From Stegostoma tigrinum (Eukaryota): a stretch of DNA of 64,000 bases. Location: NCBI RefSeq assembly GCF_030684315.1, contig NC_081355.1, forward strand, positions 67,232,924-67,296,923, given 5' to 3'. How positions within the stretch are numbered: the first letter of the stretch is position 1; the number at the start of each line of letters is the position of its first letter. Shown here one piece after another: positions 1-64,000 of this stretch. A program made the translations under genes and the position numbers. The notes under the pieces were generated by a model. The model was not told the origin of the DNA, did not search any database, and saw only the letters and a list, made by a program, of their open reading frames with translations.

Positions 1-519
1 CACCTTGTTATTTCATAAAACTGAAGGTTCAGGATGGTGGCGCCGACACGATAGGTCGAGCTTGGGCTGAGTCCATCTGCTCCAGAATGGCCACATTATT
101 TTTCTCTCTCTTCTTTTCATCTTTCTTTGTCTTTTTCTTCATCTTTCTGAAGTTATGGTGAGGCCGATTGGTGTGTTGGTGATGACTGCTGGCTGCATAG
201 GCCTGATGCTTGGACAACTGGAAAAGGCCAGGGTTTGGCTGTAGCAATACTGAAGCTGGGATTCCTGGCCTCTCAGGCCCAATGTATGGACTCCTAGAAT
301 CAGCGAGGCATCGGCTGCAGCAATGGCAGACCAGGGACTCATGGCTGCAGTAGACCTGGAGCGTGGACTCTTCTGGCAGTGGCAGGTTGTTAACTGTGGT
401 GATGTCAGTGCCTGGAACAGGGTCTCCTGGCTGTTACAGGCTCAGAACAGGGAACTTGCAGAAGTCCTGAGCCATATTTGGGACCCCGGCTGATTAAAAC
501 TCTATTTAAGTACTTCCTT

Positions 520-616
520 TTTATTCTTTCATACTTCAAACTGGTGCTGGATTGGTGGCGACAGAACACTTTTCATTGTATCTCCCTAAATATCTGTGAC
601 AATAAATCATTCATTC
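520..616 (+). mobile_element. 3' end of an old LINE/SINE-like repeat (ends ...TGTGACAATAAA + TCAT repeats); a related copy lies at ~57440-57560 on the minus strand
   Basis: Similar to the reverse complement of 57445-57530 (GGCGAC...TTCA(C/T)TGTA...TGTGACAATAAA); family not identified. Confidence 0.35.
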
Positions 617-619
617 AAC

Positions 620-722
620 TTCTGAAAATGCATTTTGCAAGACATGAAATATTAATTCTGATTCTTTCTCCACAAATGCTGCCAGATCTGCTGAGTTTCT
701 CAAACAGTTTTTTTTGTTTTTA
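620..722 (+). mobile_element. Old PLE-terminus fragment (degenerate hammerhead-bearing subfamily)
   Basis: TTCTCCACAAATGCTGCCAGATCTGCTGAGTTTCTC matches the conserved block seen at 16200-16260, 38530-38590 and 63180-63235. Confidence 0.55.
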
Positions 723-1439
723 CTGTATCCCAACGACTGATGCTTCCGTGGGTGCAGGAAAAAAAATACCCTGGAAACTAAAATACCTGATGGAATTGCT
801 GTGAATGAATTATCTTCTGTGTGCTTCACAAAATCTTAGTGCGATCTGAATGTTAAAACTTCTGTATAAACACAAGTTTGATGACGCCTCGGTAACAGAA
901 TTTAAGTATTCCAATGTGGTTGCCTTATTCATTCATTTGAGCCACTACTGAGTTATGATTTTCTCAAAAATGTTGCTTAGAAAGGAAGAAGATAGCTTGG
1001 GAGTTCCAGCCTTCCAGATGTAAAGCCCTTGACATTACTCACACAGCCACATAATTCCACATCTGCCAAACTGGAAACAAATAGCTTGAAGTTCACTGAA
1101 CATATATTACGGATTTTCTCTGTAGCAGTTGCAGTGAATCTCTCTGGAATGAAGTTCTTGTTGCTAATATTGTTACCTAGATCAGCAGGTTCTGAGTAAT
1201 GAGGTTTCATCCCCATTGATTTAAATGATTAACTAATTACTCATCCAAATTCAATCATTAGTATCTATTAGAAAGAGCAACGACTATATTTAAAATATAT
1301 TTGTTCTGCACTAGAGCCATGGAGTGAGCATTGTGATAACTTGTGCAGCTTGTTGTAGTGTGTTAAAGCCTTAATTCTTACGGCTTAAGGAAATGTTATT
1401 CAAGAACAATGACATTTACGTAATAAACACAGATAATGT

Positions 1440-2085
1440 GCACGGGTCATCAAAGTTGGTTGGACGGGTGGAGAGATCAGCTACAGCCACAGTGTCCGTG
1501 GCTTTGTTAATAGAGGCATCGAATTCCAGAACAAAGAAGTGGCATTGACCTTGTACAACACACTTCTTAGACCTCAGCTGCACTGTACAGAGTGAGCACC
1601 ACGTAATAGGAAAAACGAGAATACATCGGAGCGAGTGCAGAAGCAACTTACAAGAATGTTTCCAGGCACTAGGATAGATTGAGAAAGTTGGGATTGCTCC
1701 TCTTGGATTCAAGACTGCTGAGATGAGATTTGACAGAGGTTTTCAAAATTATCAACAGGTGGGATAAAGTAATTAGAATGAGGCACTTTCTGCTTGTTAA
1801 AGAAAATTGAATGACTAGGTATAGTTTTAAAAAGATGTACAAAAGAAGCATGGGTATGAAAGAAATACTTCATTCCACAGCAAGTAATTAGAGGTATGGA
1901 ATGCATTACATGAAAACGTGGTGGAGATATGTTCAGTTGAGGGTGTTTGAGAGGGCACTAGATGATTATTTGGAAAGGAATGGTGTGCAGGGATATGGGG
2001 AAAAGACAGGAGATTGGCAATTATAAATAGAGCCAGTATAGACATGATGAGCTGGATTGCCATCTTCTGTACTATAGCAATTCTG
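1440..2085 (+). mobile_element. Decayed CR1 LINE 3' fragment
   Basis: Degenerate LGFINRGIEF / LYxTLxRPxL / LEKLGLLL-like coding remnants and CR1-type 3' UTR, collinear with 6520-7160. Confidence 0.75.
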
Positions 2086-2711
2086 AGAATTTATAAGACT
2101 TAGAAATCTTCAACCCGGTCAGAGAGCATTTACGGAAAAGACATGAAAATACTTTTTCATTAATATATTTTGATTTGCAACAATTTTCAGGAATAGTCCA
2201 TTCCTAAAATGTCACCTGCTCAGTGTTTCTACGTTTGATGTTTATGTCTTGGATCTCCAGTGGGTGCTGTGTTATATTAGCAGTTTAAAAAAAAATCAAT
2301 CAACTGTACCTTTTATCATGCTTTCAATATCTGAGCCCTTATATGAAATTTTCATAAAATAAAGAATACAATTACTGATGTAAAATGATCATCTAGCCTC
2401 CGATTGAAGCAAGTCCAAGAGACCAATGTGGAATAAACAAAATCATCTACACTGAAATCACCATTTTATCTACAGATAAATAAACTAGGCAACCGAATCA
2501 GCATCAGCATCTTGTTTTAATTCAAAACTTGTTCGAGAATTGCACATGGTAGATACCTAAGTTTGTTACTAATATTCAGCTTGTAAAGACCATGTCAGAT
2601 TTAGGATTATATAAGCAAACCACATTTCGGTGGCTATTTTTGAGCAGGAAGGCCCAGAAGGAAAAAATGGATTTGTATCAGAACTGGGAGATTCACTTTC
2701 ACCCTCCCTAC

Positions 2712-2810
2712 CTGTTTCCTCAAGCCTCTCAAAAACCTGGACACAGTGATAAAGCAAATTGGTGAAACAATTTGCTGAAACATCAAGGATTATTACAGTT
2801 TCCACTACTG
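2712..2810 (-). other. Candidate 99-bp internal exon (phase 1-1), xVVETVIILDVSANCFTNLLYHCVQVFERLEET
   Basis: Minus strand: tttatttcag acceptor, CAG|gtaggg donor, one open frame, unique non-repeat context; no protein family recognised. Confidence 0.25.
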
Positions 2811-3509
2811 CTGAAATAAAACATCTTTAAACAGAGCCTTTCAAGTTAAATTTGACAGTTTAAGTAATCTAACATCTTTTTATTTAAACTGCACATTCGT
2901 GACGTTACCTTCGTATCAGAATTCACTTATTTTTAGAGTTTATATCTGTGTTAGTAGTAATGAAATTCCTCTTCCATTCATTTTCAAAAAGCATTGGTAT
3001 TTAATGTCTTCACTTTGATTGAATGGGCTAAGTTCTAATTGAAGTGAGATAGATATGTACTCTTCAAAAACATTGTTGTAAGTAACTGAGGTAGTTGATA
3101 AAAAGGAAACCAGTTGACCCCTCCTCACTTGATCGTTACAAATTTGGGAACTTGGCTGGTAAGTTCCTATAGGTGGACAACAGAATTAGAGTGGGAAGAT
3201 AAATTATTCCTACAAAAGCTGACATCAAAAAGGTGGCAATAAAAGGTTTATTGACTTTGTAAAACTTCAAATTATTTCAAATGATAACACTTGATCTTAA
3301 TGCTTTCACTGATTTGGAATGAAAGAATTTATGCAAAACTTACAGCTTGTTCTTGGAATAGATTTAAAATAGGAGCTAAGATCTCTGATGAGTTCTACCT
3401 GATATTCAGAAAACAGATATTAAAAGGCGCAGTGATATATCTAGAGATAGAAGTGGAGGACAGTGAAACTGATCAATTAAGATTTGAACAGGTAGATTAG
3501 AACTGGATA

Positions 3510-3670
3510 CTCAACAGAGGGAAAAAAAGAAGAAATAAATTCCAAGAAAAAAGAGAGAGGAGCAAGAAAAGGAGAGAAATAGAGCGAGGAAAGGAATGAT
3601 AAGAGAAAATTGTAGGAAACAGAAGCAGAGCAAGAGAGGCAGGGAAAGAAAAGACAGAAAGAGAGTTCAT
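3510..3670. repeat. Purine-rich (A/G) low-complexity tract
   Basis: Almost exclusively A/G on the + strand. Confidence 0.7.
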
Positions 3671-3949
3671 TTGAGATGGTTTGAACATTGGAGATTTCCA
3701 TTGAAGGCTGCTCTGGTGAAGAAATCACACCTATCTCAGTTTTAATAAGGAGCTATTCAAATACACTCATTTAATCACTAAGCTTGAGAGGTTTCTGATT
3801 GCATTTGATCTCAATTGATGTATTTAAGAACTTCCTTGAGAGTTTATTTTCAATTACTTTGAAAGGTTTCAATGTCTTAATTGAAAGGTTATAGATATTT
3901 TTGAAAGCTTTAATACCATTAAGTGGTATATAATGTGCCTACCAGTTTG

Positions 3950-4160
3950 TTGTTTTTCATTTATGATATTTAGGCATTGCTGGCTGTGTCAGAATTATTG
4001 CCCATCACAGAGGCAGGTGGGACAGGTTCAGTTTGGGAATATAGTCAGCATTGACTCTTAGATTGAAGGGTATGTTTGCATACTGTATGACTCTATAATT
4101 GCCCTTGAGATGATTGGTGTTTAGCTGCCTTCTTGAATTGCTGTAGTCTGTGTGCTTTCG
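3950..4160 (-). mobile_element. L2/CR1-superfamily LINE 3' tail (minus), interrupted by a short CR1/HE1-type tail at ~4020-4095
   Basis: Reverse complement matches CAAGAAGGCAGCT...CTCAAGGGCAATTA...GATGGGCAATAA as at 21980-22078. Confidence 0.55.
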
Positions 4161-4749
4161 GTAGTATATCTGTGTCTCTGAATTCTGCCATTCATTCCAG
4201 ACGAGAAAATAATAACTGTGCTATTTGTAAAAGCAAGGCAAGAAAAATCAATATCAATTTTCAGGTAGGAATACATTGCTTTGCTGTAACATTTATACCT
4301 CAACTGGAGTCACTGATTAGAGATCAGAGTAGACATGTGGCTAATTTTCTTGACCTAGTTATCTTATTGTATAGCAATATATTGCATTGTTAGTATAGCT
4401 CCAGGTAAGATTGACAAATGACTTTTTAATGATTTGTGTTTTAAATACAGCAGGGTTTCTCTGTGGCAATGCAGATGTTACCCTTTGAGATATAAGAAAG
4501 TAGATGATGGGTAACATGGGATGGGAAGATTGGAAGATCCAACAAATGTTTGTTACATCACTCTAATGTATACAAATGTTATATTATAGGTACATATATG
4601 CCTAGCTAATATTAAGCTATTCAGCTACAAAGAGTAATATGCTTCCATTAGTGTGTCATGTTTTGGGGGCCCAAGTTAAGACATAGTTTGAGACTTTTTT
4701 ACCGTCAGGTCATAAGCAGTGGCGATGTCATGAAAAAGTCTTTTAGAAG

Positions 4750-7166
4750 TGACTGGAACCTCCTTCGAGCAGAAGATTTGAATGGAGCTGTTTTTGTAAG
4801 GTGTGTTCAGGAGGGTTTCCTAACGCAGTACGTTAACAGGCCGACGAGGGGAGAGGCCATTCTAGACTTGGTGCTCGGAAACGAGCCAGGGCAGGTATCA
4901 GATCTTGTGGTGGGAGAGCATTTTGGTGATAGTGACCATAACTGCCTCACATTCTACATAGCTATGGAGAAGGAGAGGATTAGGCAAAATGGGAGGATAT
5001 TTAATTGGGGAAGAGGAAACTATGATGCGATTAGACATGAGTTAGGAAGCATGGACTGGGAGCAGTTGTTCCATGGTAAGGGAACTATAGACATGTGGTG
5101 ACTGTTTAAGGAACAGTTGTTGGGAGTGATGAGTAAATATGTCCCTCTGAGACAGGCAAGAAGGGGTAAGATAAAGGAACCTTGGATGACGAGAGCGGTG
5201 GAGCTTCTTGTGAAAAGGAAGAAGGTAGCTTACATAAGGTGGAGGAAGCTAGGGTCAAGTTCAGCTAGAGAGGATTACATGCAGGCAAGGAAGGAGCTCA
5301 AAAATGGTCTGAGGAGAGCCAGGAGGGGGCACGAGAAAGGCTTGGCAGAAGGAATCCGGGAAAACACAAAGGCATTTTACACTTATGTGAGGAATAAGAG
5401 AATGGTCAAAGAAAGAGTAGGGCCGATCAGGGATAGCATAGGGAACTTGTGTGTGGAGCCTGAGGAGGTAGGGGAAGCCCTAAATGAGTTTTTTGCTTCT
5501 GTCTTTACAAAAGAAACGAACTTTGTAGTGAATGAAACCTTTGAAGAGCAGGTGTGCATGCTGGAATGGATAGAGATAGAGGAAGCTGATGTGCTGAAAA
5601 TTTTGTCAAACATTAAGATTGACAAGTCGCTAGGCCCGGACCAGATTTGTCCTCGGCTGCTTTGGGAAGCGAGAAATGCAATTGCTTCGCCACTTGTGAA
5701 GATCTTTGCATCCTCGCTCTCCACTGGAGTCGTACCTGAGGACTGGAGAGGGGCAAATGTAATTCCTCTCTTCAAGAAAGGAAATAGGGAAATCCCCGGC
5801 AATTATAGACCAGTAAGTCTCACGTCTGTCGTCTGCAAGGTGTTAGAAAGGATTTTGAGGGATAAGATTTATGACCATCTGGAAGAGCATGGCTTGATCA
5901 AATACAGTCAACACGGCTTTGTGAGGGGTAGGGCATGCCTTACAAACCTTATCGAGTTTTTTGTGGATGTGACTAGAAAAGTTGATGAGGGTCGAGCTGT
6001 GGATGTGGTGTATATGGACTTCAGTAAGGCATTTGATAAGGTTCCCCATGGTAGGCTCATTCAGAAGGTCAGGAGGAATGGGATACAGGGGAACTTAGCT
6101 GCTTGGATACAGAATTGGCTGGCCGACAGAAGACAGCGAGTGGTAGTAGAAGGAAAATATTCTGCCTGGAAGTCAGTGGTGAGTGGGGTTCCACAGGGCT
6201 CTGTCCTTGGGCCTCTACTGTTTGTAATTTTTATTAATGACTTGGATGAGGGGATTGAAGGATGGGTCAGCAAGTTTGCAGACGACACAAAGGTCGGAGG
6301 TGTCGTTGACAGTATAGAGGGCTGTTGTAGGCTGCAGCGGGACATTGACAGGATGCAGAGATGGGCTGAGAGGTGGCAGATGGAGTTCAACCTGGATAAA
6401 TGCGAGGTGATGCATTTTGGAAGGTCGAATTTGAAAGCTGAGTACAGGATTAAGGATAGGATTCTTGGCAGCGTGGAGGAACAGAGGGATCTTGGTGTGC
6501 AGATACATAGATCCCTTAAAATGGCCACCCAAGTGGACAGGGTTGTTAAGAAAGCATATGGTGTTTTGGCTTTCATTAGCAGGGGGATTGAGTTTAAGAG
6601 TCGTGAGATCTTGTTGCAGCTCTATAAAACTTTGGTTAGACCGCACTTGGAATACTGCGTCCAGTTCTGGGCGCCCTATTATAGGAAAGATGTGGATGCT
6701 TTGGAGAGGGTTCAGAGGAGGTTTACCAGGATGCTGCCTGGACTGGAGGTGTTATCTTATGAAGAGAGGTTGACTGAGCTTGGTCTCTTTTCATTGGAGA
6801 AAAGGAGGAGGAGAGGGGACCTAATTGAGGTATACAAGATAATGAGAGGCATAGATAGAGTTGATAGCCAGAGACTATTTCCCAGGGCAGAAATGGCTAG
6901 CACGAGGGGTCATAGTTTTAAGCTGGTTGGTGGAAAGTATAGAGGGGATGTCAGAGGCAGGTTCTTTACGCAGAGAGTTGTGAGAGCATGGAATGCGTTG
7001 CCAGCAGCAGTTGTGGAAGCAAGGTCATTGGGGTCATTTAAGAGACTGCTGGACATGTATATGGTCACAGAAATTTGAGGGTGCATACATGAGGATCAAT
7101 GGTCGGCACAACATCGTGGGCTGAAGGGCCTGTTCTGTGCTGTACTGTTCTATGTTCTATGTTCTA
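4750..7166 (+). mobile_element. Young 5'-truncated CR1 (HER1-type) non-LTR retrotransposon
   Basis: Starts within the APE endonuclease (DWNLL...LDLVL...GDSDH), contains full RT (NYRPVSLTS, YMDFSKAFDKV, GVPQGSVLGP, KFADD), 3' UTR and (TATGTTC)n-type tail. Confidence 0.97.
4751..7078 (+). pseudogene. CR1 ORF2 (C-terminal endonuclease + reverse transcriptase), one in-frame TGA at 5099-5101
   Basis: ORFs 4658-5101 and 5117-7078 share a frame and are separated by a single stop; canonical non-LTR RT motifs. Confidence 0.95.
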
Positions 7167-8051
7167 AGTATAGTGACACACTGACTATGAAACATAACAC
7201 AACAGTAGGAATGAAATCTGGAATATTGTTGCATGAACCAAAGATGGTTTAGCTAACTGGAGGATTTTGCAGAAAACTAATATTATGTGGAATCAGACAG
7301 AAAATTTAACATGTTAATAATGGGAGATCCAATTTCTGGCAATAATCTAACAGGAAATCTCTTAAGAAAAAGTACCATTGAAGCAGGTGAATGCAAAAAC
7401 ATACACAAATTTTAAAATTGTAGAACTATACTACCCAAGGAGGCCTTTTGGCACATTGTTTCTCTGCCAGTCCTTCGAATTAAGTTTCCATTTAGTCTCA
7501 CTCCTCAGCCCTTTCCTTAGAACGTAGGAATATTTTCTTTTTCAAATATAAATCCTACTAGCTTTTGAAAGAAACTATTAAATTTACTTTTATTAACTTT
7601 CCAATTAACATGTTAAAAACGATAAAAGAATTCACTTAATCACATCTGTTGTTCTCACAAAATCATAAAAGCATGTGGGAGTCTGTGCATTAATGTACAA
7701 TGCAGGAGCTTGATTAATTGTGACATAAGCAACATTTGAGTAGCTGATTACATCATCATATCAGCTACATCCTTGCAATGATACACTCACAGCAATTACT
7801 TTTCCTCAGTTTGAGTGCACTCTAGCAGCAATTTCAGATGATTAGGATTTCGACTATTTTATCTACATTTCTGGCATCCAGACAGGTAACTACTCCCCGC
7901 AAGCTCACATCATAATTGTTCTTGTTCTGTTTCCCTTCCCTTCTCAATCGTTCAACCTTGAACCCTGAAACTGCTGTCACCACTCCCATTATTCAACTGT
8001 CTCCAATGAATCCCAGGGACTCCTGTTATCCACTGATCCCTCCAACACAAT

Positions 8052-8382
8052 GGGGAGGCAACAGCCTAGTGGAATTATCACAAGACTATTATTCCAGAAG
8101 CTCAGCCAATGTTCTGGGGACCTGGGTTTATATCCTGCCATGAATTCAAAAATCTGGAAATAAGGGTCTAACAATGGCCATGATTTGTTGGGGAAAACCC
8201 ATCTGGTTCCTTTGTGCCCTTTTAGGTAGGGAAACTGCCATCCTCTTCTGGTCTGGCCTACATGTGACTCCAGACCAACAACAATGTGGTTGACTCTTAA
8301 CTGCCCTCTGGCCAATTAGGGATGGGAAATAAATGCTGGTCCAGCCAGCAACACCAACACCAACGTCCCATGAATGAATAAA
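8052..8382 (+). mobile_element. tRNA-derived SINE with L2/CR1-superfamily 3' tail
   Basis: A-box-like GCCTAGTGG, B-box-like GGGTTTATATCC, 3' end GGGATGGGAAATAAATGCTGG...CCCATGAATGAATAAA shared with LINE tails in the window; related minus-strand copies at 44060-44200 and 44610-44975. Confidence 0.8.
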
Positions 8383-8782
8383 GGAAAATAAACCTTAAAC
8401 CCCGAAACTATCAATTCTGATCACTGGAAGTAAACATCTTTTTTTTTAAGCCGTGGGGAATGTCCTGTGTCACAGGTGAAGAATGGTTCCATGGTTTAGC
8501 CATGCCTATTTGGGAGCTCTGGGAAGTCCTGTTCTCCACAGACCAAGATGAGCTGAATGGAGGTTGCAGTGGAGATTAGCAGCCATGGGCTCATAAGAAA
8601 AATTGGGTGAAATGTCACAAAGGAGTGAATAGCACCCTGCAATTTGAAAGGATACCAAGTGGCAATCAAGCAATGTAAGTATGTGTATGGAGAGGAATAC
8701 CAGGCTGGAACTTGAGTTCCAGATAGAACATGTGGACTGGGTATAAAGAAGACATTTCATTTGAGGAAGCTGGACCACTTGC

Positions 8783-8784
<2 letters not shown>

Positions 8785-8847
<63 letters not shown>
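8785..8847. repeat. (TG)31 microsatellite
   Basis: Perfect dinucleotide run. Confidence 0.99.
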
Positions 8848-8850
<3 letters not shown>

Positions 8851-9023
8851 GCAAGGATCAGTACTAGGACCCCAGTATTCACATTATATGCTACCAAATT
8901 GCTGAGGGCAGTAAATATAATGTCTCCAAACTTGCAGATGACTCAAGCTAGATTGGAGGATGAGGAGATGTTTCAATGTGATTTGGATAAGCTGAATGAT
9001 TGGGCAGATGCACGCCAGATAGT

Positions 9024-9354
9024 GTCATCACAGAATCTCTACAGTGAGAAGCAGGCCATTTGGCCCATCTCATCCATACCAATTCTCTGGAGAGCATGCC
9101 ATCCAGACCCATCCACATCCCTTATCCCTGCTTTTCCCATAGCTAACCCCCTAACCTGCACATCCCTGGAGACCGTGGGCAATTTAGTATGGCTAATCCA
9201 CCCACCTGCATGTCTTTGGACTGTGGGAGGAAATCCATGCAGTCATGTGGAAAATATGCACATTCCACACAGTCAGTCACCCGAGGCTGGAGTTGAACTT
9301 AGTTCCCTGGCACTGTGAGGTAGCAGTGTTGACCATTGAAACACCATGCTGCCC
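9024..9354 (-). mobile_element. HE1-type SINE (V-SINE)
   Basis: tRNA-like head, V-domain-like core and CR1-derived tail; matches 36200-36525. Confidence 0.9.
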
Positions 9355-9448
9355 ATGCACCAGTCACTGGTAAGCAGACAGGCGCAGCAGGTGGCAAAAA
9401 AGACAAGTGAGAGGATTTGATTACAGGAGCAAGCTACAGCTATGACCA

Positions 9449-9979
9449 CGAAATGTGAGGCTGGATGAACACAGCAGGCCAAGCAGCATCTCAGGAGCAC
9501 AAAAGCTGACGTTTCGGGCCTAGACCCTTCATCAGAGAGGGGGATGGGGTGAGGGTTCTGGAATAAATAGGGAGAGAGGGGGAAGCGGACCGAAGATGGA
9601 GAGAAAAGAAGATAGGTGGAGAGAGTATAGGTGAGGAGGTAGGGAGGGGATAGGTCAGTCCAGGGAAGACGGACAGGTCAAGGAGGTGGGATGCCACCTC
9701 CTTGACCTGTCCGTCTTCCCTGGACTGACCTATCCCCTCCCTACCTCCCCACCTATACTCTCTCCACCTATCTTCTTTTCTCTCCATCTTCGGTCCGCTT
9801 CCCCCTCTCTCCCTATTTATTCCAGAACCCTCACCCCATCCCCCTCTCTGATGAAGGGTCTAGGCCCGAAGCGTCAGCTTTTGTGCTCCTGAGATGCTGC
9901 TTGGCCTGCTGTGTTCATCCAGCCTCACATTTTGTTGTCTTGGATTCTCCAGCATCTGCAGTTCCCATTATCTCTGATA
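9449..9979 (+). mobile_element. PLE-terminus fold-back insertion: ~239-bp inverted arms (9451-9689 / 9694-9932) + 3' tail; 15-bp TSD
   Basis: Near-perfect inverted repeat with 4-nt loop; TSD CTACAGCTATGACCA at 9434-9448 and 9980-9994; arms match the 3' UTR of the PLEs at 23047-23629 and 39184-40553. Confidence 0.93.
9508..9535 (-). ncRNA. Minimal type-I hammerhead ribozyme motif (PLE-associated)
   Basis: CTGATGA-A-GGGTCTAGGCCC-GAAA-C-GTC on minus; the + arm copy (9848-9875) has GAAA>GAAG. Confidence 0.75.
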
Positions 9980-10433
9980 CTACAGCTATGACCATCTTGG
10001 TGAAACCATATCTGGAATATTGTGTGCAGTTTTGGTCTCTTTAACAGAGGGAGGATGTTCTGCTGTAGAGGGAGTATTGTGGAAATTTACCAGACTGATT
10101 CCTTGGAATGGTGGGGTTGGCATATGAGAAGATGTTGAATCAGTTAGGATTATATTTGCTGAGGTTAAGAATACTGAGGGGGGAATTTCACAGAAACCTG
10201 TAAAATTTTAACAGAACTGGAGGAGGTAGATGTGGGCAGGTTTTTCCTAATAGCATGAGAGAGGGCAGAAGCAGGGTTTACAGTTTAAGGGTACATGTAC
10301 CATTTAAGACTGGGTTAAGGAGAATTTTTGTTGCTCCCAGATATTTACTATCACAGAAACCATTCAAGGCTAAAACACTGTATAATTTCAGGATGGAGTT
10401 GGACATAGCACTTGGGGTCAAAATGGATAAAGG

Positions 10434-10810
10434 AGTCAAGGGATACAGGGGAAACAACATCAACAGGCTTTTCAGTTGGATGATCGGCCATGAGCATTGT
10501 AAATGACGGAGAGGGCTTGAAGGGCCAAATGGCTTACTCCTGCTCCTAATTTCTATTTTCTCGCGAACAATAATTGGTGATCCCCTAATGCATTTGAGAC
10601 TGACTGGCCTGACACATGTCTCTAAAGAAACAATCTAGATGCACAGAATTCAATGTCATTGTGACTTTTACAGTCCCAGTTTTTCAATTGAATTGTCTCC
10701 CAGTCAACAAGGACATGGTGTTCCTGAAGGAGGTGACATCAGAAAGTGATAGAATCCCATGACATCCTCAGCTCCCTTTGACACTGTCACTCTGCCATTT
10801 GCAGGAAATT
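10434..10810 (+). repeat. Left arm of old inverted duplication (partner 12190-12549)
   Basis: Collinear diverged match to the reverse complement of 12190-12549, spanning a CR1 3' end plus ~250 bp downstream. Confidence 0.8.
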
Positions 10811-11566
10811 ATACTGCCTGCAGTATGTCTAGTTATATTTTGTTGCTCAGTGTCTCCCTGACCCCTGGCTGTTATCATCTTGAGCTGTCGGATCTTCTGC
10901 CGGTTCTCTTGTTGGCATCTGACTGCCATTGAGCCTGATCCTGGGCCAAACTCAGCTGATTACTCTGCTGCTATGCCAAAGCCAGTAGAACCACTAAACA
11001 TACTTGAGTCTTTTAGTGTTGATGAGGTGAATGGTAGACAGTGCAGGCAAAAATCTAGTCAACACAATCTCTATGCGCCCCTCCTGATCTAAAAGTGAGC
11101 CATTCCATGGTGTTGACCCTGGTCTTTGTACACCTGATAATGGATATTTTCAACCTTGACTATTTTCCTGAAACAATCACTTGCTGTTGCAGTTATATTT
11201 CTGGATACTCCCATAATAGCCTTCAAACTGGAAGCTATTACCTTGCTTTCCTTTGATAACTTTGAAATTGTTTCCTTCCTTCAGCTTCCACTCCCACTCC
11301 ATCACCTTTGCTCTGACCTCTAACCCATCCACCATCACCATTGATCAACTATTGTTCATCTTAGACCTGCACTGAATCCCCCAACCTCAACATCCCCGCC
11401 ACTGTCAATCAATGGTCCCACCCTCCCCAGAATCAGCACCACTGTTCGCCCCCTTGGTCAGCCATATTCTGATCCTCCTGTGTAGGCAGCACTCTCCCTT
11501 TCCATGCTCACTCCTTCGCTCAGTCAGGGCCAGATTCTCTTGCACTACTACTACCTGATCACAATA

Positions 11567-11890
11567 AATCACAGAATCCCTACAGTGTGGAAACAGACCC
11601 TTTGGCTCAATAAGTCCACACTGACCCTCAGGGCATCCCACCCAGAATCATTCCTCTCTGACCCACCTAATCTACATATCCCTGAACTCTATGGGCAATT
11701 TAGCATGGCCAATCCACCTAGCCTGCACATCTTCAGATTGTGGGAGGAAACTGGAGCATCTGGATGAAACCCACACAGACTTGGGGATAATGTGCAAACT
11801 CCATGCACACAGTCGCCCAAGAATGGATTCAAACTCGGATCCCTGGTGCTGTGAGGCAGCATTGTTAATCACTGAGTCACTGTGCCGCCC
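11567..11890 (-). mobile_element. HE1-type SINE
   Basis: Head GGGCGGCACAGTG, V-core, tail TTTCCACACTGTAGGGATTC on minus. Confidence 0.92.
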
Positions 11891-12189
11891 AACTCACCCA
11901 CAGTCCAAAAAAAAACCTGCCTGTGAAGAAAAAATCCTGCTTCTATCAAGCCCAAACCCACCAGGAAAATCACTATGCCTGCTGTACACCCCATCTTTAA
12001 ACACTCATGAATCTGAAAGCTTATGTTTCTTGTTTACTGCAGGATTAATCATAAAGTTTCACTTAATCCAATGACATAATTTTTTTTACTGAAGGTGTAT
12101 GATGTGCTAATGCATTCAAAATAAGTTCCCACCCATCAATTGCCATCAGGAAACTCAATATGCTTTCATTCTATCACCACCCTAATATA

Positions 12190-12549
12190 CTATCTGCAAA
12201 TGTCAGAGGTAGCTGAGGATATCATGGGATTCCTTTGCTCAGCAATGTCAGCTCCTTCAGGAAGATCATGTCCTCATGAACTTGTGGCAATCTGATAGCT
12301 GGAGCTTTAAAAGACACAATGGCACTGAATTCTGTGCCACTGGATTTTTCTTGTGGAGGCACGTGTGGCATCTCCAAGGCAGTCACTCTCAAATGCTAAT
12401 ATCTCACTAATACGTTGTTCATGAGAAACATTGAAAATAAAAGCCAGAGTAGGCCATTCAGCCCTTCAAGCCTGCTCTGTAATTCATTTTTGTCATGGCT
12501 GATTATCCAACTCACTAGCCTGTTATTGCTTTTCCCCAAATCCTTTCAC
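12190..12549 (-). repeat. Right arm of old inverted duplication (partner 10434-10810)
   Basis: Shared blocks GCACAGAATTCA.TG.CATTGTG, GGACATG.T.TTCCTGAAGGAG.TGACAT, GAATCCCATGA.ATCCTCAGCT. Confidence 0.8.
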
Positions 12550-13593
12550 ACTGATGTTGGAAATTTGACCTTTGCTTTTTGATGCAATAAAATATATTAA
12601 ACACATTTTCCATTCCTGGCAGCAGCACTGGTTTCAGCCAGAGTTTTTTGTTTCCCTAGGTTGCATAAGTATCATTTACTTCTGGGCTGTTGTCAAGTGG
12701 CTATTATTTATGCATATATCTGGCATTTATCATATTGTCACATTGCTAGGGAGGAGACATTACAATAATTCCTAACCCTACCCTTGCGTAATGTCTGCAT
12801 GCATGCACATCCAGTTGAAGCCATTGGATCACTAGCAGTAGGAAAAGTGTTTTTGTCCCCTCATTGAATGTGTTTAGGACCTCTAATTTAGTATTTCAAA
12901 CATGGGTTGGGTGTACAGTTCAAGTATTTATTGGAGGAAATAAAATGTAACTGAATTTTTAAATGGCTGTTTTTAATAGCTCCTAGAATTGAAACAATGA
13001 CAAAGGAGGCTACAGTGTTAATTGGACTTCTGCAGCCAGTGCCCCTGAGTTTGAGAGAATATAACGTAATCACACATGTCATTTGCCTTTGGCTGGTGTC
13101 CAAACTTCAGATTTCATACCTGCCCTTTTGAAGAATTACTGGTTCGGAATCTTTATGCTCACTGCCAGCCAGACATTATATTCCTAACTTCATTTGGAAA
13201 ATTGTTCAGCCAGATTCAATTGAATTTGGATTTAAATAATTATGTAATGTGAAAAGTAAATAGATTACGTCTATTTAAAACAGTTCAAACAAATGAATTA
13301 CATGTGCGTTGTTGAAATTTTCTTCAATTTAAGTTAAAAATCCTAGCTACTGGGAATTAATCTGTGTAAAGGGTGAGCAGGATTTAGAATTTGCACAAGT
13401 AAAATCACCAGATGACTAGGTAAACAACATTGAAAAATGATGACCTGGTGATTCACTGGTTTTTCTTTGTCATGTGGAATAGAATGTGCAATGGCTTCAT
13501 TATATTTATGCAAGTCAACAATTAATTGGCCAACATGCAAAATCCTGTTGCTTAAAGCTGTCTGTTTATTAAAAATAGACATAACTAGACATT

Positions 13594-13686
13594 TCTGAAG
13601 AAGGATCTGGTACCAAAATGTCAGCTTACTTGCTCCTCTGATGCTGCTTGCTTGCTGTGTTCATCCAGCTCTACACCATGTAATCT
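13594..13686 (+). mobile_element. Short PLE-terminus (degenerate hammerhead) insertion with 8-bp TSD
   Basis: TCTGAAGAAGGATCTGGTACCAAAATGTCAGC...TGTTCATCCAGCT; TSD TAGACATT at 13586-13593 and 13687-13694. Confidence 0.8.
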
Positions 13687-14254
13687 TAGACATTAATTAT
13701 GTTCTGGGTAAAAGATAGGGACTTCTTAAAACTGCACTATTTTAACAGAAATTAATTGCAATTCAAAGTTATGAAGATTTAAATCATTGCTGTTTTTCGT
13801 AAGATTTCATGGAAGAAGGGACGTTAAAAAGATTGGATTGCACCAACAGTAGATTGGTGTAGGCAATCATGACCAATAGGGAGGCCTAAGCATAATGACA
13901 GTGCTGCTATAACTAATAATCCGGGACTTCAAGCTTATGGGTTTGAATCCCACCTTGACAATAGCCTTTTAAATATGACAACAATGACTGTCTGTCCTAG
14001 GATATCTGGCCAATGATTAGAATGGTACAATCCAGCTAGCATCAGGTGAGATAGGTGCCTTACGAGGGAATAGGTAGTTAATGGGGCAAGTTTAGATGAT
14101 TGCATAAGAAAGTGCACCAGGCCTCGCTGAGAGAAAACCTCCAGGAAACTTGATGAAAGTGACACATCCAAAATATGACATTGATCAGGGCTACCACATA
14201 TAATAGGTTTTAAGCGAGTACTTAGGCAGCGAACATAAATTGTGAAAAACACAT

Positions 14255-14466
14255 TTCACTGACCAATCCCCACCAATTCCGACCTGCATCCGCCTATCAC
14301 GATCCCACCTACCTTTCCCAAGCCCCACCCCTCCTCCCTTTATTAATTTCCCAGCTCCCTTCCCCGTCCCCATTTCTGAAGAAGTGTCCCAACCAAAACG
14401 TCAACTTTCCTGCTCCTCTGGTGTTGCCTGGCCTGCTGTGTTCCTCCAGCTCCACACTGTGTTGAC
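14255..14466 (+). mobile_element. PLE 3' terminus, intermediate-age subfamily
   Basis: C-rich 3' UTR then CTGAAGAAGTGTCCCAACCAAAACGTCAACTTTCCTGCTCC. Confidence 0.8.
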
Positions 14467-14584
14467 AATGATAATGGTGTAAGGCAGAGATGACAACACT
14501 GAGAAAATAGCAGAAACAAGAAATGAGTTTAGCTAAGCTGAAAATGCCATTAGCAGCAACTACTGTAGAAAGAAAGTGAAAAAA

Positions 14585-14680
14585 GCAAGATATGAAATTG
14601 TTGAATTTACTGTTCAGACCAGAAAGTTGTAAAATGCCTAACTGAAAGATAAGTTGCTATTCCTGGAGCTTCCTATGAAA
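14585..14680 (-). mobile_element. Ancient PLE fragment (GIY-YIG C-terminus)
   Basis: Minus strand reads KLQE*QLIFQLGILQLSGLNSKFNNF, like LQEQQLIFRLGTLQPSGINVDF in young copies. Confidence 0.65.
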
Positions 14681-15086
14681 TTAATTAGGAAAATGTAATA
14701 GGTGAAAGAGAGAAAGGTCAGAGCAGGACAGGCATGATGAATGACAAGTGACTGACTGAGAATTTGCAATTTGAAGTGTTCCTAGTTGATCAGTGAGCAC
14801 TGGACAAATAAGTATATAGGGCCTGATATGAGATGGGGTAGGAGTTTGAGATAAGCCTATGTTTATGAAGAGTGAAAGTAGGGAGGTTGGCAAGAAAATG
14901 TTTAGAATTTAAGAGTGTAAAAGTAGTAAAATTATAGATAAAGATTTCAGGAGTAAATTAGCTGATGCAGGGTGAACTGCAATATTTTGAGATAGGTAAG
15001 CTAAATGATCGAGAGGATATGTGGTCTGAAATCCAACCTAAGTTCAAACAGATTTAGGGATGCAAGTGGTTTGCTTCAACCTGAAG

Positions 15087-15311
15087 TATGGAGCTGGATG
15101 AACACAGCAGGCCAAGCAGCATCTTAGGAGCAGGAAAGCTGACGTTTCGGGCCTAGACCCTTCATCAGAAATTCTTCATCATTTCTGATGAAGGGTTTAG
15201 GTCCGAAACATCAGCTTTCCTGCTCCTACAATGCTGCTTGGCCTACTGTGTTCATCCAGCTCCACATCTTGTTATCTCGGATTCTCTGGCATCTGCAGTT
15301 CCCATTATCTC
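15087..15311 (+). mobile_element. PLE-terminus fold-back insertion (arms ~15089-15172 / 15181-15265) + tail
   Basis: Inverted hammerhead-bearing arms with 8-nt spacer, followed by tail GGATTCTCTGGCATCTGCAGTTCCCATTATCTC; no clear long TSD. Confidence 0.9.
15141..15168 (-). ncRNA. Minimal hammerhead ribozyme motif (partner on + at 15185-15212)
   Basis: Intact CTGATGA/GAAA core, stem II and GTC site. Confidence 0.72.
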
Positions 15312-15484
15312 AGAAGTGGATGGACTTGGGGTCCAGAGAGTGGGAGTTTGTTGAGGGTACTTAAACAATTGCTTTGGTTTTCCCAACATTTGATTGGAAC
15401 AGATTTCTGCTCAGGCGAAACAGGATGCTGGACAAGCAGTGTGATAAATCAGAAGCAGTGGAGTGATCAGCAGTGGTGATAGTG

Positions 15485-15590
15485 CAACAAACACACAAAT
15501 GCTGGAGAAGCCCAGCAGGTTTGGCAGCCCTGGCCGAGGGAAAAACTGAGTCAACATTTCAAGTCCTATATGATTCTTCTTCAGAACTGG
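15485..15590 (-). mobile_element. Old PLE-terminus/hammerhead fragment
   Basis: Minus: CAGTTCTGAAGAAGAATCATATAGGACTTGAAATGTTGACTC...CTGCCAAACCTGCTGGGCTTCTCCAGC. Confidence 0.7.
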
Positions 15591-16159
15591 TGATAATATA
15601 GCATTTGACAGCCTGGTGTCATCAGTCCACATGTGGAACCCAATGTTGTGATTTCAGATAATATTATCAAAGATGGGAAATTAAGGGGCTAAGCTTTTAT
15701 CATTATGGGAACTTCAGAAGTGTTGGTTCAGGAGTAAGGAGAGAAATCCCCTTTGATCATGATTGTCTGGAGATGGCTGGATAAATAATGGTTGAACCAG
15801 GCAAAATTAGTTTCACTCCTAAAGTAGCAACATAGGGCTTGATGTCTAAGAGTATATCATCTTTGCAATATGGGATATTGTTTACAAAATATACTGAAGT
15901 GAAAGGATGTCATTAATTGCTTCCCTTAAGTGAATAAGTAAAATAAATCATTTGCAGTCATAATCTGAAATTGAGATTGGTAAAAGGACCCATTCCAAGT
16001 AAAAAAAAGATGTTTTCCCAAACTGGACAGAAATTAAGCTTTCCATTAAAAAAATTACAAAAGAAATGACACAATAAAAACAGCCATTGGCAGTTGATCC
16101 ATGTTCAGATATCAGTCTGTGACACCAGCTGACTGGGTAGAGGCTCTTTTTCTCCTATC

Positions 16160-16281
16160 CCAGTTCTGAGGAAGGGTCATTCAACCTGAAACCTTAACTG
16201 TGATATTTCTCCATAGGTGCCTACAGATCTGCTGAGCTTTTTCAGCAATTTCTGTTCATGTTGCTACTTTACAATATCCGC
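16160..16281 (+). mobile_element. Old PLE-terminus/hammerhead fragment with tail
   Basis: CAGTTCTGAGGAAGGGTCATTCAACCTGAAACCTTAACTG...; possible TSD GGCTCTTT on both sides. Confidence 0.72.
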
Positions 16282-16899
16282 AGTTCTTCCAGTTTTTGTT
16301 TCGGCTCTTTACCCTGTACTATTCTCTGAAGTCCTTCATCTGTCTTTATCCTTCCTTCTCATGCATCAAAACCACTAAAGCTTTGGTCGCATTACTGATT
16401 ACTGCCTGTGCATGATTAATCTGGAACTCTAATTGGCTCATCGGTACATGGTCAGTTCCTGGTCAATCTTGGATTGATAAGGCAGATAATTTCTATTCAA
16501 TCTGTTCAGTGATATTGTTACACATCTCTGGAGCCAGTGGGACTTACATCCAAGCCTTCTGGGTCAGAGGTAGGGAAACCATAACTAAACCGCAAGAGTT
16601 CTTTTGGAATTGCTAGATTGTTTGTGCCTAATTTGTGACTGGTTTCTTCAAATGTAATGATTGGCTTGCTAGCATAATGTCCAACAATCTCAGTTATTCT
16701 TTAACATGCAAATAATTTCAAAAGATTGTCCATTTTATAACAGTTTGTCCCTCATATCTTACCTTTTCCAAAGGTCTTAGGACATAGGTGAACTTTTAAT
16801 GCATCTGCTAAACTATGTAGTAACTCTTCCTAGTGATTAACTAACATCCCAAATATCCCAGTCAGGAGATCGGAATATTCATCAAAATACGTCCAAATC

Positions 16900-18200
16900 T
16901 TTTAACTAGTTAATCTGACATTGATGGTAGGGAAATTATTGGAAAAATTTCTGAAGGACAGGATTAATCAATAGTTGCATAACCAGAGACTGATCAAGAG
17001 TAGTTAACATAGAGTAGTAGTTAGATTGATTAATTGACTAATTTAGTTGAGTTTTTTGGAAAGGTGATGAAATATGTTGATGAGGGTAGTGCAGTTGGTG
17101 TAGTTTACAGAGACATTTCTCAGACCTTTGACAAGGTATCCACGTGGCAGAATGATCTATGAAGTAACTGCCAATGGGATCCAAGGCAAGCTGACAAACT
17201 AGATCTCAAGTTGGTTTGCAAATAAGAGGCAAAGTGTGATGGTGGAGGGTTGCTTTTATGATTCAAAGCCCATGACAAGTGGTGTGCTACAGGGTTCAGT
17301 GCTGGGACCTTTGCTGTTTGTTATGTCCGTTAGAGACTTGGATGTGAATGAGGAAGGTATAATTATGCTTGCAGATGATACAAAAGTATTAGTAGTAGTC
17401 AGAGGCAATGATCTGATATTGATCAGCTGGTAAATTGGGCAGAGCAATGGCAGTCAAAATTTAATCCTGGTAAGTATGAGGTGAGGCAATTTTGGGAGTT
17501 TAATAAGTGAAGAATATATACAATGAATGGTAGGTCCCTAGGAAGTACTGAGGAACAGAGGGACCTTTGTGTACAAACCCTGAAGTTGTCAGCACAGGTA
17601 GACAGGGTGGTGAAGAAGGTATATGGGATGCTTGCCTTCATCAGCCCGGCCATAGAATGTAGCAGCAAGAAAGTCTTGTGACAAGTTTATGAAATGTTTG
17701 TTCAGCCTCTTATGGAATACTTTGTGCCATTCTGGTGCCCATATTATTGAAAGGATGTGATTATACTGGAGAGGGTGCAAAGGAGTTTCCCCAGGAGGTT
17801 GCTTGGGATGAAAAAGCTCGGTCAAGAGGAGCGGCTGGATCAGTTGTGTTTGTTTTCCTTGAAAGAGAGAAGGCTGAGGGTGAATTTGATTGAGGTACAC
17901 AAAATTATGACAGGTATGAACAAAGCAGATTGTGAGAATCCCTTCCCCATAGCAGACATGCCTAAGACCAGAGCACATAGCATAATGTGAGGAACAAATG
18001 CAGTATAGTGCCCAAGGGGAGGTGGAGGCAGATATTCTTACAACATTGAAGAAGCATCTGTTTGAGTATATTCTAAATGGCAGGGCATTGTCAGCTCTGG
18101 ATCAAGTTCAGGTAAATGGGATAAATGGAGTTTGGTATTTGTTGTCAGCATAGACATGGTGGGCTGAAGGGCCTGTTTCTCTGCTTAATGACTCTTTGAC
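16900..18200 (+). mobile_element. Decayed CR1 RT and 3' UTR
   Basis: SGVLQGSVLGPLLF, LADDTK, LERVQRSF motifs with frameshifts and stops. Confidence 0.9.
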
Positions 18201-19499
18201 AGGAACTATGTCTGACTACACATTGACTTTTAGTGCCCAAAACAAATTAAAACAAATTAAAATAAAATATAAACACAAAAAATAATACTCTAGGCCTGAT
18301 ATTTACTGTAAATTACAAACTGGAACCATTTGAAAATAGATATTCTTTGGATAAAAACATGCTTTGCTGAAAACATTCTCACATATGTTACTCTAATGTG
18401 CATTAGCCTGAGCCGTAAGACAAATTAGTTATAAACCAATGCCTTTTCTTTTGACCAAGACATTTGTCTTCTTCTTTGCTGAAACTGTTCACCAAATAAC
18501 GATAATTATACAGAAGTTAATATAATCCCAACTTACTTAATCACATTAATATGATTAAATGTCAAAAATAACTCAGTTTTACAGCGGATATCATTTGGAA
18601 GAAGCAGTATTTAATGCTCCATTGAATGGCCTCTGCTCAAGTATTGTATCTTCACACTACATGCAGAAATATATGTAAATTTGCAAACACAACCATCTTT
18701 ATCTAAAAATTAAGAGTTGCCTTTTTATCAGAGCAACACATTTTCTGAAACAACTCCACCTTCTCAGTCTACAAAGTCAACAAAAAAATGAAGATTAATA
18801 TTAATCTGTTAGTTTTACTTTAGGGCTCAAAGACGACTACATAATATCAAAGCTGAATTTAATACATTCTAGCCCAATTTTTCTTTTAATTGAGATGATG
18901 TTACGCCATCGTGCAACCAAAAGGGATTGACCCCTTTGAACTTATGGAGTAATGAATCTCATTTGACACTTGAAATATTGTGTACTAATCTTTGATAAAC
19001 AGTTCTAAAACTGGTAATAAAATTGAATGATTAAAATAAATCATAGAAATGAATGCCATCATTTGGAACAGAGAGGCAATATATTTTAAAAGGCTAAGAA
19101 ATTTCTTTTGCAGAGCCATTCAATAAAGCTAGGCAAGTTCCAGCAATTACTATAAATTTGACATTTTTAAAATGGCAGGCAAGTATTTTGTCTCTGATAA
19201 ACTAAAGGTGCTGGATCCTGCAGAAGTACATCTCTATGGATGTCAGTGGTGCTCCAGTACCTTTTCCATATGAATATTAATGATATATGTCACTGAGTAT
19301 TACTGGGCTTTTCACCAACACAGCTGAGCCTGATCCTATCCTTACATGACAAGATCTACGTACACTCTCCGAGGGTGTGAGACAGAATCAGTAACACGGA
19401 CTCATTTTACATACATATTTCTCTCCCAGCCCAAGGACGTTGATACCAGTTGTAGCCCAGGTAGAATTAATTTAGCATAGACCAAACACAGAACATACA

Positions 19500-19636
19500 A
19501 TAAAAACTGAAAGAGCGGCGGATATTTTAAATCAGAAACAAAAACGGAAATTGCTGGAAAAGCTCAGCAAGTCTGGCAGCATCTGTAGAGAGAATTCAGT
19601 CTTAATTTTTTGGGTCAAGTGACACTTCCTTAGAAT
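19500..19636 (-). mobile_element. Old PLE-terminus fragment with tail
   Basis: GAAATTGCTGGAAAAGCTCAGCAAGTCTGGCAGCATCTG...GGGTCAAGTGACACTTCCTTAGAA. Confidence 0.7.
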
Positions 19637-19849
19637 ATATGACCTCAGATTAGCTCAGTCATTAGGAGACATAATAATTTGCGTAGAACTATAGGACAAA
19701 ATTGGAATTTTAATCCTTAATTCTATATTGGATAAATATACATAGTCTTATGAGTTATCATTTGGAAAAAATGTGTTTCTCAATGACTGTCATGCTTTAT
19801 CAAACTTAGACAATTTAATGTTTGCTACTTCAATTGCTCTCAATCCCCA

Positions 19850-20655
19850 CATGTAGCAAGCCCCAGACAATATCAGACTTGAGCTCATAACTGGAAAGTG
19901 TAAACTGTGCTGCACAAAAAGCAATTAATGACCATTGCCAACAAGAGAGAACCTACCCATCCTCCTTTAACATTGACTTTCATAACTATTGCTAAATTCT
20001 CTCATCATTAAAATCCTATGTGCCTTATTAACCAGAAAATTAAACTGCACCAGCCACAAAGAAGTGGAGGATACAATATCAGTTCAGAGGCTGGGAATTC
20101 ACCATGGAGTGAATGATTTTCTAACTTACCAAACCATGTCCATCATCTTCAAGACATGAATAAGGAGTATGATGGAATATTCTCCAAATGTCTGCAATAT
20201 TGCAGCTTCAACAACACTTCAGAATCTTGACACCATCTAAATCAAAACATTCCATTTATTGGCAGCCCATCCACTGCCTTGAATTTCACTTCTTCTACCA
20301 TTGGAATTTTTTTTTAATATAGTGGCAGCAGTATGCACCATCTACAAGATAAACTGTGTCAATTTGCAAAGGATCTTTCAATAGCATCTCCAAAACCTAA
20401 GGCTCCTTGTTGGCTGGAAGGAGAAGGACAGCAGATGCATGGGAACACCACAACATATAAGCTCCTCTCCAATCATGACTTGAAAATAAGTTGCCTTTGC
20501 TTCACTATAGTTCAGTCAAATCTTGGAACTCTCCCTTAAAAAAAAAAGCCATTGTCACAAAAACTGCAGTAGTACAAAAGGCAACAGGGCATCTAAGAGT
20601 GGGCACAAATATTGACTTTGCCAGATACAACTATACTCAATGTATGACTAAAAGA
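19850..20655 (+). mobile_element. Decayed L2/CR1-superfamily LINE 3' portion
   Basis: Collinear with 20990-22078; AGGAGTATGATGGAATATTCTCC (RSxMEYS) remnant. Confidence 0.65.
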
Positions 20656-20799
20656 AAATCCCTGTGAGCAAGATAATTTATTTGCCTGTATCTTAGTAAG
20701 GTGGGACTAGAACAGTGGTTATTAATGTGACCTAGATGAAAACCATCTTAGCTCCTGTACTCATTACAGCCTTGATTCAAACACAGACAAAAGACCTGC

Positions 20800-22078
20800 A
20801 CTTCAGAAGTGGGGTAAGAGTGAAAAACTTGATGTCGAGGCCACATTTGACCAACAGTGACATCAACGAGCCCTAGCAAAACTGAAATAATTGGGTGTCA
20901 GGGGACAAACTCTCCACTGGTGGAGTCATAGCTGGCACTTAGGAAGAAGGTTGTGGTTGTTGGAGGTCAGTCATTTCAGCTCCAGGACAAGATCTGGACA
21001 ATACCCAGGTTTCAATTAACAAGTGGCAAATAATAACCACATGACACAAATACCATCTCCAATGAGAGACAATCTAAACATGGGCCTTCGCCATTCAGTG
21101 TGTTACCATCATTGAATCCCACTCTGTCAACATCCTGGGGATTATCATTGATCAGATTATCATTGGCTACATAAACAGTGGCTACAAGAGCAGGTCAGAG
21201 GTTAGGAATACTTCAGTAAGTCATCTCCTGACACCCAAATGTTTGACCACCATTTTACTCCCTATTTGCCAAATGAGTGAATTCCAACAACACTGGAAAA
21301 GCTTGATGCCCTCCAGGGCAAAGCAGCCTGCTTTACTGGCACCACATCTACAATCAGCCACTCTCTCCACTACTAGAGTGGCAGCAGCAGGTATCACAGA
21401 AATTCACCAGCACCTCCAAATCCATGAACACTTCCACCTAGAAGGGCAAGACATGCAGGTACATGGGAGCATCACCACCTGCCAGTACCTTTCGAAACCA
21501 TTCACGATCCTGACTTGGAAATATAGCAAACTTTTCATTACCTGGCACGTATGGGACGAGGAGTGTACTAGTTGATCAAATACTTTGAATAATCGAAACA
21601 TCCACATAATCAATGGAAAAATGCACACTAAATAATAGAAACATAATGCAGAGGATATGCACATTACTGTTATATTTTACTTATCGCACAAATCACTGAA
21701 ATAGTGATGCAACTTTGCCTTAAATAAAACTTACCAGTAGACAGCTTTCTCGCTTACACCCCCAAGTAATGCTTTGGACATTATGGAAGCCACAATAATG
21801 CAGTAAACCTCTGGTATTTCAAATATATAATTTTTGCCAGTTTAGCAAGAGTGCTGTTTCATTAGGTGCCACTTAAAACAAAGTTTGCTGTATATAGCCT
21901 ATGCTGTTGCTGTCAAAATCCTGGATTCCATTTCTAATCGCATTGTTGGTCAACCTACAGCACGCGGGCTGCAATGGTTCAAGAAGGCAGCTCACCACCA
22001 CATTCTCAAGGGCAACAAGGGAATGGACATTGAATACTAACCAGCCGGTGATGCCCATGTTCTACTAGTGAATAAAAA
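20800..22078 (+). mobile_element. L2/CR1-superfamily LINE 3' portion, interrupted by a MITE at 21524-21890
   Basis: LDVEATFDQ-like RT remnant, ATRAGQRLGIL, and 3' tail AAGAAGGCAGCTCACCACCAC...GCCCATG...GAATAAAAA. Confidence 0.72.
21524..21890. mobile_element. Non-autonomous Tc1/mariner (Tigger/pogo-like) MITE
   Basis: Imperfect ~25-bp TIRs (C/T)AGCAAACTT...TGGCAC, flanked by TA, splitting the host LINE at GGAAATA|TA. Confidence 0.7.
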
Positions 22079-22339
22079 GGTAGGTGATATTTCCATCATG
22101 AAATTGCTACTAGATTTGTTCAATAAATTAGAAAAGTGTGTAACAATACAATGTCTGTACATTTTCCAGTTGCTATATTTTCCAGCTTGAAAACTAAAAG
22201 AAGGGCTTTTAATTTATACACTACCTTACATGACCACTGGATATTGCAAAGTATGTTACAACCAATGAAGCGATTTTGACGTGAGGTCACTATTGTAACA
22301 TAGGAAATGACACTGCTTATTTATACACTGCAAATGATG

Positions 22340-22452
22340 AAAATCTGAAGAAGAAACAGAAAATTCTGAAAATACACAGCTATGTCAGGCAGCATCTGAG
22401 AAGAGAAAGCAATTGTCATTGGTTCAGGCCAATGGTCCTTCAAAAGAACTGA
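22340..22452 (-). mobile_element. Old PLE-terminus fragment followed by purine-rich 3' UTR remnant
   Basis: AAACAGAAAATTCTGAAAATACACAGC...CAGGCAGCATCTG...CCTTCAAAAGAACTG. Confidence 0.55.
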
Positions 22453-23046
22453 CCAAAGCTATAAATAGATAATGATCAACAGAATGGTGGGAGACTGGTA
22501 AAAGGACAAAAAGAAAGCTCTCTGATCAAGCAAAATACAAGGGAGATTAAGTAACAAAAATTGATGGTCTTGGGTCAAAATGAGTGGTAAAGAAACAAAC
22601 AACGATAAAATTATCTGTCTCAAGAATATGTAAATGGTTGGATAATGAACAACGATGAAAGCAGGAACAAAGAAATAACGTGAGTAAAAACTATGTCAGT
22701 AAAGAAAAAGAAAACAGACTGAAATATTGAGCAGCACCTACTCAATAGATGAGGTATTCTTTTGAGAATAGTCCTTGAACCCAAAACCATCTAGCACAGA
22801 AGCAGAGTAAGACCAAGTGCATCACAAAATCTAAGTAGATCCTTTTAACCATGATCCTAAGGAGTTGATAATGGTGAGACATTAGCACTTGAACCACAGT
22901 GTTTTGCTAATTTGAATTTAAATACCTAACAGATTACCTTTCTTGAATCACACTGATTTCGGGGGAATTTTTAAATCACAATCAGCACAAGAATAATTTC
23001 ATGTTTTCATTAAATTATATTTCATAACATTAACAGTGGAATAGGG

Positions 23047-23629
23047 AACAGCAACTCATATTCCGCCTGGGGCACTGCCACAATGATGCCACCCGAAGGT
23101 TGCAGGAACAGCAACTCATATTCCGCCTGGGAACCCTGCAGCCATATGGTATCAATGTGGACTTCACCAGTTTCAAAATCTCCCCTTCCCCTACTGCATC
23201 CCTCAACCAGCCCAGTTCATCCCCTCCCCCCACTGCACCACACAACCAGCCCAGCTCTTCCCCCCCACCCACTGCATCCCAAAACCAGTCCAACCTGTCT
23301 CTGCCTCCCTAACCGGTTCTTCCTCTCACCCATCCCTTCCTCCCACCCCAAGCCGCACCCCCAGCTACCTACTAACCTCATCCCACCTCCTTGACCTGTC
23401 CGTCTTCCCTGGACTGACCTATCCCCTCCCTACCTCCCCACCTACACCCTCTCCACCTATCTTCTTCACTCTCCATCTTCGGTCCGCCTCCCCCTCTCTC
23501 CCTATTTATTCCAGTTCCCTCCCCCCATCCCCCTCTCTGATGAAGGGTCTAGGCCCGAAACGTCAGCTTTTGTGCTCCTGAGATGCTGCTTGGCCTGCTG
23601 TGTTCATCCAGCCTCACATTTTATTATCA
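23047..23629 (+). mobile_element. Penelope-like element 3' fragment (GIY-YIG C-terminus + 3' UTR/pLTR), 10-bp TSD
   Basis: QEQQLIFRLGTLQPYGINVDF; TSD TGGAATAGGG at 23037-23046 and 23630-23639. Confidence 0.92.
23537..23564 (+). ncRNA. Minimal hammerhead ribozyme motif
   Basis: CTGATGAAGGGTCTAGGCCCGAAACGTC. Confidence 0.75.
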
Positions 23630-24214
23630 TGGAATAGGGCATCTTGTTTTGTTCCTGGTTGAACTCAATTCATATTTAGACTAAAATGCATAGTATTATG
23701 ATAGATATAATTCATAATTTATTTACTTGGAACAGCTTGTTCCTTGGATTGTTGTTTTAATTTGTAGTATCTTTTCAAAATTGTCATTTGTTAAGATGTC
23801 AATTTGAAATGTGCTGGAAGCCAGATGATTGTATTGTGCTCTCCTAGAAACAATTTACATTATGTAGCAGGTAGGATAAAGCAAGCTTTATGTAGACGAA
23901 GCTGTGAGAAGCAGGCTCTATTTATTAAACACTTGCATTAAACCTGGTCTTGGTTCAGCCTGGCTCCCCCACCACTCCCTTCCTGACAGTATAATATGAC
24001 ATGATGAAATCAGGTCAGCAAGCTGTCATTAACATGTGAGTCTCAGCTTTTGTGGGAAATGAGTAACTGTAGGAATCAGAAGTCTGCCAACCATTTTAAA
24101 CATATTAATTAACAAGCTATTGAGCTTGCTAAACATTCAATTGTTTGAAATTTTTCATTTCCGACTCTTTTTTTTACGGGAGGCAGAATGCTTCAATCTA
24201 AGAATGATTCAAGT

Positions 24215-24297
24215 GTTGTACTGGGCTTGAAACGTTAACTCTGTTTCTCTCTCCATCGTCAGACCTGCTGAACTTCTGCAGTATTTTCTGTTTTGTG
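24215..24297 (+). mobile_element. Old PLE-terminus fragment
   Basis: GAAACGTTAACTCTGTTTCTCTCTCC...CAGACCTGCTGA. Confidence 0.6.
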
Positions 24298-25807
24298 CAC
24301 TACTACACATAGTTTAAACAGTTCAATATGAATTGTGTATAAATATATAGCTAGAGATAGAGCTGTTCATGTAATTGTAGTGTCCCTGCCTCTGAGTTGG
24401 GAGGCCTCGGTTCACACCCCATTTGCTTCTGTTGCAACAGTTCTCTACAGGTTGTTTGAAAGATACATATCACATAAATAGAATACATCAGAGGCAGGAT
24501 ATTGTTGTTGTAATTTCAACAACATTTTCCAGTAGAATGATAAGCCCTTGGGTCATAAATGATAGTGAACTCTAATACTTCTGAGTAAGGCAAGTGAGTT
24601 GCCATCAACCTTTACCCTTTTGTGTGAATTTGTGAATTAGAGAATTGGGCATTAAAATCTTGGTTCTGTAATTAATGCTACCTCCTGGAACCACATGTAT
24701 TAATTATAGAAATTTCTATAATTAATTATTAACTGGAATTGAAGATTGAGATATGTGAATTGTACCTTTTGGAGAAGTTGTCATGGAAGTTGGATAACAG
24801 CTGGTATGGTATATGTTGCATACTGATATTTCAAGACGTGGTACAGCAGGGGGATAGTATGGATGTTTGCTATTTATCTCCACATCCTGAAGCTCAGATC
24901 TTGTCCATGCTGTCTGCAGAAGGTATGTGTCCACAGCGAAGAAGAAATGAGAGTCTGCAAGTGAGTCATCTTTCGGTTGTTCTCACAAACTCTCTAACAG
25001 CTGATTACAGAACGGTTGACGACTTATGAAAGGCTTGAAGTTGATTGCCAGTCTGCCCTCTTGAATTAGAATTCACTACATGAGACCAGGTAATCAAAAA
25101 GAGTGGCCTAAAATGGAAGTATAATTGAGATAAGAGTAAATTGCTGGCAAGGATTGAAACCAAATCTGTTTAGGAGAGGATGGAATATGCACAAAACTGC
25201 AACACATGCTATCTTCCAGACAACATAGGGATCAACATTTCTAAGCAATTTTTAAGATGTTATTGTGAGCCTTGGGAGCAAAACTTGGACTATTGCTGAA
25301 CATTGGTCAAGCCCTATGTTTACATTTCAGCATTAACTGCTTTCTTTGCCCAGGGGCAGGGATAAATCCCATCTAGGCTTGAATAAGCTAAATGATTTGG
25401 TTTCAATTTGTAAATTTATTTCCTAGCTATACTTTGTAGTGGTTCTTATATATTCAAAGTGTTTTTTTTACCAGGTTAATTTCCATCCCCAGAACCTGCC
25501 AACTCTATTTTTCACACTTGCATTCGTATAGCATCTTTGATATTGCAAACATTCCAGGATGAAGAAACAGGAATGCTGCCATGCCCCACATCTAATATCC
25601 AAGTAATGCAAGCTGACCAGAGACCCTAGAAAACATTTCATTACCACAGAAGTGATGCCCTGTAAATGCACACTTGAAGGCAGCTAGCAACATTCTGAAT
25701 GACCCAGAGACATAGATAAAGAGCCCTACCCATCGAGTCGCAGCCAGCAGAATGATGTCACAGAGTGCAGTGTAAAGCAACAGTGATGAGTGATGAACCG
25801 AATAATC

Positions 25808-26900
25808 TAGAAGGAAATCAAAAATGTACAACTTCTACACAGAATGGGAAAATGAATTTATGCTGACAACTGTGAAAGAATTTGGCTCATTTGACACAAA
25901 TGTACATCAAGAAGGTAAAAGGGGAATTTGGAACAACACCACACGGTGATGCACAATAAATTCAAGGAAGTCTTCAATGAGCGGCATTTTTCAGATGCAG
26001 AAAGTTGATGAGTTGAAGGCAGTTTTGAAAGCTCAACAGTCACTTTTTTGAAAACAGCAGCTGAAGGTAAAATTGGCATTGAAGCATTGTTTTGCATTTA
26101 CCATCTTCTGACAAAACTCAACAAATCGTTCCCAGATGGTGAAGTAATTAAAGAAACACAGCAGTGATAATTTTTCGCACTGCAGTTCGAGAAGCCATCA
26201 ACATGGCCAACACAGCACAGCTGATTGCTTTTGTGCACATAGTGTTTTAAGGACATAACAAAGATATTCTCACTTTTTTGCCCCTTAAATATGGAACACT
26301 GGATGAGGATATCTACAATAAATTCAAAAGGTATGTACTTGAGAAAAACATTCCAATCAATAATCTGGTTTCCACTGCAACTGATGGTGAATGAGCCATA
26401 CTTGGTCCAAAAGTTTTGCAGAAGTTATCCTGATTTCCCCTCCTTTGTCAATTGCCACTGTATAAACCACCATTAGGAGTAAAGTTATGGCAAAGTCCTG
26501 TAATGGAAGCGTTTAAGATTGTAAACGTGATTCAAGCAAGTGCATTTCAGCAATATTTGTTTAAATTCTTACACAACAACCAGATGCTGCCTATAGTGAA
26601 CTAATCTCCCATGTTGATGTGATGTAGTTAAGTCAAGGGAACATCCTGCAAAGATTCTTAGATCTGATGCCTGAAATTGTCACAAAGTACAAAGTGACAA
26701 ATGAGCTGTCAGACAATGTGTGGTTGTTCAACTTCAGGTTCTTTACAGACATAACGTCAAGACTGAATGAGCTGAACTTTTGAGCTGCAGGGAAAGGACA
26801 TGTCAGCAACACTTTAAATGCATTAACATTCAAACCGTGTCCGTGGCTCCTCCAATTAAAAAAAAGACACTGCAACATTTCTCCAGTCTCAAGATAATGC
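25808..26900 (+). pseudogene. Fossil hAT (Charlie/Buster/SPIN-like) transposase
   Basis: Collinear broken motifs: RRKSKMYNFYTEWENE, KSFPDGEVIKE, TAQLIAFV, STATDG, HCINH, DVM*LSQGNILQRF, FTDIT..LNELN..LQGK. Confidence 0.8.
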
Positions 26901-26964
26901 CTAAAAAAAAGACAAAAAAAAAGTTCCACCCAGGAAACTTTGGTGCATTAAAAAGACAGTAAAT

Positions 26965-27082
26965 GCTGGAAATTAGAAGTAAGAACAGAAATGTGATGGA
27001 AAAAAAATCAAGCAGATCTGGCAGCATTTGTGGAGAGAAGTCAGATTTAATGTTTTGGCTCCAGTGACCCTCCCACAGAACA
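26965..27082 (-). mobile_element. Old PLE-terminus fragment with tail
   Basis: CAAGCAGATCTGGCAGCATTTGTGGAGAGAA...CCAGTGACCCTCCCACAGAAC. Confidence 0.65.
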
Positions 27083-27479
27083 AATTGACATTGATGTAAC
27101 CGGTACTGCATTCTTTCAAGTTTTGAAGAGTGAGAGGTGATCTCATTGAAATGTACAAAATTCTTACACGGTGTATACGGAGTAAATGTTTTGTCTCAAT
27201 TTCACTGGTTTCATGGAGGGTTTTTCTTATTGAGGCCTAGAGGGATTACCCACCATACTGTTCTAAACTCACTTGATTAATTATCCACCATGTCCCTGCA
27301 GCATCCCTTTTGTCTGATCCTAGCTGGATTCTACAAACCTGTTGTATTTGGAAGAACTCACCACTGCTGGGATATCCTAGAATAACCCATTATTCTTATT
27401 ATCCATGTGTTCTTTAAAAGCCATTGCACTTTTGCTCATACATTGTCAGTTGCGTTGCCATGCATGATTCATGGTATTT

Positions 27480-27710
27480 GCCCCAAATGTGGAAAATAAG
27501 GGGAAATTTATACCCCGCTTTGCAGATGCCTGGTGGATAAGGTGGTACAGGGCAGAGATCTACTCCTCCACCAGGACTGAAAAAGGGCACCACTTCATCA
27601 GAACCTGCCAGCCTGGCCCAAGTTTGCCGCCCAGGTCATCGCAGTCTCAGCCGTCTGGAGGAGTGTCCAGCAGTGAAGGAAGTGCATAATTATTTTATTG
27701 CTCCCTTATC
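27480..27710 (+). pseudogene. Fossil Myb/SANT-like DNA-binding gene of a PIF/Harbinger-type transposon
   Basis: KFIPRFADA followed, after frameshifts, by PAWPKFAAQVIAVSAVWRSVQQ*RK, matching the Myb/SANT-like W..IA..V...S...R...QCRK pattern. Confidence 0.6.
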
Positions 27711-30344
27711 CTCACTCTATTTCTGCCACTTCCTACCAAAAACTATGGTGGGTAATCTCTACCACATTCACTCTCAACCACCTTAATCCCCCTCTCTTCT
27801 AACTCTGCCTGGCCTCTGTGCTGCATGCTCACTCACTTTAGCACTTTACCTCCAACAGTACCAGCACTAACAGCTGCTGTACCATTCATTTTCATCTCAT
27901 TGAATCCCTCCATTTTTCTCATTCCAGCCAATAATTTAGCAGAAAGAGCCAAGGGTGGGGTTATAGGCTGCCTGACATTCAGCTCTTCAACCCCCTGAGG
28001 AGAGGACCCTGACCCTGACCATTTTGAGTGGCCAAGACTATGGGCTGATAATGGAGGCTGCCGTGACTTACTATGCTGGAACACTGACTGAAGACTCCTC
28101 TCCCCTTGCATGGAAACTATTCTGACTCTGATTTGTTGATTGACCATATCTAAGCCCCTGGAAGGATACTGGAAGGTGCCCTTGACTTACTGAGTCAGAA
28201 CACTCTAACCAAAGGCTATCATCCTTGATTTGACAAGGGCTGATAACCATGGTAATCTCCCGGGAATTGAGTCTGCACCACACGACAAGGCAAGATGGGG
28301 GGAATGTGAGCCTGGTGGCTCTGTCAGGGAGCAGGGGTATGCTGTGAGCATTCAGGTCTGCTAAAAATGATTGATTGCTAAGAATGTAAATGAGAACAGT
28401 CCTGAGATGCAGCCTGGTCCAGTCCATGAGCTGGGCACCTTTCCTTGTGTTCAATATGTCTTTGCAGCAGTTAATCAATGCTAGTTGAGAGTATGCCCCA
28501 AAGTGCAACCTCGAAGTGTGAAGGCATCCTCCAAGCAGATCAAAAAGGTGACATGAGAGTCCTGAGAGGTTGGTGTCAGACACTTGTGTCTGGGGGAGTG
28601 ATGAGTGTAGATGATGCCCTGAAGCATGCCCTAAGATGTGGCTGCCATGTGTCTAAGGTGGCAGTCCGGAGGAGCAAGTGGTAAGCTGAAGTCACCAGGT
28701 GCCCATTTCGACTTGGATGTCGAGAGTGGTTATTGTCTAGTTTCCTTGTGTAGGTAGTAGGGTACAAAGCTGCAAACGCGTAAGGAGTGATTTGCAATTA
28801 ATGAGACCAACAATAAGCAATAATACATTTCAATGGACATCTCATTGCTTCCTGGCTAGAAACTGCTCTCAATGCCTAAAACTCTGCTTGTAAACTTAAC
28901 AGGTTGTTCCTGATGTCAAGAAATTTCTCATATTTCTTGCCAATATTAATTAGAAACAGGTAAACTGACAGATGCTTTTTATATACTAACCCTTCGGCTG
29001 AGATTAGCTAGATTAGCACAGATATCAAATTTAAGATGTTACTGACCATTGTCATTTTAAGTCTTTTGCTTGTGGAGTATTTTAGAGAAAAGTTTTTTGT
29101 CGGCTAACAAGTATTCCAAAGATGACAAGAGCAACATGAATTTTGTGCCTTTTATGGAATTCTTTTTCACATCATCAGTTGATGGAAGAGTGATATCTGG
29201 AGCAATGGATCGCCATCTGATCACCAATACATTGAAGTATTTGCATTCTGGAAAAGTGCTCTTTAGTCGATAAAAATAAACTATTATTTGCTAAATGCAG
29301 CCAGCTATACCGACTACTCAATATTTTGTATTCTGATTCAAGCAAATTCCTGAATTTCACACAAAGTAAAATTAATTTTGTGGAATAGAGCTTTAAATTA
29401 GCTAAGACCAAAAGCAGATAAGCTTTTACTCTGGCCTTGTAGCGAGGTATTTATATTAAGTGGTTTTTTGATTGAACTATTGGCCTAGATCCAAAGACAC
29501 AACTTTAATCCCTTGAAGTATTGTACCGTGGTTACTGCAAACAAGCAGGATCAGAAAAGCAACAAAATGCAGGATGATGTGAAATAAAGCCATTTTAAAA
29601 ATAAAACTGAAACTAGTAATATGTTCTTTGGTTATTAAGTGAAAAAGTCCCATATCCATGTTTATCACTGTTGATCTGGCATTATAAAAGTTTATTTTTA
29701 GATTTAAGTGGCCAGCCTCAGTTAATATACAATAGCAACTGAGGTCACATTGCAAGAAGTCTGGGCCACATCAAATAAGGTGCTGACAAGAGAGGAGATG
29801 AAAATGCCCACAAAAGGAATACTGCTGTTCTTGTTCTCGTACACCTTGTTTTTATAATCTGCGCAATGCATTTTTTTTTACGTTTCGCTGCTAATTTCCT
29901 GTGAACCTATGATGTAATTGGCCAGGGATTAAAATAGTTTGGTGGAGTTTTGAAGTTTAATAATGGGTTTCCTTTCCCACCATTTCTGCTGTGTCAGTTC
30001 ATCATGTCTGAGAGAGACAAACCCTTTTGAGTACAGATGATTGACTTTTGTGTCAGACTCCGCCCTTACTAAATAAAGCAGTGAGTGCAGTACATATTGT
30101 ACTTTCAGACTGCATGAAGACCCTAGATGACGAAGGCCATCATTGTTTAAAACATTGTAATGTTCCCATGAGAATGATAAGTTGCTTTCAATTACATGGA
30201 GTATCCAGATTTTTTCAACTGTAGTATTGAAGGTCTATCAAATAAAGTGCAAGGAACATTAAAATGTACAAAACTCCCGTTATTGGCAAGACACCAAAAG
30301 CTATTAAAAAAAAGTCAATTCCATTCAATAAAAGATGCTTAAAA

Positions 30345-30570
30345 ATACTTACATTTATCTGGCACCTTTCGAAACTTCAGGTTATTGCAAAGTGATTTAC
30401 AACCAATTAAATGCTTTTGGAATGCAGTCATTATATGTCCCGGGAAACATGAAAGTTGAGCAACAGCAAGGTCCCACTAACAGCAAATTGATTATGAAAT
30501 GATAACCTGTTTCAATGATGTTGTTTCAGGGATACGTATTGAATGAACATTGATAAGCGCAGATTCTCAA
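30345..30570 (-). mobile_element. Old DeuSINE-like fragment
   Basis: ACTTACATTTAT...CAAAGTGATTTACAACCAAT...ACAGCAAGGTCCCACTAACAGCAA; related to 22200-22330, 41515-41830 and 59420-59670. Confidence 0.6.
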
Positions 30571-30585
30571 ATAATATCATGACAA

Positions 30586-31052
30586 TTTACCAGAATGCTG
30601 CCTGGACCGGAGGGCTTGTCTTACGAGGAAAGGTTGACTGAGCTCGGACTTTTCTCTCTGGAGCGAAGGAGGAAGAGGGGTGACCTGATCGAGGTGTACA
30701 AGGTAATGAGAGGCATGGATAGAGTCGATAGCCAGAGACTCTTCCCCAGGGCAGGATTGACTGCCACGAGGGGTCATAGTTTTAAGGTGTTAGGAGGAAG
30801 GTATAGAGGAGACGTCAGATGGGGGTTCTTCACCCAGAGAGTTGTGAGCGCTTGGAATAGTTTATCTGTGATAGTCAATGAAGCGGAGTCATTAGTGACA
30901 TTTAAGCGACTGCTGGACATGCACATGGACAGCAGTGAATTGAGGGGAATGTAGGTTAGGTTATTTTATTTTTGGATTAGGATTATTCCCCGCACAACAT
31001 CATGGGCCGAAGGGCCTGTACTGTGCTGTACTTTTCTATGTTCTATGTTCTA
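30586..31052 (+). mobile_element. Young CR1 3' fragment
   Basis: Intact C-terminal ORF2 (MLPG..LSYEERL...WNSL) and TTCTATG tail. Confidence 0.95.
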
Positions 31053-31199
31053 ATTTATGTCCAGCTGATGTAAAGATGGTAGACTCCCTCACTATTCTGT
31101 CAATCTTCTGACTCGATATGGAATGCCGTTATCCTAATATCCACTTCAGCGATTAATTGAGTGAATTGTTGCAGTATTATGAATGTCTCACTGTGCAGA

Positions 31200-31282
31200 G
31201 ACGGCAGCACAGTGGTTTAGTGAGTGGCTCTGCTTCCCCACACCAGCAGGGACCTGGGTTCAATTCCAGCCTGAGGCAACTG
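31200..31282 (+). mobile_element. HE1 SINE head only, truncated at the PLE junction
   Basis: GGCAGCACAGTGG...GGGTTCAATTCCAGCC A/B boxes. Confidence 0.8.
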
Positions 31283-31375
31283 TGATACTGGGAACTGCAG
31301 ATGCTGGAGAATCCAAGATAATAAAGTGTGGAGCTGGATGAACACAGCAAGCAGCATCTCAGGAGCACAAAAGCT

Positions 31376-31403
31376 GACGTTTCGGGCCTAGACCCTTCAT
31401 CAG
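31376..31403 (-). ncRNA. Minimal hammerhead ribozyme motif in the PLE 3' terminus
   Basis: Intact core identical to 23537-23564. Confidence 0.75.
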
Positions 31404-31904
31404 AGAGGGGGATGGGGTGAGGGTTCTGGAATAAATAGGGAGAGAGGGGGAGGCGGACTGAAGATGGAGAGAAAAGAAGATAGATGGAGAGGAGAGTATA
31501 GGTGGGGAGGTCGGGAGGGGATAGGTCATTCCGGGGAGGATGGACTGGTCAAGGAGGTGGGATGAGGTTAGTAGGTTGGAAATGGAGGTGCGGCTTGGGG
31601 TGGGAGGAAGGGATGGATGAGAGGAAGAACAGGTTAGGGACGCAGAGACAGACTGGGCTGGCTTTGGGATGCAGTGGGTGGAGGGGACGAGCTGGGCTTG
31701 TTTAGGAATGCAGTGGGGGGAGGGAAAGAACTGGGCTGGTTTTGGGATGCAGTGGTGGAAGGGGAGATTTTGAAGCTTGTGAAGTCCACATTGATACCAC
31801 TGGGCTGCAGGGTTCCCAAGTGGAATATGAGTTGCCGTTCCTGCAACCTATGGGTGGCATCATTGTTGGACTGCAGGAGGCCCAGGATGGACATGTCGTC
31901 TAAG

Positions 31905-31982
31905 GAATGGTGGGCGGTGGGTGGGCGGTGGGGGGGGCGGGGGGGGGGGGGGGAGGGGCGGGGGGGGGGGCGGTGGGGGGAG
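31905..31982. repeat. G-rich tract (G-quadruplex-prone) within the PLE
   Basis: Runs of G separated by single C/T/A; absent from the paralogous site at ~40025-40040. Confidence 0.85.
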
Positions 31983-33396
31983 AGTTAAAATGGTTCGTGA
32001 CTGGGTGGTGCAGTTGTTTATTGCGAACCGAGCTGAAGTGTTCTAAAAAGCGGTCCCCAAGCCTCCGCTTGGTTTCCCCATTGTACAGGAAGCCACACCG
32101 TGTACAGTGGATACAAAATACCACATTGGCAGATGTGCAGGTGAACATCTGCTTGATATGGAAAGTCATCTTGGAGCCTGGGATGGGGGTGAGAGAAGAG
32201 ATGTGGGGGCAATTGTAGCACTTCCTGCGGTTGCAGGGGACGGTGCCGGGTGTGGTGAAGTTGGAGGGGAACGTGGAGCAGACAAGGGAGTCATGCAGCG
32301 AGTGGTCTCTCCGGAAGGCAGACAAGGGTGGGGTGGGAAAAATAGCTTGGGTGGTAGGGTCGGATTGTAGATGGCGGAAGTGTTGGAGGATGATGCGTTG
32401 TATCCAGAGGTTGGTGGGGTGGTATGTGAGAACGAGGGTGATCCTCTTGGGGCGGTTGTGGTGGGTGCAGGGTGTCAGGGATGTGTTGCAGGAAATGCGG
32501 GAGACACGATCAAGGGCGTTCTCCACCACTGTGGGGGGAAAGTTGCGGCTTTTGAAGAACGTGGACATCTGGGATGAGCGGGAGTGGAATGCCTCATCCT
32601 GGGAGCTGATGCGGCGGAGGCGAAGGAATTTGGAATAGGGGATGGAATTTTTGCAGGAGGGTGGATGGGAGGAGGTGTATTCTAGATAGCTGTGGGAGTT
32701 GGTGGGCTTGAAATGGACAACAGTTTCTAGCTGGTTGCCTGAGATGGAGACAGAGAGGTCCAGGAAGGTGAGGGATGTGCTGGAGATGGCCCAGGTGAAC
32801 TTGAGGTTGGGGTGGAAGGTGTTGGTGAAGTGGATGAACTGTTCGAGCTCCTCTTGGGAGCAAGAGGCAGCACCGATACAGTCATCAATGTAATGGAGGA
32901 AGAGGTGTGGTTTGGGGCCAGTGTAGGTGCGGAAGAGGGACTGTTCCACATAACCTACAAAGAGGCTGGCATAGCTTGGGCTCATGCGGGTACCCATGGC
33001 CACCCCCTTTGTCTGTAGGAAGTGGGGGGAATCGAAAGAGAAGTTGTTGAGGGTGAGGACGAGTTCGGCTAGGTTCCCTGATCCTGATGGCAACCCTGTA
33101 ATCTCTGTTAGAAGTGCATATATATGGACAATGGATCAATGGGTGTAAGTTATAATTGCTTTGTGTGATGGCTTTTAAAGTTTATTTCTCTAAAACTGAA
33201 AGAATTTCCATGAGAGATCACATAAATGTGGCAAGTCATTATGTACAATGCACTTACAAATGCATTTCTTCAAATATGCCCCTTTCCAAACCGAAACAAA
33301 AATTTCCATGCATTGCCATTCTCTGCCACGTTATCTAAAATACTTGGTATATAGGGAAAAATAACATATAAACAAAAGTTGTATTTATGCTAAACT

Positions 33397-33588
33397 AAGA
33401 TAACAAAGTGTAGAGTTGGATGAACAAGCAGGCCAAGCAGCATCTCAGGAGCGCAAAAGTTGACATTTGGTCTCGGCCCGAAATGTCAGCTTTTGTGCTC
33501 CTGAGATGCTGCTTGGCCTGCTGTGTTCATCCAGCTTCACACTTTGTTATCTTGGATTCTCCAGCATCTGCAGTTCCCACTATCTCTC
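33397..33588 (+). mobile_element. PLE-terminus fold-back insertion (arms ~33397-33468 / 33481-33553) + tail; ~13-bp TSD
   Basis: Inverted arms; TSD TT(T/C)ATGCTAAACT at 33384-33396 and 33589-33601; turn-around falls inside the hammerhead stem II. Confidence 0.9.
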
Positions 33589-33800
33589 TTCATGCTAAAC
33601 TTTCCCACTTTCATCAATCTCTGCCTATGTATTTAATATATATTCTTTAAAGCATCAAGATCTTTGAATCGTACTCATGCACACTATGGTCACTTGTGCA
33701 TTTGTTATCTGCTTATTTCTGGAGAGGCTGTTCCTGCAGTGAGTGTCTGATTAGAGCAAAATGCTTCTCTTTCAGATTCAATAGGAAGAATATTTGTATT

Positions 33801-34826
33801 AAACAAAGAAACAAAGAAACCTACAGCACAGGAACAGGCCCTTCGGCCCTCCAAGCCTGCGCCGATCAAGATCCTCGGTCTAACCTGTCATCTATTTTCT
33901 AACGGTCTGTGTCCATTTGCTCCCTGCCCATCCATGTACCTGTCCAAATATATCTTAAAAGATGCTAACGTGTCTGCGTCTACCACCTCTGCTGGCAACG
34001 TGTTCCAGGCACCCACCATCCTCTGTGTAAAGAACTTTCCACGCATATCTCCCTTAAACTTTCCTCTCTCACTTTGAACTCATGACCCCTAGTAATTGAC
34101 TCCCCCACTCTGGGAAAAAGCTTTTTGCTATCCACCCTGTCTATACCCCTCATGTTTTTGTAGACCTCAATCAGGTCCCCCCTCAATCTCCATCTTTCTA
34201 ATGAAAATAATCCTAATCTACTCAACCTCTCTTCATAACTAGCACCCTCCATACCAGGCAACATCCTGGTGAACCTCCTCTGCACCCTCTCCAAAGCATC
34301 CACATCCTTTTGGTAATGTGGCAACCAGAACTGTACACAGTACTCCAAATGTGGCCGAACCAAAGTCCTATACAACTGCAACATGACCTGCCAACTCTTG
34401 TACTCAATACCCCGCCCAATGAAGGAAAGCATGCCATATGCCTTCTTGACCACCTTGTTGACCTGCGTTGTCACCTTCAGGGAACAATGGACCTGAACAC
34501 CCAGATCTCTCTGTTCATCAATTTTCCCTCGGACTTTTCCATTTACTGTATAGTTCGCCCTTGAATTTGACCTTCCAAAATGCATCACCTTGCATTTGCC
34601 CGGATTGAACTCCATCTGCCATTTATCTGCCCAACTCTCCAATCTATCTATATTCTGCTGTAATTTCTGACAATCCCCTTCACTATCAGCTATTCCACCA
34701 ATCTTAGTGTCATCAGCAAACTTGCTGATCAGACCACGTACACCTTCCTCCAGATCATTTACATATATCACAAACAATAGTGGTCCCAGCACAGATCCCT
34801 GTGGAACACTACTGGTTACAGGTCTC
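33801..34826 (-). mobile_element. Young CR1 3' fragment (different subfamily, (TTTCTTTG)n-type tail)
   Basis: ORF 33980-34792 with LGPLLFVIYVNDL and KFADDTK. Confidence 0.95.
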
Positions 34827-36199
34827 CTAAAAATACATGCATTAACATCTCCTTATCCCTGAATCTAACCTCATTAATGTACCGCTTCCTATTGTCTCCC
34901 TTGCTGGAAAGAAACTAGGCAGTAACAATTCCTAACACGCATGTCAGTGTGAATGCATGACAAATCCAGCTTGCCCCACATTTATCCCACACCACATCTT
35001 GGACAAAAGACACCAACATCTCAGGGCACACTTCTTGCCTAACAACTGCATGAACACCATGTCTACAGATGTTGACATATGACACATACCAGCCTCACTG
35101 CACCTTCATGATACATCTCTAACCCACTTACAGTAAAGTTTAGCACTTTATTGCTGCACTTTGGAGTACACCAGAACCTTCCATTCGAATGTTGCTGATT
35201 GGACACTTTTCACGCAAGGACAGGTACCCAACTCATGGATTTGACTGGAGTGTAACTCAAGGCTTTCTCAAAGCTTATTCACTTCATCACGAATTGGATT
35301 TTCACAGTATCTCTGCTTTGCCTTGATGATTTACCACCTCCACCAGAGTTTATATTCTCACAGGACTTCTCGCTTACATTTTAGTACAGACACAATGACT
35401 GGCAGCAATGATGACTCAATGGGGTGGACAAGTTGCTCTATGACACAATGCCATGCCTGTCTTACGCCCACCAGCAGCTGAAGCAGCAAACGCATTGATC
35501 GTGCTTCAAACAAATGGCCATACTTGAATGTCTACAATCACATACAGGATTACATGAAGCAATCCTCAGTCAACTCAAAGGAGAAAACCTTCAGTCTGGA
35601 GTCCCAGTTCAGTGGCCTTGGAATTATGCCCATTGCTAGAGTATAGTGAGTAGGCTACTTTGGGGATTCCAGATCAGGAGTCCATATCTTTGAGGCCCAG
35701 GATTGGGTTGTAGTTTGTCCTGTACCTCCAGTACAATGTTCTGAGGAATCACAATGAGTCAGTCAGGGAGCTATGCACAAGCCAGTGAGGAGTCTGGCCA
35801 GCCATCAGATTGTGTAAGGTTTCCTTCCAGATGGTCAAGGGTATGAACTATGGTCAGTCCTCAGGATCTATCTCCACAAAAGTCAAAGGTGGTTATCAGG
35901 CCCACTGTTGTAGGAGAGAAGCTCGGGTTATTAATCGTATGGATTGGAAGCAGCATTTTGGAATACTGAAGGGGAGATGATTGTGAAAGAGGTGAGAACG
36001 TTAGAACATTGAAGAGAAAGCAATGATGATGGAGAAGTATCGTCAGCGGTCATGCTCTTGACTTGATTGAGGTGGAGCGGAACAATGAGCTTCTATGCCT
36101 GGTACGTTGATTCGACATTCCTGGGGCTGGGGGAGTTAAATAGGGAGATGAAGAGCAAGGTAACCAGCTCGGGTGGGAAAGTTGAAAACCTATGGGATT

Positions 36200-36525
36200 G
36201 GCAGGGGGGCACAGTGGTTAGCACTGCTGCTTCACTGTGCCAGGGACCCAGGTTCAATTCCACCTTCAGATGACAGCCTGTGTGGAGTTTGCACATTCTC
36301 CTTGTGTCTGTGTCAGTTTCTTCTGTGTGCTCTGGTTTCTTCCCACAGTCCAAAGATGTGCCATGCTAAATTGCCCATAGTGTCCAGCAATGTGCACGTT
36401 AATTGTATTAGTCATGGGAAATGCAAGGGATAGAGTAGGGAGCGAGTCTGTGTGGGATGCTCCTCAGAAAGTCGGTGTGCACTTGTTGGGACAAATGACC
36501 TGTTCCCACACTGTAGGGATTCTAT
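36200..36525 (+). mobile_element. HE1-type SINE
   Basis: CACAGTGGTTAGCACTGCTGC...GGTTCAATTCC...GTTTGCACATTCTCC...CACTGTAGGGATTCTA. Confidence 0.93.
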
Positions 36526-36714
36526 ATATCAGTGGGGAGGAATACCAAGAAAGAATACCAGATACCAACTTTTGGAAGCTCACCAAGGGTAAAAGGCTGA
36601 GCCTGCGATTTACTGCATGAAGCACAACAGTTTCCATTCATCCCAAATAACAATTGTGTAACAGAGCTGAAAATGGCTGCCACTACATCTAGAGTGGGCA
36701 GGGAGAGTGTTTCA

Positions 36715-37052
36715 GTGATAATGGGAACTGCAGATGCTGGAGAATCCAAGATAACGAAGTGTGAGGCTGGATGAACACAGCAGGCCAAGCAGCATCTCAG
36801 GAGCACAAAAGCTGATGTTTCAGGCCTAGACCCTTCATCAGAGAGGGGGGTGGGGAGAGGGAACTGGAATAAATAGGGAGAGAGGGGGAGGCGGACCGAA
36901 TCTTCGGTCCGCCTCCCCCTCTCTCCCTATTTATTCCAGTTCCCTCTCCCCACCCCCCTCTCTGATGAAGGGTCTAGGCCTGAAACGTCAGCTTTTGTGC
37001 TCCTGAGATGCTGCTTGGTCTGCTGTGTTCATCCAGTTCCACACTTCGTTAT
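36715..37052 (-). mobile_element. PLE-terminus fold-back insertion (arms ~36750-36900 / 36903-37053, 2-nt loop) + tail; 16-bp TSD
   Basis: TSD CAGGGAGAGTGTTTCA at 36699-36714 and 37053-37068; hammerhead motif at 36962-36989 and in the mirror arm. Confidence 0.93.
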
Positions 37053-38369
37053 CAGGGAGAGTGTTTCATTCTGGAGCAAGGAGGCTTCAATGTCAAGCAA
37101 TTTGACATCCTGTAACAGGCAGCAGTACCGCACAAATCCAAACCATAGACCGGAAAGACATCTGTGGGCACTACATGCTACGTGAATTTAAGCATTCACC
37201 AGCTGTGTGGAGTATAAATCCTCTTCACCACAGAGTCTTGACCACATAATGTGGCATCAGGAATCAATGCCAATAAAGGCTGCAGTGCGGAAGCACTGTA
37301 TTGCAATCTGGAAAGATTCACCCTTATTTCTAAAGTAGCAGTCACCTTCCAGGATCTTGTAGCTTGCACGTGATGCAGAAACTGCTCGCTTTACACTTTG
37401 TGATGTCAAGCCATACAAGGCTATGATCCAAGAGCTGTAAAGTGGGATGAGATATAGAATAGACAGATCATTATTTTTGACCTTCATAGGCACCATGGGC
37501 TAAAGGTCCTTTTTACTGTGCTGTAAATCTTTACAACTCTGCATGAATAATCATTGCTTGACTGAGGCAGCAAGAAGTGAACAGTGAAATAGAATTGATG
37601 TGCCCTCAGGAGATGGAAAAATATTGGTGAGAGAAAACTGCATATTTCACAAAATGATGACTGGTGCAATGAGAGAGTCTTTCAACAGAACCTGCACAAA
37701 TGAATGGCTCTGTCAGCTTAGAAAGAGATATTGGTGGTGGAGTTGCCAAACTCTAGGAATCACTTTCACTCGCTAGGAGTTGGAGATTAATTTGCAATAT
37801 AGAAATCATCAAAACATTAAAAAAGAATTTCTTTAGAATCATTTTCTTTTTAACATTTCATAGATCAGATATCGAGTTACTAAAAATAAGAAAGAAAGGC
37901 TGCTTGGATGACTGTCAAAAATCTTCCAATTGTGGCACGGGTCTTTTTTTCATCTTCCGATTGGCATGGGAACGCAGTGTGTCCATGAGGTGGGTGTTTT
38001 AGCTGAAGACTGACTACAGCCTGCAGGCAAATCATATGATCAAACCTCCAGGAATAATTTAATCACAGATGTCAACTCTAGTTCATGGTCAAATATTCTG
38101 AAGTTTGATACTTCCAATTCTGCAGGGTACAAAACATTTAACTGTGACACACAACTGATTGTAAGCAATGAAGCACTGATATCCTAAAGATTTCCTTCAA
38201 TTTACTTTGGTATTTCATTCCCTACAAATGTTGTATATGCAGAAAACAGTAGGAGGAAGCTTAATGGACCAAATGATCATTCTACATTTTATACTTTAAA
38301 ATTACAACAGCTGGACACTGAACAGAAGCAAACTAAAATTCTGAGATCATATAAAAATAACAAGCTCTT

Positions 38370-38640
38370 ATATTTAAATCACAAGATTTAATGCAAAAAC
38401 TTAGATAGTTTTAACTTAATAAGGAGATAGAGTAGATAAGGTGAAACTGTTTCTGTTGATGGAATGTCAAGAATCAGAAACACTAATTTAGGGTTCTGAA
38501 GAAGGGTCACTGGACACAAAATGTTACCTTTGATTTCTGTTCACAGATGCAGTCATACTTGCTGAGCTTTTCCAGCAATTTCTGTCTTTGTTACCAATTT
38601 AAGATGCTTACCAAAAGAGTAGAATAGGATAATTATCTGG
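38370..38640 (+). mobile_element. Old CR1 3' remnant carrying an inserted old PLE/hammerhead fragment (~38492-38592)
   Basis: CR1-like flanks; insert GTTCTGAAGAAGGGTCACTGGACACAAAATGTTACC...; imperfect TSD AC(T/C)AATTTA(G/A)G. Confidence 0.6.
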
Positions 38641-39183
38641 GGAGAGGAGTTGAGCTTAATGCTGCTATTTACTCATGCAGACAGACATAAAATACATCCT
38701 GATTGTACTGTTATAATTGATTTTCTTACAAAAAGAGGTAGAAATACATAATCTATATAAAAAAATCTTAGAAATTCACCAAATAACATTGGTGATAAAT
38801 TGCAGAGCAAACAATTTATAAACAGGCTCCTGTACAGCAGGTTATGGAATAGATTAGACTTTGATATTAAACATTGCCTCAGTTCTTTAACTTGATTATG
38901 TAATACATGTGACTCTGAATGGACACTGAAAGCTTTATTTATCAAAATAACGTCATTTATTAATCAGACAGACTATTATAAACATGTTATATATTTGCTC
39001 ACGTGTTTATTGAATGTTGAATCATGTTTATTACCTGCTGTGAGTCTAGTTACCTCCCAATAATTGAAACTCGTCAAAAAAATTTTACCTAAAATTATTT
39101 CCTGTTAGTAAAGATATGGGCCTATGTGCAATCATAAAAGATGCAATATTGTAATTTACATAAAGTATAACTAACCAGCAATG

Positions 39184-40553
39184 CACCAACACCTTCCACC
39201 CATACCTCAAGTTCACCTGGACCATCTCCAACACATCCCTCACCTTCCTGGACCTCTCTGTCTCCATCTCAGGCAACCATACAGAAACCGATGTCCATTT
39301 CAAGCCCACCGACTCCCACCGCGACCTAGAATACGTCTCCTCCCAACTACCTTCCTGCAAAAATTCCAACCCCTATTCCCAATTCCTTCGCCTCCACTAC
39401 ATCTGCTCCCAGGATGAGGTATTCCACTCCCAAAGATCCCAGATGTCCTCATTCTTCAAGGGCCGCAACTTCATCCCCGCAGTGTTCGGGAACGCCCTCG
39501 ACTGTGTCTCCCGCATTTCCCACAACTCATCCCTCAGACCCTGCCCCCGCAATAACTGCCAAAACAGAATCCCCCTCGTCCTCACATACCACCCCACCAA
39601 CCTCCAGATACAACACATCATCCTCCGACACTTCCACCATCTACAATCCGACCCCACCACCAAAGACATTTTTCCATCCCCACCGTTGTCTGCCTTCCGG
39701 AAAGACCACTCTCTCTGTGACTCCCTTGTCTGGTCCACACTCCCCTCAAACCCCACCACACCTGGCACTTTCCCCTGCAACTGCAGGAAGTGCTACACTT
39801 GCACCCACACCTCCTCCCTCACCCCCATCCCAGGCCCCAAGAAGACTTTCCACATCAAGCAGATGTTCACCTGCACATCTGCCAATGTGGTATACTGCAT
39901 CCACTGTACCCGTTGTGGCCTCCTCTACGTTGGGAAACCAAGCGGAGGCTTGGGGATTACTTTGCAGAACACCTCCGCTCGGTTCACAATAAACAACTGC
40001 ACCTTCCAGTCGCGAACCATTTCAACTCCCCCTCCCATTCCTTAGACCTGCCCATCCTGGGCCTCCTGCAGTGCCACAACGATGTTGCCCAAAGGTTGCA
40101 GGAGCAGCAACTCATATTCCGCTTGGGAACCCTGCAGCCCAGTGGTATCAATGTGGACTTCACCAGCTTCAAAATCTCCCCTCCCCCTACAGCATCCCAA
40201 AATTAGCCCAGCTCATCCCCGCCTCCCTAACCTGTTCTCCCTCTCACCCATCCCCTCCTCCCACCTCAAGCCGCACCTCCATTTCCTAACTACGAACCTC
40301 ATCCCGCCCCCCTGACCTGTCCATCCTCCATAGGCTGACCTATCCCCTCCCCACCTCCCCACCTATACTCTCCTCTCCACCTATCTTCTCCTCTATCCAT
40401 CTTTGATCTGCCTCCCCCTCTCTCCCTATTTATTTCAGAACCCTCCCCCCATCCCCCTCTCTGATGAAGGGTCTAGTCCCGAAACGTCAGCTTTTGTGCT
40501 CCTGAGATGCTGCTTGGCCTGCTGTGTTCATCCAGCTCCACACTTTGTTATCT
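39184..40553 (+). mobile_element. Penelope-like element 3' part (RT thumb, GIY-YIG, pLTR), frameshifted
   Basis: High similarity to 31283-32830; YCIHCTRCGLLYVG / ETKRRLGDYFAEH; hammerhead at 40461-40488. Confidence 0.95.
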
Positions 40554-41514
40554 AAGATTTAGAACTACAAAGTTTTAGATAAAAATTGATCAATAGCAGA
40601 TTAATTTTATGAGACTAACTCTACAGTATTTCACCCGAGGAACAAAAAAGAGTTTTTTTGAATGGTTTTGAAACTTTTAAGGATGAAGTGACGGAAATCT
40701 AAACATAAGCATCAGTGTTCAGCCAATCCTGTCACTTCAAAGAAACAACCAATGTAACCCACAGAATATTTACCGTTGTTACTAAAACTAGATAGCAAGG
40801 AGCTCAAAATCCTGAAGTTTTGACTGACTAAAATCAATGTTGTGGTTTTGAAGTAGATGTATGGTATTTGGGGTTTAATTTGGACTTGTTGTAAAACACT
40901 GAATACAATTCTGTTTAAACTGAATGCTGACAGAAACAATTCCCACTGTAAAAGTGGTACTTAACTACAACTGTCAGGACAATGAAAACAAAAACAGTGC
41001 TAAAATTCTAACTTACTTCACGTTTCCTGCATGATTGGTTAAATCAAGGAATGGCTGCATCCTCAGAATTGAATTTCCACAAACTCTGGCTGAATTGCCA
41101 CCTTACAGTGTTGATCAGCTCATGCATGGTAGCTGTTTTCACTGGTAATTTCAGATAGTATTTTGCAGCCCAGTTGTGTGCCCTGATGGCTGTAATAAAC
41201 TCAAGCCTGAAGTACAGGTCAAACTGCCAGCACTCCAAATACTCAAATCATTTGTAACTGCGCCTACAATAAGTTGCCTGTCCAGAGCAATAAAGATATT
41301 TTGGGAGGAGGAGTTACTGGAATAGGCTTCTAATTTATAAGAATGAGATCACATGCTATTAAGAAGTTGTAGGAAAGTGTGAGGCACCGACAGATTTATT
41401 TGGAGCAGAGTAGGAAGCGGTAATTAGCATCTCAAGAAACTCGTGAGGTATATAGATATGGAATGGTTATGGCAAACAATCTGTTTCTGTGCTATAGATT
41501 TAGTGAGCAAACAA

Positions 41515-41830
41515 AGATTTGCATTTATGTAGTATTTTTCACACCCACAACTTGTCTCAAAGTGACTTCTTCATTGATCTATTCGCTGTCATGAAACTGC
41601 AGCAAGCAGTTTGCACACAGCAAACTCTCACTAACAACAATCTGATAATGAACAGATGATCTGTTTGAAATTTTTTGACTGAGGGATAAATGGTGGGATA
41701 AATGGACAAAGGGCATAAGAATCTTCTCCAAAATAGTGCAGTTGGATTGGTGATATCCACCCAACAGGTAGATGTGGCTTTGATTTACTGTCACATTTGT
41801 AAGACAATGGCCTGGCTACGCCAATGTTCA
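41515..41830 (-). mobile_element. DeuSINE-like (SacSINE1/AmnSINE1-type) old SINE
   Basis: TTGCACACAGCAAACTCTCACTAACAACAAT...GAGGGATAAAT...TCTTCTCCAAAATAGTGC...GATATCCACCC resembles the Deu-domain family in reverse. Confidence 0.6.
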
Positions 41831-43744
41831 GACAGCTGGAACAGTACAGAATGTAATTGCATGTAAGGGATCCCTCAGAATCCCAGACTCAGCAAAAGTT
41901 GCCCATTCTCATGGCCCATTCCATTGAGTCTGGAACCGTCAAAAAACTGTAACATCACAGACATCAAAAAGTTCAACTTTCATTAATAGTTACCCAGGAA
42001 AGATTAAACAATTAATAACCTTGTCTAATCTCTAGGTAACGAATATGTTGACAATCAACGTAACATACATTCCCCAACCAAACCTCCCTTTACCCAGGGC
42101 ACCTCTAAGACCATTAACAACAACACCACACTGCTCCCCCTCCAGATTAGAAACCCCTACAGATTACGATTGCAACCCTAAGGAGCATCACTCATTCCAC
42201 CACCACGAACCCCCAAGGATCTGACAATGTCCCCCTGCTGAATGCCAGCCTGGATACTTTACTCATACCCCAGCTTGAATCCTTGGACCTGGCACCAAAC
42301 CCCACCCTCAACATCTCAGCACCAACATGAACCTCTGGGACACAACGCCCCTCCTGCTGATGTTCCCTACATACCCGCAGCTGTAGCTGACATTGACATA
42401 CTGAGCCCTAGTGCTAGCCCAAATTCTCCATTACCTACCTAGTAACCCACCTGCCTGTCAGGTGGTTTAACTGGCCCTCAATGTATTCGACACCCTACCA
42501 ACCGAGCACCCTGCTTATCTGGAAACTCGTGTGTTACTTACATAGCCCCCTAAATACTTAACATAATGCCCCACTAATTCCAAATGCACCTTACATGTTC
42601 ACCTTTTCACAGCAGCTTTCAAAGTGTCTGCTCATGCTGCTAGAACATTGAAGTCTCACAATCGGCTCTCGTTTGACCACCCTTGAGTATTCTGCACAAT
42701 AGGGGATCAATAGGGGTTGATTTCAGTTATATTCCACATTTCCAAAGGAGCTAAGACCAGAATTCCTTGATGGAAATGTAGAGCTCGGTCATAATGGAAT
42801 AACATAAGAATGGAGTGGTACTCCAGTGGCGATTGCCAGCCATTTGAATATTAGAGCCATCATCTCAGAGGCAGTCCTCCAATACACTTGTCAGCCTTGG
42901 AATTGAATTTTAAATCAAAACCTTCTGAATCAAAGGTGAGACTGTGAGTTTGGCATTGCTGGCAGTATCTTTCCTTAGCTGTGCTGCCAGGAATTGATTC
43001 AACAAGTTACTTTTTAACACAATCTAACAAAACTTTCTTTTTACCATTTTTTTCTCATGACACATTATAGTGCAAAATCTTTAAAGGCATTCCAGTATGT
43101 CCTTTAACATTTAAACAGAACTGGAGTGATAGGAAGTAGAAATTATTGAGGCACCAAAAGAAAAAGCATACAATTAGGAGTTACCCTACCATCAGCGATG
43201 AAGAACTACAATATTCCCTCGGGAAGCTATCAGAAGATATCTGCTAAAGCAAACAGTGATTTACTGAGTAGGCATAAAAGGAACGACAGCCACAAAAATG
43301 TGCTTCTAAATCATTTCTGGCTTTGGTGCTTTCGATGCCATTTTGGCACAAAATTATAATTCACTATGGATCTTCACAAAGGTGGTGAACCTTTCTGTTA
43401 GCTGGTAAATGTGGGTGGAAGCATAAATCTGGGAGTCCCAACCCTGAATAAATTTTGTTCAACATTACAATTTTCTAAGAATGTGGGAAATTAGGGGCTG
43501 ATTCTAATTTTCACATCCATGGTTATTAGAGCCAACAGCACATGTTAAGATACTGCCTCTCACTCATGTGTTTCTTTGCTAATGAGCTATTTAAAACATG
43601 ACTTGTGCACCTTAGACCTAATAGACAAAATTCTAAAGGTGCTGAGATTCTTTGGCAAGGTAGGGCAGCATTTCAGAGAGATCATCCCTCATCACAGTAC
43701 ATTGTCGGGGAAGTCATAAAATCCCCTAAAGTTGATGGTAAACC

Positions 43745-44022
43745 ACTTTGAATGTGGAAGCAGGCCATTCAGCCCAATGTGTCTACACTGACCCTCTGAA
43801 GGCATCCCCCACAGACACACTGCTCTACCTTAGCATTCCCATGGCTAATCCACTTAATCTGCACATTTTTAGAGTATGGGAGCAAACTGGAGCACCCAGC
43901 AGATATCAATGTAGATGTGGGGAGAATGTACAAACTCCACAAAGTTGCCCAAAGGTGGAATTGAACACGGGTCCCTTGTGCTGTAAGGTAGCAGTGCTAA
44001 GCACTGAACCACAATGCCGCCC
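43745..44022 (-). mobile_element. HE1-type SINE (older)
   Basis: Head and V-core on the minus strand. Confidence 0.85.
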
Positions 44023-44609
44023 CCTATGTACAATGAGACATTCATAATACTGCAACAATTTGTTCAATTAACATGTGAAGTAGGCATCATTGGCAAGGTC
44101 AACATTTGTTGTCCAGTCCTAATTGTCCCTGAACCACATGACCTGCCAGGCCATTTCAGAGGGTGGTTAAGAGTCAAATACTTTATTGTGGAGTTGGGGT
44201 TACACAAGTCAGATGCCTTTTGAAAATGTTAAATGTAGGTATAAACATGCATTCAGAAAACATGAGCACACTGGAACTGTCAAGCCACTAGAATTGTTAA
44301 GTGAGCTATCAACAATGCTGTTGAACAGAATTGTCAAGTGGAGCCAGGAAAGGGAGCTATTGCAGGGGTCTGTTGAAAGGAACTGTTATCAGTTATCAAA
44401 GATACCTGTAAACACATTAAAAACTCCAGTTGTTTAATTATTTGGTAAGACTGTGTGTAGAGTTTACAAAATGGTGCTTGCTATTGCACTGTCTACTTAT
44501 GTAAGCCTGAGGGTCATTATGGCAGGATTGCTGTCTCATGACTGATTTCACAGCCTTTCAACATCACAGCGGGGAGCCTGTCAATTTCATTGTCAGTTCC
44601 AAGCCTTCT

Positions 44610-44975
44610 TTTCTTTCATAAGAAGTGAGCATCATTGACAAGGTCAATTTTTGTTGTCCAGTCCTAATTATCCTGAAATGAGCATCCTGCCAGACTTTTC
44701 AGAGGACAGTTAAGAGTCAACCACAGTATTGATCAGCCAATATGAAGGTTTCCTTCTGTTGACGACATTACTACCGAAGATACTTTTTAAAAAATTGTTA
44801 TAATAATCAATGATCTTGGTCATCACTGATTACTTTCTTTAATCTCCAAATTTTATACATTGAATTTAATTTGTACTATCTGCTATGGTGGGATTTAAAG
44901 CCATATCCCTATAACATTGGCCTGGGTTACTAATTTACTCGTCTAGTGAAATTACCAGTACACCATCCTTTCCTC
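44610..44975 (-). mobile_element. tRNA-derived SINE (same family as 8052-8382)
   Basis: CAGTTAAGAGTCAACCACA and ...ACTCGTCTAGTGAAATTACCAGTACACC head on minus. Confidence 0.7.
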
Positions 44976-45199
44976 CACGTGGTTTACCGCCATGAGACAA
45001 TGAATTCCAATGATTATTTTTATATTTGTTTAAAGAAATTTCAATATATAAGCCATATCCCTATAACATTGGCCTGTGTTACTAATTTACTCGTCTAGTG
45101 ATATTACCAGTACACCATCCTTTCCTCCATGTGGTTTACCGCCATGAGACAATGAATTCCAATGATTATTTTTATATTTGTTTAAAGAAATTTAAATAT
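44898..45199. repeat. 152-bp tandem duplication (2 copies)
   Basis: 44898-45049 vs 45050-45199, only a few substitutions. Confidence 0.95.
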
Positions 45200-46704
45200 G
45201 TTGACCAGGATTTTATTGAGAGTAGATTTTAATAAAAATAGTGAGTTCATCATCATACACTGAAGAACTTTGGTCCTGAGATCACGGCATGGTAGATTCT
45301 AGGCATATTGGTACGGTAAGTAAAAAATCTTCTGTTATTGCAAGGTCACTGGCTGGAATTCCAATCCAGCGCTCATCTTGTAGAACTGAAAATGGGAAGA
45401 ACAGATGTTCATTTTAAAGTTTGGCTTTGTGGAACCAGACTTTTTCTACATTAATGCGCCTGACCTGAACAAAAATTGAGACCATTGATTTTATCCCATC
45501 TTACTGTTTCTGTTATCAAGTTAGTTTCACATTATGACTCAGTGCTATTCTCTGTTATCATCTTGGAATCTGCCAGAGGGTGCAACAAGCTGCAATTTTG
45601 ATTAATAGAAAAATCACAAGTTATGTGATCTTGTAATGACTTTCCAAGAGTACGATCCTTTCATTGAATCACAGAAATGTGAAACTGCTGCTAAAGTATG
45701 ATTAGTAATGGATTTTGAAACAGTATAGTTCTTTTCTAATTAGGCTAAATGGATGAATAACCTTCTTGATCTCTACTAGTCTTGTGAATTATTTTCTCAA
45801 AAATGTGTTTCTTTAAAATCCATGATAGAAGTCAACTTGGCTGGTTTTAAGCATTCATCTATTACTTTTGCTGCAACATTAGCCACATGCACCAGTTCCA
45901 TGGGCCTGGGCTAGAAATTGATTTCTGCCCCTGGTCCTGAGTGAGACCAGCTCTAGAATGCTGTGTGCAGTATTAATCCTCTTATTTAAATAAGGAAATA
46001 AATAAGTAGTAATTGCAATTGATTGAGAACATTTACTACACTGCAATTTGTAAGGTGTGAGTTGTCTTAAGTGAAGAGATTGGATAGTCTATGTTTGTAT
46101 TCACTGGATTCAGCACAGCAAGAGGCAATTTGATTGAATACATTTTATTCTTCAGTAGTGGTCTTGTAAGATGGAAGAGCAGGATCAAGTAGCCTAATGA
46201 CCTACACTGGCTCTGAATTTGCATGCACATATGATCGTTTTTGTGGAATTTACATTAATTACAAATACTCTAAACAATCTAGACCAAGAAATAAGAAATA
46301 AGATCTTGGTAGTGTTTAATTTTCTCACCCATAAAACATATGGGAACTCACATAAAGTTTCATGAACTTCACAGAGTGAAATTTGTCTGTTTCAAATCTT
46401 GATACAACAGTTAACCAGAAGTGAGCATTTCCAGTTGATTATTGAAAACACAAGGCCCACATTGTTCAATAATCTGGTAACCATTAAGATTGTGAAAAAT
46501 TGCTACTGATGCAGACATTGGGAGATAGCTATGAGTAGTTCTTGCTTTCAGTGGCGGGAGTGGTGAGGACAAGAGCCAAGGTGCTGTCAGGAAGGTAAGG
46601 CTTTTTCTGTATAAGGATGTACCTTGTGCAGTAGTGGCCTTCTTGCTTTCAGCGGCGGGGGTGTGTACAAAAAGCGAGCCAGGAAGGAACTAATATATTC
46701 GGGC

Positions 46705-46888
46705 TAGAGATAATGGGAACTGCAAATGCTGGAGAATCCAAGATAATAAAGTGTGAAGCTGGATGAACACAGCAGGCCAAGCAGCATCTCAGGAGCACTG
46801 ATGAAAGGTCTAGGCACGATACGTCAGCTTTTGTGCTCCTGAGATGCTGCTTGGCCTGCTGTGTTCATCCAGCTTCACACTTTATTAT
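46705..46888 (-). mobile_element. PLE-terminus fold-back insertion (arms ~46741-46798 / 46833-46890; loop is the hammerhead core) + tail; 15-bp TSD
   Basis: TSD CTAATATATT(C/T)GGGC at 46690-46704 and 46889-46903, inside the putative CR1 5' UTR. Confidence 0.9.
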
Positions 46889-47036
46889 CTAATATATTTG
46901 GGCATTGTCTAAATCCAAAACACTACACGTGTAGTGTCTCCCACACATCCTCCTCCTCAAATCAAAAAAAGGCTGTGTGGAGGGGCGCTAAGGTCAGGCT
47001 TTTTTTTTATTCCTGTGGAAATCTAGAGCAGAGGGA

Positions 47037-47950
47037 ATGGAAGCTAAGGCGGTTGCATGCTCCTGTTGTAGGATATGGGAGGTAAGGGTCATGACTAGTG
47101 TCCCTTCTGACTTCACCTGCGAGAAGTGCACCCAACTCCAGCTCCTCACAAACCGCTTTAGGGAACTGGAGCTACAGCTGGATGAACTCCGGAACATTCT
47201 GGAGGCTGAGGAGGTGATAGAGAGGAGTTATAAGGAGGTGGTCACACCCGAGGTACTGGAGAAAAGGTAGCTGGCTGACTGTCAGGAGGGGTAAAAGGAA
47301 TAGGCAGACAGTGCGGGGATCCCCTGTGGCTGTTCCCCTCAATAATATGTATACCCTTTTAGATACTGTTGGGGAGGACATCCTACCAGGGGAAGGCCAT
47401 AGTGGACAGGTCTCTGGCACTGAGTCTGGCTCTGTGGCACAGAAGGGAATGGAGGAGAATAGGAGAGCAGTTGTAGTGGGGGATTCAATAGTTAGAGGCA
47501 CAAACAGGTGGTTCTGTGAACGCGAACGAGACGAGTGGATGGTATGTTGCCTCCCAGGTGCCAGGTTCCACGATGTCTTAGATCATATCTTCAAGATCTT
47601 TAAGGGATAGGGTGAGCAGCCAGCAGTCATGATACACATTGGTACCAGTGACCTAGGTAGAAAAAGAACTGAGAATGTGAAAAACGAGTACAGGGAGTTA
47701 GATTGGAAGCTGAAGTCCAGGACAAACAGGGTAGTTATCTCTGGATTACTACCAGTGCCAGGTGATAATGAGGTAAGAAATAGGGAGAGAGTGCACCTAA
47801 ACACATGGCTACAGGGCTGCTGTAGGATGGAGGGCTTCCACTATATGGATAATTGGAGCACGTTCTGGGGAAGGTGGGACCTGTACAGTAAGGACGAGTT
47901 GCACCTGAGCTGGAAAGGCACAAATATCCTGGGAGGGAGGTTTGCTTGAG
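47037..47950 (+). pseudogene. CR1 ORF1: zinc finger, coiled coil, SGNH/GDSL esterase
   Basis: CSCC..W...FTCEKC, LQLL...ELELQLDEL, VVVGDSIVR, CLPGAR, IHIGTSD, DELHL; broken by stops and frameshifts. Confidence 0.9.
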
Positions 47951-48099
47951 CTATACGGGATGGTTTAAACTAGATTGGCAGGGGGTGGGGAACTGGATTT
48001 GTAATTCAGAGGATGAAGCATTCAGCCTTCCAACAGACACTACAAGGAATGAGGTTGTTAACAAAGAAGTGTGGTCGATTGAGCGTAATTGTGGACATA

Positions 48100-50990
48100 G
48101 GGATGGTTTAAGATGTGTGTACTTCAATGCTAGAAGAAATAAGGCGGATGAACTGAGAGCATGGGTGGCTATTACAGAAACTTGGATAACTCAGGGTCAG
48201 GAATGGTTGTTGGAAGTTCCGGGATTTAGATGCTTTAAAAGAAATAGGGATGGTGGTAAAAGAGGAGGGGGATTGACGTTGTCAATCAGGGCTAGTATAG
48301 CAGCTACTGAAAGCAGCTCGAGAATGATATGTCTACAGAGTCAGTTTGGGTTTAAGTCAAGAAAGGAGCAGTCACTTTGTTGGGGGTCTTTTACAGACCC
48401 GTTAATAGTTGCAGAGAAGAGGAGGAGCAGATTGGGAGGCAGATACTGGAAAGGTGCAGAAGTCGCAGGGTTGCAATCATGTGTGACTTCAGCTTTCTAA
48501 ATATTGATTGGAAAATTTTTAGTTGTAACAGTTTAGTTGGAGCTGCTTTTGCCCAGTGCATTCAGGAAGGATCCCTGACACAGTATGTAGATAGACCAAC
48601 ACGAGGAAAGGCCACTTTGGATTTGGTGCTTGGCAATGAACCAGGCCAAGTGTTAGACCTGTTGGTAGGAGAGCACTTTGGTAGTAGTGATCTTAACTCT
48701 GTTACTTTTACAATAGTCATGGAAAAGGATAGGCACGTACAGCAGGGTAAGGTTTATAATTGGGGGAAGAGTAATTACAATTCTGTTAGGCAAGAACTGG
48801 GTAACATAAAATGGGAACAGATGCTATCAGGAAAGAGGACTATTGAAGTATAGCAATTGTTTAAGGAATGCATACTGTGTGTGCTCGATATGTTCATCTC
48901 TAGCAGGCAGGGAAGATGTGGTCAAGTGAGGGGCCCTTGGTTCTCAAGAGAGGTTGAACGACTGATTAAGGGGAAGAAGGAGGCTTATGTAAGGTTTGAG
49001 AAACAAGGGACGGAAAAGGCTCTAGATGATTACAAGTTAGCCAGGAAAGAGCTGAAGAAAAGGCTTAGGAGAGCGATAAGAGGGCATGAGAAAACCTTGG
49101 CAGATAGGATCAAGGAAAACTCCAAATCTTTTTACACGTACGTGAGGAATAAGAAAATGGTCAGAGAAAGGGTAGGGCCAATCAAGGATTGTAAAAGGAG
49201 TTTGTGCACGGAGACTAAAGAGATAGGCAATGTCCTTAATGAATACTTTTCTTTGGTATTCACAACTGAGAGGGACCTGGTTGTAGAGGAGGACATCGTG
49301 AAACAATCTGGTAGGCTAGAGGAGGTTGATGTTAGTAAGGAAGATGTACTAGGAATTTTGTTGAAATTGAAGATAGCTAAATCCTTCAGGCCTGATGGGA
49401 TTCATCCAAGGATTCTATGGGAAGCAAGGGAAGAGATCGTAGAGCCTTTGCCAATGATCTTTTTGTCTTCACTGTCCGTGGGTATAGTGCTGGAAGAGAG
49501 AGGCAAACATCATTCCCTTGTTCAGAAAGGGAATAGGGATAATCCCGGAAATTATAGGCCAGTTAGTCTTATGTCAGTGGTGGGCAAATTATTAGAAAGG
49601 ACTCTGAGACACAGGATGTATGATCACTTGGGCAGACACAGTTTGATTTGTGATAGTCAGCATTGATTTGTGAGGGGTAGATCATGCCTCACAAACCTTA
49701 TTGAATTCTTTGAAGAGGTGACCAAATACGTGGATGACAGTAGAGCAGTCGATGTGGTATACATGGATTTAAGTAAGGCATTTGATAAGGTTCCCCATGG
49801 GAACAGATGCTATCAGGAAAGAGGACTATTGAAGGAATGCATACTGTGTGTGCTCGATATGTTCATCTCTAGCAGGCAGGGAAGATGCGGTCAAGTGAGG
49901 GGCCCTTGGTTCTCAAGAGAGGTTGAATGACTGATTAAGGGGAAGAAGGAGGCTTATGTAAGGTTTGAGAAACAAGGGACGGAAAAGGGCCATTCAGAAA
50001 GTAAGGAGGCATGGTATAGGGGAAAATGTGGCAGATTGGATTCAGAATTGGCTGACTTGTTGAAGATGACAGAAAATATTTAACATGGTGCTCAGTTATG
50101 AGTGGTTTACCACAATGATCTGTTCTGGGTCCTCTTCTGTTTGTGATTTTTATAAATGATTTGGATAAAGGAGTGGAAGGGTGGATTAGTAAGTTTGCAG
50201 ATGATATGAAGGTGGGTCGAGTTGTGGATAATGCGGAGGGCTGTTCTAGGTTACAATGGGACATTGATAGGCTGCAGAGCTGGGCTGAGAAGTGGCAGAT
50301 GGAGTTTAACCCTGAAAAGTGTGAAGTGATCAATTTTGGAAGGACAAACTTGAAAGTGGAATACAGGGTTAACCTGGCAGTGTGGAGGAGCAGAGGGTTC
50401 TTGTGGTTCATGTTCACAGTTCTTGAAAGCTGCCACCTAGGTGGATAGAGTTGTTAAGAAAGCATATGGTGTGTTAGCTTTCATTAACAGAGAGATTGAG
50501 TTCAAGAGCTGTGAAGTTATGCTCCAACTATGCAAAAGCGTGGTTCAGCCACATCTGGAGTATTGTGTCCAGTTCTGGTTACCTCGTTACAGGAAAAATG
50601 TGGAAACGTTGGAAAAGGTGCAGAGGAGATTTACCACGATGTTGCCTGGAATGGAGGAAAGGTCTTATGAGGAAAGGTTGAGAGAGCTAGGGCTTTTCTC
50701 TTTAGGATGACGATGGATGAGAGGTGACTTGCTAGAGGTGTACAAAATGATCAGATGTATAGATAGAGTAGACAGCCAGAGATATTTTTCCTAGGGTGGA
50801 GGTAATTATTATGAAGGGGCATAGTTTTAAAGTGAGTGGAGGTAGAAATATGGGAGACGTCAGAGGTAGGTTCTTTACTCAGAGATTGGTAGGGGCATGG
50901 AATGCATTGCCCGGGGAGGATAGTGGAGTCGGTCTCATTAGGGGTATTTAGGTGTCTATTGGATAGGCATATGGATGATAATGAAAGGTC
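48100..50990 (+). pseudogene. CR1 ORF2 (APE endonuclease + RT), fragmented
   Basis: CVYFNAR, AITETW, GVFYRP, LDLVL, GSSD, NYRPVSL, KAFDKVPH, KFADD. Confidence 0.93.
49797..49988 (+). repeat. Internal templated copy of 48811-49019 inserted in the RT domain
   Basis: Near-identical direct copy with a 17-bp internal deletion. Confidence 0.93.
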
Positions 50991-53439
50991 AGCATGGAGG
51001 TTAGATAGACCTTAGGCTTAGGGTAAAAGTTTGGCATAATATTGTGGGCTGAAGAGCCTGTACTGTGCCATACTGTTCTATGTTCAGTATATTTCAGGCT
51101 AAGACAATGTCTTCAGGAAAGGAGTTAAGTGTTGTAGGGACACTCCTTTCAGAAAAAAATGACAGCATTCCAGACTCAACAATGTTTAGTCACATTTTAT
51201 TGTGGTGATCCAAAATATTCATTAAGTCATTGCTTGATGTCTAGAAGTGATCTATTTAAATTAATGCCCATGCAATTAAATCATGTAGTGCTCTAAGCTC
51301 ATCAATTGCAAACATTGATTTCCTTTTAAAACTCTCAACAGTATTCAACTGAGTTGGATTCTACTTAATTGCTCCTCAGTCCCTTTCTTTACACCCTTGC
51401 CTCATCCTACTCTACTTGGTCCTGGATTCTTCAGTACTATCTGCTCCCCTCTATTCCCAGCACTCTCTGTTTCTCTCTTCCACCATTGCTTCTGCTCACC
51501 ATTGTTCAATTGAAATCATTGTAAATCAACTGCAAAATAAGAAAGTTGAAATAAAATCTTGATTGGTTTAGAAACCATCAAATGTAGGAAAAACGCAGGG
51601 AGAAGAATGTTACAAAAAACTAGGATTGTCTCACAAGAAAGAAAGAACTCAGACAACTCTGAAATATTTTGCGAAGTCCCTGGTTGCAACGATGATGGTT
51701 TAACAGAGCCAAATCACAAAAATGTTCATTGTAGCAATATGAGTATTAGTTATAGTGGTTGTTGTAATTACTACAATTTGTCATTATACTGTAATATACT
51801 GTTGTCATATATCTTGTTATAGTCCTCATACCTCCATCCCCCTCACCTCTCTTCCTGCCTGTTCCCTTTTGCCCAAATTCCTTTCTCTTCCGTGTTATCC
51901 CTTCTCCAACAGAACCCATTCCACACTTCTCTCAAACAATGCCATTCCATACAGTGTCCTCCAGTGCCCTGCCTGCCCTCTATTCCCAGCACCACACACT
52001 ACTCTCTCCCCATGCCATTGCTGCCCCTACCATCCTCTTCTCTTTTTGACTCCAATCCCCTCTCCATGCTCCTCTCTACCCTCCCTTTTCTCTTGACTAT
52101 ACACCTTCCCCTTTCTTCCCCCTCATGAGAAAGGGGACAGTTGTTAACCCTGAAACTGGCAGAGGGAATGCTTGTGTCCCTGAACCTGAGGCAGTGGGTG
52201 TGTCCCTTAGACCTGTGGGCTGTTGGGTGGGGGTTTAGGCATTCAGGTGTAATCCAGTACATTCCTGGCAGACCTTATGGGGTCCAGCATGAGTTTTGGG
52301 TGGTCTGATGGTCTAGGCTCCTGGCACTTTGGAAAAGGGGTTTGGCAGAGATTTAGAAGGTTGAGGAGAGCCGTAAGATTGTGGTTCTGAGACTTTCATT
52401 GGGTGGTAGAGCTTTGACTTAACAATTTCTTTTTTATTAACAATGTATTCTTACCACTTTCTTGCTATGCTCCTCTATGTGTAAGCTTTGCTTGGAAGTT
52501 AGATTTTATTGGACAGTAGCACAGCTTAGATATTGGGCAGGACCACACTCTGGGTTATGGTGACTCCTGGCAGCAGCTTATTAACCTCCTTGTCATTATG
52601 CCTGGCAAGCTTGAGGTGGTGGGAGTTAAGTGGGCCTCTATCCTCATCTTGGATTATCTTGGCCCCTGAGCTCCAGAATCTCAGTGTTCAGGTACCTGGG
52701 AACAGAAGCCAAGTAGCGAATGAATGTTGATGTGAATGGATGGTGAGTGGCTGGTGTTTCCCATGGATCTTCTGCCTTTGTCCTACTCGACTGGTGGGGG
52801 TCAAGGTTTGGGAAGATACTGTCGAAGGAGTTTTGACGAGTTGATGAGTTGCTGGTTTTAATTTTTTCATCATATACTGTTAAATTTAATACCTCTGCTC
52901 TCTTATCTCCCCAACCTCGGCACATTTATTTTGATGACTATTTATGTATGGCCTATTGCTCTAGCAAAGTATCCTTGTATTTCTTTTCTGTTCGGAGTTG
53001 GTCATCTTGGAAGAGTGGGAATGTGGGGGTCATTCTGGTGGTATGGGTACAGTGATAAACCTAATGGAGTGGGCAATGGGCACTGGAGATTGATCATAAA
53101 GAAGGGTAACTTTTTCAGTGGAAATGGAAGGGGTGACAGAACCTGCTGCCAATGAAAATTGAAAATGCTCAGTAAGATTTGTTTACTTTTGTTATTATCA
53201 TAGGCTATAGGGAGCTGTGTTTGATGGCTGTATGCCTGATACACAGATATGACAAGCTGTGATCACTTTTGATCACTCATAATCGTTTAACATGTTGTGA
53301 TCACTTTCAATCATATTACTGCTTAAAATGATTTCTTGCAATCATGATTCATTCCAGGTTACACTATTTGATGCCCATTGATGCCTCCTGTCATTCTGAG
53401 GTTTCCAGAACATGACTAAATGCTCAGTCTTTCTTCTGG

Positions 53440-54600
53440 TAGGGGCACAAGAACACGAATAGCCCATTTACCCCCTTGAATCTGTTCTCTCAATTGGTGA
53501 GATTATAGTCATTTAGCAACCTATCTCCACATACATCCAAAGGCCTCATATCCTTTAATAATTTGGGAAAATAACAGGAATTTATCACTTTTATGACTCA
53601 CTGTTTGTTTAGTAAAACTTACCATGCACAGAACAGAGTTTCAAACATTTACCACCCTTTGCATGAAGGAGTGTTTTCAAATTTTACTCCTGACATGGAT
53701 AGGTCTGCTATTTTAATGGTGGCCTTGCCCTTGGATTCCAGGTACTATTCTAGTAAATTGATGCTGTACTCCATCCAAGCTAAAAATATCCTTCAGAGAA
53801 CTCTCTGATGAAGGGCCTAGGCCCGAAACGTCAGCTTTTGTGCTCCTGAGATGCTGTTGGCCTGCTGTGTTCATCCAGCTCCACAATGTATTATCTTAAA
53901 AATATCCTTTCTAAGTTATGAGACCCAGAACTGGTACTGGTCTTCTGGGGACTGATCCCTATAACAGCCCCCTGGTGTATTTGAATGTTTGAGGCTTGTA
54001 AAGTGAAACAGGTAGCTTGCCTCCACCTTCATACCCACCCAGGGACTGACTCCCAATTTATGATGGACAGGCAAAGCATTAGGCAGCCCACCAGCCAGGA
54101 GTAATCTGTTTGGCCGGCGACACTCAAAGGCAGGACAGCATCCCAGGTGGGAGTGGGAGTCCCACTCTGAATTCATTAATGTTACCCTAAGCATAATATT
54201 TCTGCAGGGCAGCTACTTTCTGCAAGATGAAGGACTGATAAACAAAATAAGACCAGCTGGCAGGGTAATCTGGCATCCTGAAAAAGATTATGCTTTAAAA
54301 AAAACGCTGAGATGTAACTCCTATCACGTGCACTCTCGCCATTTCATAATAAAGGCCAGCATTCCATTTGCCTTTTTGATTAGTTTCTGTACCTCTTCAT
54401 GACATTTTAATAATCAAAGTACCTGGATCAAGAGGGTTTAAATCTCCACGGCTTATAATTTTTTTATTATTTAGAAAGTGCACTGTTCCAGATCTTTCAG
54501 GTCCACTGAATGACTTCAACTTGGCCTATGTCGAAAACCAACCGATCCAACAGTTTTTCTATTCACTTAATTTATCAATAACTCTCTAAATTTAAGTTTT
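53440..54600 (-). mobile_element. Old CR1 3' portion (minus), interrupted
   Basis: CR1 3' UTR at ~53445 and GGCCAGCATTCCATTTGCCTT (KANGML) remnant at 54355. Confidence 0.6.
53794..53896 (+). mobile_element. Minimal ~103-bp hammerhead-only PLE insertion with 13-bp TSD and 7-bp 5' micro fold-back
   Basis: TSD TAAAAATATCCTT at 53781-53793 and 53897-53909; TCAGAGA-AC-TCTCTGA hairpin; core 53805-53832. Confidence 0.9.
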
Positions 54601-54780
54601 TTTTGAGCGACCTGTTCTGATATGCTATGACAAACCTCTGGGAAAGGTAGTATTTGAACTTGGACCTTCTGATCCAAAGGTAGGGACATTACCTCACACC
54701 ACAAAGCTCTCACTGTTGATTTTTTAAAAACTTTTTTTACAATTTTTCTTTCTTATCAGAAGTGTTCTTATACATAACTG

Positions 54781-54910
54781 AGAGATAGTAAGAATTGCCA
54801 ATGCTGGAGTCAGGCATAACACAGTGTAGAGCTGGAGGAGCACAGCAGGCCAGGCAGCATCAGAGGAATAGGAAAGTTGACGTTTCAGGTTGGGACCTTT
54901 CTTCAGAAAG
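54781..54910 (-). mobile_element. Short PLE-terminus/hammerhead insertion with tail, 10-bp TSD
   Basis: TSD TACATAACTG at 54771-54780 and 54911-54920; minus CTGAAGAAAGGTCCCAACCTGAAACGTCAAC. Confidence 0.88.
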
Positions 54911-55215
54911 TACATAACTGTATATCTTTCCCCCTTCACCAATTCACAGGGGTGTATTTTTTTTTCATCTATTAACCACTGCCAATAAATCACTGTTCTT
55001 TAAATGATTAATTTAAGCCTGTTAAGGGCGTTGCAGACCACAAAATGCGAGGTAGATGTAGGGAGAAGGGGAGAGAACTATATCAAAATGGAGGGAAACA
55101 CACTGCTTGTTATGCCAAATATCCTTTAATGAGCAGAATTTACTTCATATTATGAAGTAATCCAGGATATACTGGCCAATACATTTTATCCCTACTCTTT
55201 GACCATATAAAACAG

Positions 55216-55310
55216 ATGCTTCTCTGAGCATTAAGATTCTGCACCTCAAGTCCAATGTACAAAGGGGTGAAAAGATCAGAAAATGCACTGTATATTCAAT
55301 GATAACATTT
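55216..55310 (+). other. Candidate exon
   Basis: Pyrimidine-rich upstream + aacag acceptor, TTT|gtaagt donor, one open frame (ASLSIKILHLKSNVQRGEKIRKCTVYSMITF). Confidence 0.2.
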
Positions 55311-56211
55311 GTAAGTAGTGTTCACTGTTGTTTTCTTTTGATGTTCAGTTAAAAATACTCTGAACATGCAATTATCATAAATAAGAAAGAAAAAAACTGC
55401 CTAAATGATCCATTGCTTTAAGGGACTGAACTTACGACTAATTATTGTTCATTATGGGAGCATGGTGTACTTAAGTGTTACTTACATCATCATGGATTCA
55501 AGAACTCATTCATAATGACTACATTTAATGCATGTTTATTGCATTCACTGCATCTCATACTAGTCAACAACAAAAATGATTACACTTAACAAACATTTCG
55601 TCCAATATCTATTCTGAGCTAATACAAGAACAAATGTTCAGCCTCCACACAATATTGTAATAAAACAGATTGTTCTGGAAATGTTCAGCATGTCAGGCTT
55701 TATCTTGTAGAGTGGAACAATGAAGAGTCACTGATATGAAACCTTGGTTCAAATTTTCTGGTCATCAGCAATTGCTCGCAATTAAAACTGTGGTCTTGCC
55801 ACTTCCTGTTGGAGGTTTGTGGCCAACTGTCAGCCAATAACAGAGACAGTACTGGTGTTTGAGCTGGTCTTTATCGCCAAGCTGGAAAAACACTGAGGCC
55901 AGCCCCTTTGAATGTCATCAGAAAGGTCTATTCCTTTGAAGTTGCAGGGTATTTTCAATTTAAATTGAACAGTGAACGATCTGGATCTTCATTTGAGGTA
56001 CTAATGTATCAACAGCTCACAGCTGAGCATCATTTGCAAAATACTAGACAGTTACAGGTGACCTTATTTTAAAGCTTCCAGAAAGCGGAAATTATGTTTT
56101 TATTACTTTTGGTGTAAAAATAACAGATGGATTAGAAACAGTATGAGATTAATTTTAATCTTATTGCTAATGGTTCTTAATTCTGAAATGCAACATCGTT
56201 CTGTTACACAG

Positions 56212-56331
56212 AGGAAACCTCATTTTCCAAATGAAAATTACAGAAACTCAAAGTTGGGTTGCAAAACCTCCAAAAATGATTTGTCAAGACTAACTCTTTA
56301 CTCCTGTATGATGTTATATGCTTGACAGGAG
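56212..56331 (+). other. Candidate (non-coding?) exon
   Basis: ttctgttacacag acceptor and GAG|gtaagt donor; stops in all three frames. Confidence 0.2.
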
Positions 56332-56814
56332 GTAAGTAAATTGTGATGTTTGTGCTGGACAATACCTTTAATAACACTCATCTCAGTGATGTCCTTGCTG
56401 GAGCTAATTCCAGTGTTATTCAATTTGTGCAGCTGATGCTGACTGAGATGAGCCAGAGATTCCCTCATTTTTTGAAATATTTGGAACCTTGATTAACGTA
56501 GCTGCATTTACTCCTACCATGTTACCACTACCTAGCTGCCTCAGATTCTGGCAGTGACTTAGTAGGATAGTAGCCTGTCTGTCACAAAGGACATGGTTTG
56601 GGATTCGTCCAAAACACTTGAGTACGTAAATTGGTTTGAACATAGACGGTACAGCTGAACACAGGAGTGAGGTGAATATCAAGGCAGGACTTGATGAGAA
56701 AAACTGGAGTCAATGGAAATCCGAGCTGGTGCTCTCAATTTGTTAGCATAATACCCAACACAAAGGAAGATATTTGTGATTTGTGGAGGCCAATTATTTC
56801 ATCTCCAAGACCAT

Positions 56815-57435
56815 GAAACATGTCAATCAGCAGATTGAGTCTGCTCCACCATCCAATGAGATTATGGCTGAATTGATGATCCTTAACTCCACTTTCCAAT
56901 CCTTCTGCCACAGCCCTTGATTTCTTTACTGATTAGATATCTGTCTATCTTAGCCTTGAATATACTTAATGTCCCAGCCTCCACAACGTTCTGTGTTGAA
57001 GAACTCCACAGATTACTAGCTCTTATAGAAGATATTCGTCTTCATCTCTGTTTTAACTACATGGCTTTTATTTTGAGATAGTGCTTCTGGTCTAAACTCT
57101 ACCACCAGGGGAAACAACATTTAGCATCTACCCTATCATGCCCTCAAAGAATGTTGTATATTTCAAAGAGATTGCCTCTCATTCTTCCAAATTTCAGTGA
57201 GTACGGGCATAATCTCCATAAAGTCACCTCATTAGACCGTCTCCACATACCTGTGACCAGCCTAGTGACCCTTCCTTGGGCTGTCTGTAATGCCAGTATA
57301 TGTTTCCTTGGATAAGGGACCGATAACTGTTCACAGTATTCCAGCTGTGGTCTGGCTAGTGCTTTGTTGAATTTTAGCAAGGCCTTCCTATTTTTATATC
57401 TCATCCTCTTTGAAAAAAGGCCAACATCCATTTAG
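56815..57435 (-). mobile_element. Decayed CR1 3' fragment
   Basis: ALARPQLEYCEQL...RMRGNLFEIYNIL on minus plus CR1 3' UTR. Confidence 0.85.
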
Positions 57436-58739
57436 AATTAAAATTAGATTTTATTGTCACATGCACTTGAGCATAGGAATACAAGAGTACAGTGAACATT
57501 GTACAAAGTCGCCATTTACCAGTGCCATCTTGGTTATAAAACTAGAGTAAAAACAACAAGAGAAACAAAAGAAACAGAACCAAAAATATAGAAAAACATC
57601 CAATCTTAAAGAAAGAAAAAATATCCAGACGTTCTTATAGACCCATCTCAAAAAACCTGAGGGCATTTTGGCTGTCTCCATGCTAGAAAAAGTTAATATA
57701 AATTGCTTCCTAAAATTTCTCAGATCAGCCCTTCAAGCTGAGTCCAAAGCATTGTATGATTGTGTTTTTGAAGTATTTAATAATATATCATTTATCTCAA
57801 TTTGCCATTTAAGATAGTAAATTCAATTTATATATTACAATGTAGAAGAAGGACAAACTTGCTAGTAAATTAGTAAGCTAACACCAGAAAAATACCAGAA
57901 AGCCTGTCAAATTGTAATAAAAACTCGGGAGGCTTTCTGACATCCTTCAAAAAAAGTATCGGACATGTGTACCCAATCAGGTCCACACACATCTCTGCTG
58001 CAAATGAGTTGACCTTAGCATTATAAGGGACACCAGGGATGGACAATAAATACAGCAATGCCAGATCTGTACACAGGTCAAAAATTAAAACTTCATAAAA
58101 GCACTTCATTAACATCCTGAAGCATCTCAAAGCACTCCAAAACCAATGGATTACTTTTGAAATACAGTTCTTAATGACACACACACTCCCTCCCAGCTGT
58201 TGGTTACTGTCGATCAAATACATTCCACAAATGCTGAGTGAAGGTGCATAAATAGCACCAACAGGCGATATAGATTGGTGGTTGCATAGGTAGGCAGGTT
58301 GAAATCTACTTACTTACTAATACCCAAAAAGATAGTCAAGTTTCATATGGGATACAAAAGTCTTATGTTTCCCTGACAAGGTTAAGATTTTAAGACATCA
58401 ATCTCTTCCCCTTTAGATGTCGTGGCTTATTTGTAACTGCTTGACATTTCATAAGTTATCAAACATATCTCAAGATTCAGTAGGAAATTGTGATCAATTG
58501 ACCTGCCATAACATTGCACTGAAAATTGTTTCACCAGTTTAAATGTTTTACCGACGGCAGAAATGCCCCTTCTGAATAATTTAATTGCAAAAGCAAAACA
58601 TTGTGGAAGTTGCAGAAAAGCTTCAGGTGCAAAACATTGATTTTGCCTTTCCTATTACCTGTTGAACTTGAATACTCACCCTTAGTGATCCCTCTGTTTA
58701 AATAATACGTATCTCTTCTATTCTTGCTGCCGGTTTGGA

Positions 58740-58932
58740 ACTCTATCACGCTTTGTTTACTGTTATTGGGTCAAAGTCTAGAATTGCTTTCTGACTAGCA
58801 ACGTGTGTGCACCTACTCCAACTGAAGTGCAGTAGTTCAACAGATGGCTCACCATTATGTTAAGAAGGGCTATTGAAGATTGGAAAGAAATACAGGTCTT
58901 ACTGGCAGTGCCCACGGCCCATGAAAATAAAA
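58740..58932 (+). mobile_element. L2/CR1-superfamily LINE 3' tail
   Basis: GGGTCAAAGTCTAGAA...GCAGTAGTTCAA...GGCTCACCA...GCCCAC...CCATGAAAATAA, collinear with 21910-22078. Confidence 0.6.
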
Positions 58933-59674
58933 CAAGTTCAGGTCAGAATTTATAAAGAGTGCAACATGGAGATATTAAGCAAAGATTGTTTGAATTTTCA
59001 GATTGCATGCTTCCAGCATGTAATAACTTGGTTTGGGTAGCCCTCTGCCATCTATCCTTCTTTCTCCAGTTTTAGATCTAGAGCCTGTCTAGTGATATAG
59101 GATGGACCACAAGTTACCTAAACTGAAGAGCTAATTGTCTTCTGTAACAATGTAGTTTGTTGCATGTTAACAGTATGCAGTTTACATTACCTTGCTCAGG
59201 TTATTTTCTGAGGACTTTCAGGAGCTCCATAGACCCCATTCTCAGTACTTGTGCAAAACCACACTATTTCCACCCAAAGATTGTGTGACATTGTTAGATT
59301 GAATGAAGCTTATTGTAGAATGAACATTAACATCTTCAGTGATTTTGTACAATAGCCTTCTCAAGGACAATTAAAGAGTAGCAACAAATGGTGGTCTTGA
59401 CAACATCTGTATTCCATGAAAGAATGATACAACAATATGTAAGTTATTCCGACGTGATTGAAAGAAAAGCAGGGTCGCTTTCTACATTTCTATATTTCAC
59501 CCTCTGAATGAAAGGAAACAATTTAATTGGTTATCTCATTGTCTATGGGACTTATTCTGTTCACAGGCTGGTTGCCAAGCTTTCCCGCATTCCAATGGTG
59601 ATTATAATTCAAAAAGCATCTTGTAGGTTGTGAAGTGATTTGAGGTATCAGGCATCATGAAACACACAACAGGT

Positions 59675-60905
59675 AGAATTCTCTAAGGAAGTAATGAGCA
59701 AGCTAGACAAAGGAGAGGCAAGTGGATGTGACGTATTTGGATTTGCAGGAGGCCTTTGACAAGGTACTGCACAGGATGCTGCTAAATAAGATAAGAGCCC
59801 ATAGTGTTTGGGCTAAGGCAGTGTCATGGATAGAGGATTAGTGACTGGCAGAAGGCAGAGAATATGGATAAAGTGGTCTTTTCTGGGATGGCAGATGTGA
59901 CTATTGGAGGTTCGCAGGGGTCCATGTTGGGACCGCACTTATTCATGTCATATATTAACCATCTGGATGAAGGAACTGAGGATATTGCTAAGTTTTCAGG
60001 TGAGAAAAAGATAGGTGGAGTGACAGGTAATGTTGAGGAAGCAGGAAGACTGCAGAAGGACCTTGGACAGACGAAGGCGGGGTCAAAGAAGTGGCAGGTA
60101 GAATATAATTGTGTGTGAGGATATGCTGTTTGCTCAAAGAATAAAGACATCAACTATTTTCTAAACAGGGAAAGGTGTCAGAATTCTGAAGCACAAAGGG
60201 ACTTGGGAGTCCCAGTTAAGGCTAACATGAAGGTCCAGATGGCAGTTAGGAAGGAAAATGCAATGTTAATATTCATTTCAAGAGGGCTACAATAGAAGAG
60301 TATACAATATAGATTTACTGTTGATGCTGTATAAGGCTATGGTCACAGCGTATTTAGAATATTATGAGCAGTTTCAGGCTCCATTTACAAGAAAAGATTT
60401 ACTGGATTTGGAGGGGGTGCAGTGGAAGTTTACAAAAATCATCCCGGTGATGAAGCGCATGTCATATGAGGAGCAGTCGAAGATTCTAGCTCTGTACTCA
60501 ATGGAGTTTCAAAGGATGAGGGGGGAATCTGATTAAAACTTAAAGGATACTGAGAGGCCTGGATAGAGTGGATATGGAGAAGATGTTTCTGCCAGTAGGA
60601 CAGATCATGATCCAAGGGCACAGCCTCAGGGTGAAGGCACGACCCTTTAGAACCGAGATGAGGAGGAATTTCTTCAGCCAGAAGGTGGTGAATTCATGAA
60701 CTCATTGCCACAGCAGGCTGCAGAGACCAAATAATTGAATAGGTTTAAGACAGAGATAAATAAGATTTTGATTGGTGAGGGGATCAAGGCTTACAGGGAG
60801 GCGGCAGGAGAATAGGGTTGAGAGATCAGCCATGATTGAATGGCAGAGCAGACTGGATGGACGGAATGACCTATTTCTGCCCCTGTATATTATCGTCTTC
60901 TGCAT
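59675..60905 (+). mobile_element. Decayed CR1 RT and 3' UTR
   Basis: DVTYLDLQEAFDKV, GSQGSMLGPHLF, LYKAMVTAYLEY; CR1 3' UTR. Confidence 0.9.
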
Positions 60906-61031
60906 GATTTTTAATGAATGTTTCCTGTGACATTAAGTTATAACAGGCCTTTAATTGGTGCCACTAAACTGGAATCATCTTCCAATGTAATGGCATGCGG
61001 ACATTCATCCATCCAATACACAAAATCAATT

Positions 61032-61325
61032 AGCGCAGCATAGCGCCTCAGTAGTTTGCATTGAATCCTCACAGTGCCAGGGACCTGGGTTCAATTTTAG
61101 CCTCAGGCAACTGCCTGTGCGGAGTTTGCACATTCTCCACGTGTCTGTGTTGGTTTCCGCCCTGTGCTCTGGTTTCCACCTGCGGTCCAAAGATGTGCAA
61201 GTTAGGTGTATTAGCCACAGGAAATGCAGGGATGGGGGAGGCTGGGTGGGGTGCTTTTCAGAGGATTGGTGTAGACTTGTTGGGCCAAATAGCCTGTTTC
61301 CATACTGTAGGGATTCTATTCTATA
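61032..61325 (+). mobile_element. HE1-type SINE
   Basis: GGGACCTGGGTTCAATT head, V-core, tail CTGTAGGGATTCTATTCTA. Confidence 0.92.
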
Positions 61326-62552
61326 ATCGTTCCACATCCTACACCCTTCTCCCTTCCCAGGAAAGATACTTTGATGTGGATGATGTTACATGGGAAGGCA
61401 GAAGTCTAAATCACACAATTTTTCTGAAAGGTATGGGGAAACGTAGGGCTTTGTGTTTGAAGTACTGTTCTACAACATCATTTAAGAAGGCCATGGTGAT
61501 CTTAGTATCTCTATTGAATTGTAAACAGTATTATTTCAAGTTATTTTTAATGATAGCACAGTTGCTGCTAAGAAAAATAATCAGAATATTTCATATTGCT
61601 TGCGGTATATTATGTCTTATACATTTCATTGGGAGCTTCAAAGGCTTCCAAGTGGGTCTGTTAGAAACAAATTAGGTGTTTCAAAAATTACAGACTTTCT
61701 CGACATGAAAAGGCAAAGTTAACAGCAATGAATTTTCAAGATTTAACACCAGTTAATCACAAAGATTATTTTTCAAAAAAAAGCAACAAATGCAGTGTAG
61801 ACATTTTCTGTACTTAATCGTTCACCTTTCTCATGATTATAGTTGTTAGATCATTAGAAGTAACCTTATTAGAGGGAAGATGCACATTCAGAACTGAAGA
61901 ACATATCATTAGGAGCACTCCTTTGATCACATTGCTCAATTAGAGTGTCTAAAGGAAGCTGCAAATGCAACCACCCAAGTGCTCTGAAAGTCTAATATGG
62001 TATTAACATTATTACAAAGGGAACCACTGTAATAGATAGCTGTCTTTTTTTTCACACAGCCTTACAGTAACTTTTTATTAGAGCGGGAATTTACTTTGCT
62101 TGTAAATTTCTTTCGCCTCCTCTCTTGAAGATATCAACTTTCGTATTCCTCCACCTCACTTTATTTAGAGTACTTGCATTCTGTGTGCACTCTATCCATC
62201 CAAACTTCATTGTACTCAAATTTGGTCGATTGAGCAATAAAAATAACTCAGTCACACCCCTGCAAGTGTTTGTCTCCCGCCAGGGCGATGTGAGCCAGCA
62301 ACTTGTTCTCACTTCACAGACCTGAGACGATTGGAATTATGTCCTTCAGGCCAGAGGATCCAGTTCAAATGGGAATGTCGTTCTATCCTTCCTGGCCTTA
62401 CAGACCATCCATTCTATGAAAAAGGAATTAAATTGTAAAATGCACAGCTTTTACTTGTGAAAAGAGGTGCAGGAAATTGGAAGATGGAATTTCTGCAGGT
62501 GTAGTTTTAATCAAAGTCCTATATAACTGAAGCATAACCTTCCTACTTCTAT

Positions 62553-62864
62553 CCATAAAATCCCTACAGTGTGGAAATAGGCCATTTGGCCCAACAAGTC
62601 CACACCGACCCTCCAAGGAGCATCCCATCCAGACCCACCCCATCTGCAACTCCCATGGCTAATCCACCTTGCCTACACAGCCCTGGGCAACTTAGTATGG
62701 TCAATCCACCCGACCTGGGGGAGAAAACCGGAGAACTCAAAGGAAACCCGCGCAAAGACTGTGAGAATGTGTAAACTCCGCACAGATTGTGGCCCAAAGC
62801 TGGAATTGCATCCAGGTCCCTGGCAGTGTGAAACAACAATGTGAACCACTGAGCCACCATGCCA
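62553..62864 (-). mobile_element. HE1-type SINE inserted in an old minus-strand CR1 (~62490-63900)
   Basis: SINE motifs on minus; flanking CR1 remnant RKVMLQLYRTLIK. Confidence 0.88.
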
Positions 62865-63141
62865 TCCAACCATTCAAATTCATTTATAATAGGCAATAAC
62901 ATTCTGTACATTTTCTTATTACGTATTATGCCTGCAAACTAACCATTTGCAAATTTATCTGTCGAGACATCCAGATCCATTTGCATTTCAGAACTCTGAA
63001 AACTTTCAATCTCCTCCTGTCAAAATGAATAGTTTCATAATTTTTAATCACTTGATCTATCTAAACCCTAGTAAGACTCCATTGTGCCTTTCACAACTCA
63101 TTTTTCATGTGTCATTGACAAATTTAGCAATCATACTGTTC

Positions 63142-63238
63142 TGACGAAGGGTTACTGGACTCCACAATTTAACTCTGTTTTCTCTTCACCAATGCTGCCA
63201 GACCTGCTGGGTTTTTTCAGCAATTTCTGTTTTGTTTG
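63142..63238 (+). mobile_element. Old hammerhead-only PLE insertion with decayed 18-bp TSD
   Basis: (C)TGACGAAGGGTTACTGGACTCC...; TSD TTAGCAAT(CA/TG)TACTGTTC at 63124-63141 and 63239-63256. Confidence 0.75.
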
Positions 63239-64000
63239 TTAGCAATTGTACTGTTCATCTCTTCATCCAAGTCATTTAGTAAATTGCTAAATGTTGAGGC
63301 CCGAATACTGATGAATATGGTAATGTTGCATTAATGCCTACTTTTTGTTTCCTGTTTGGCAGGCAGCCTTCTATCCATGTCATTTTGTTATTCACCACAC
63401 CAAGAAGTTTTATTTTCTGCAATAACCATTGATATGACATTTTCAAATGTCTTCTGAAGTTCTAAGTTTGGTTTCTCACCAGTTTCTTGATCCACTGCAT
63501 GTGTTTCTTCAAAAACTTCAATAAATTAATCAAATGTGATGTTTTTTATGGAACCATGTTAAATCTGCTTGATTATGCCAATTTTTGTTTTGTTAGTTCC
63601 CTGCTCTAGCATCTTTTGTCTCATTTCTCACTATGATAGATGTTAAAGCTAATTGGGTTATAACTTCATACTTTCAATCTCCCCCCATTTCTCAACAAAG
63701 GAGTTATCATCAGTAGTTTCTACTCTAACAGAACTTGCTCTATATCTAGGAGATTTTGACAAGTTACAACTAATGCATCAACTATCTCATCAGCTCCTTA
63801 TTTGTGACCCCAGAATGAGGTCCATCATGACCAGGTACTTGTCAACAGGCACTTCCAACAATTTGTTCAGTACTGCAAAACTTATGCTGTAATTTTGATT
63901 TCCTTGGTCTTTCAATTTTGCAAGTTATGGCTATTTCTAATATCTTACTGGTATCTTGGACTTATACTCACTATTCCTTTTTGTCATTTACTGATCATCA

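Follow-up and report, generated by a model that had tools for sequence, protein, structure and literature searches.

In the accessible parts of the reports on PLEs from rotifers, flies and fish (PMC3846280, PMC8557442, PMC2377424), an inverted pLTR is described with a TSD, an optional tail and a palindrome at the junction; these junction palindromes were read as products of self-priming (PMC3846280), and the formation of the tandem and inverted structures of PLEs was called undefined (PMC8557442). The palindromic architecture reported here is already published, and a PLE specialist would not be surprised by it. Minimal hammerheads lying on opposite strands 100-700 bp apart, derived from truncated PLEs, were reported in Schistosoma and vertebrates, with a minimal type-I consensus comprising CUGANGAH, a helix II opening with G-C, GAAA, a palindromic N-N, UH and a short helix I (PMC4209133); the searchable part of the supplement to that paper contained no cartilaginous fish terms. 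The non-LTR retrozymes, non-coding derivatives of PLE pLTRs with type-I hammerheads, are also present in a chondrichthyan (bioRxiv 10.64898/2026.07.22.740005). The literature search returned no twin-priming account of PLE inversions and no shark PLE palindromes; subscription papers may hold one.

The 64-kb window analysed here (the whole stretch of Stegostoma tigrinum DNA) contains five palindromes of one architecture, A to E, as the preliminary description had claimed. Palindrome A (9434..9994, plus strand) is inserted in a CR1-type LINE fragment between TSDs at 9434-9448 and 9980-9994, and comprises a tail-less inverted arm (9449-9689), a 4-nt spacer reading as inverted arm (9690-9693), a forward arm (9694-9939) and a tail (9940-9979). 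Palindrome B (15085..15313, plus), which belongs to an older subfamily, has an inverted arm at about 15085-15172 with an eroded outer end, an 8-nt templated insertion (15173-15180), a forward arm (15181-15277) and a tail to about 15312; both arms begin 4 nt before the hammerhead core. Palindrome C (33384..33601, plus) consists of TSDs at 33384-33396 and 33589-33601, an inverted arm (33397-33468), a 12-nt sense spacer from the hammerhead stem II region (33469-33480), a forward arm (33481-33553) and a tail (33554-33588). The remaining two lie on the minus strand: D (36699..37068), with TSDs at 36699-36714 and 37053-37068, a tail (36715-36749), a forward arm (36750-36900, minus), a 2-nt spacer and a tail-less arm (36903-37052, plus); and E (46690..46903), with TSDs at 46690-46704 and 46889-46903, a tail (46705-46740), a forward arm (46741-46798, minus), a 34-nt spacer continuing the tail-less arm (46799-46832) and the tail-less arm itself (46833-46888, plus).

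The aligned arms span 246 nt at 98% identity in A (9444-9689/9694-9939), 84 nt at 93% in B, two pieces of 42 and 35 nt in C, 156 nt at 96% in D and 58 nt at 100% in E; the mismatches amount to 3, 6, 6 and 5 aligned positions in A-D (C minus three end-gap columns) and 0/58 in E. The four TSDs of 13-16 bp announced previously were confirmed in A (15 nt, exact), C (13 nt, one mismatch), D (16 nt, exact) and E (15 nt, one mismatch), the lowest of the four scores being matched by 5/2000 random position pairs; no TSD above background was found in B (best candidate 8 nt with one mismatch). Equally, the tail of ~35-45 nt is confined to one arm in each palindrome, as stated before. The whole insertions measure 184-531 nt and the turn-around point is different in 5/5. 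The statement that they encode no protein agrees with a tblastn search of 87 PLE proteins against the palindromes, which gave no matches on B-E and four weak ones on A (E 0.02-0.09). The computed fold of A is a near-perfect hairpin (-540.8 kcal/mol).

The palindromes are almost certainly dead, ORF-less, 5'-truncated insertions of an EN+ Neptune-like PLE, with an inverted pLTR placed head to head as is usual for such elements. Their derivation from a PLE 3' terminus with a minimal hammerhead, already suspected, is upheld. The window also contains RT/GIY-YIG copies of the element: copy G (31281..33135, minus), a 5'-truncated PLE with RT (YIDD), CX4CxxC linker, GIY-YIG, 3' UTR, hammerhead and tail; and copy H (39184..40553, plus), 5'-truncated, frameshifted and tail-less, running from the RT thumb to GIY-YIG, UTR and hammerhead. 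Neither has an inverted arm. The marks of an EN+ PLE, a YIDD RT and a CxxC within the GIY-YIG motif, were found in G and H, as was the CX4CxxC linker between RT and EN. A Zn-finger-like CX2-5CxxC linker in this place marks the Neptune and Nematis clades (PMC8557442), and the parent PLE is putatively Neptune-like, by the linker motif only. The protein homologues of G and H number 87 at E<=1e-20, some with PF01541, the best named one, at 68% across 72% of the query, being from Chiloscyllium punctatum; a direct Pfam search of G gave a weak RVT_1 match (E 0.0013) and no GIY-YIG match. The DKG region, present in the homologues, lies upstream of the truncation point in every window copy.

The other copies are solo: F (23037..23641, plus), tail-less, with a TSD, whose 5' end carries a short jump-back duplication; I (53781..53909, plus), tail-less, with an exact 13-nt TSD, a start 4 nt before the hammerhead and a miniature inverted arm of 6-7 bp at 53793-53799 (background 139/63800 positions); J (54771..54920, minus), older, with a tail, a 10-nt TSD and a start about 3 nt before the hammerhead; K (13586..13694, plus), older and tail-less, with an 8-nt TSD and a start about 4 nt before the hammerhead; and L (14290..14465, plus), older and tail-less, with the upstream UTR kept and no clear TSD. 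No direct tandem pLTR copies were seen in the window, and 0/9 copies of an older related family in it have an inverted partner. Palindromes make up 5/12 insertions of the young family, so the proposal that they are a routine integration outcome stands as to frequency; that the outcome is specific to this lineage does not, since it is published elsewhere. The host gene scan covered the non-repeat frames of at least 62 aa (145/166; the 21 omitted overlap known repeats) and, while short exons escape such a scan, gave one match; it lies at 47611, is to a GDSL esterase and was interpreted as LINE ORF1.

The hammerhead pattern occurs 12 times in the window (expected number 0.33), and 10 of these matches belong to the PLE family, whose hammerhead fits the published minimal type-I consensus with a helix I of only 2 bp. 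The preliminary description had each palindrome carrying ribozyme-derived sequence, which holds only loosely: a complete core is present in 5/10 palindrome arms (A inverted, at 9508..9535 on the minus strand; both arms of B; both arms of D), and in the other five it is incomplete, the forward arm of A (9848-9875) having a single substitution in the GAAA box, both arms of C and the forward arm of E missing the CUGA half, and the inverted arm of E being mutated. Over 6 pairs, 94.4% of cells are paired, two pairs show two-sided changes and 4/500 shuffles scored as high, a statistic that is weak because its 13 copies are related. None of the 87 Rfam matches at E<=5 was to a hammerhead; most were to generic miRNA-hairpin models, and all fell below the gathering score. 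Folding of the pLTR RNA against shuffles revealed no excess structure (z -0.8 to +1.0, 5 sequences). Counting positions with the hammerhead C3 as +1, the predicted cleavage site is +29, and hammerhead cleavage was rejected as the source of the 5' ends because no copy begins there (nearest starts +22 to +26 and +36). The 5' ends of many short copies cluster about 4 nt ahead of the hammerhead, a position that may be the start of the RNA. A G-quadruplex-like motif was observed in the antisense UTR (9538-9573), and may instead be the cause of this 5'-end cluster.

The 3' ends fall into two classes. Tailed ends lie at +132 (A), +129 (C and E), +127 (D) and +126 (J); tail-less ends of palindromes lie at +94 (C), +91 (D and E) and +87 (A, to +92 with imperfect microhomology), and the solo copies F, I and K share a tail-less end at +93, adjoining their TSDs. 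Under a uniform-stop null, P = 3.5e-4 for at least 3/5 inverted arms in +91..+94 and P = 5e-6 for 5/5 in +84..+94, both intervals having been picked post hoc. An identical hexamer occurs at +88 and +121, and beyond seven tail-less junctions the target equals the element at 20/35 bases (about 9 expected at 25%). Every palindrome combines one tailed and one tail-less end (5/5; P 0.01-0.03 if independent). The spacer is antisense in A, D and E, and hence belongs to the arm without a tail (in A and D on 2 informative bases each), sense in C and ambiguous in B. Locus-specific variants are common to both arms of a palindrome; in D and C the arms differ from each other at +76..+79, which is at odds with one identical template.

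In the twin priming of L1, the RNA is reverse-transcribed from primers on both strands of the target, giving an inversion at the 5' junction and a TSD. We lean, on balance, towards twin priming as the origin of the palindromes, because the tail-less ends lie mostly at the solo-copy site, tailed and tail-less ends are paired in 5/5 and the spacer goes with the tail-less arm in 3/5. The GIY-YIG domain would nick both target strands 13-16 nt apart, and each target 3' end would prime reverse transcription within pLTR RNA, probably the same RNA for both: the downstream start site (about +127 to +132) would give a tailed cDNA, and the upstream one (about +91 to +94) a tail-less cDNA. Both antisense cDNAs would halt at about one place, an RNA 5' end or break, and would become linked in head-to-head orientation through end joining, a template jump, or snap-back of one followed by annealing to the other; gap filling would then yield TSD, inverted arm, forward arm, tail and TSD. 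Priming on RNA by only one end would leave a solo copy, tailed or not. The hammerheads would be passengers, since no read-through RNA would contain more than one sense core, and that core would be base-paired to its antisense copy. Against twin priming stand the small sample (n=5 palindromes), the sense spacer of C, the ambiguous one of B, the few informative bases in the spacers of A and D, the arm differences of D and C at +76..+79, and the eroded outer end of B with no TSD; the 34-nt asymmetry of E could stem from loss of central sequence after insertion, and a spacer can be inverted when arms recombine. The biochemical precedent is an anole PLE whose purified protein, a predicted dimer, cuts and extends both target strands, begins RT at two internal sites that bound the tail and does not require hammerhead cleavage (PMC11167929), but that element is of the Poseidon clade whereas the present one appears Neptune-like. 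More tentatively, a dimeric RT-endonuclease may use the two target strands as primers at two set positions on a single RNA, with run-off cDNAs from a start 4 nt before the hammerhead as the main product, which would make this genome a very large record of PLE integration.

That snap-back does occur is shown by the tight loops of A and D (2-4 nt) and by copy I with its miniature arm; these also suit a single-cDNA fold-back, which is close to the preliminary model and to published views and which we regard as possible but rather doubtful. One tailed cDNA would snap back and copy itself, and the endonuclease or the second target end would resolve the hairpin at a fixed tail-less site and join it to the other target end. 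The single tail per insertion would follow automatically, Craig et al. attribute the tail to endonuclease-mediated resolution (PMC8557442), private variants are common to both arms, and the turn-around of C, which has a sense spacer, falls at hammerhead stem II; however, fold-back predicts a sense spacer in 5/5 and it is clearly so in one, the solo copies F, I and K share the end site, with a TSD, without any long inverted arm, and in the anole element two start sites of RT correspond to the tail (PMC11167929). A pure second-strand fold-back of a single tailed cDNA, as first proposed, does not on its own account for the inverted arm stopping at the second 3' site of the family, nor for the spacers of A, D and E reading as tail-less arm. 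Self-priming on an antisense PLE transcript, with the RNA/DNA hairpin inserted whole, is the published reading of head-to-head junction palindromes (PMC3846280) and allows antisense spacers, but it fails to explain why both ends are the two sense-RNA start sites of solo copies, and the in vitro work employed sense RNA (PMC11167929); we consider it improbable.

Copying as a unit of a non-autonomous palindromic family, MITE-like or with a dedicated master, would account for short, non-coding insertions with inverted arms and TSDs, yet the junctions differ in 5/5, the arms range from 58 to 246 nt and differ in their subfamily variants, the TSDs are not of one length and the inverted repeat does not include the tail. 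Such a family is very hard to credit; the events are independent because junctions and subfamily variants differ, as the preliminary description had maintained. The MITE class as such was rejected on length (184-531 nt), TSD (13-16 nt) and the parent being an RT element. Chimeras produced by assembly or amplification, or late rearrangements of solo insertions, have about as slender a chance: a single assembly was analysed, the E arms are identical and PLE inverted structures trouble assemblers (PMC8557442), but the inversions stop at element ends adjoining TSDs and the arms of A-D differ at the positions counted above. A CR1 paralogue also aligns across a single copy of the A TSD, with a 9-nt gap just upstream. 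This empty-site alignment, obtained for 1/4 CR1 copies with softer parameters, is weak because a two-copy control scored the same; spanning BLAST matches in paralogous host repeats were found at 0/10 sites.

If the more tentative reading given above is true, head-to-head joining of cDNAs would account for two features of PLEs that have long lacked an explanation, the inverted pLTR and the one-sided tail. It would also seed long, nearly perfect palindromes at tens per megabase, which would be dsRNA sources and later be purged (0/9 older copies are palindromic). siRNAs are known to arise from inverted Penelope copies (PMC3681739); were the density of this one window typical, palindromes could have a bearing on silencing through dsRNA, on the stability of the genome and on its assembly. 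Where a family is present in many copies, as solos and as short palindromes between TSDs, counting alone can test twin priming against fold-back.

Among known systems, the inverted and forward segments of an L1 twin-priming inversion are non-overlapping stretches of RNA; the arms described here, unlike these, overlap almost wholly and form a palindrome, and the L1-type class was rejected, both arms covering the same sequence. A retrozyme requires a direct tandem of two or more hammerhead-bearing units, which allows dimeric ribozymes (bioRxiv 10.64898/2026.07.22.740005), and this class failed as well, the present copies being inverted or solo without direct arrays. The hammerheads share with those of PMC4209133 the minimal type-I consensus and opposite-strand pairs a few hundred bp apart; in the accessible part of that paper most motifs are solo, and junctions, TSDs and mechanism are not dissected. 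Like Poseidon PAc of Anolis, for which extension of both target strands was seen in vitro, the family has a pLTR hammerhead and two 3' ends bounding the tail, but the Poseidon clade is without the linker Zn-finger that the present PLE has, and inverted insertions are not discussed in the main text of the PAc paper (PMC11167929). The closest known parallels are Pen2, Pen2a and Pen3a of Adineta and Penelope of Drosophila virilis, which share, in the accessible descriptions, a head-to-head inverted 5'-truncated copy with variable arms, a 30-40 nt tail at one end, a variable TSD and a junction palindrome. There, the inverted arms are mostly on ORF-bearing tandems with TSDs of 8-10 nt; the insertions reported here, in contrast, consist entirely of the palindrome, have TSDs of 13-16 nt and occur at high density.

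The five palindromic insertions of the preliminary description (A, 9434-9994; B, 15085-15313; C, 33384-33601; D, 36699-37068; E, 46690-46903) were all present, both arms being found in the window sequence (arm lengths: A 246, B 84, C 42+35, D 156 and E 58 nt). The proposed one-sided tail was confined to one arm in 5/5, and the four target-site duplications (TSDs) claimed for them were recovered (A, 15 nt exact; C, 13 nt with one mismatch; D, 16 nt exact; E, 15 nt with one mismatch); the score of the weakest of the four was reached by only 5 of 2000 random pairs, and the flanks of B contained no TSD. As also described, none encodes protein: the arms consist of UTR and pseudo-LTR (pLTR) only, and tblastn with 87 Penelope-like element (PLE) proteins gave four weak matches on A (E 0.02-0.09) and none on B-E. 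Locus-specific variants were common to both arms of a palindrome, and for 5 of the 10 arms no sequence was nearer than the partner arm. Spacer polarity varied: A (4 nt), D (2 nt) and E (34 nt) have antisense spacers, that of C (12 nt) is sense, and B holds a templated insertion whose origin is ambiguous. A 4-nt site with five haplotypes in the family (+76 to +79, counting the hammerhead C3 as +1) differs between the two arms of D (36763-36766 and 37037-37040, approximate) and between those of C (33411-33416 and 33534-33539, approximate), which reflects a mutation hot spot or else the use of two templates. The arms of E (46741-46890) are identical (0/58 differences) and its unpaired spacer departs from the family at 3 positions, a possible case of arm-to-arm conversion.

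Self-comparison gave 12 insertions of this family (about 9% of the window): the five palindromes and seven copies lacking a long inverted arm. Two of the latter, G (31281-33135, minus strand) and H (39184-40553, plus strand), have coding sequence for RT, a CX4CxxC linker and a GIY-YIG domain. Of 3434 candidates >650 aa, 87 were homologues of G at E<=1e-20; the best of the named matches came from Chiloscyllium punctatum, in keeping with a shark-like host. This type of linker is a mark of the Neptune and Nematis clades (PMC8557442), and by this motif G and H are putatively Neptune-like. A C-rich low-complexity insertion (31920-31975) lies within the endonuclease region of G and is absent from H. 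At the start of the solo copy F (23037-23641), a duplicated stretch of about 25 nt, read as a template jump back, precedes the regular sequence (23047-23131). An older related family is represented by nine solo copies of about 100-135 nt, with or without tail (620-740, 15490-15592, 16150-16302, 19500-19636, 22327-22452, 24200-24305, 26960-27082, 38491-38592, 63141-63240), with an inverted partner in 0/9; one has an 18-nt flanking duplication with 2 mismatches (63124-63141/63239-63256).

Other repeats of the window include CR1-type LINE copies (4652-7167, 47221-51085, 33932-34852, 30585-31054, 17435-17980), one with an open 658-aa RT frame and another, almost full length, that has a GDSL esterase frame at 47611; a SINE-like dispersed family of about 300 nt identified by self-comparison (9032-9355, 11573-11893, 31153-31284, 36199-36540, 43753-44071, 61035-61319, 62538-62870), one copy of which adjoins the tail of G; and a 150-nt head-to-tail duplication (44898-45199, 97% identity).

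The minimal type-I hammerhead pattern had 12 matches in the window (0.33 expected) and fits the consensus given in the literature (PMC4209133); the Rfam scan of the window gave no hammerhead match. Its helices were 94% conserved over six base pairs, with two compensatory pairs, which is weak evidence since the copies are related. The suggestion that each palindrome carries ribozyme-derived sequence held in part, the full core being retained in only 5/10 arms. A read-through palindrome transcript would contain at most one hammerhead, buried within a long predicted hairpin, and minimal hammerheads are thought to require a second same-strand copy (PMC4209133); we therefore infer that those of the palindromes are inactive. 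A further match (51088-51116), outside both pLTR families and adjoining a LINE end, did not align with the pLTR and may be due to chance.

Tailed ends, set by the TSD, fell at +126 to +132 (A, C, D, E and the solo J, 54771-54920, minus strand), and tail-less ends at +91 to +94 in the inverted arms of C, D and E and in the solos F, I (53781-53909) and K (13586-13694). The inverted arm of A ends at +87, or +92 if imperfect microhomology is allowed; B, G, H and the solo L (14290-14465), without TSD, end near the tailed or the tail-less site. An identical hexamer occurs at +88 and +121. Under a uniform-stop null, three of five inverted arms within +91 to +94, an interval chosen post hoc, has a probability of 3.5e-4. 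At the other extreme, five (B, E, I, J, K) of nine short insertions begin between -4 and +2 (P 0.0006, uniform null; 0.015, exponential null). Most older-family copies begin at about the same point, the majority some 3-4 nt upstream of the decayed hammerhead. Copies retaining upstream sequence have a motif resembling an initiator, whose +1 falls at -4. The patterns scored there were Inr (L and two older copies; background 1.2%) and TCT-like (five young copies; background 0.4%), both backgrounds being higher in pyrimidine-rich DNA and three rows anchored one base off being left out. We infer run-off at the transcription start following priming in the 5' pLTR; alternatively, RT may be blocked at the C-rich tract.

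Every palindrome pairs one tailed with one tail-less end (5/5). In work on the anole PLE, the purified protein nicked both target strands and extended them, used two internal start sites flanking the tail, and had no need of hammerhead cleavage (PMC11167929). We consider it somewhat probable, from five palindromes with few informative spacer bases and possible later spacer deletion or inversion, that priming occurred from both target strands: each would prime RT at one of the two start sites, and the two cDNAs would then meet head to head. Such priming would explain why the tail is one-sided, why the inverted arm has a fixed outer end, and why tail-less solos and antisense spacers occur. A single cDNA folding back and being resolved by the endonuclease seems less probable. 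Snap-back probably helps the joining of the two cDNAs, because the loops of A and D are 2-4 nt and at the start of solo I there is an inverted arm of 6-7 bp with a 2-nt loop (53793-53808; background 0.2%), which resembles an aborted snap-back.

In literature searches that covered mainly papers available without subscription, we found neither an explanation of PLE inversions by twin priming nor a report of these shark-like palindromes; either may exist in subscription papers such as key PLE reviews. The five palindromes are real and their architecture is ordinary for PLEs; they are useful as countable cases on which to test an open point of PLE mechanism. Elsewhere, an inverted pLTR with TSD, optional tail and junction palindrome was interpreted as self-priming (PMC3846280). 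An inverted 5'-truncated copy and a one-sided tail are general PLE traits whose mechanism has been called undefined (PMC8557442, PMC8969392). Variable inverted repeats are the commonest form in D. virilis (PMC2377424), dual hammerheads occur on opposite strands 100-700 bp apart (PMC4209133), siRNAs match inverted regions (PMC3681739), and retrozymes are PLE derivatives in direct tandem (bioRxiv 10.64898/2026.07.22.740005).
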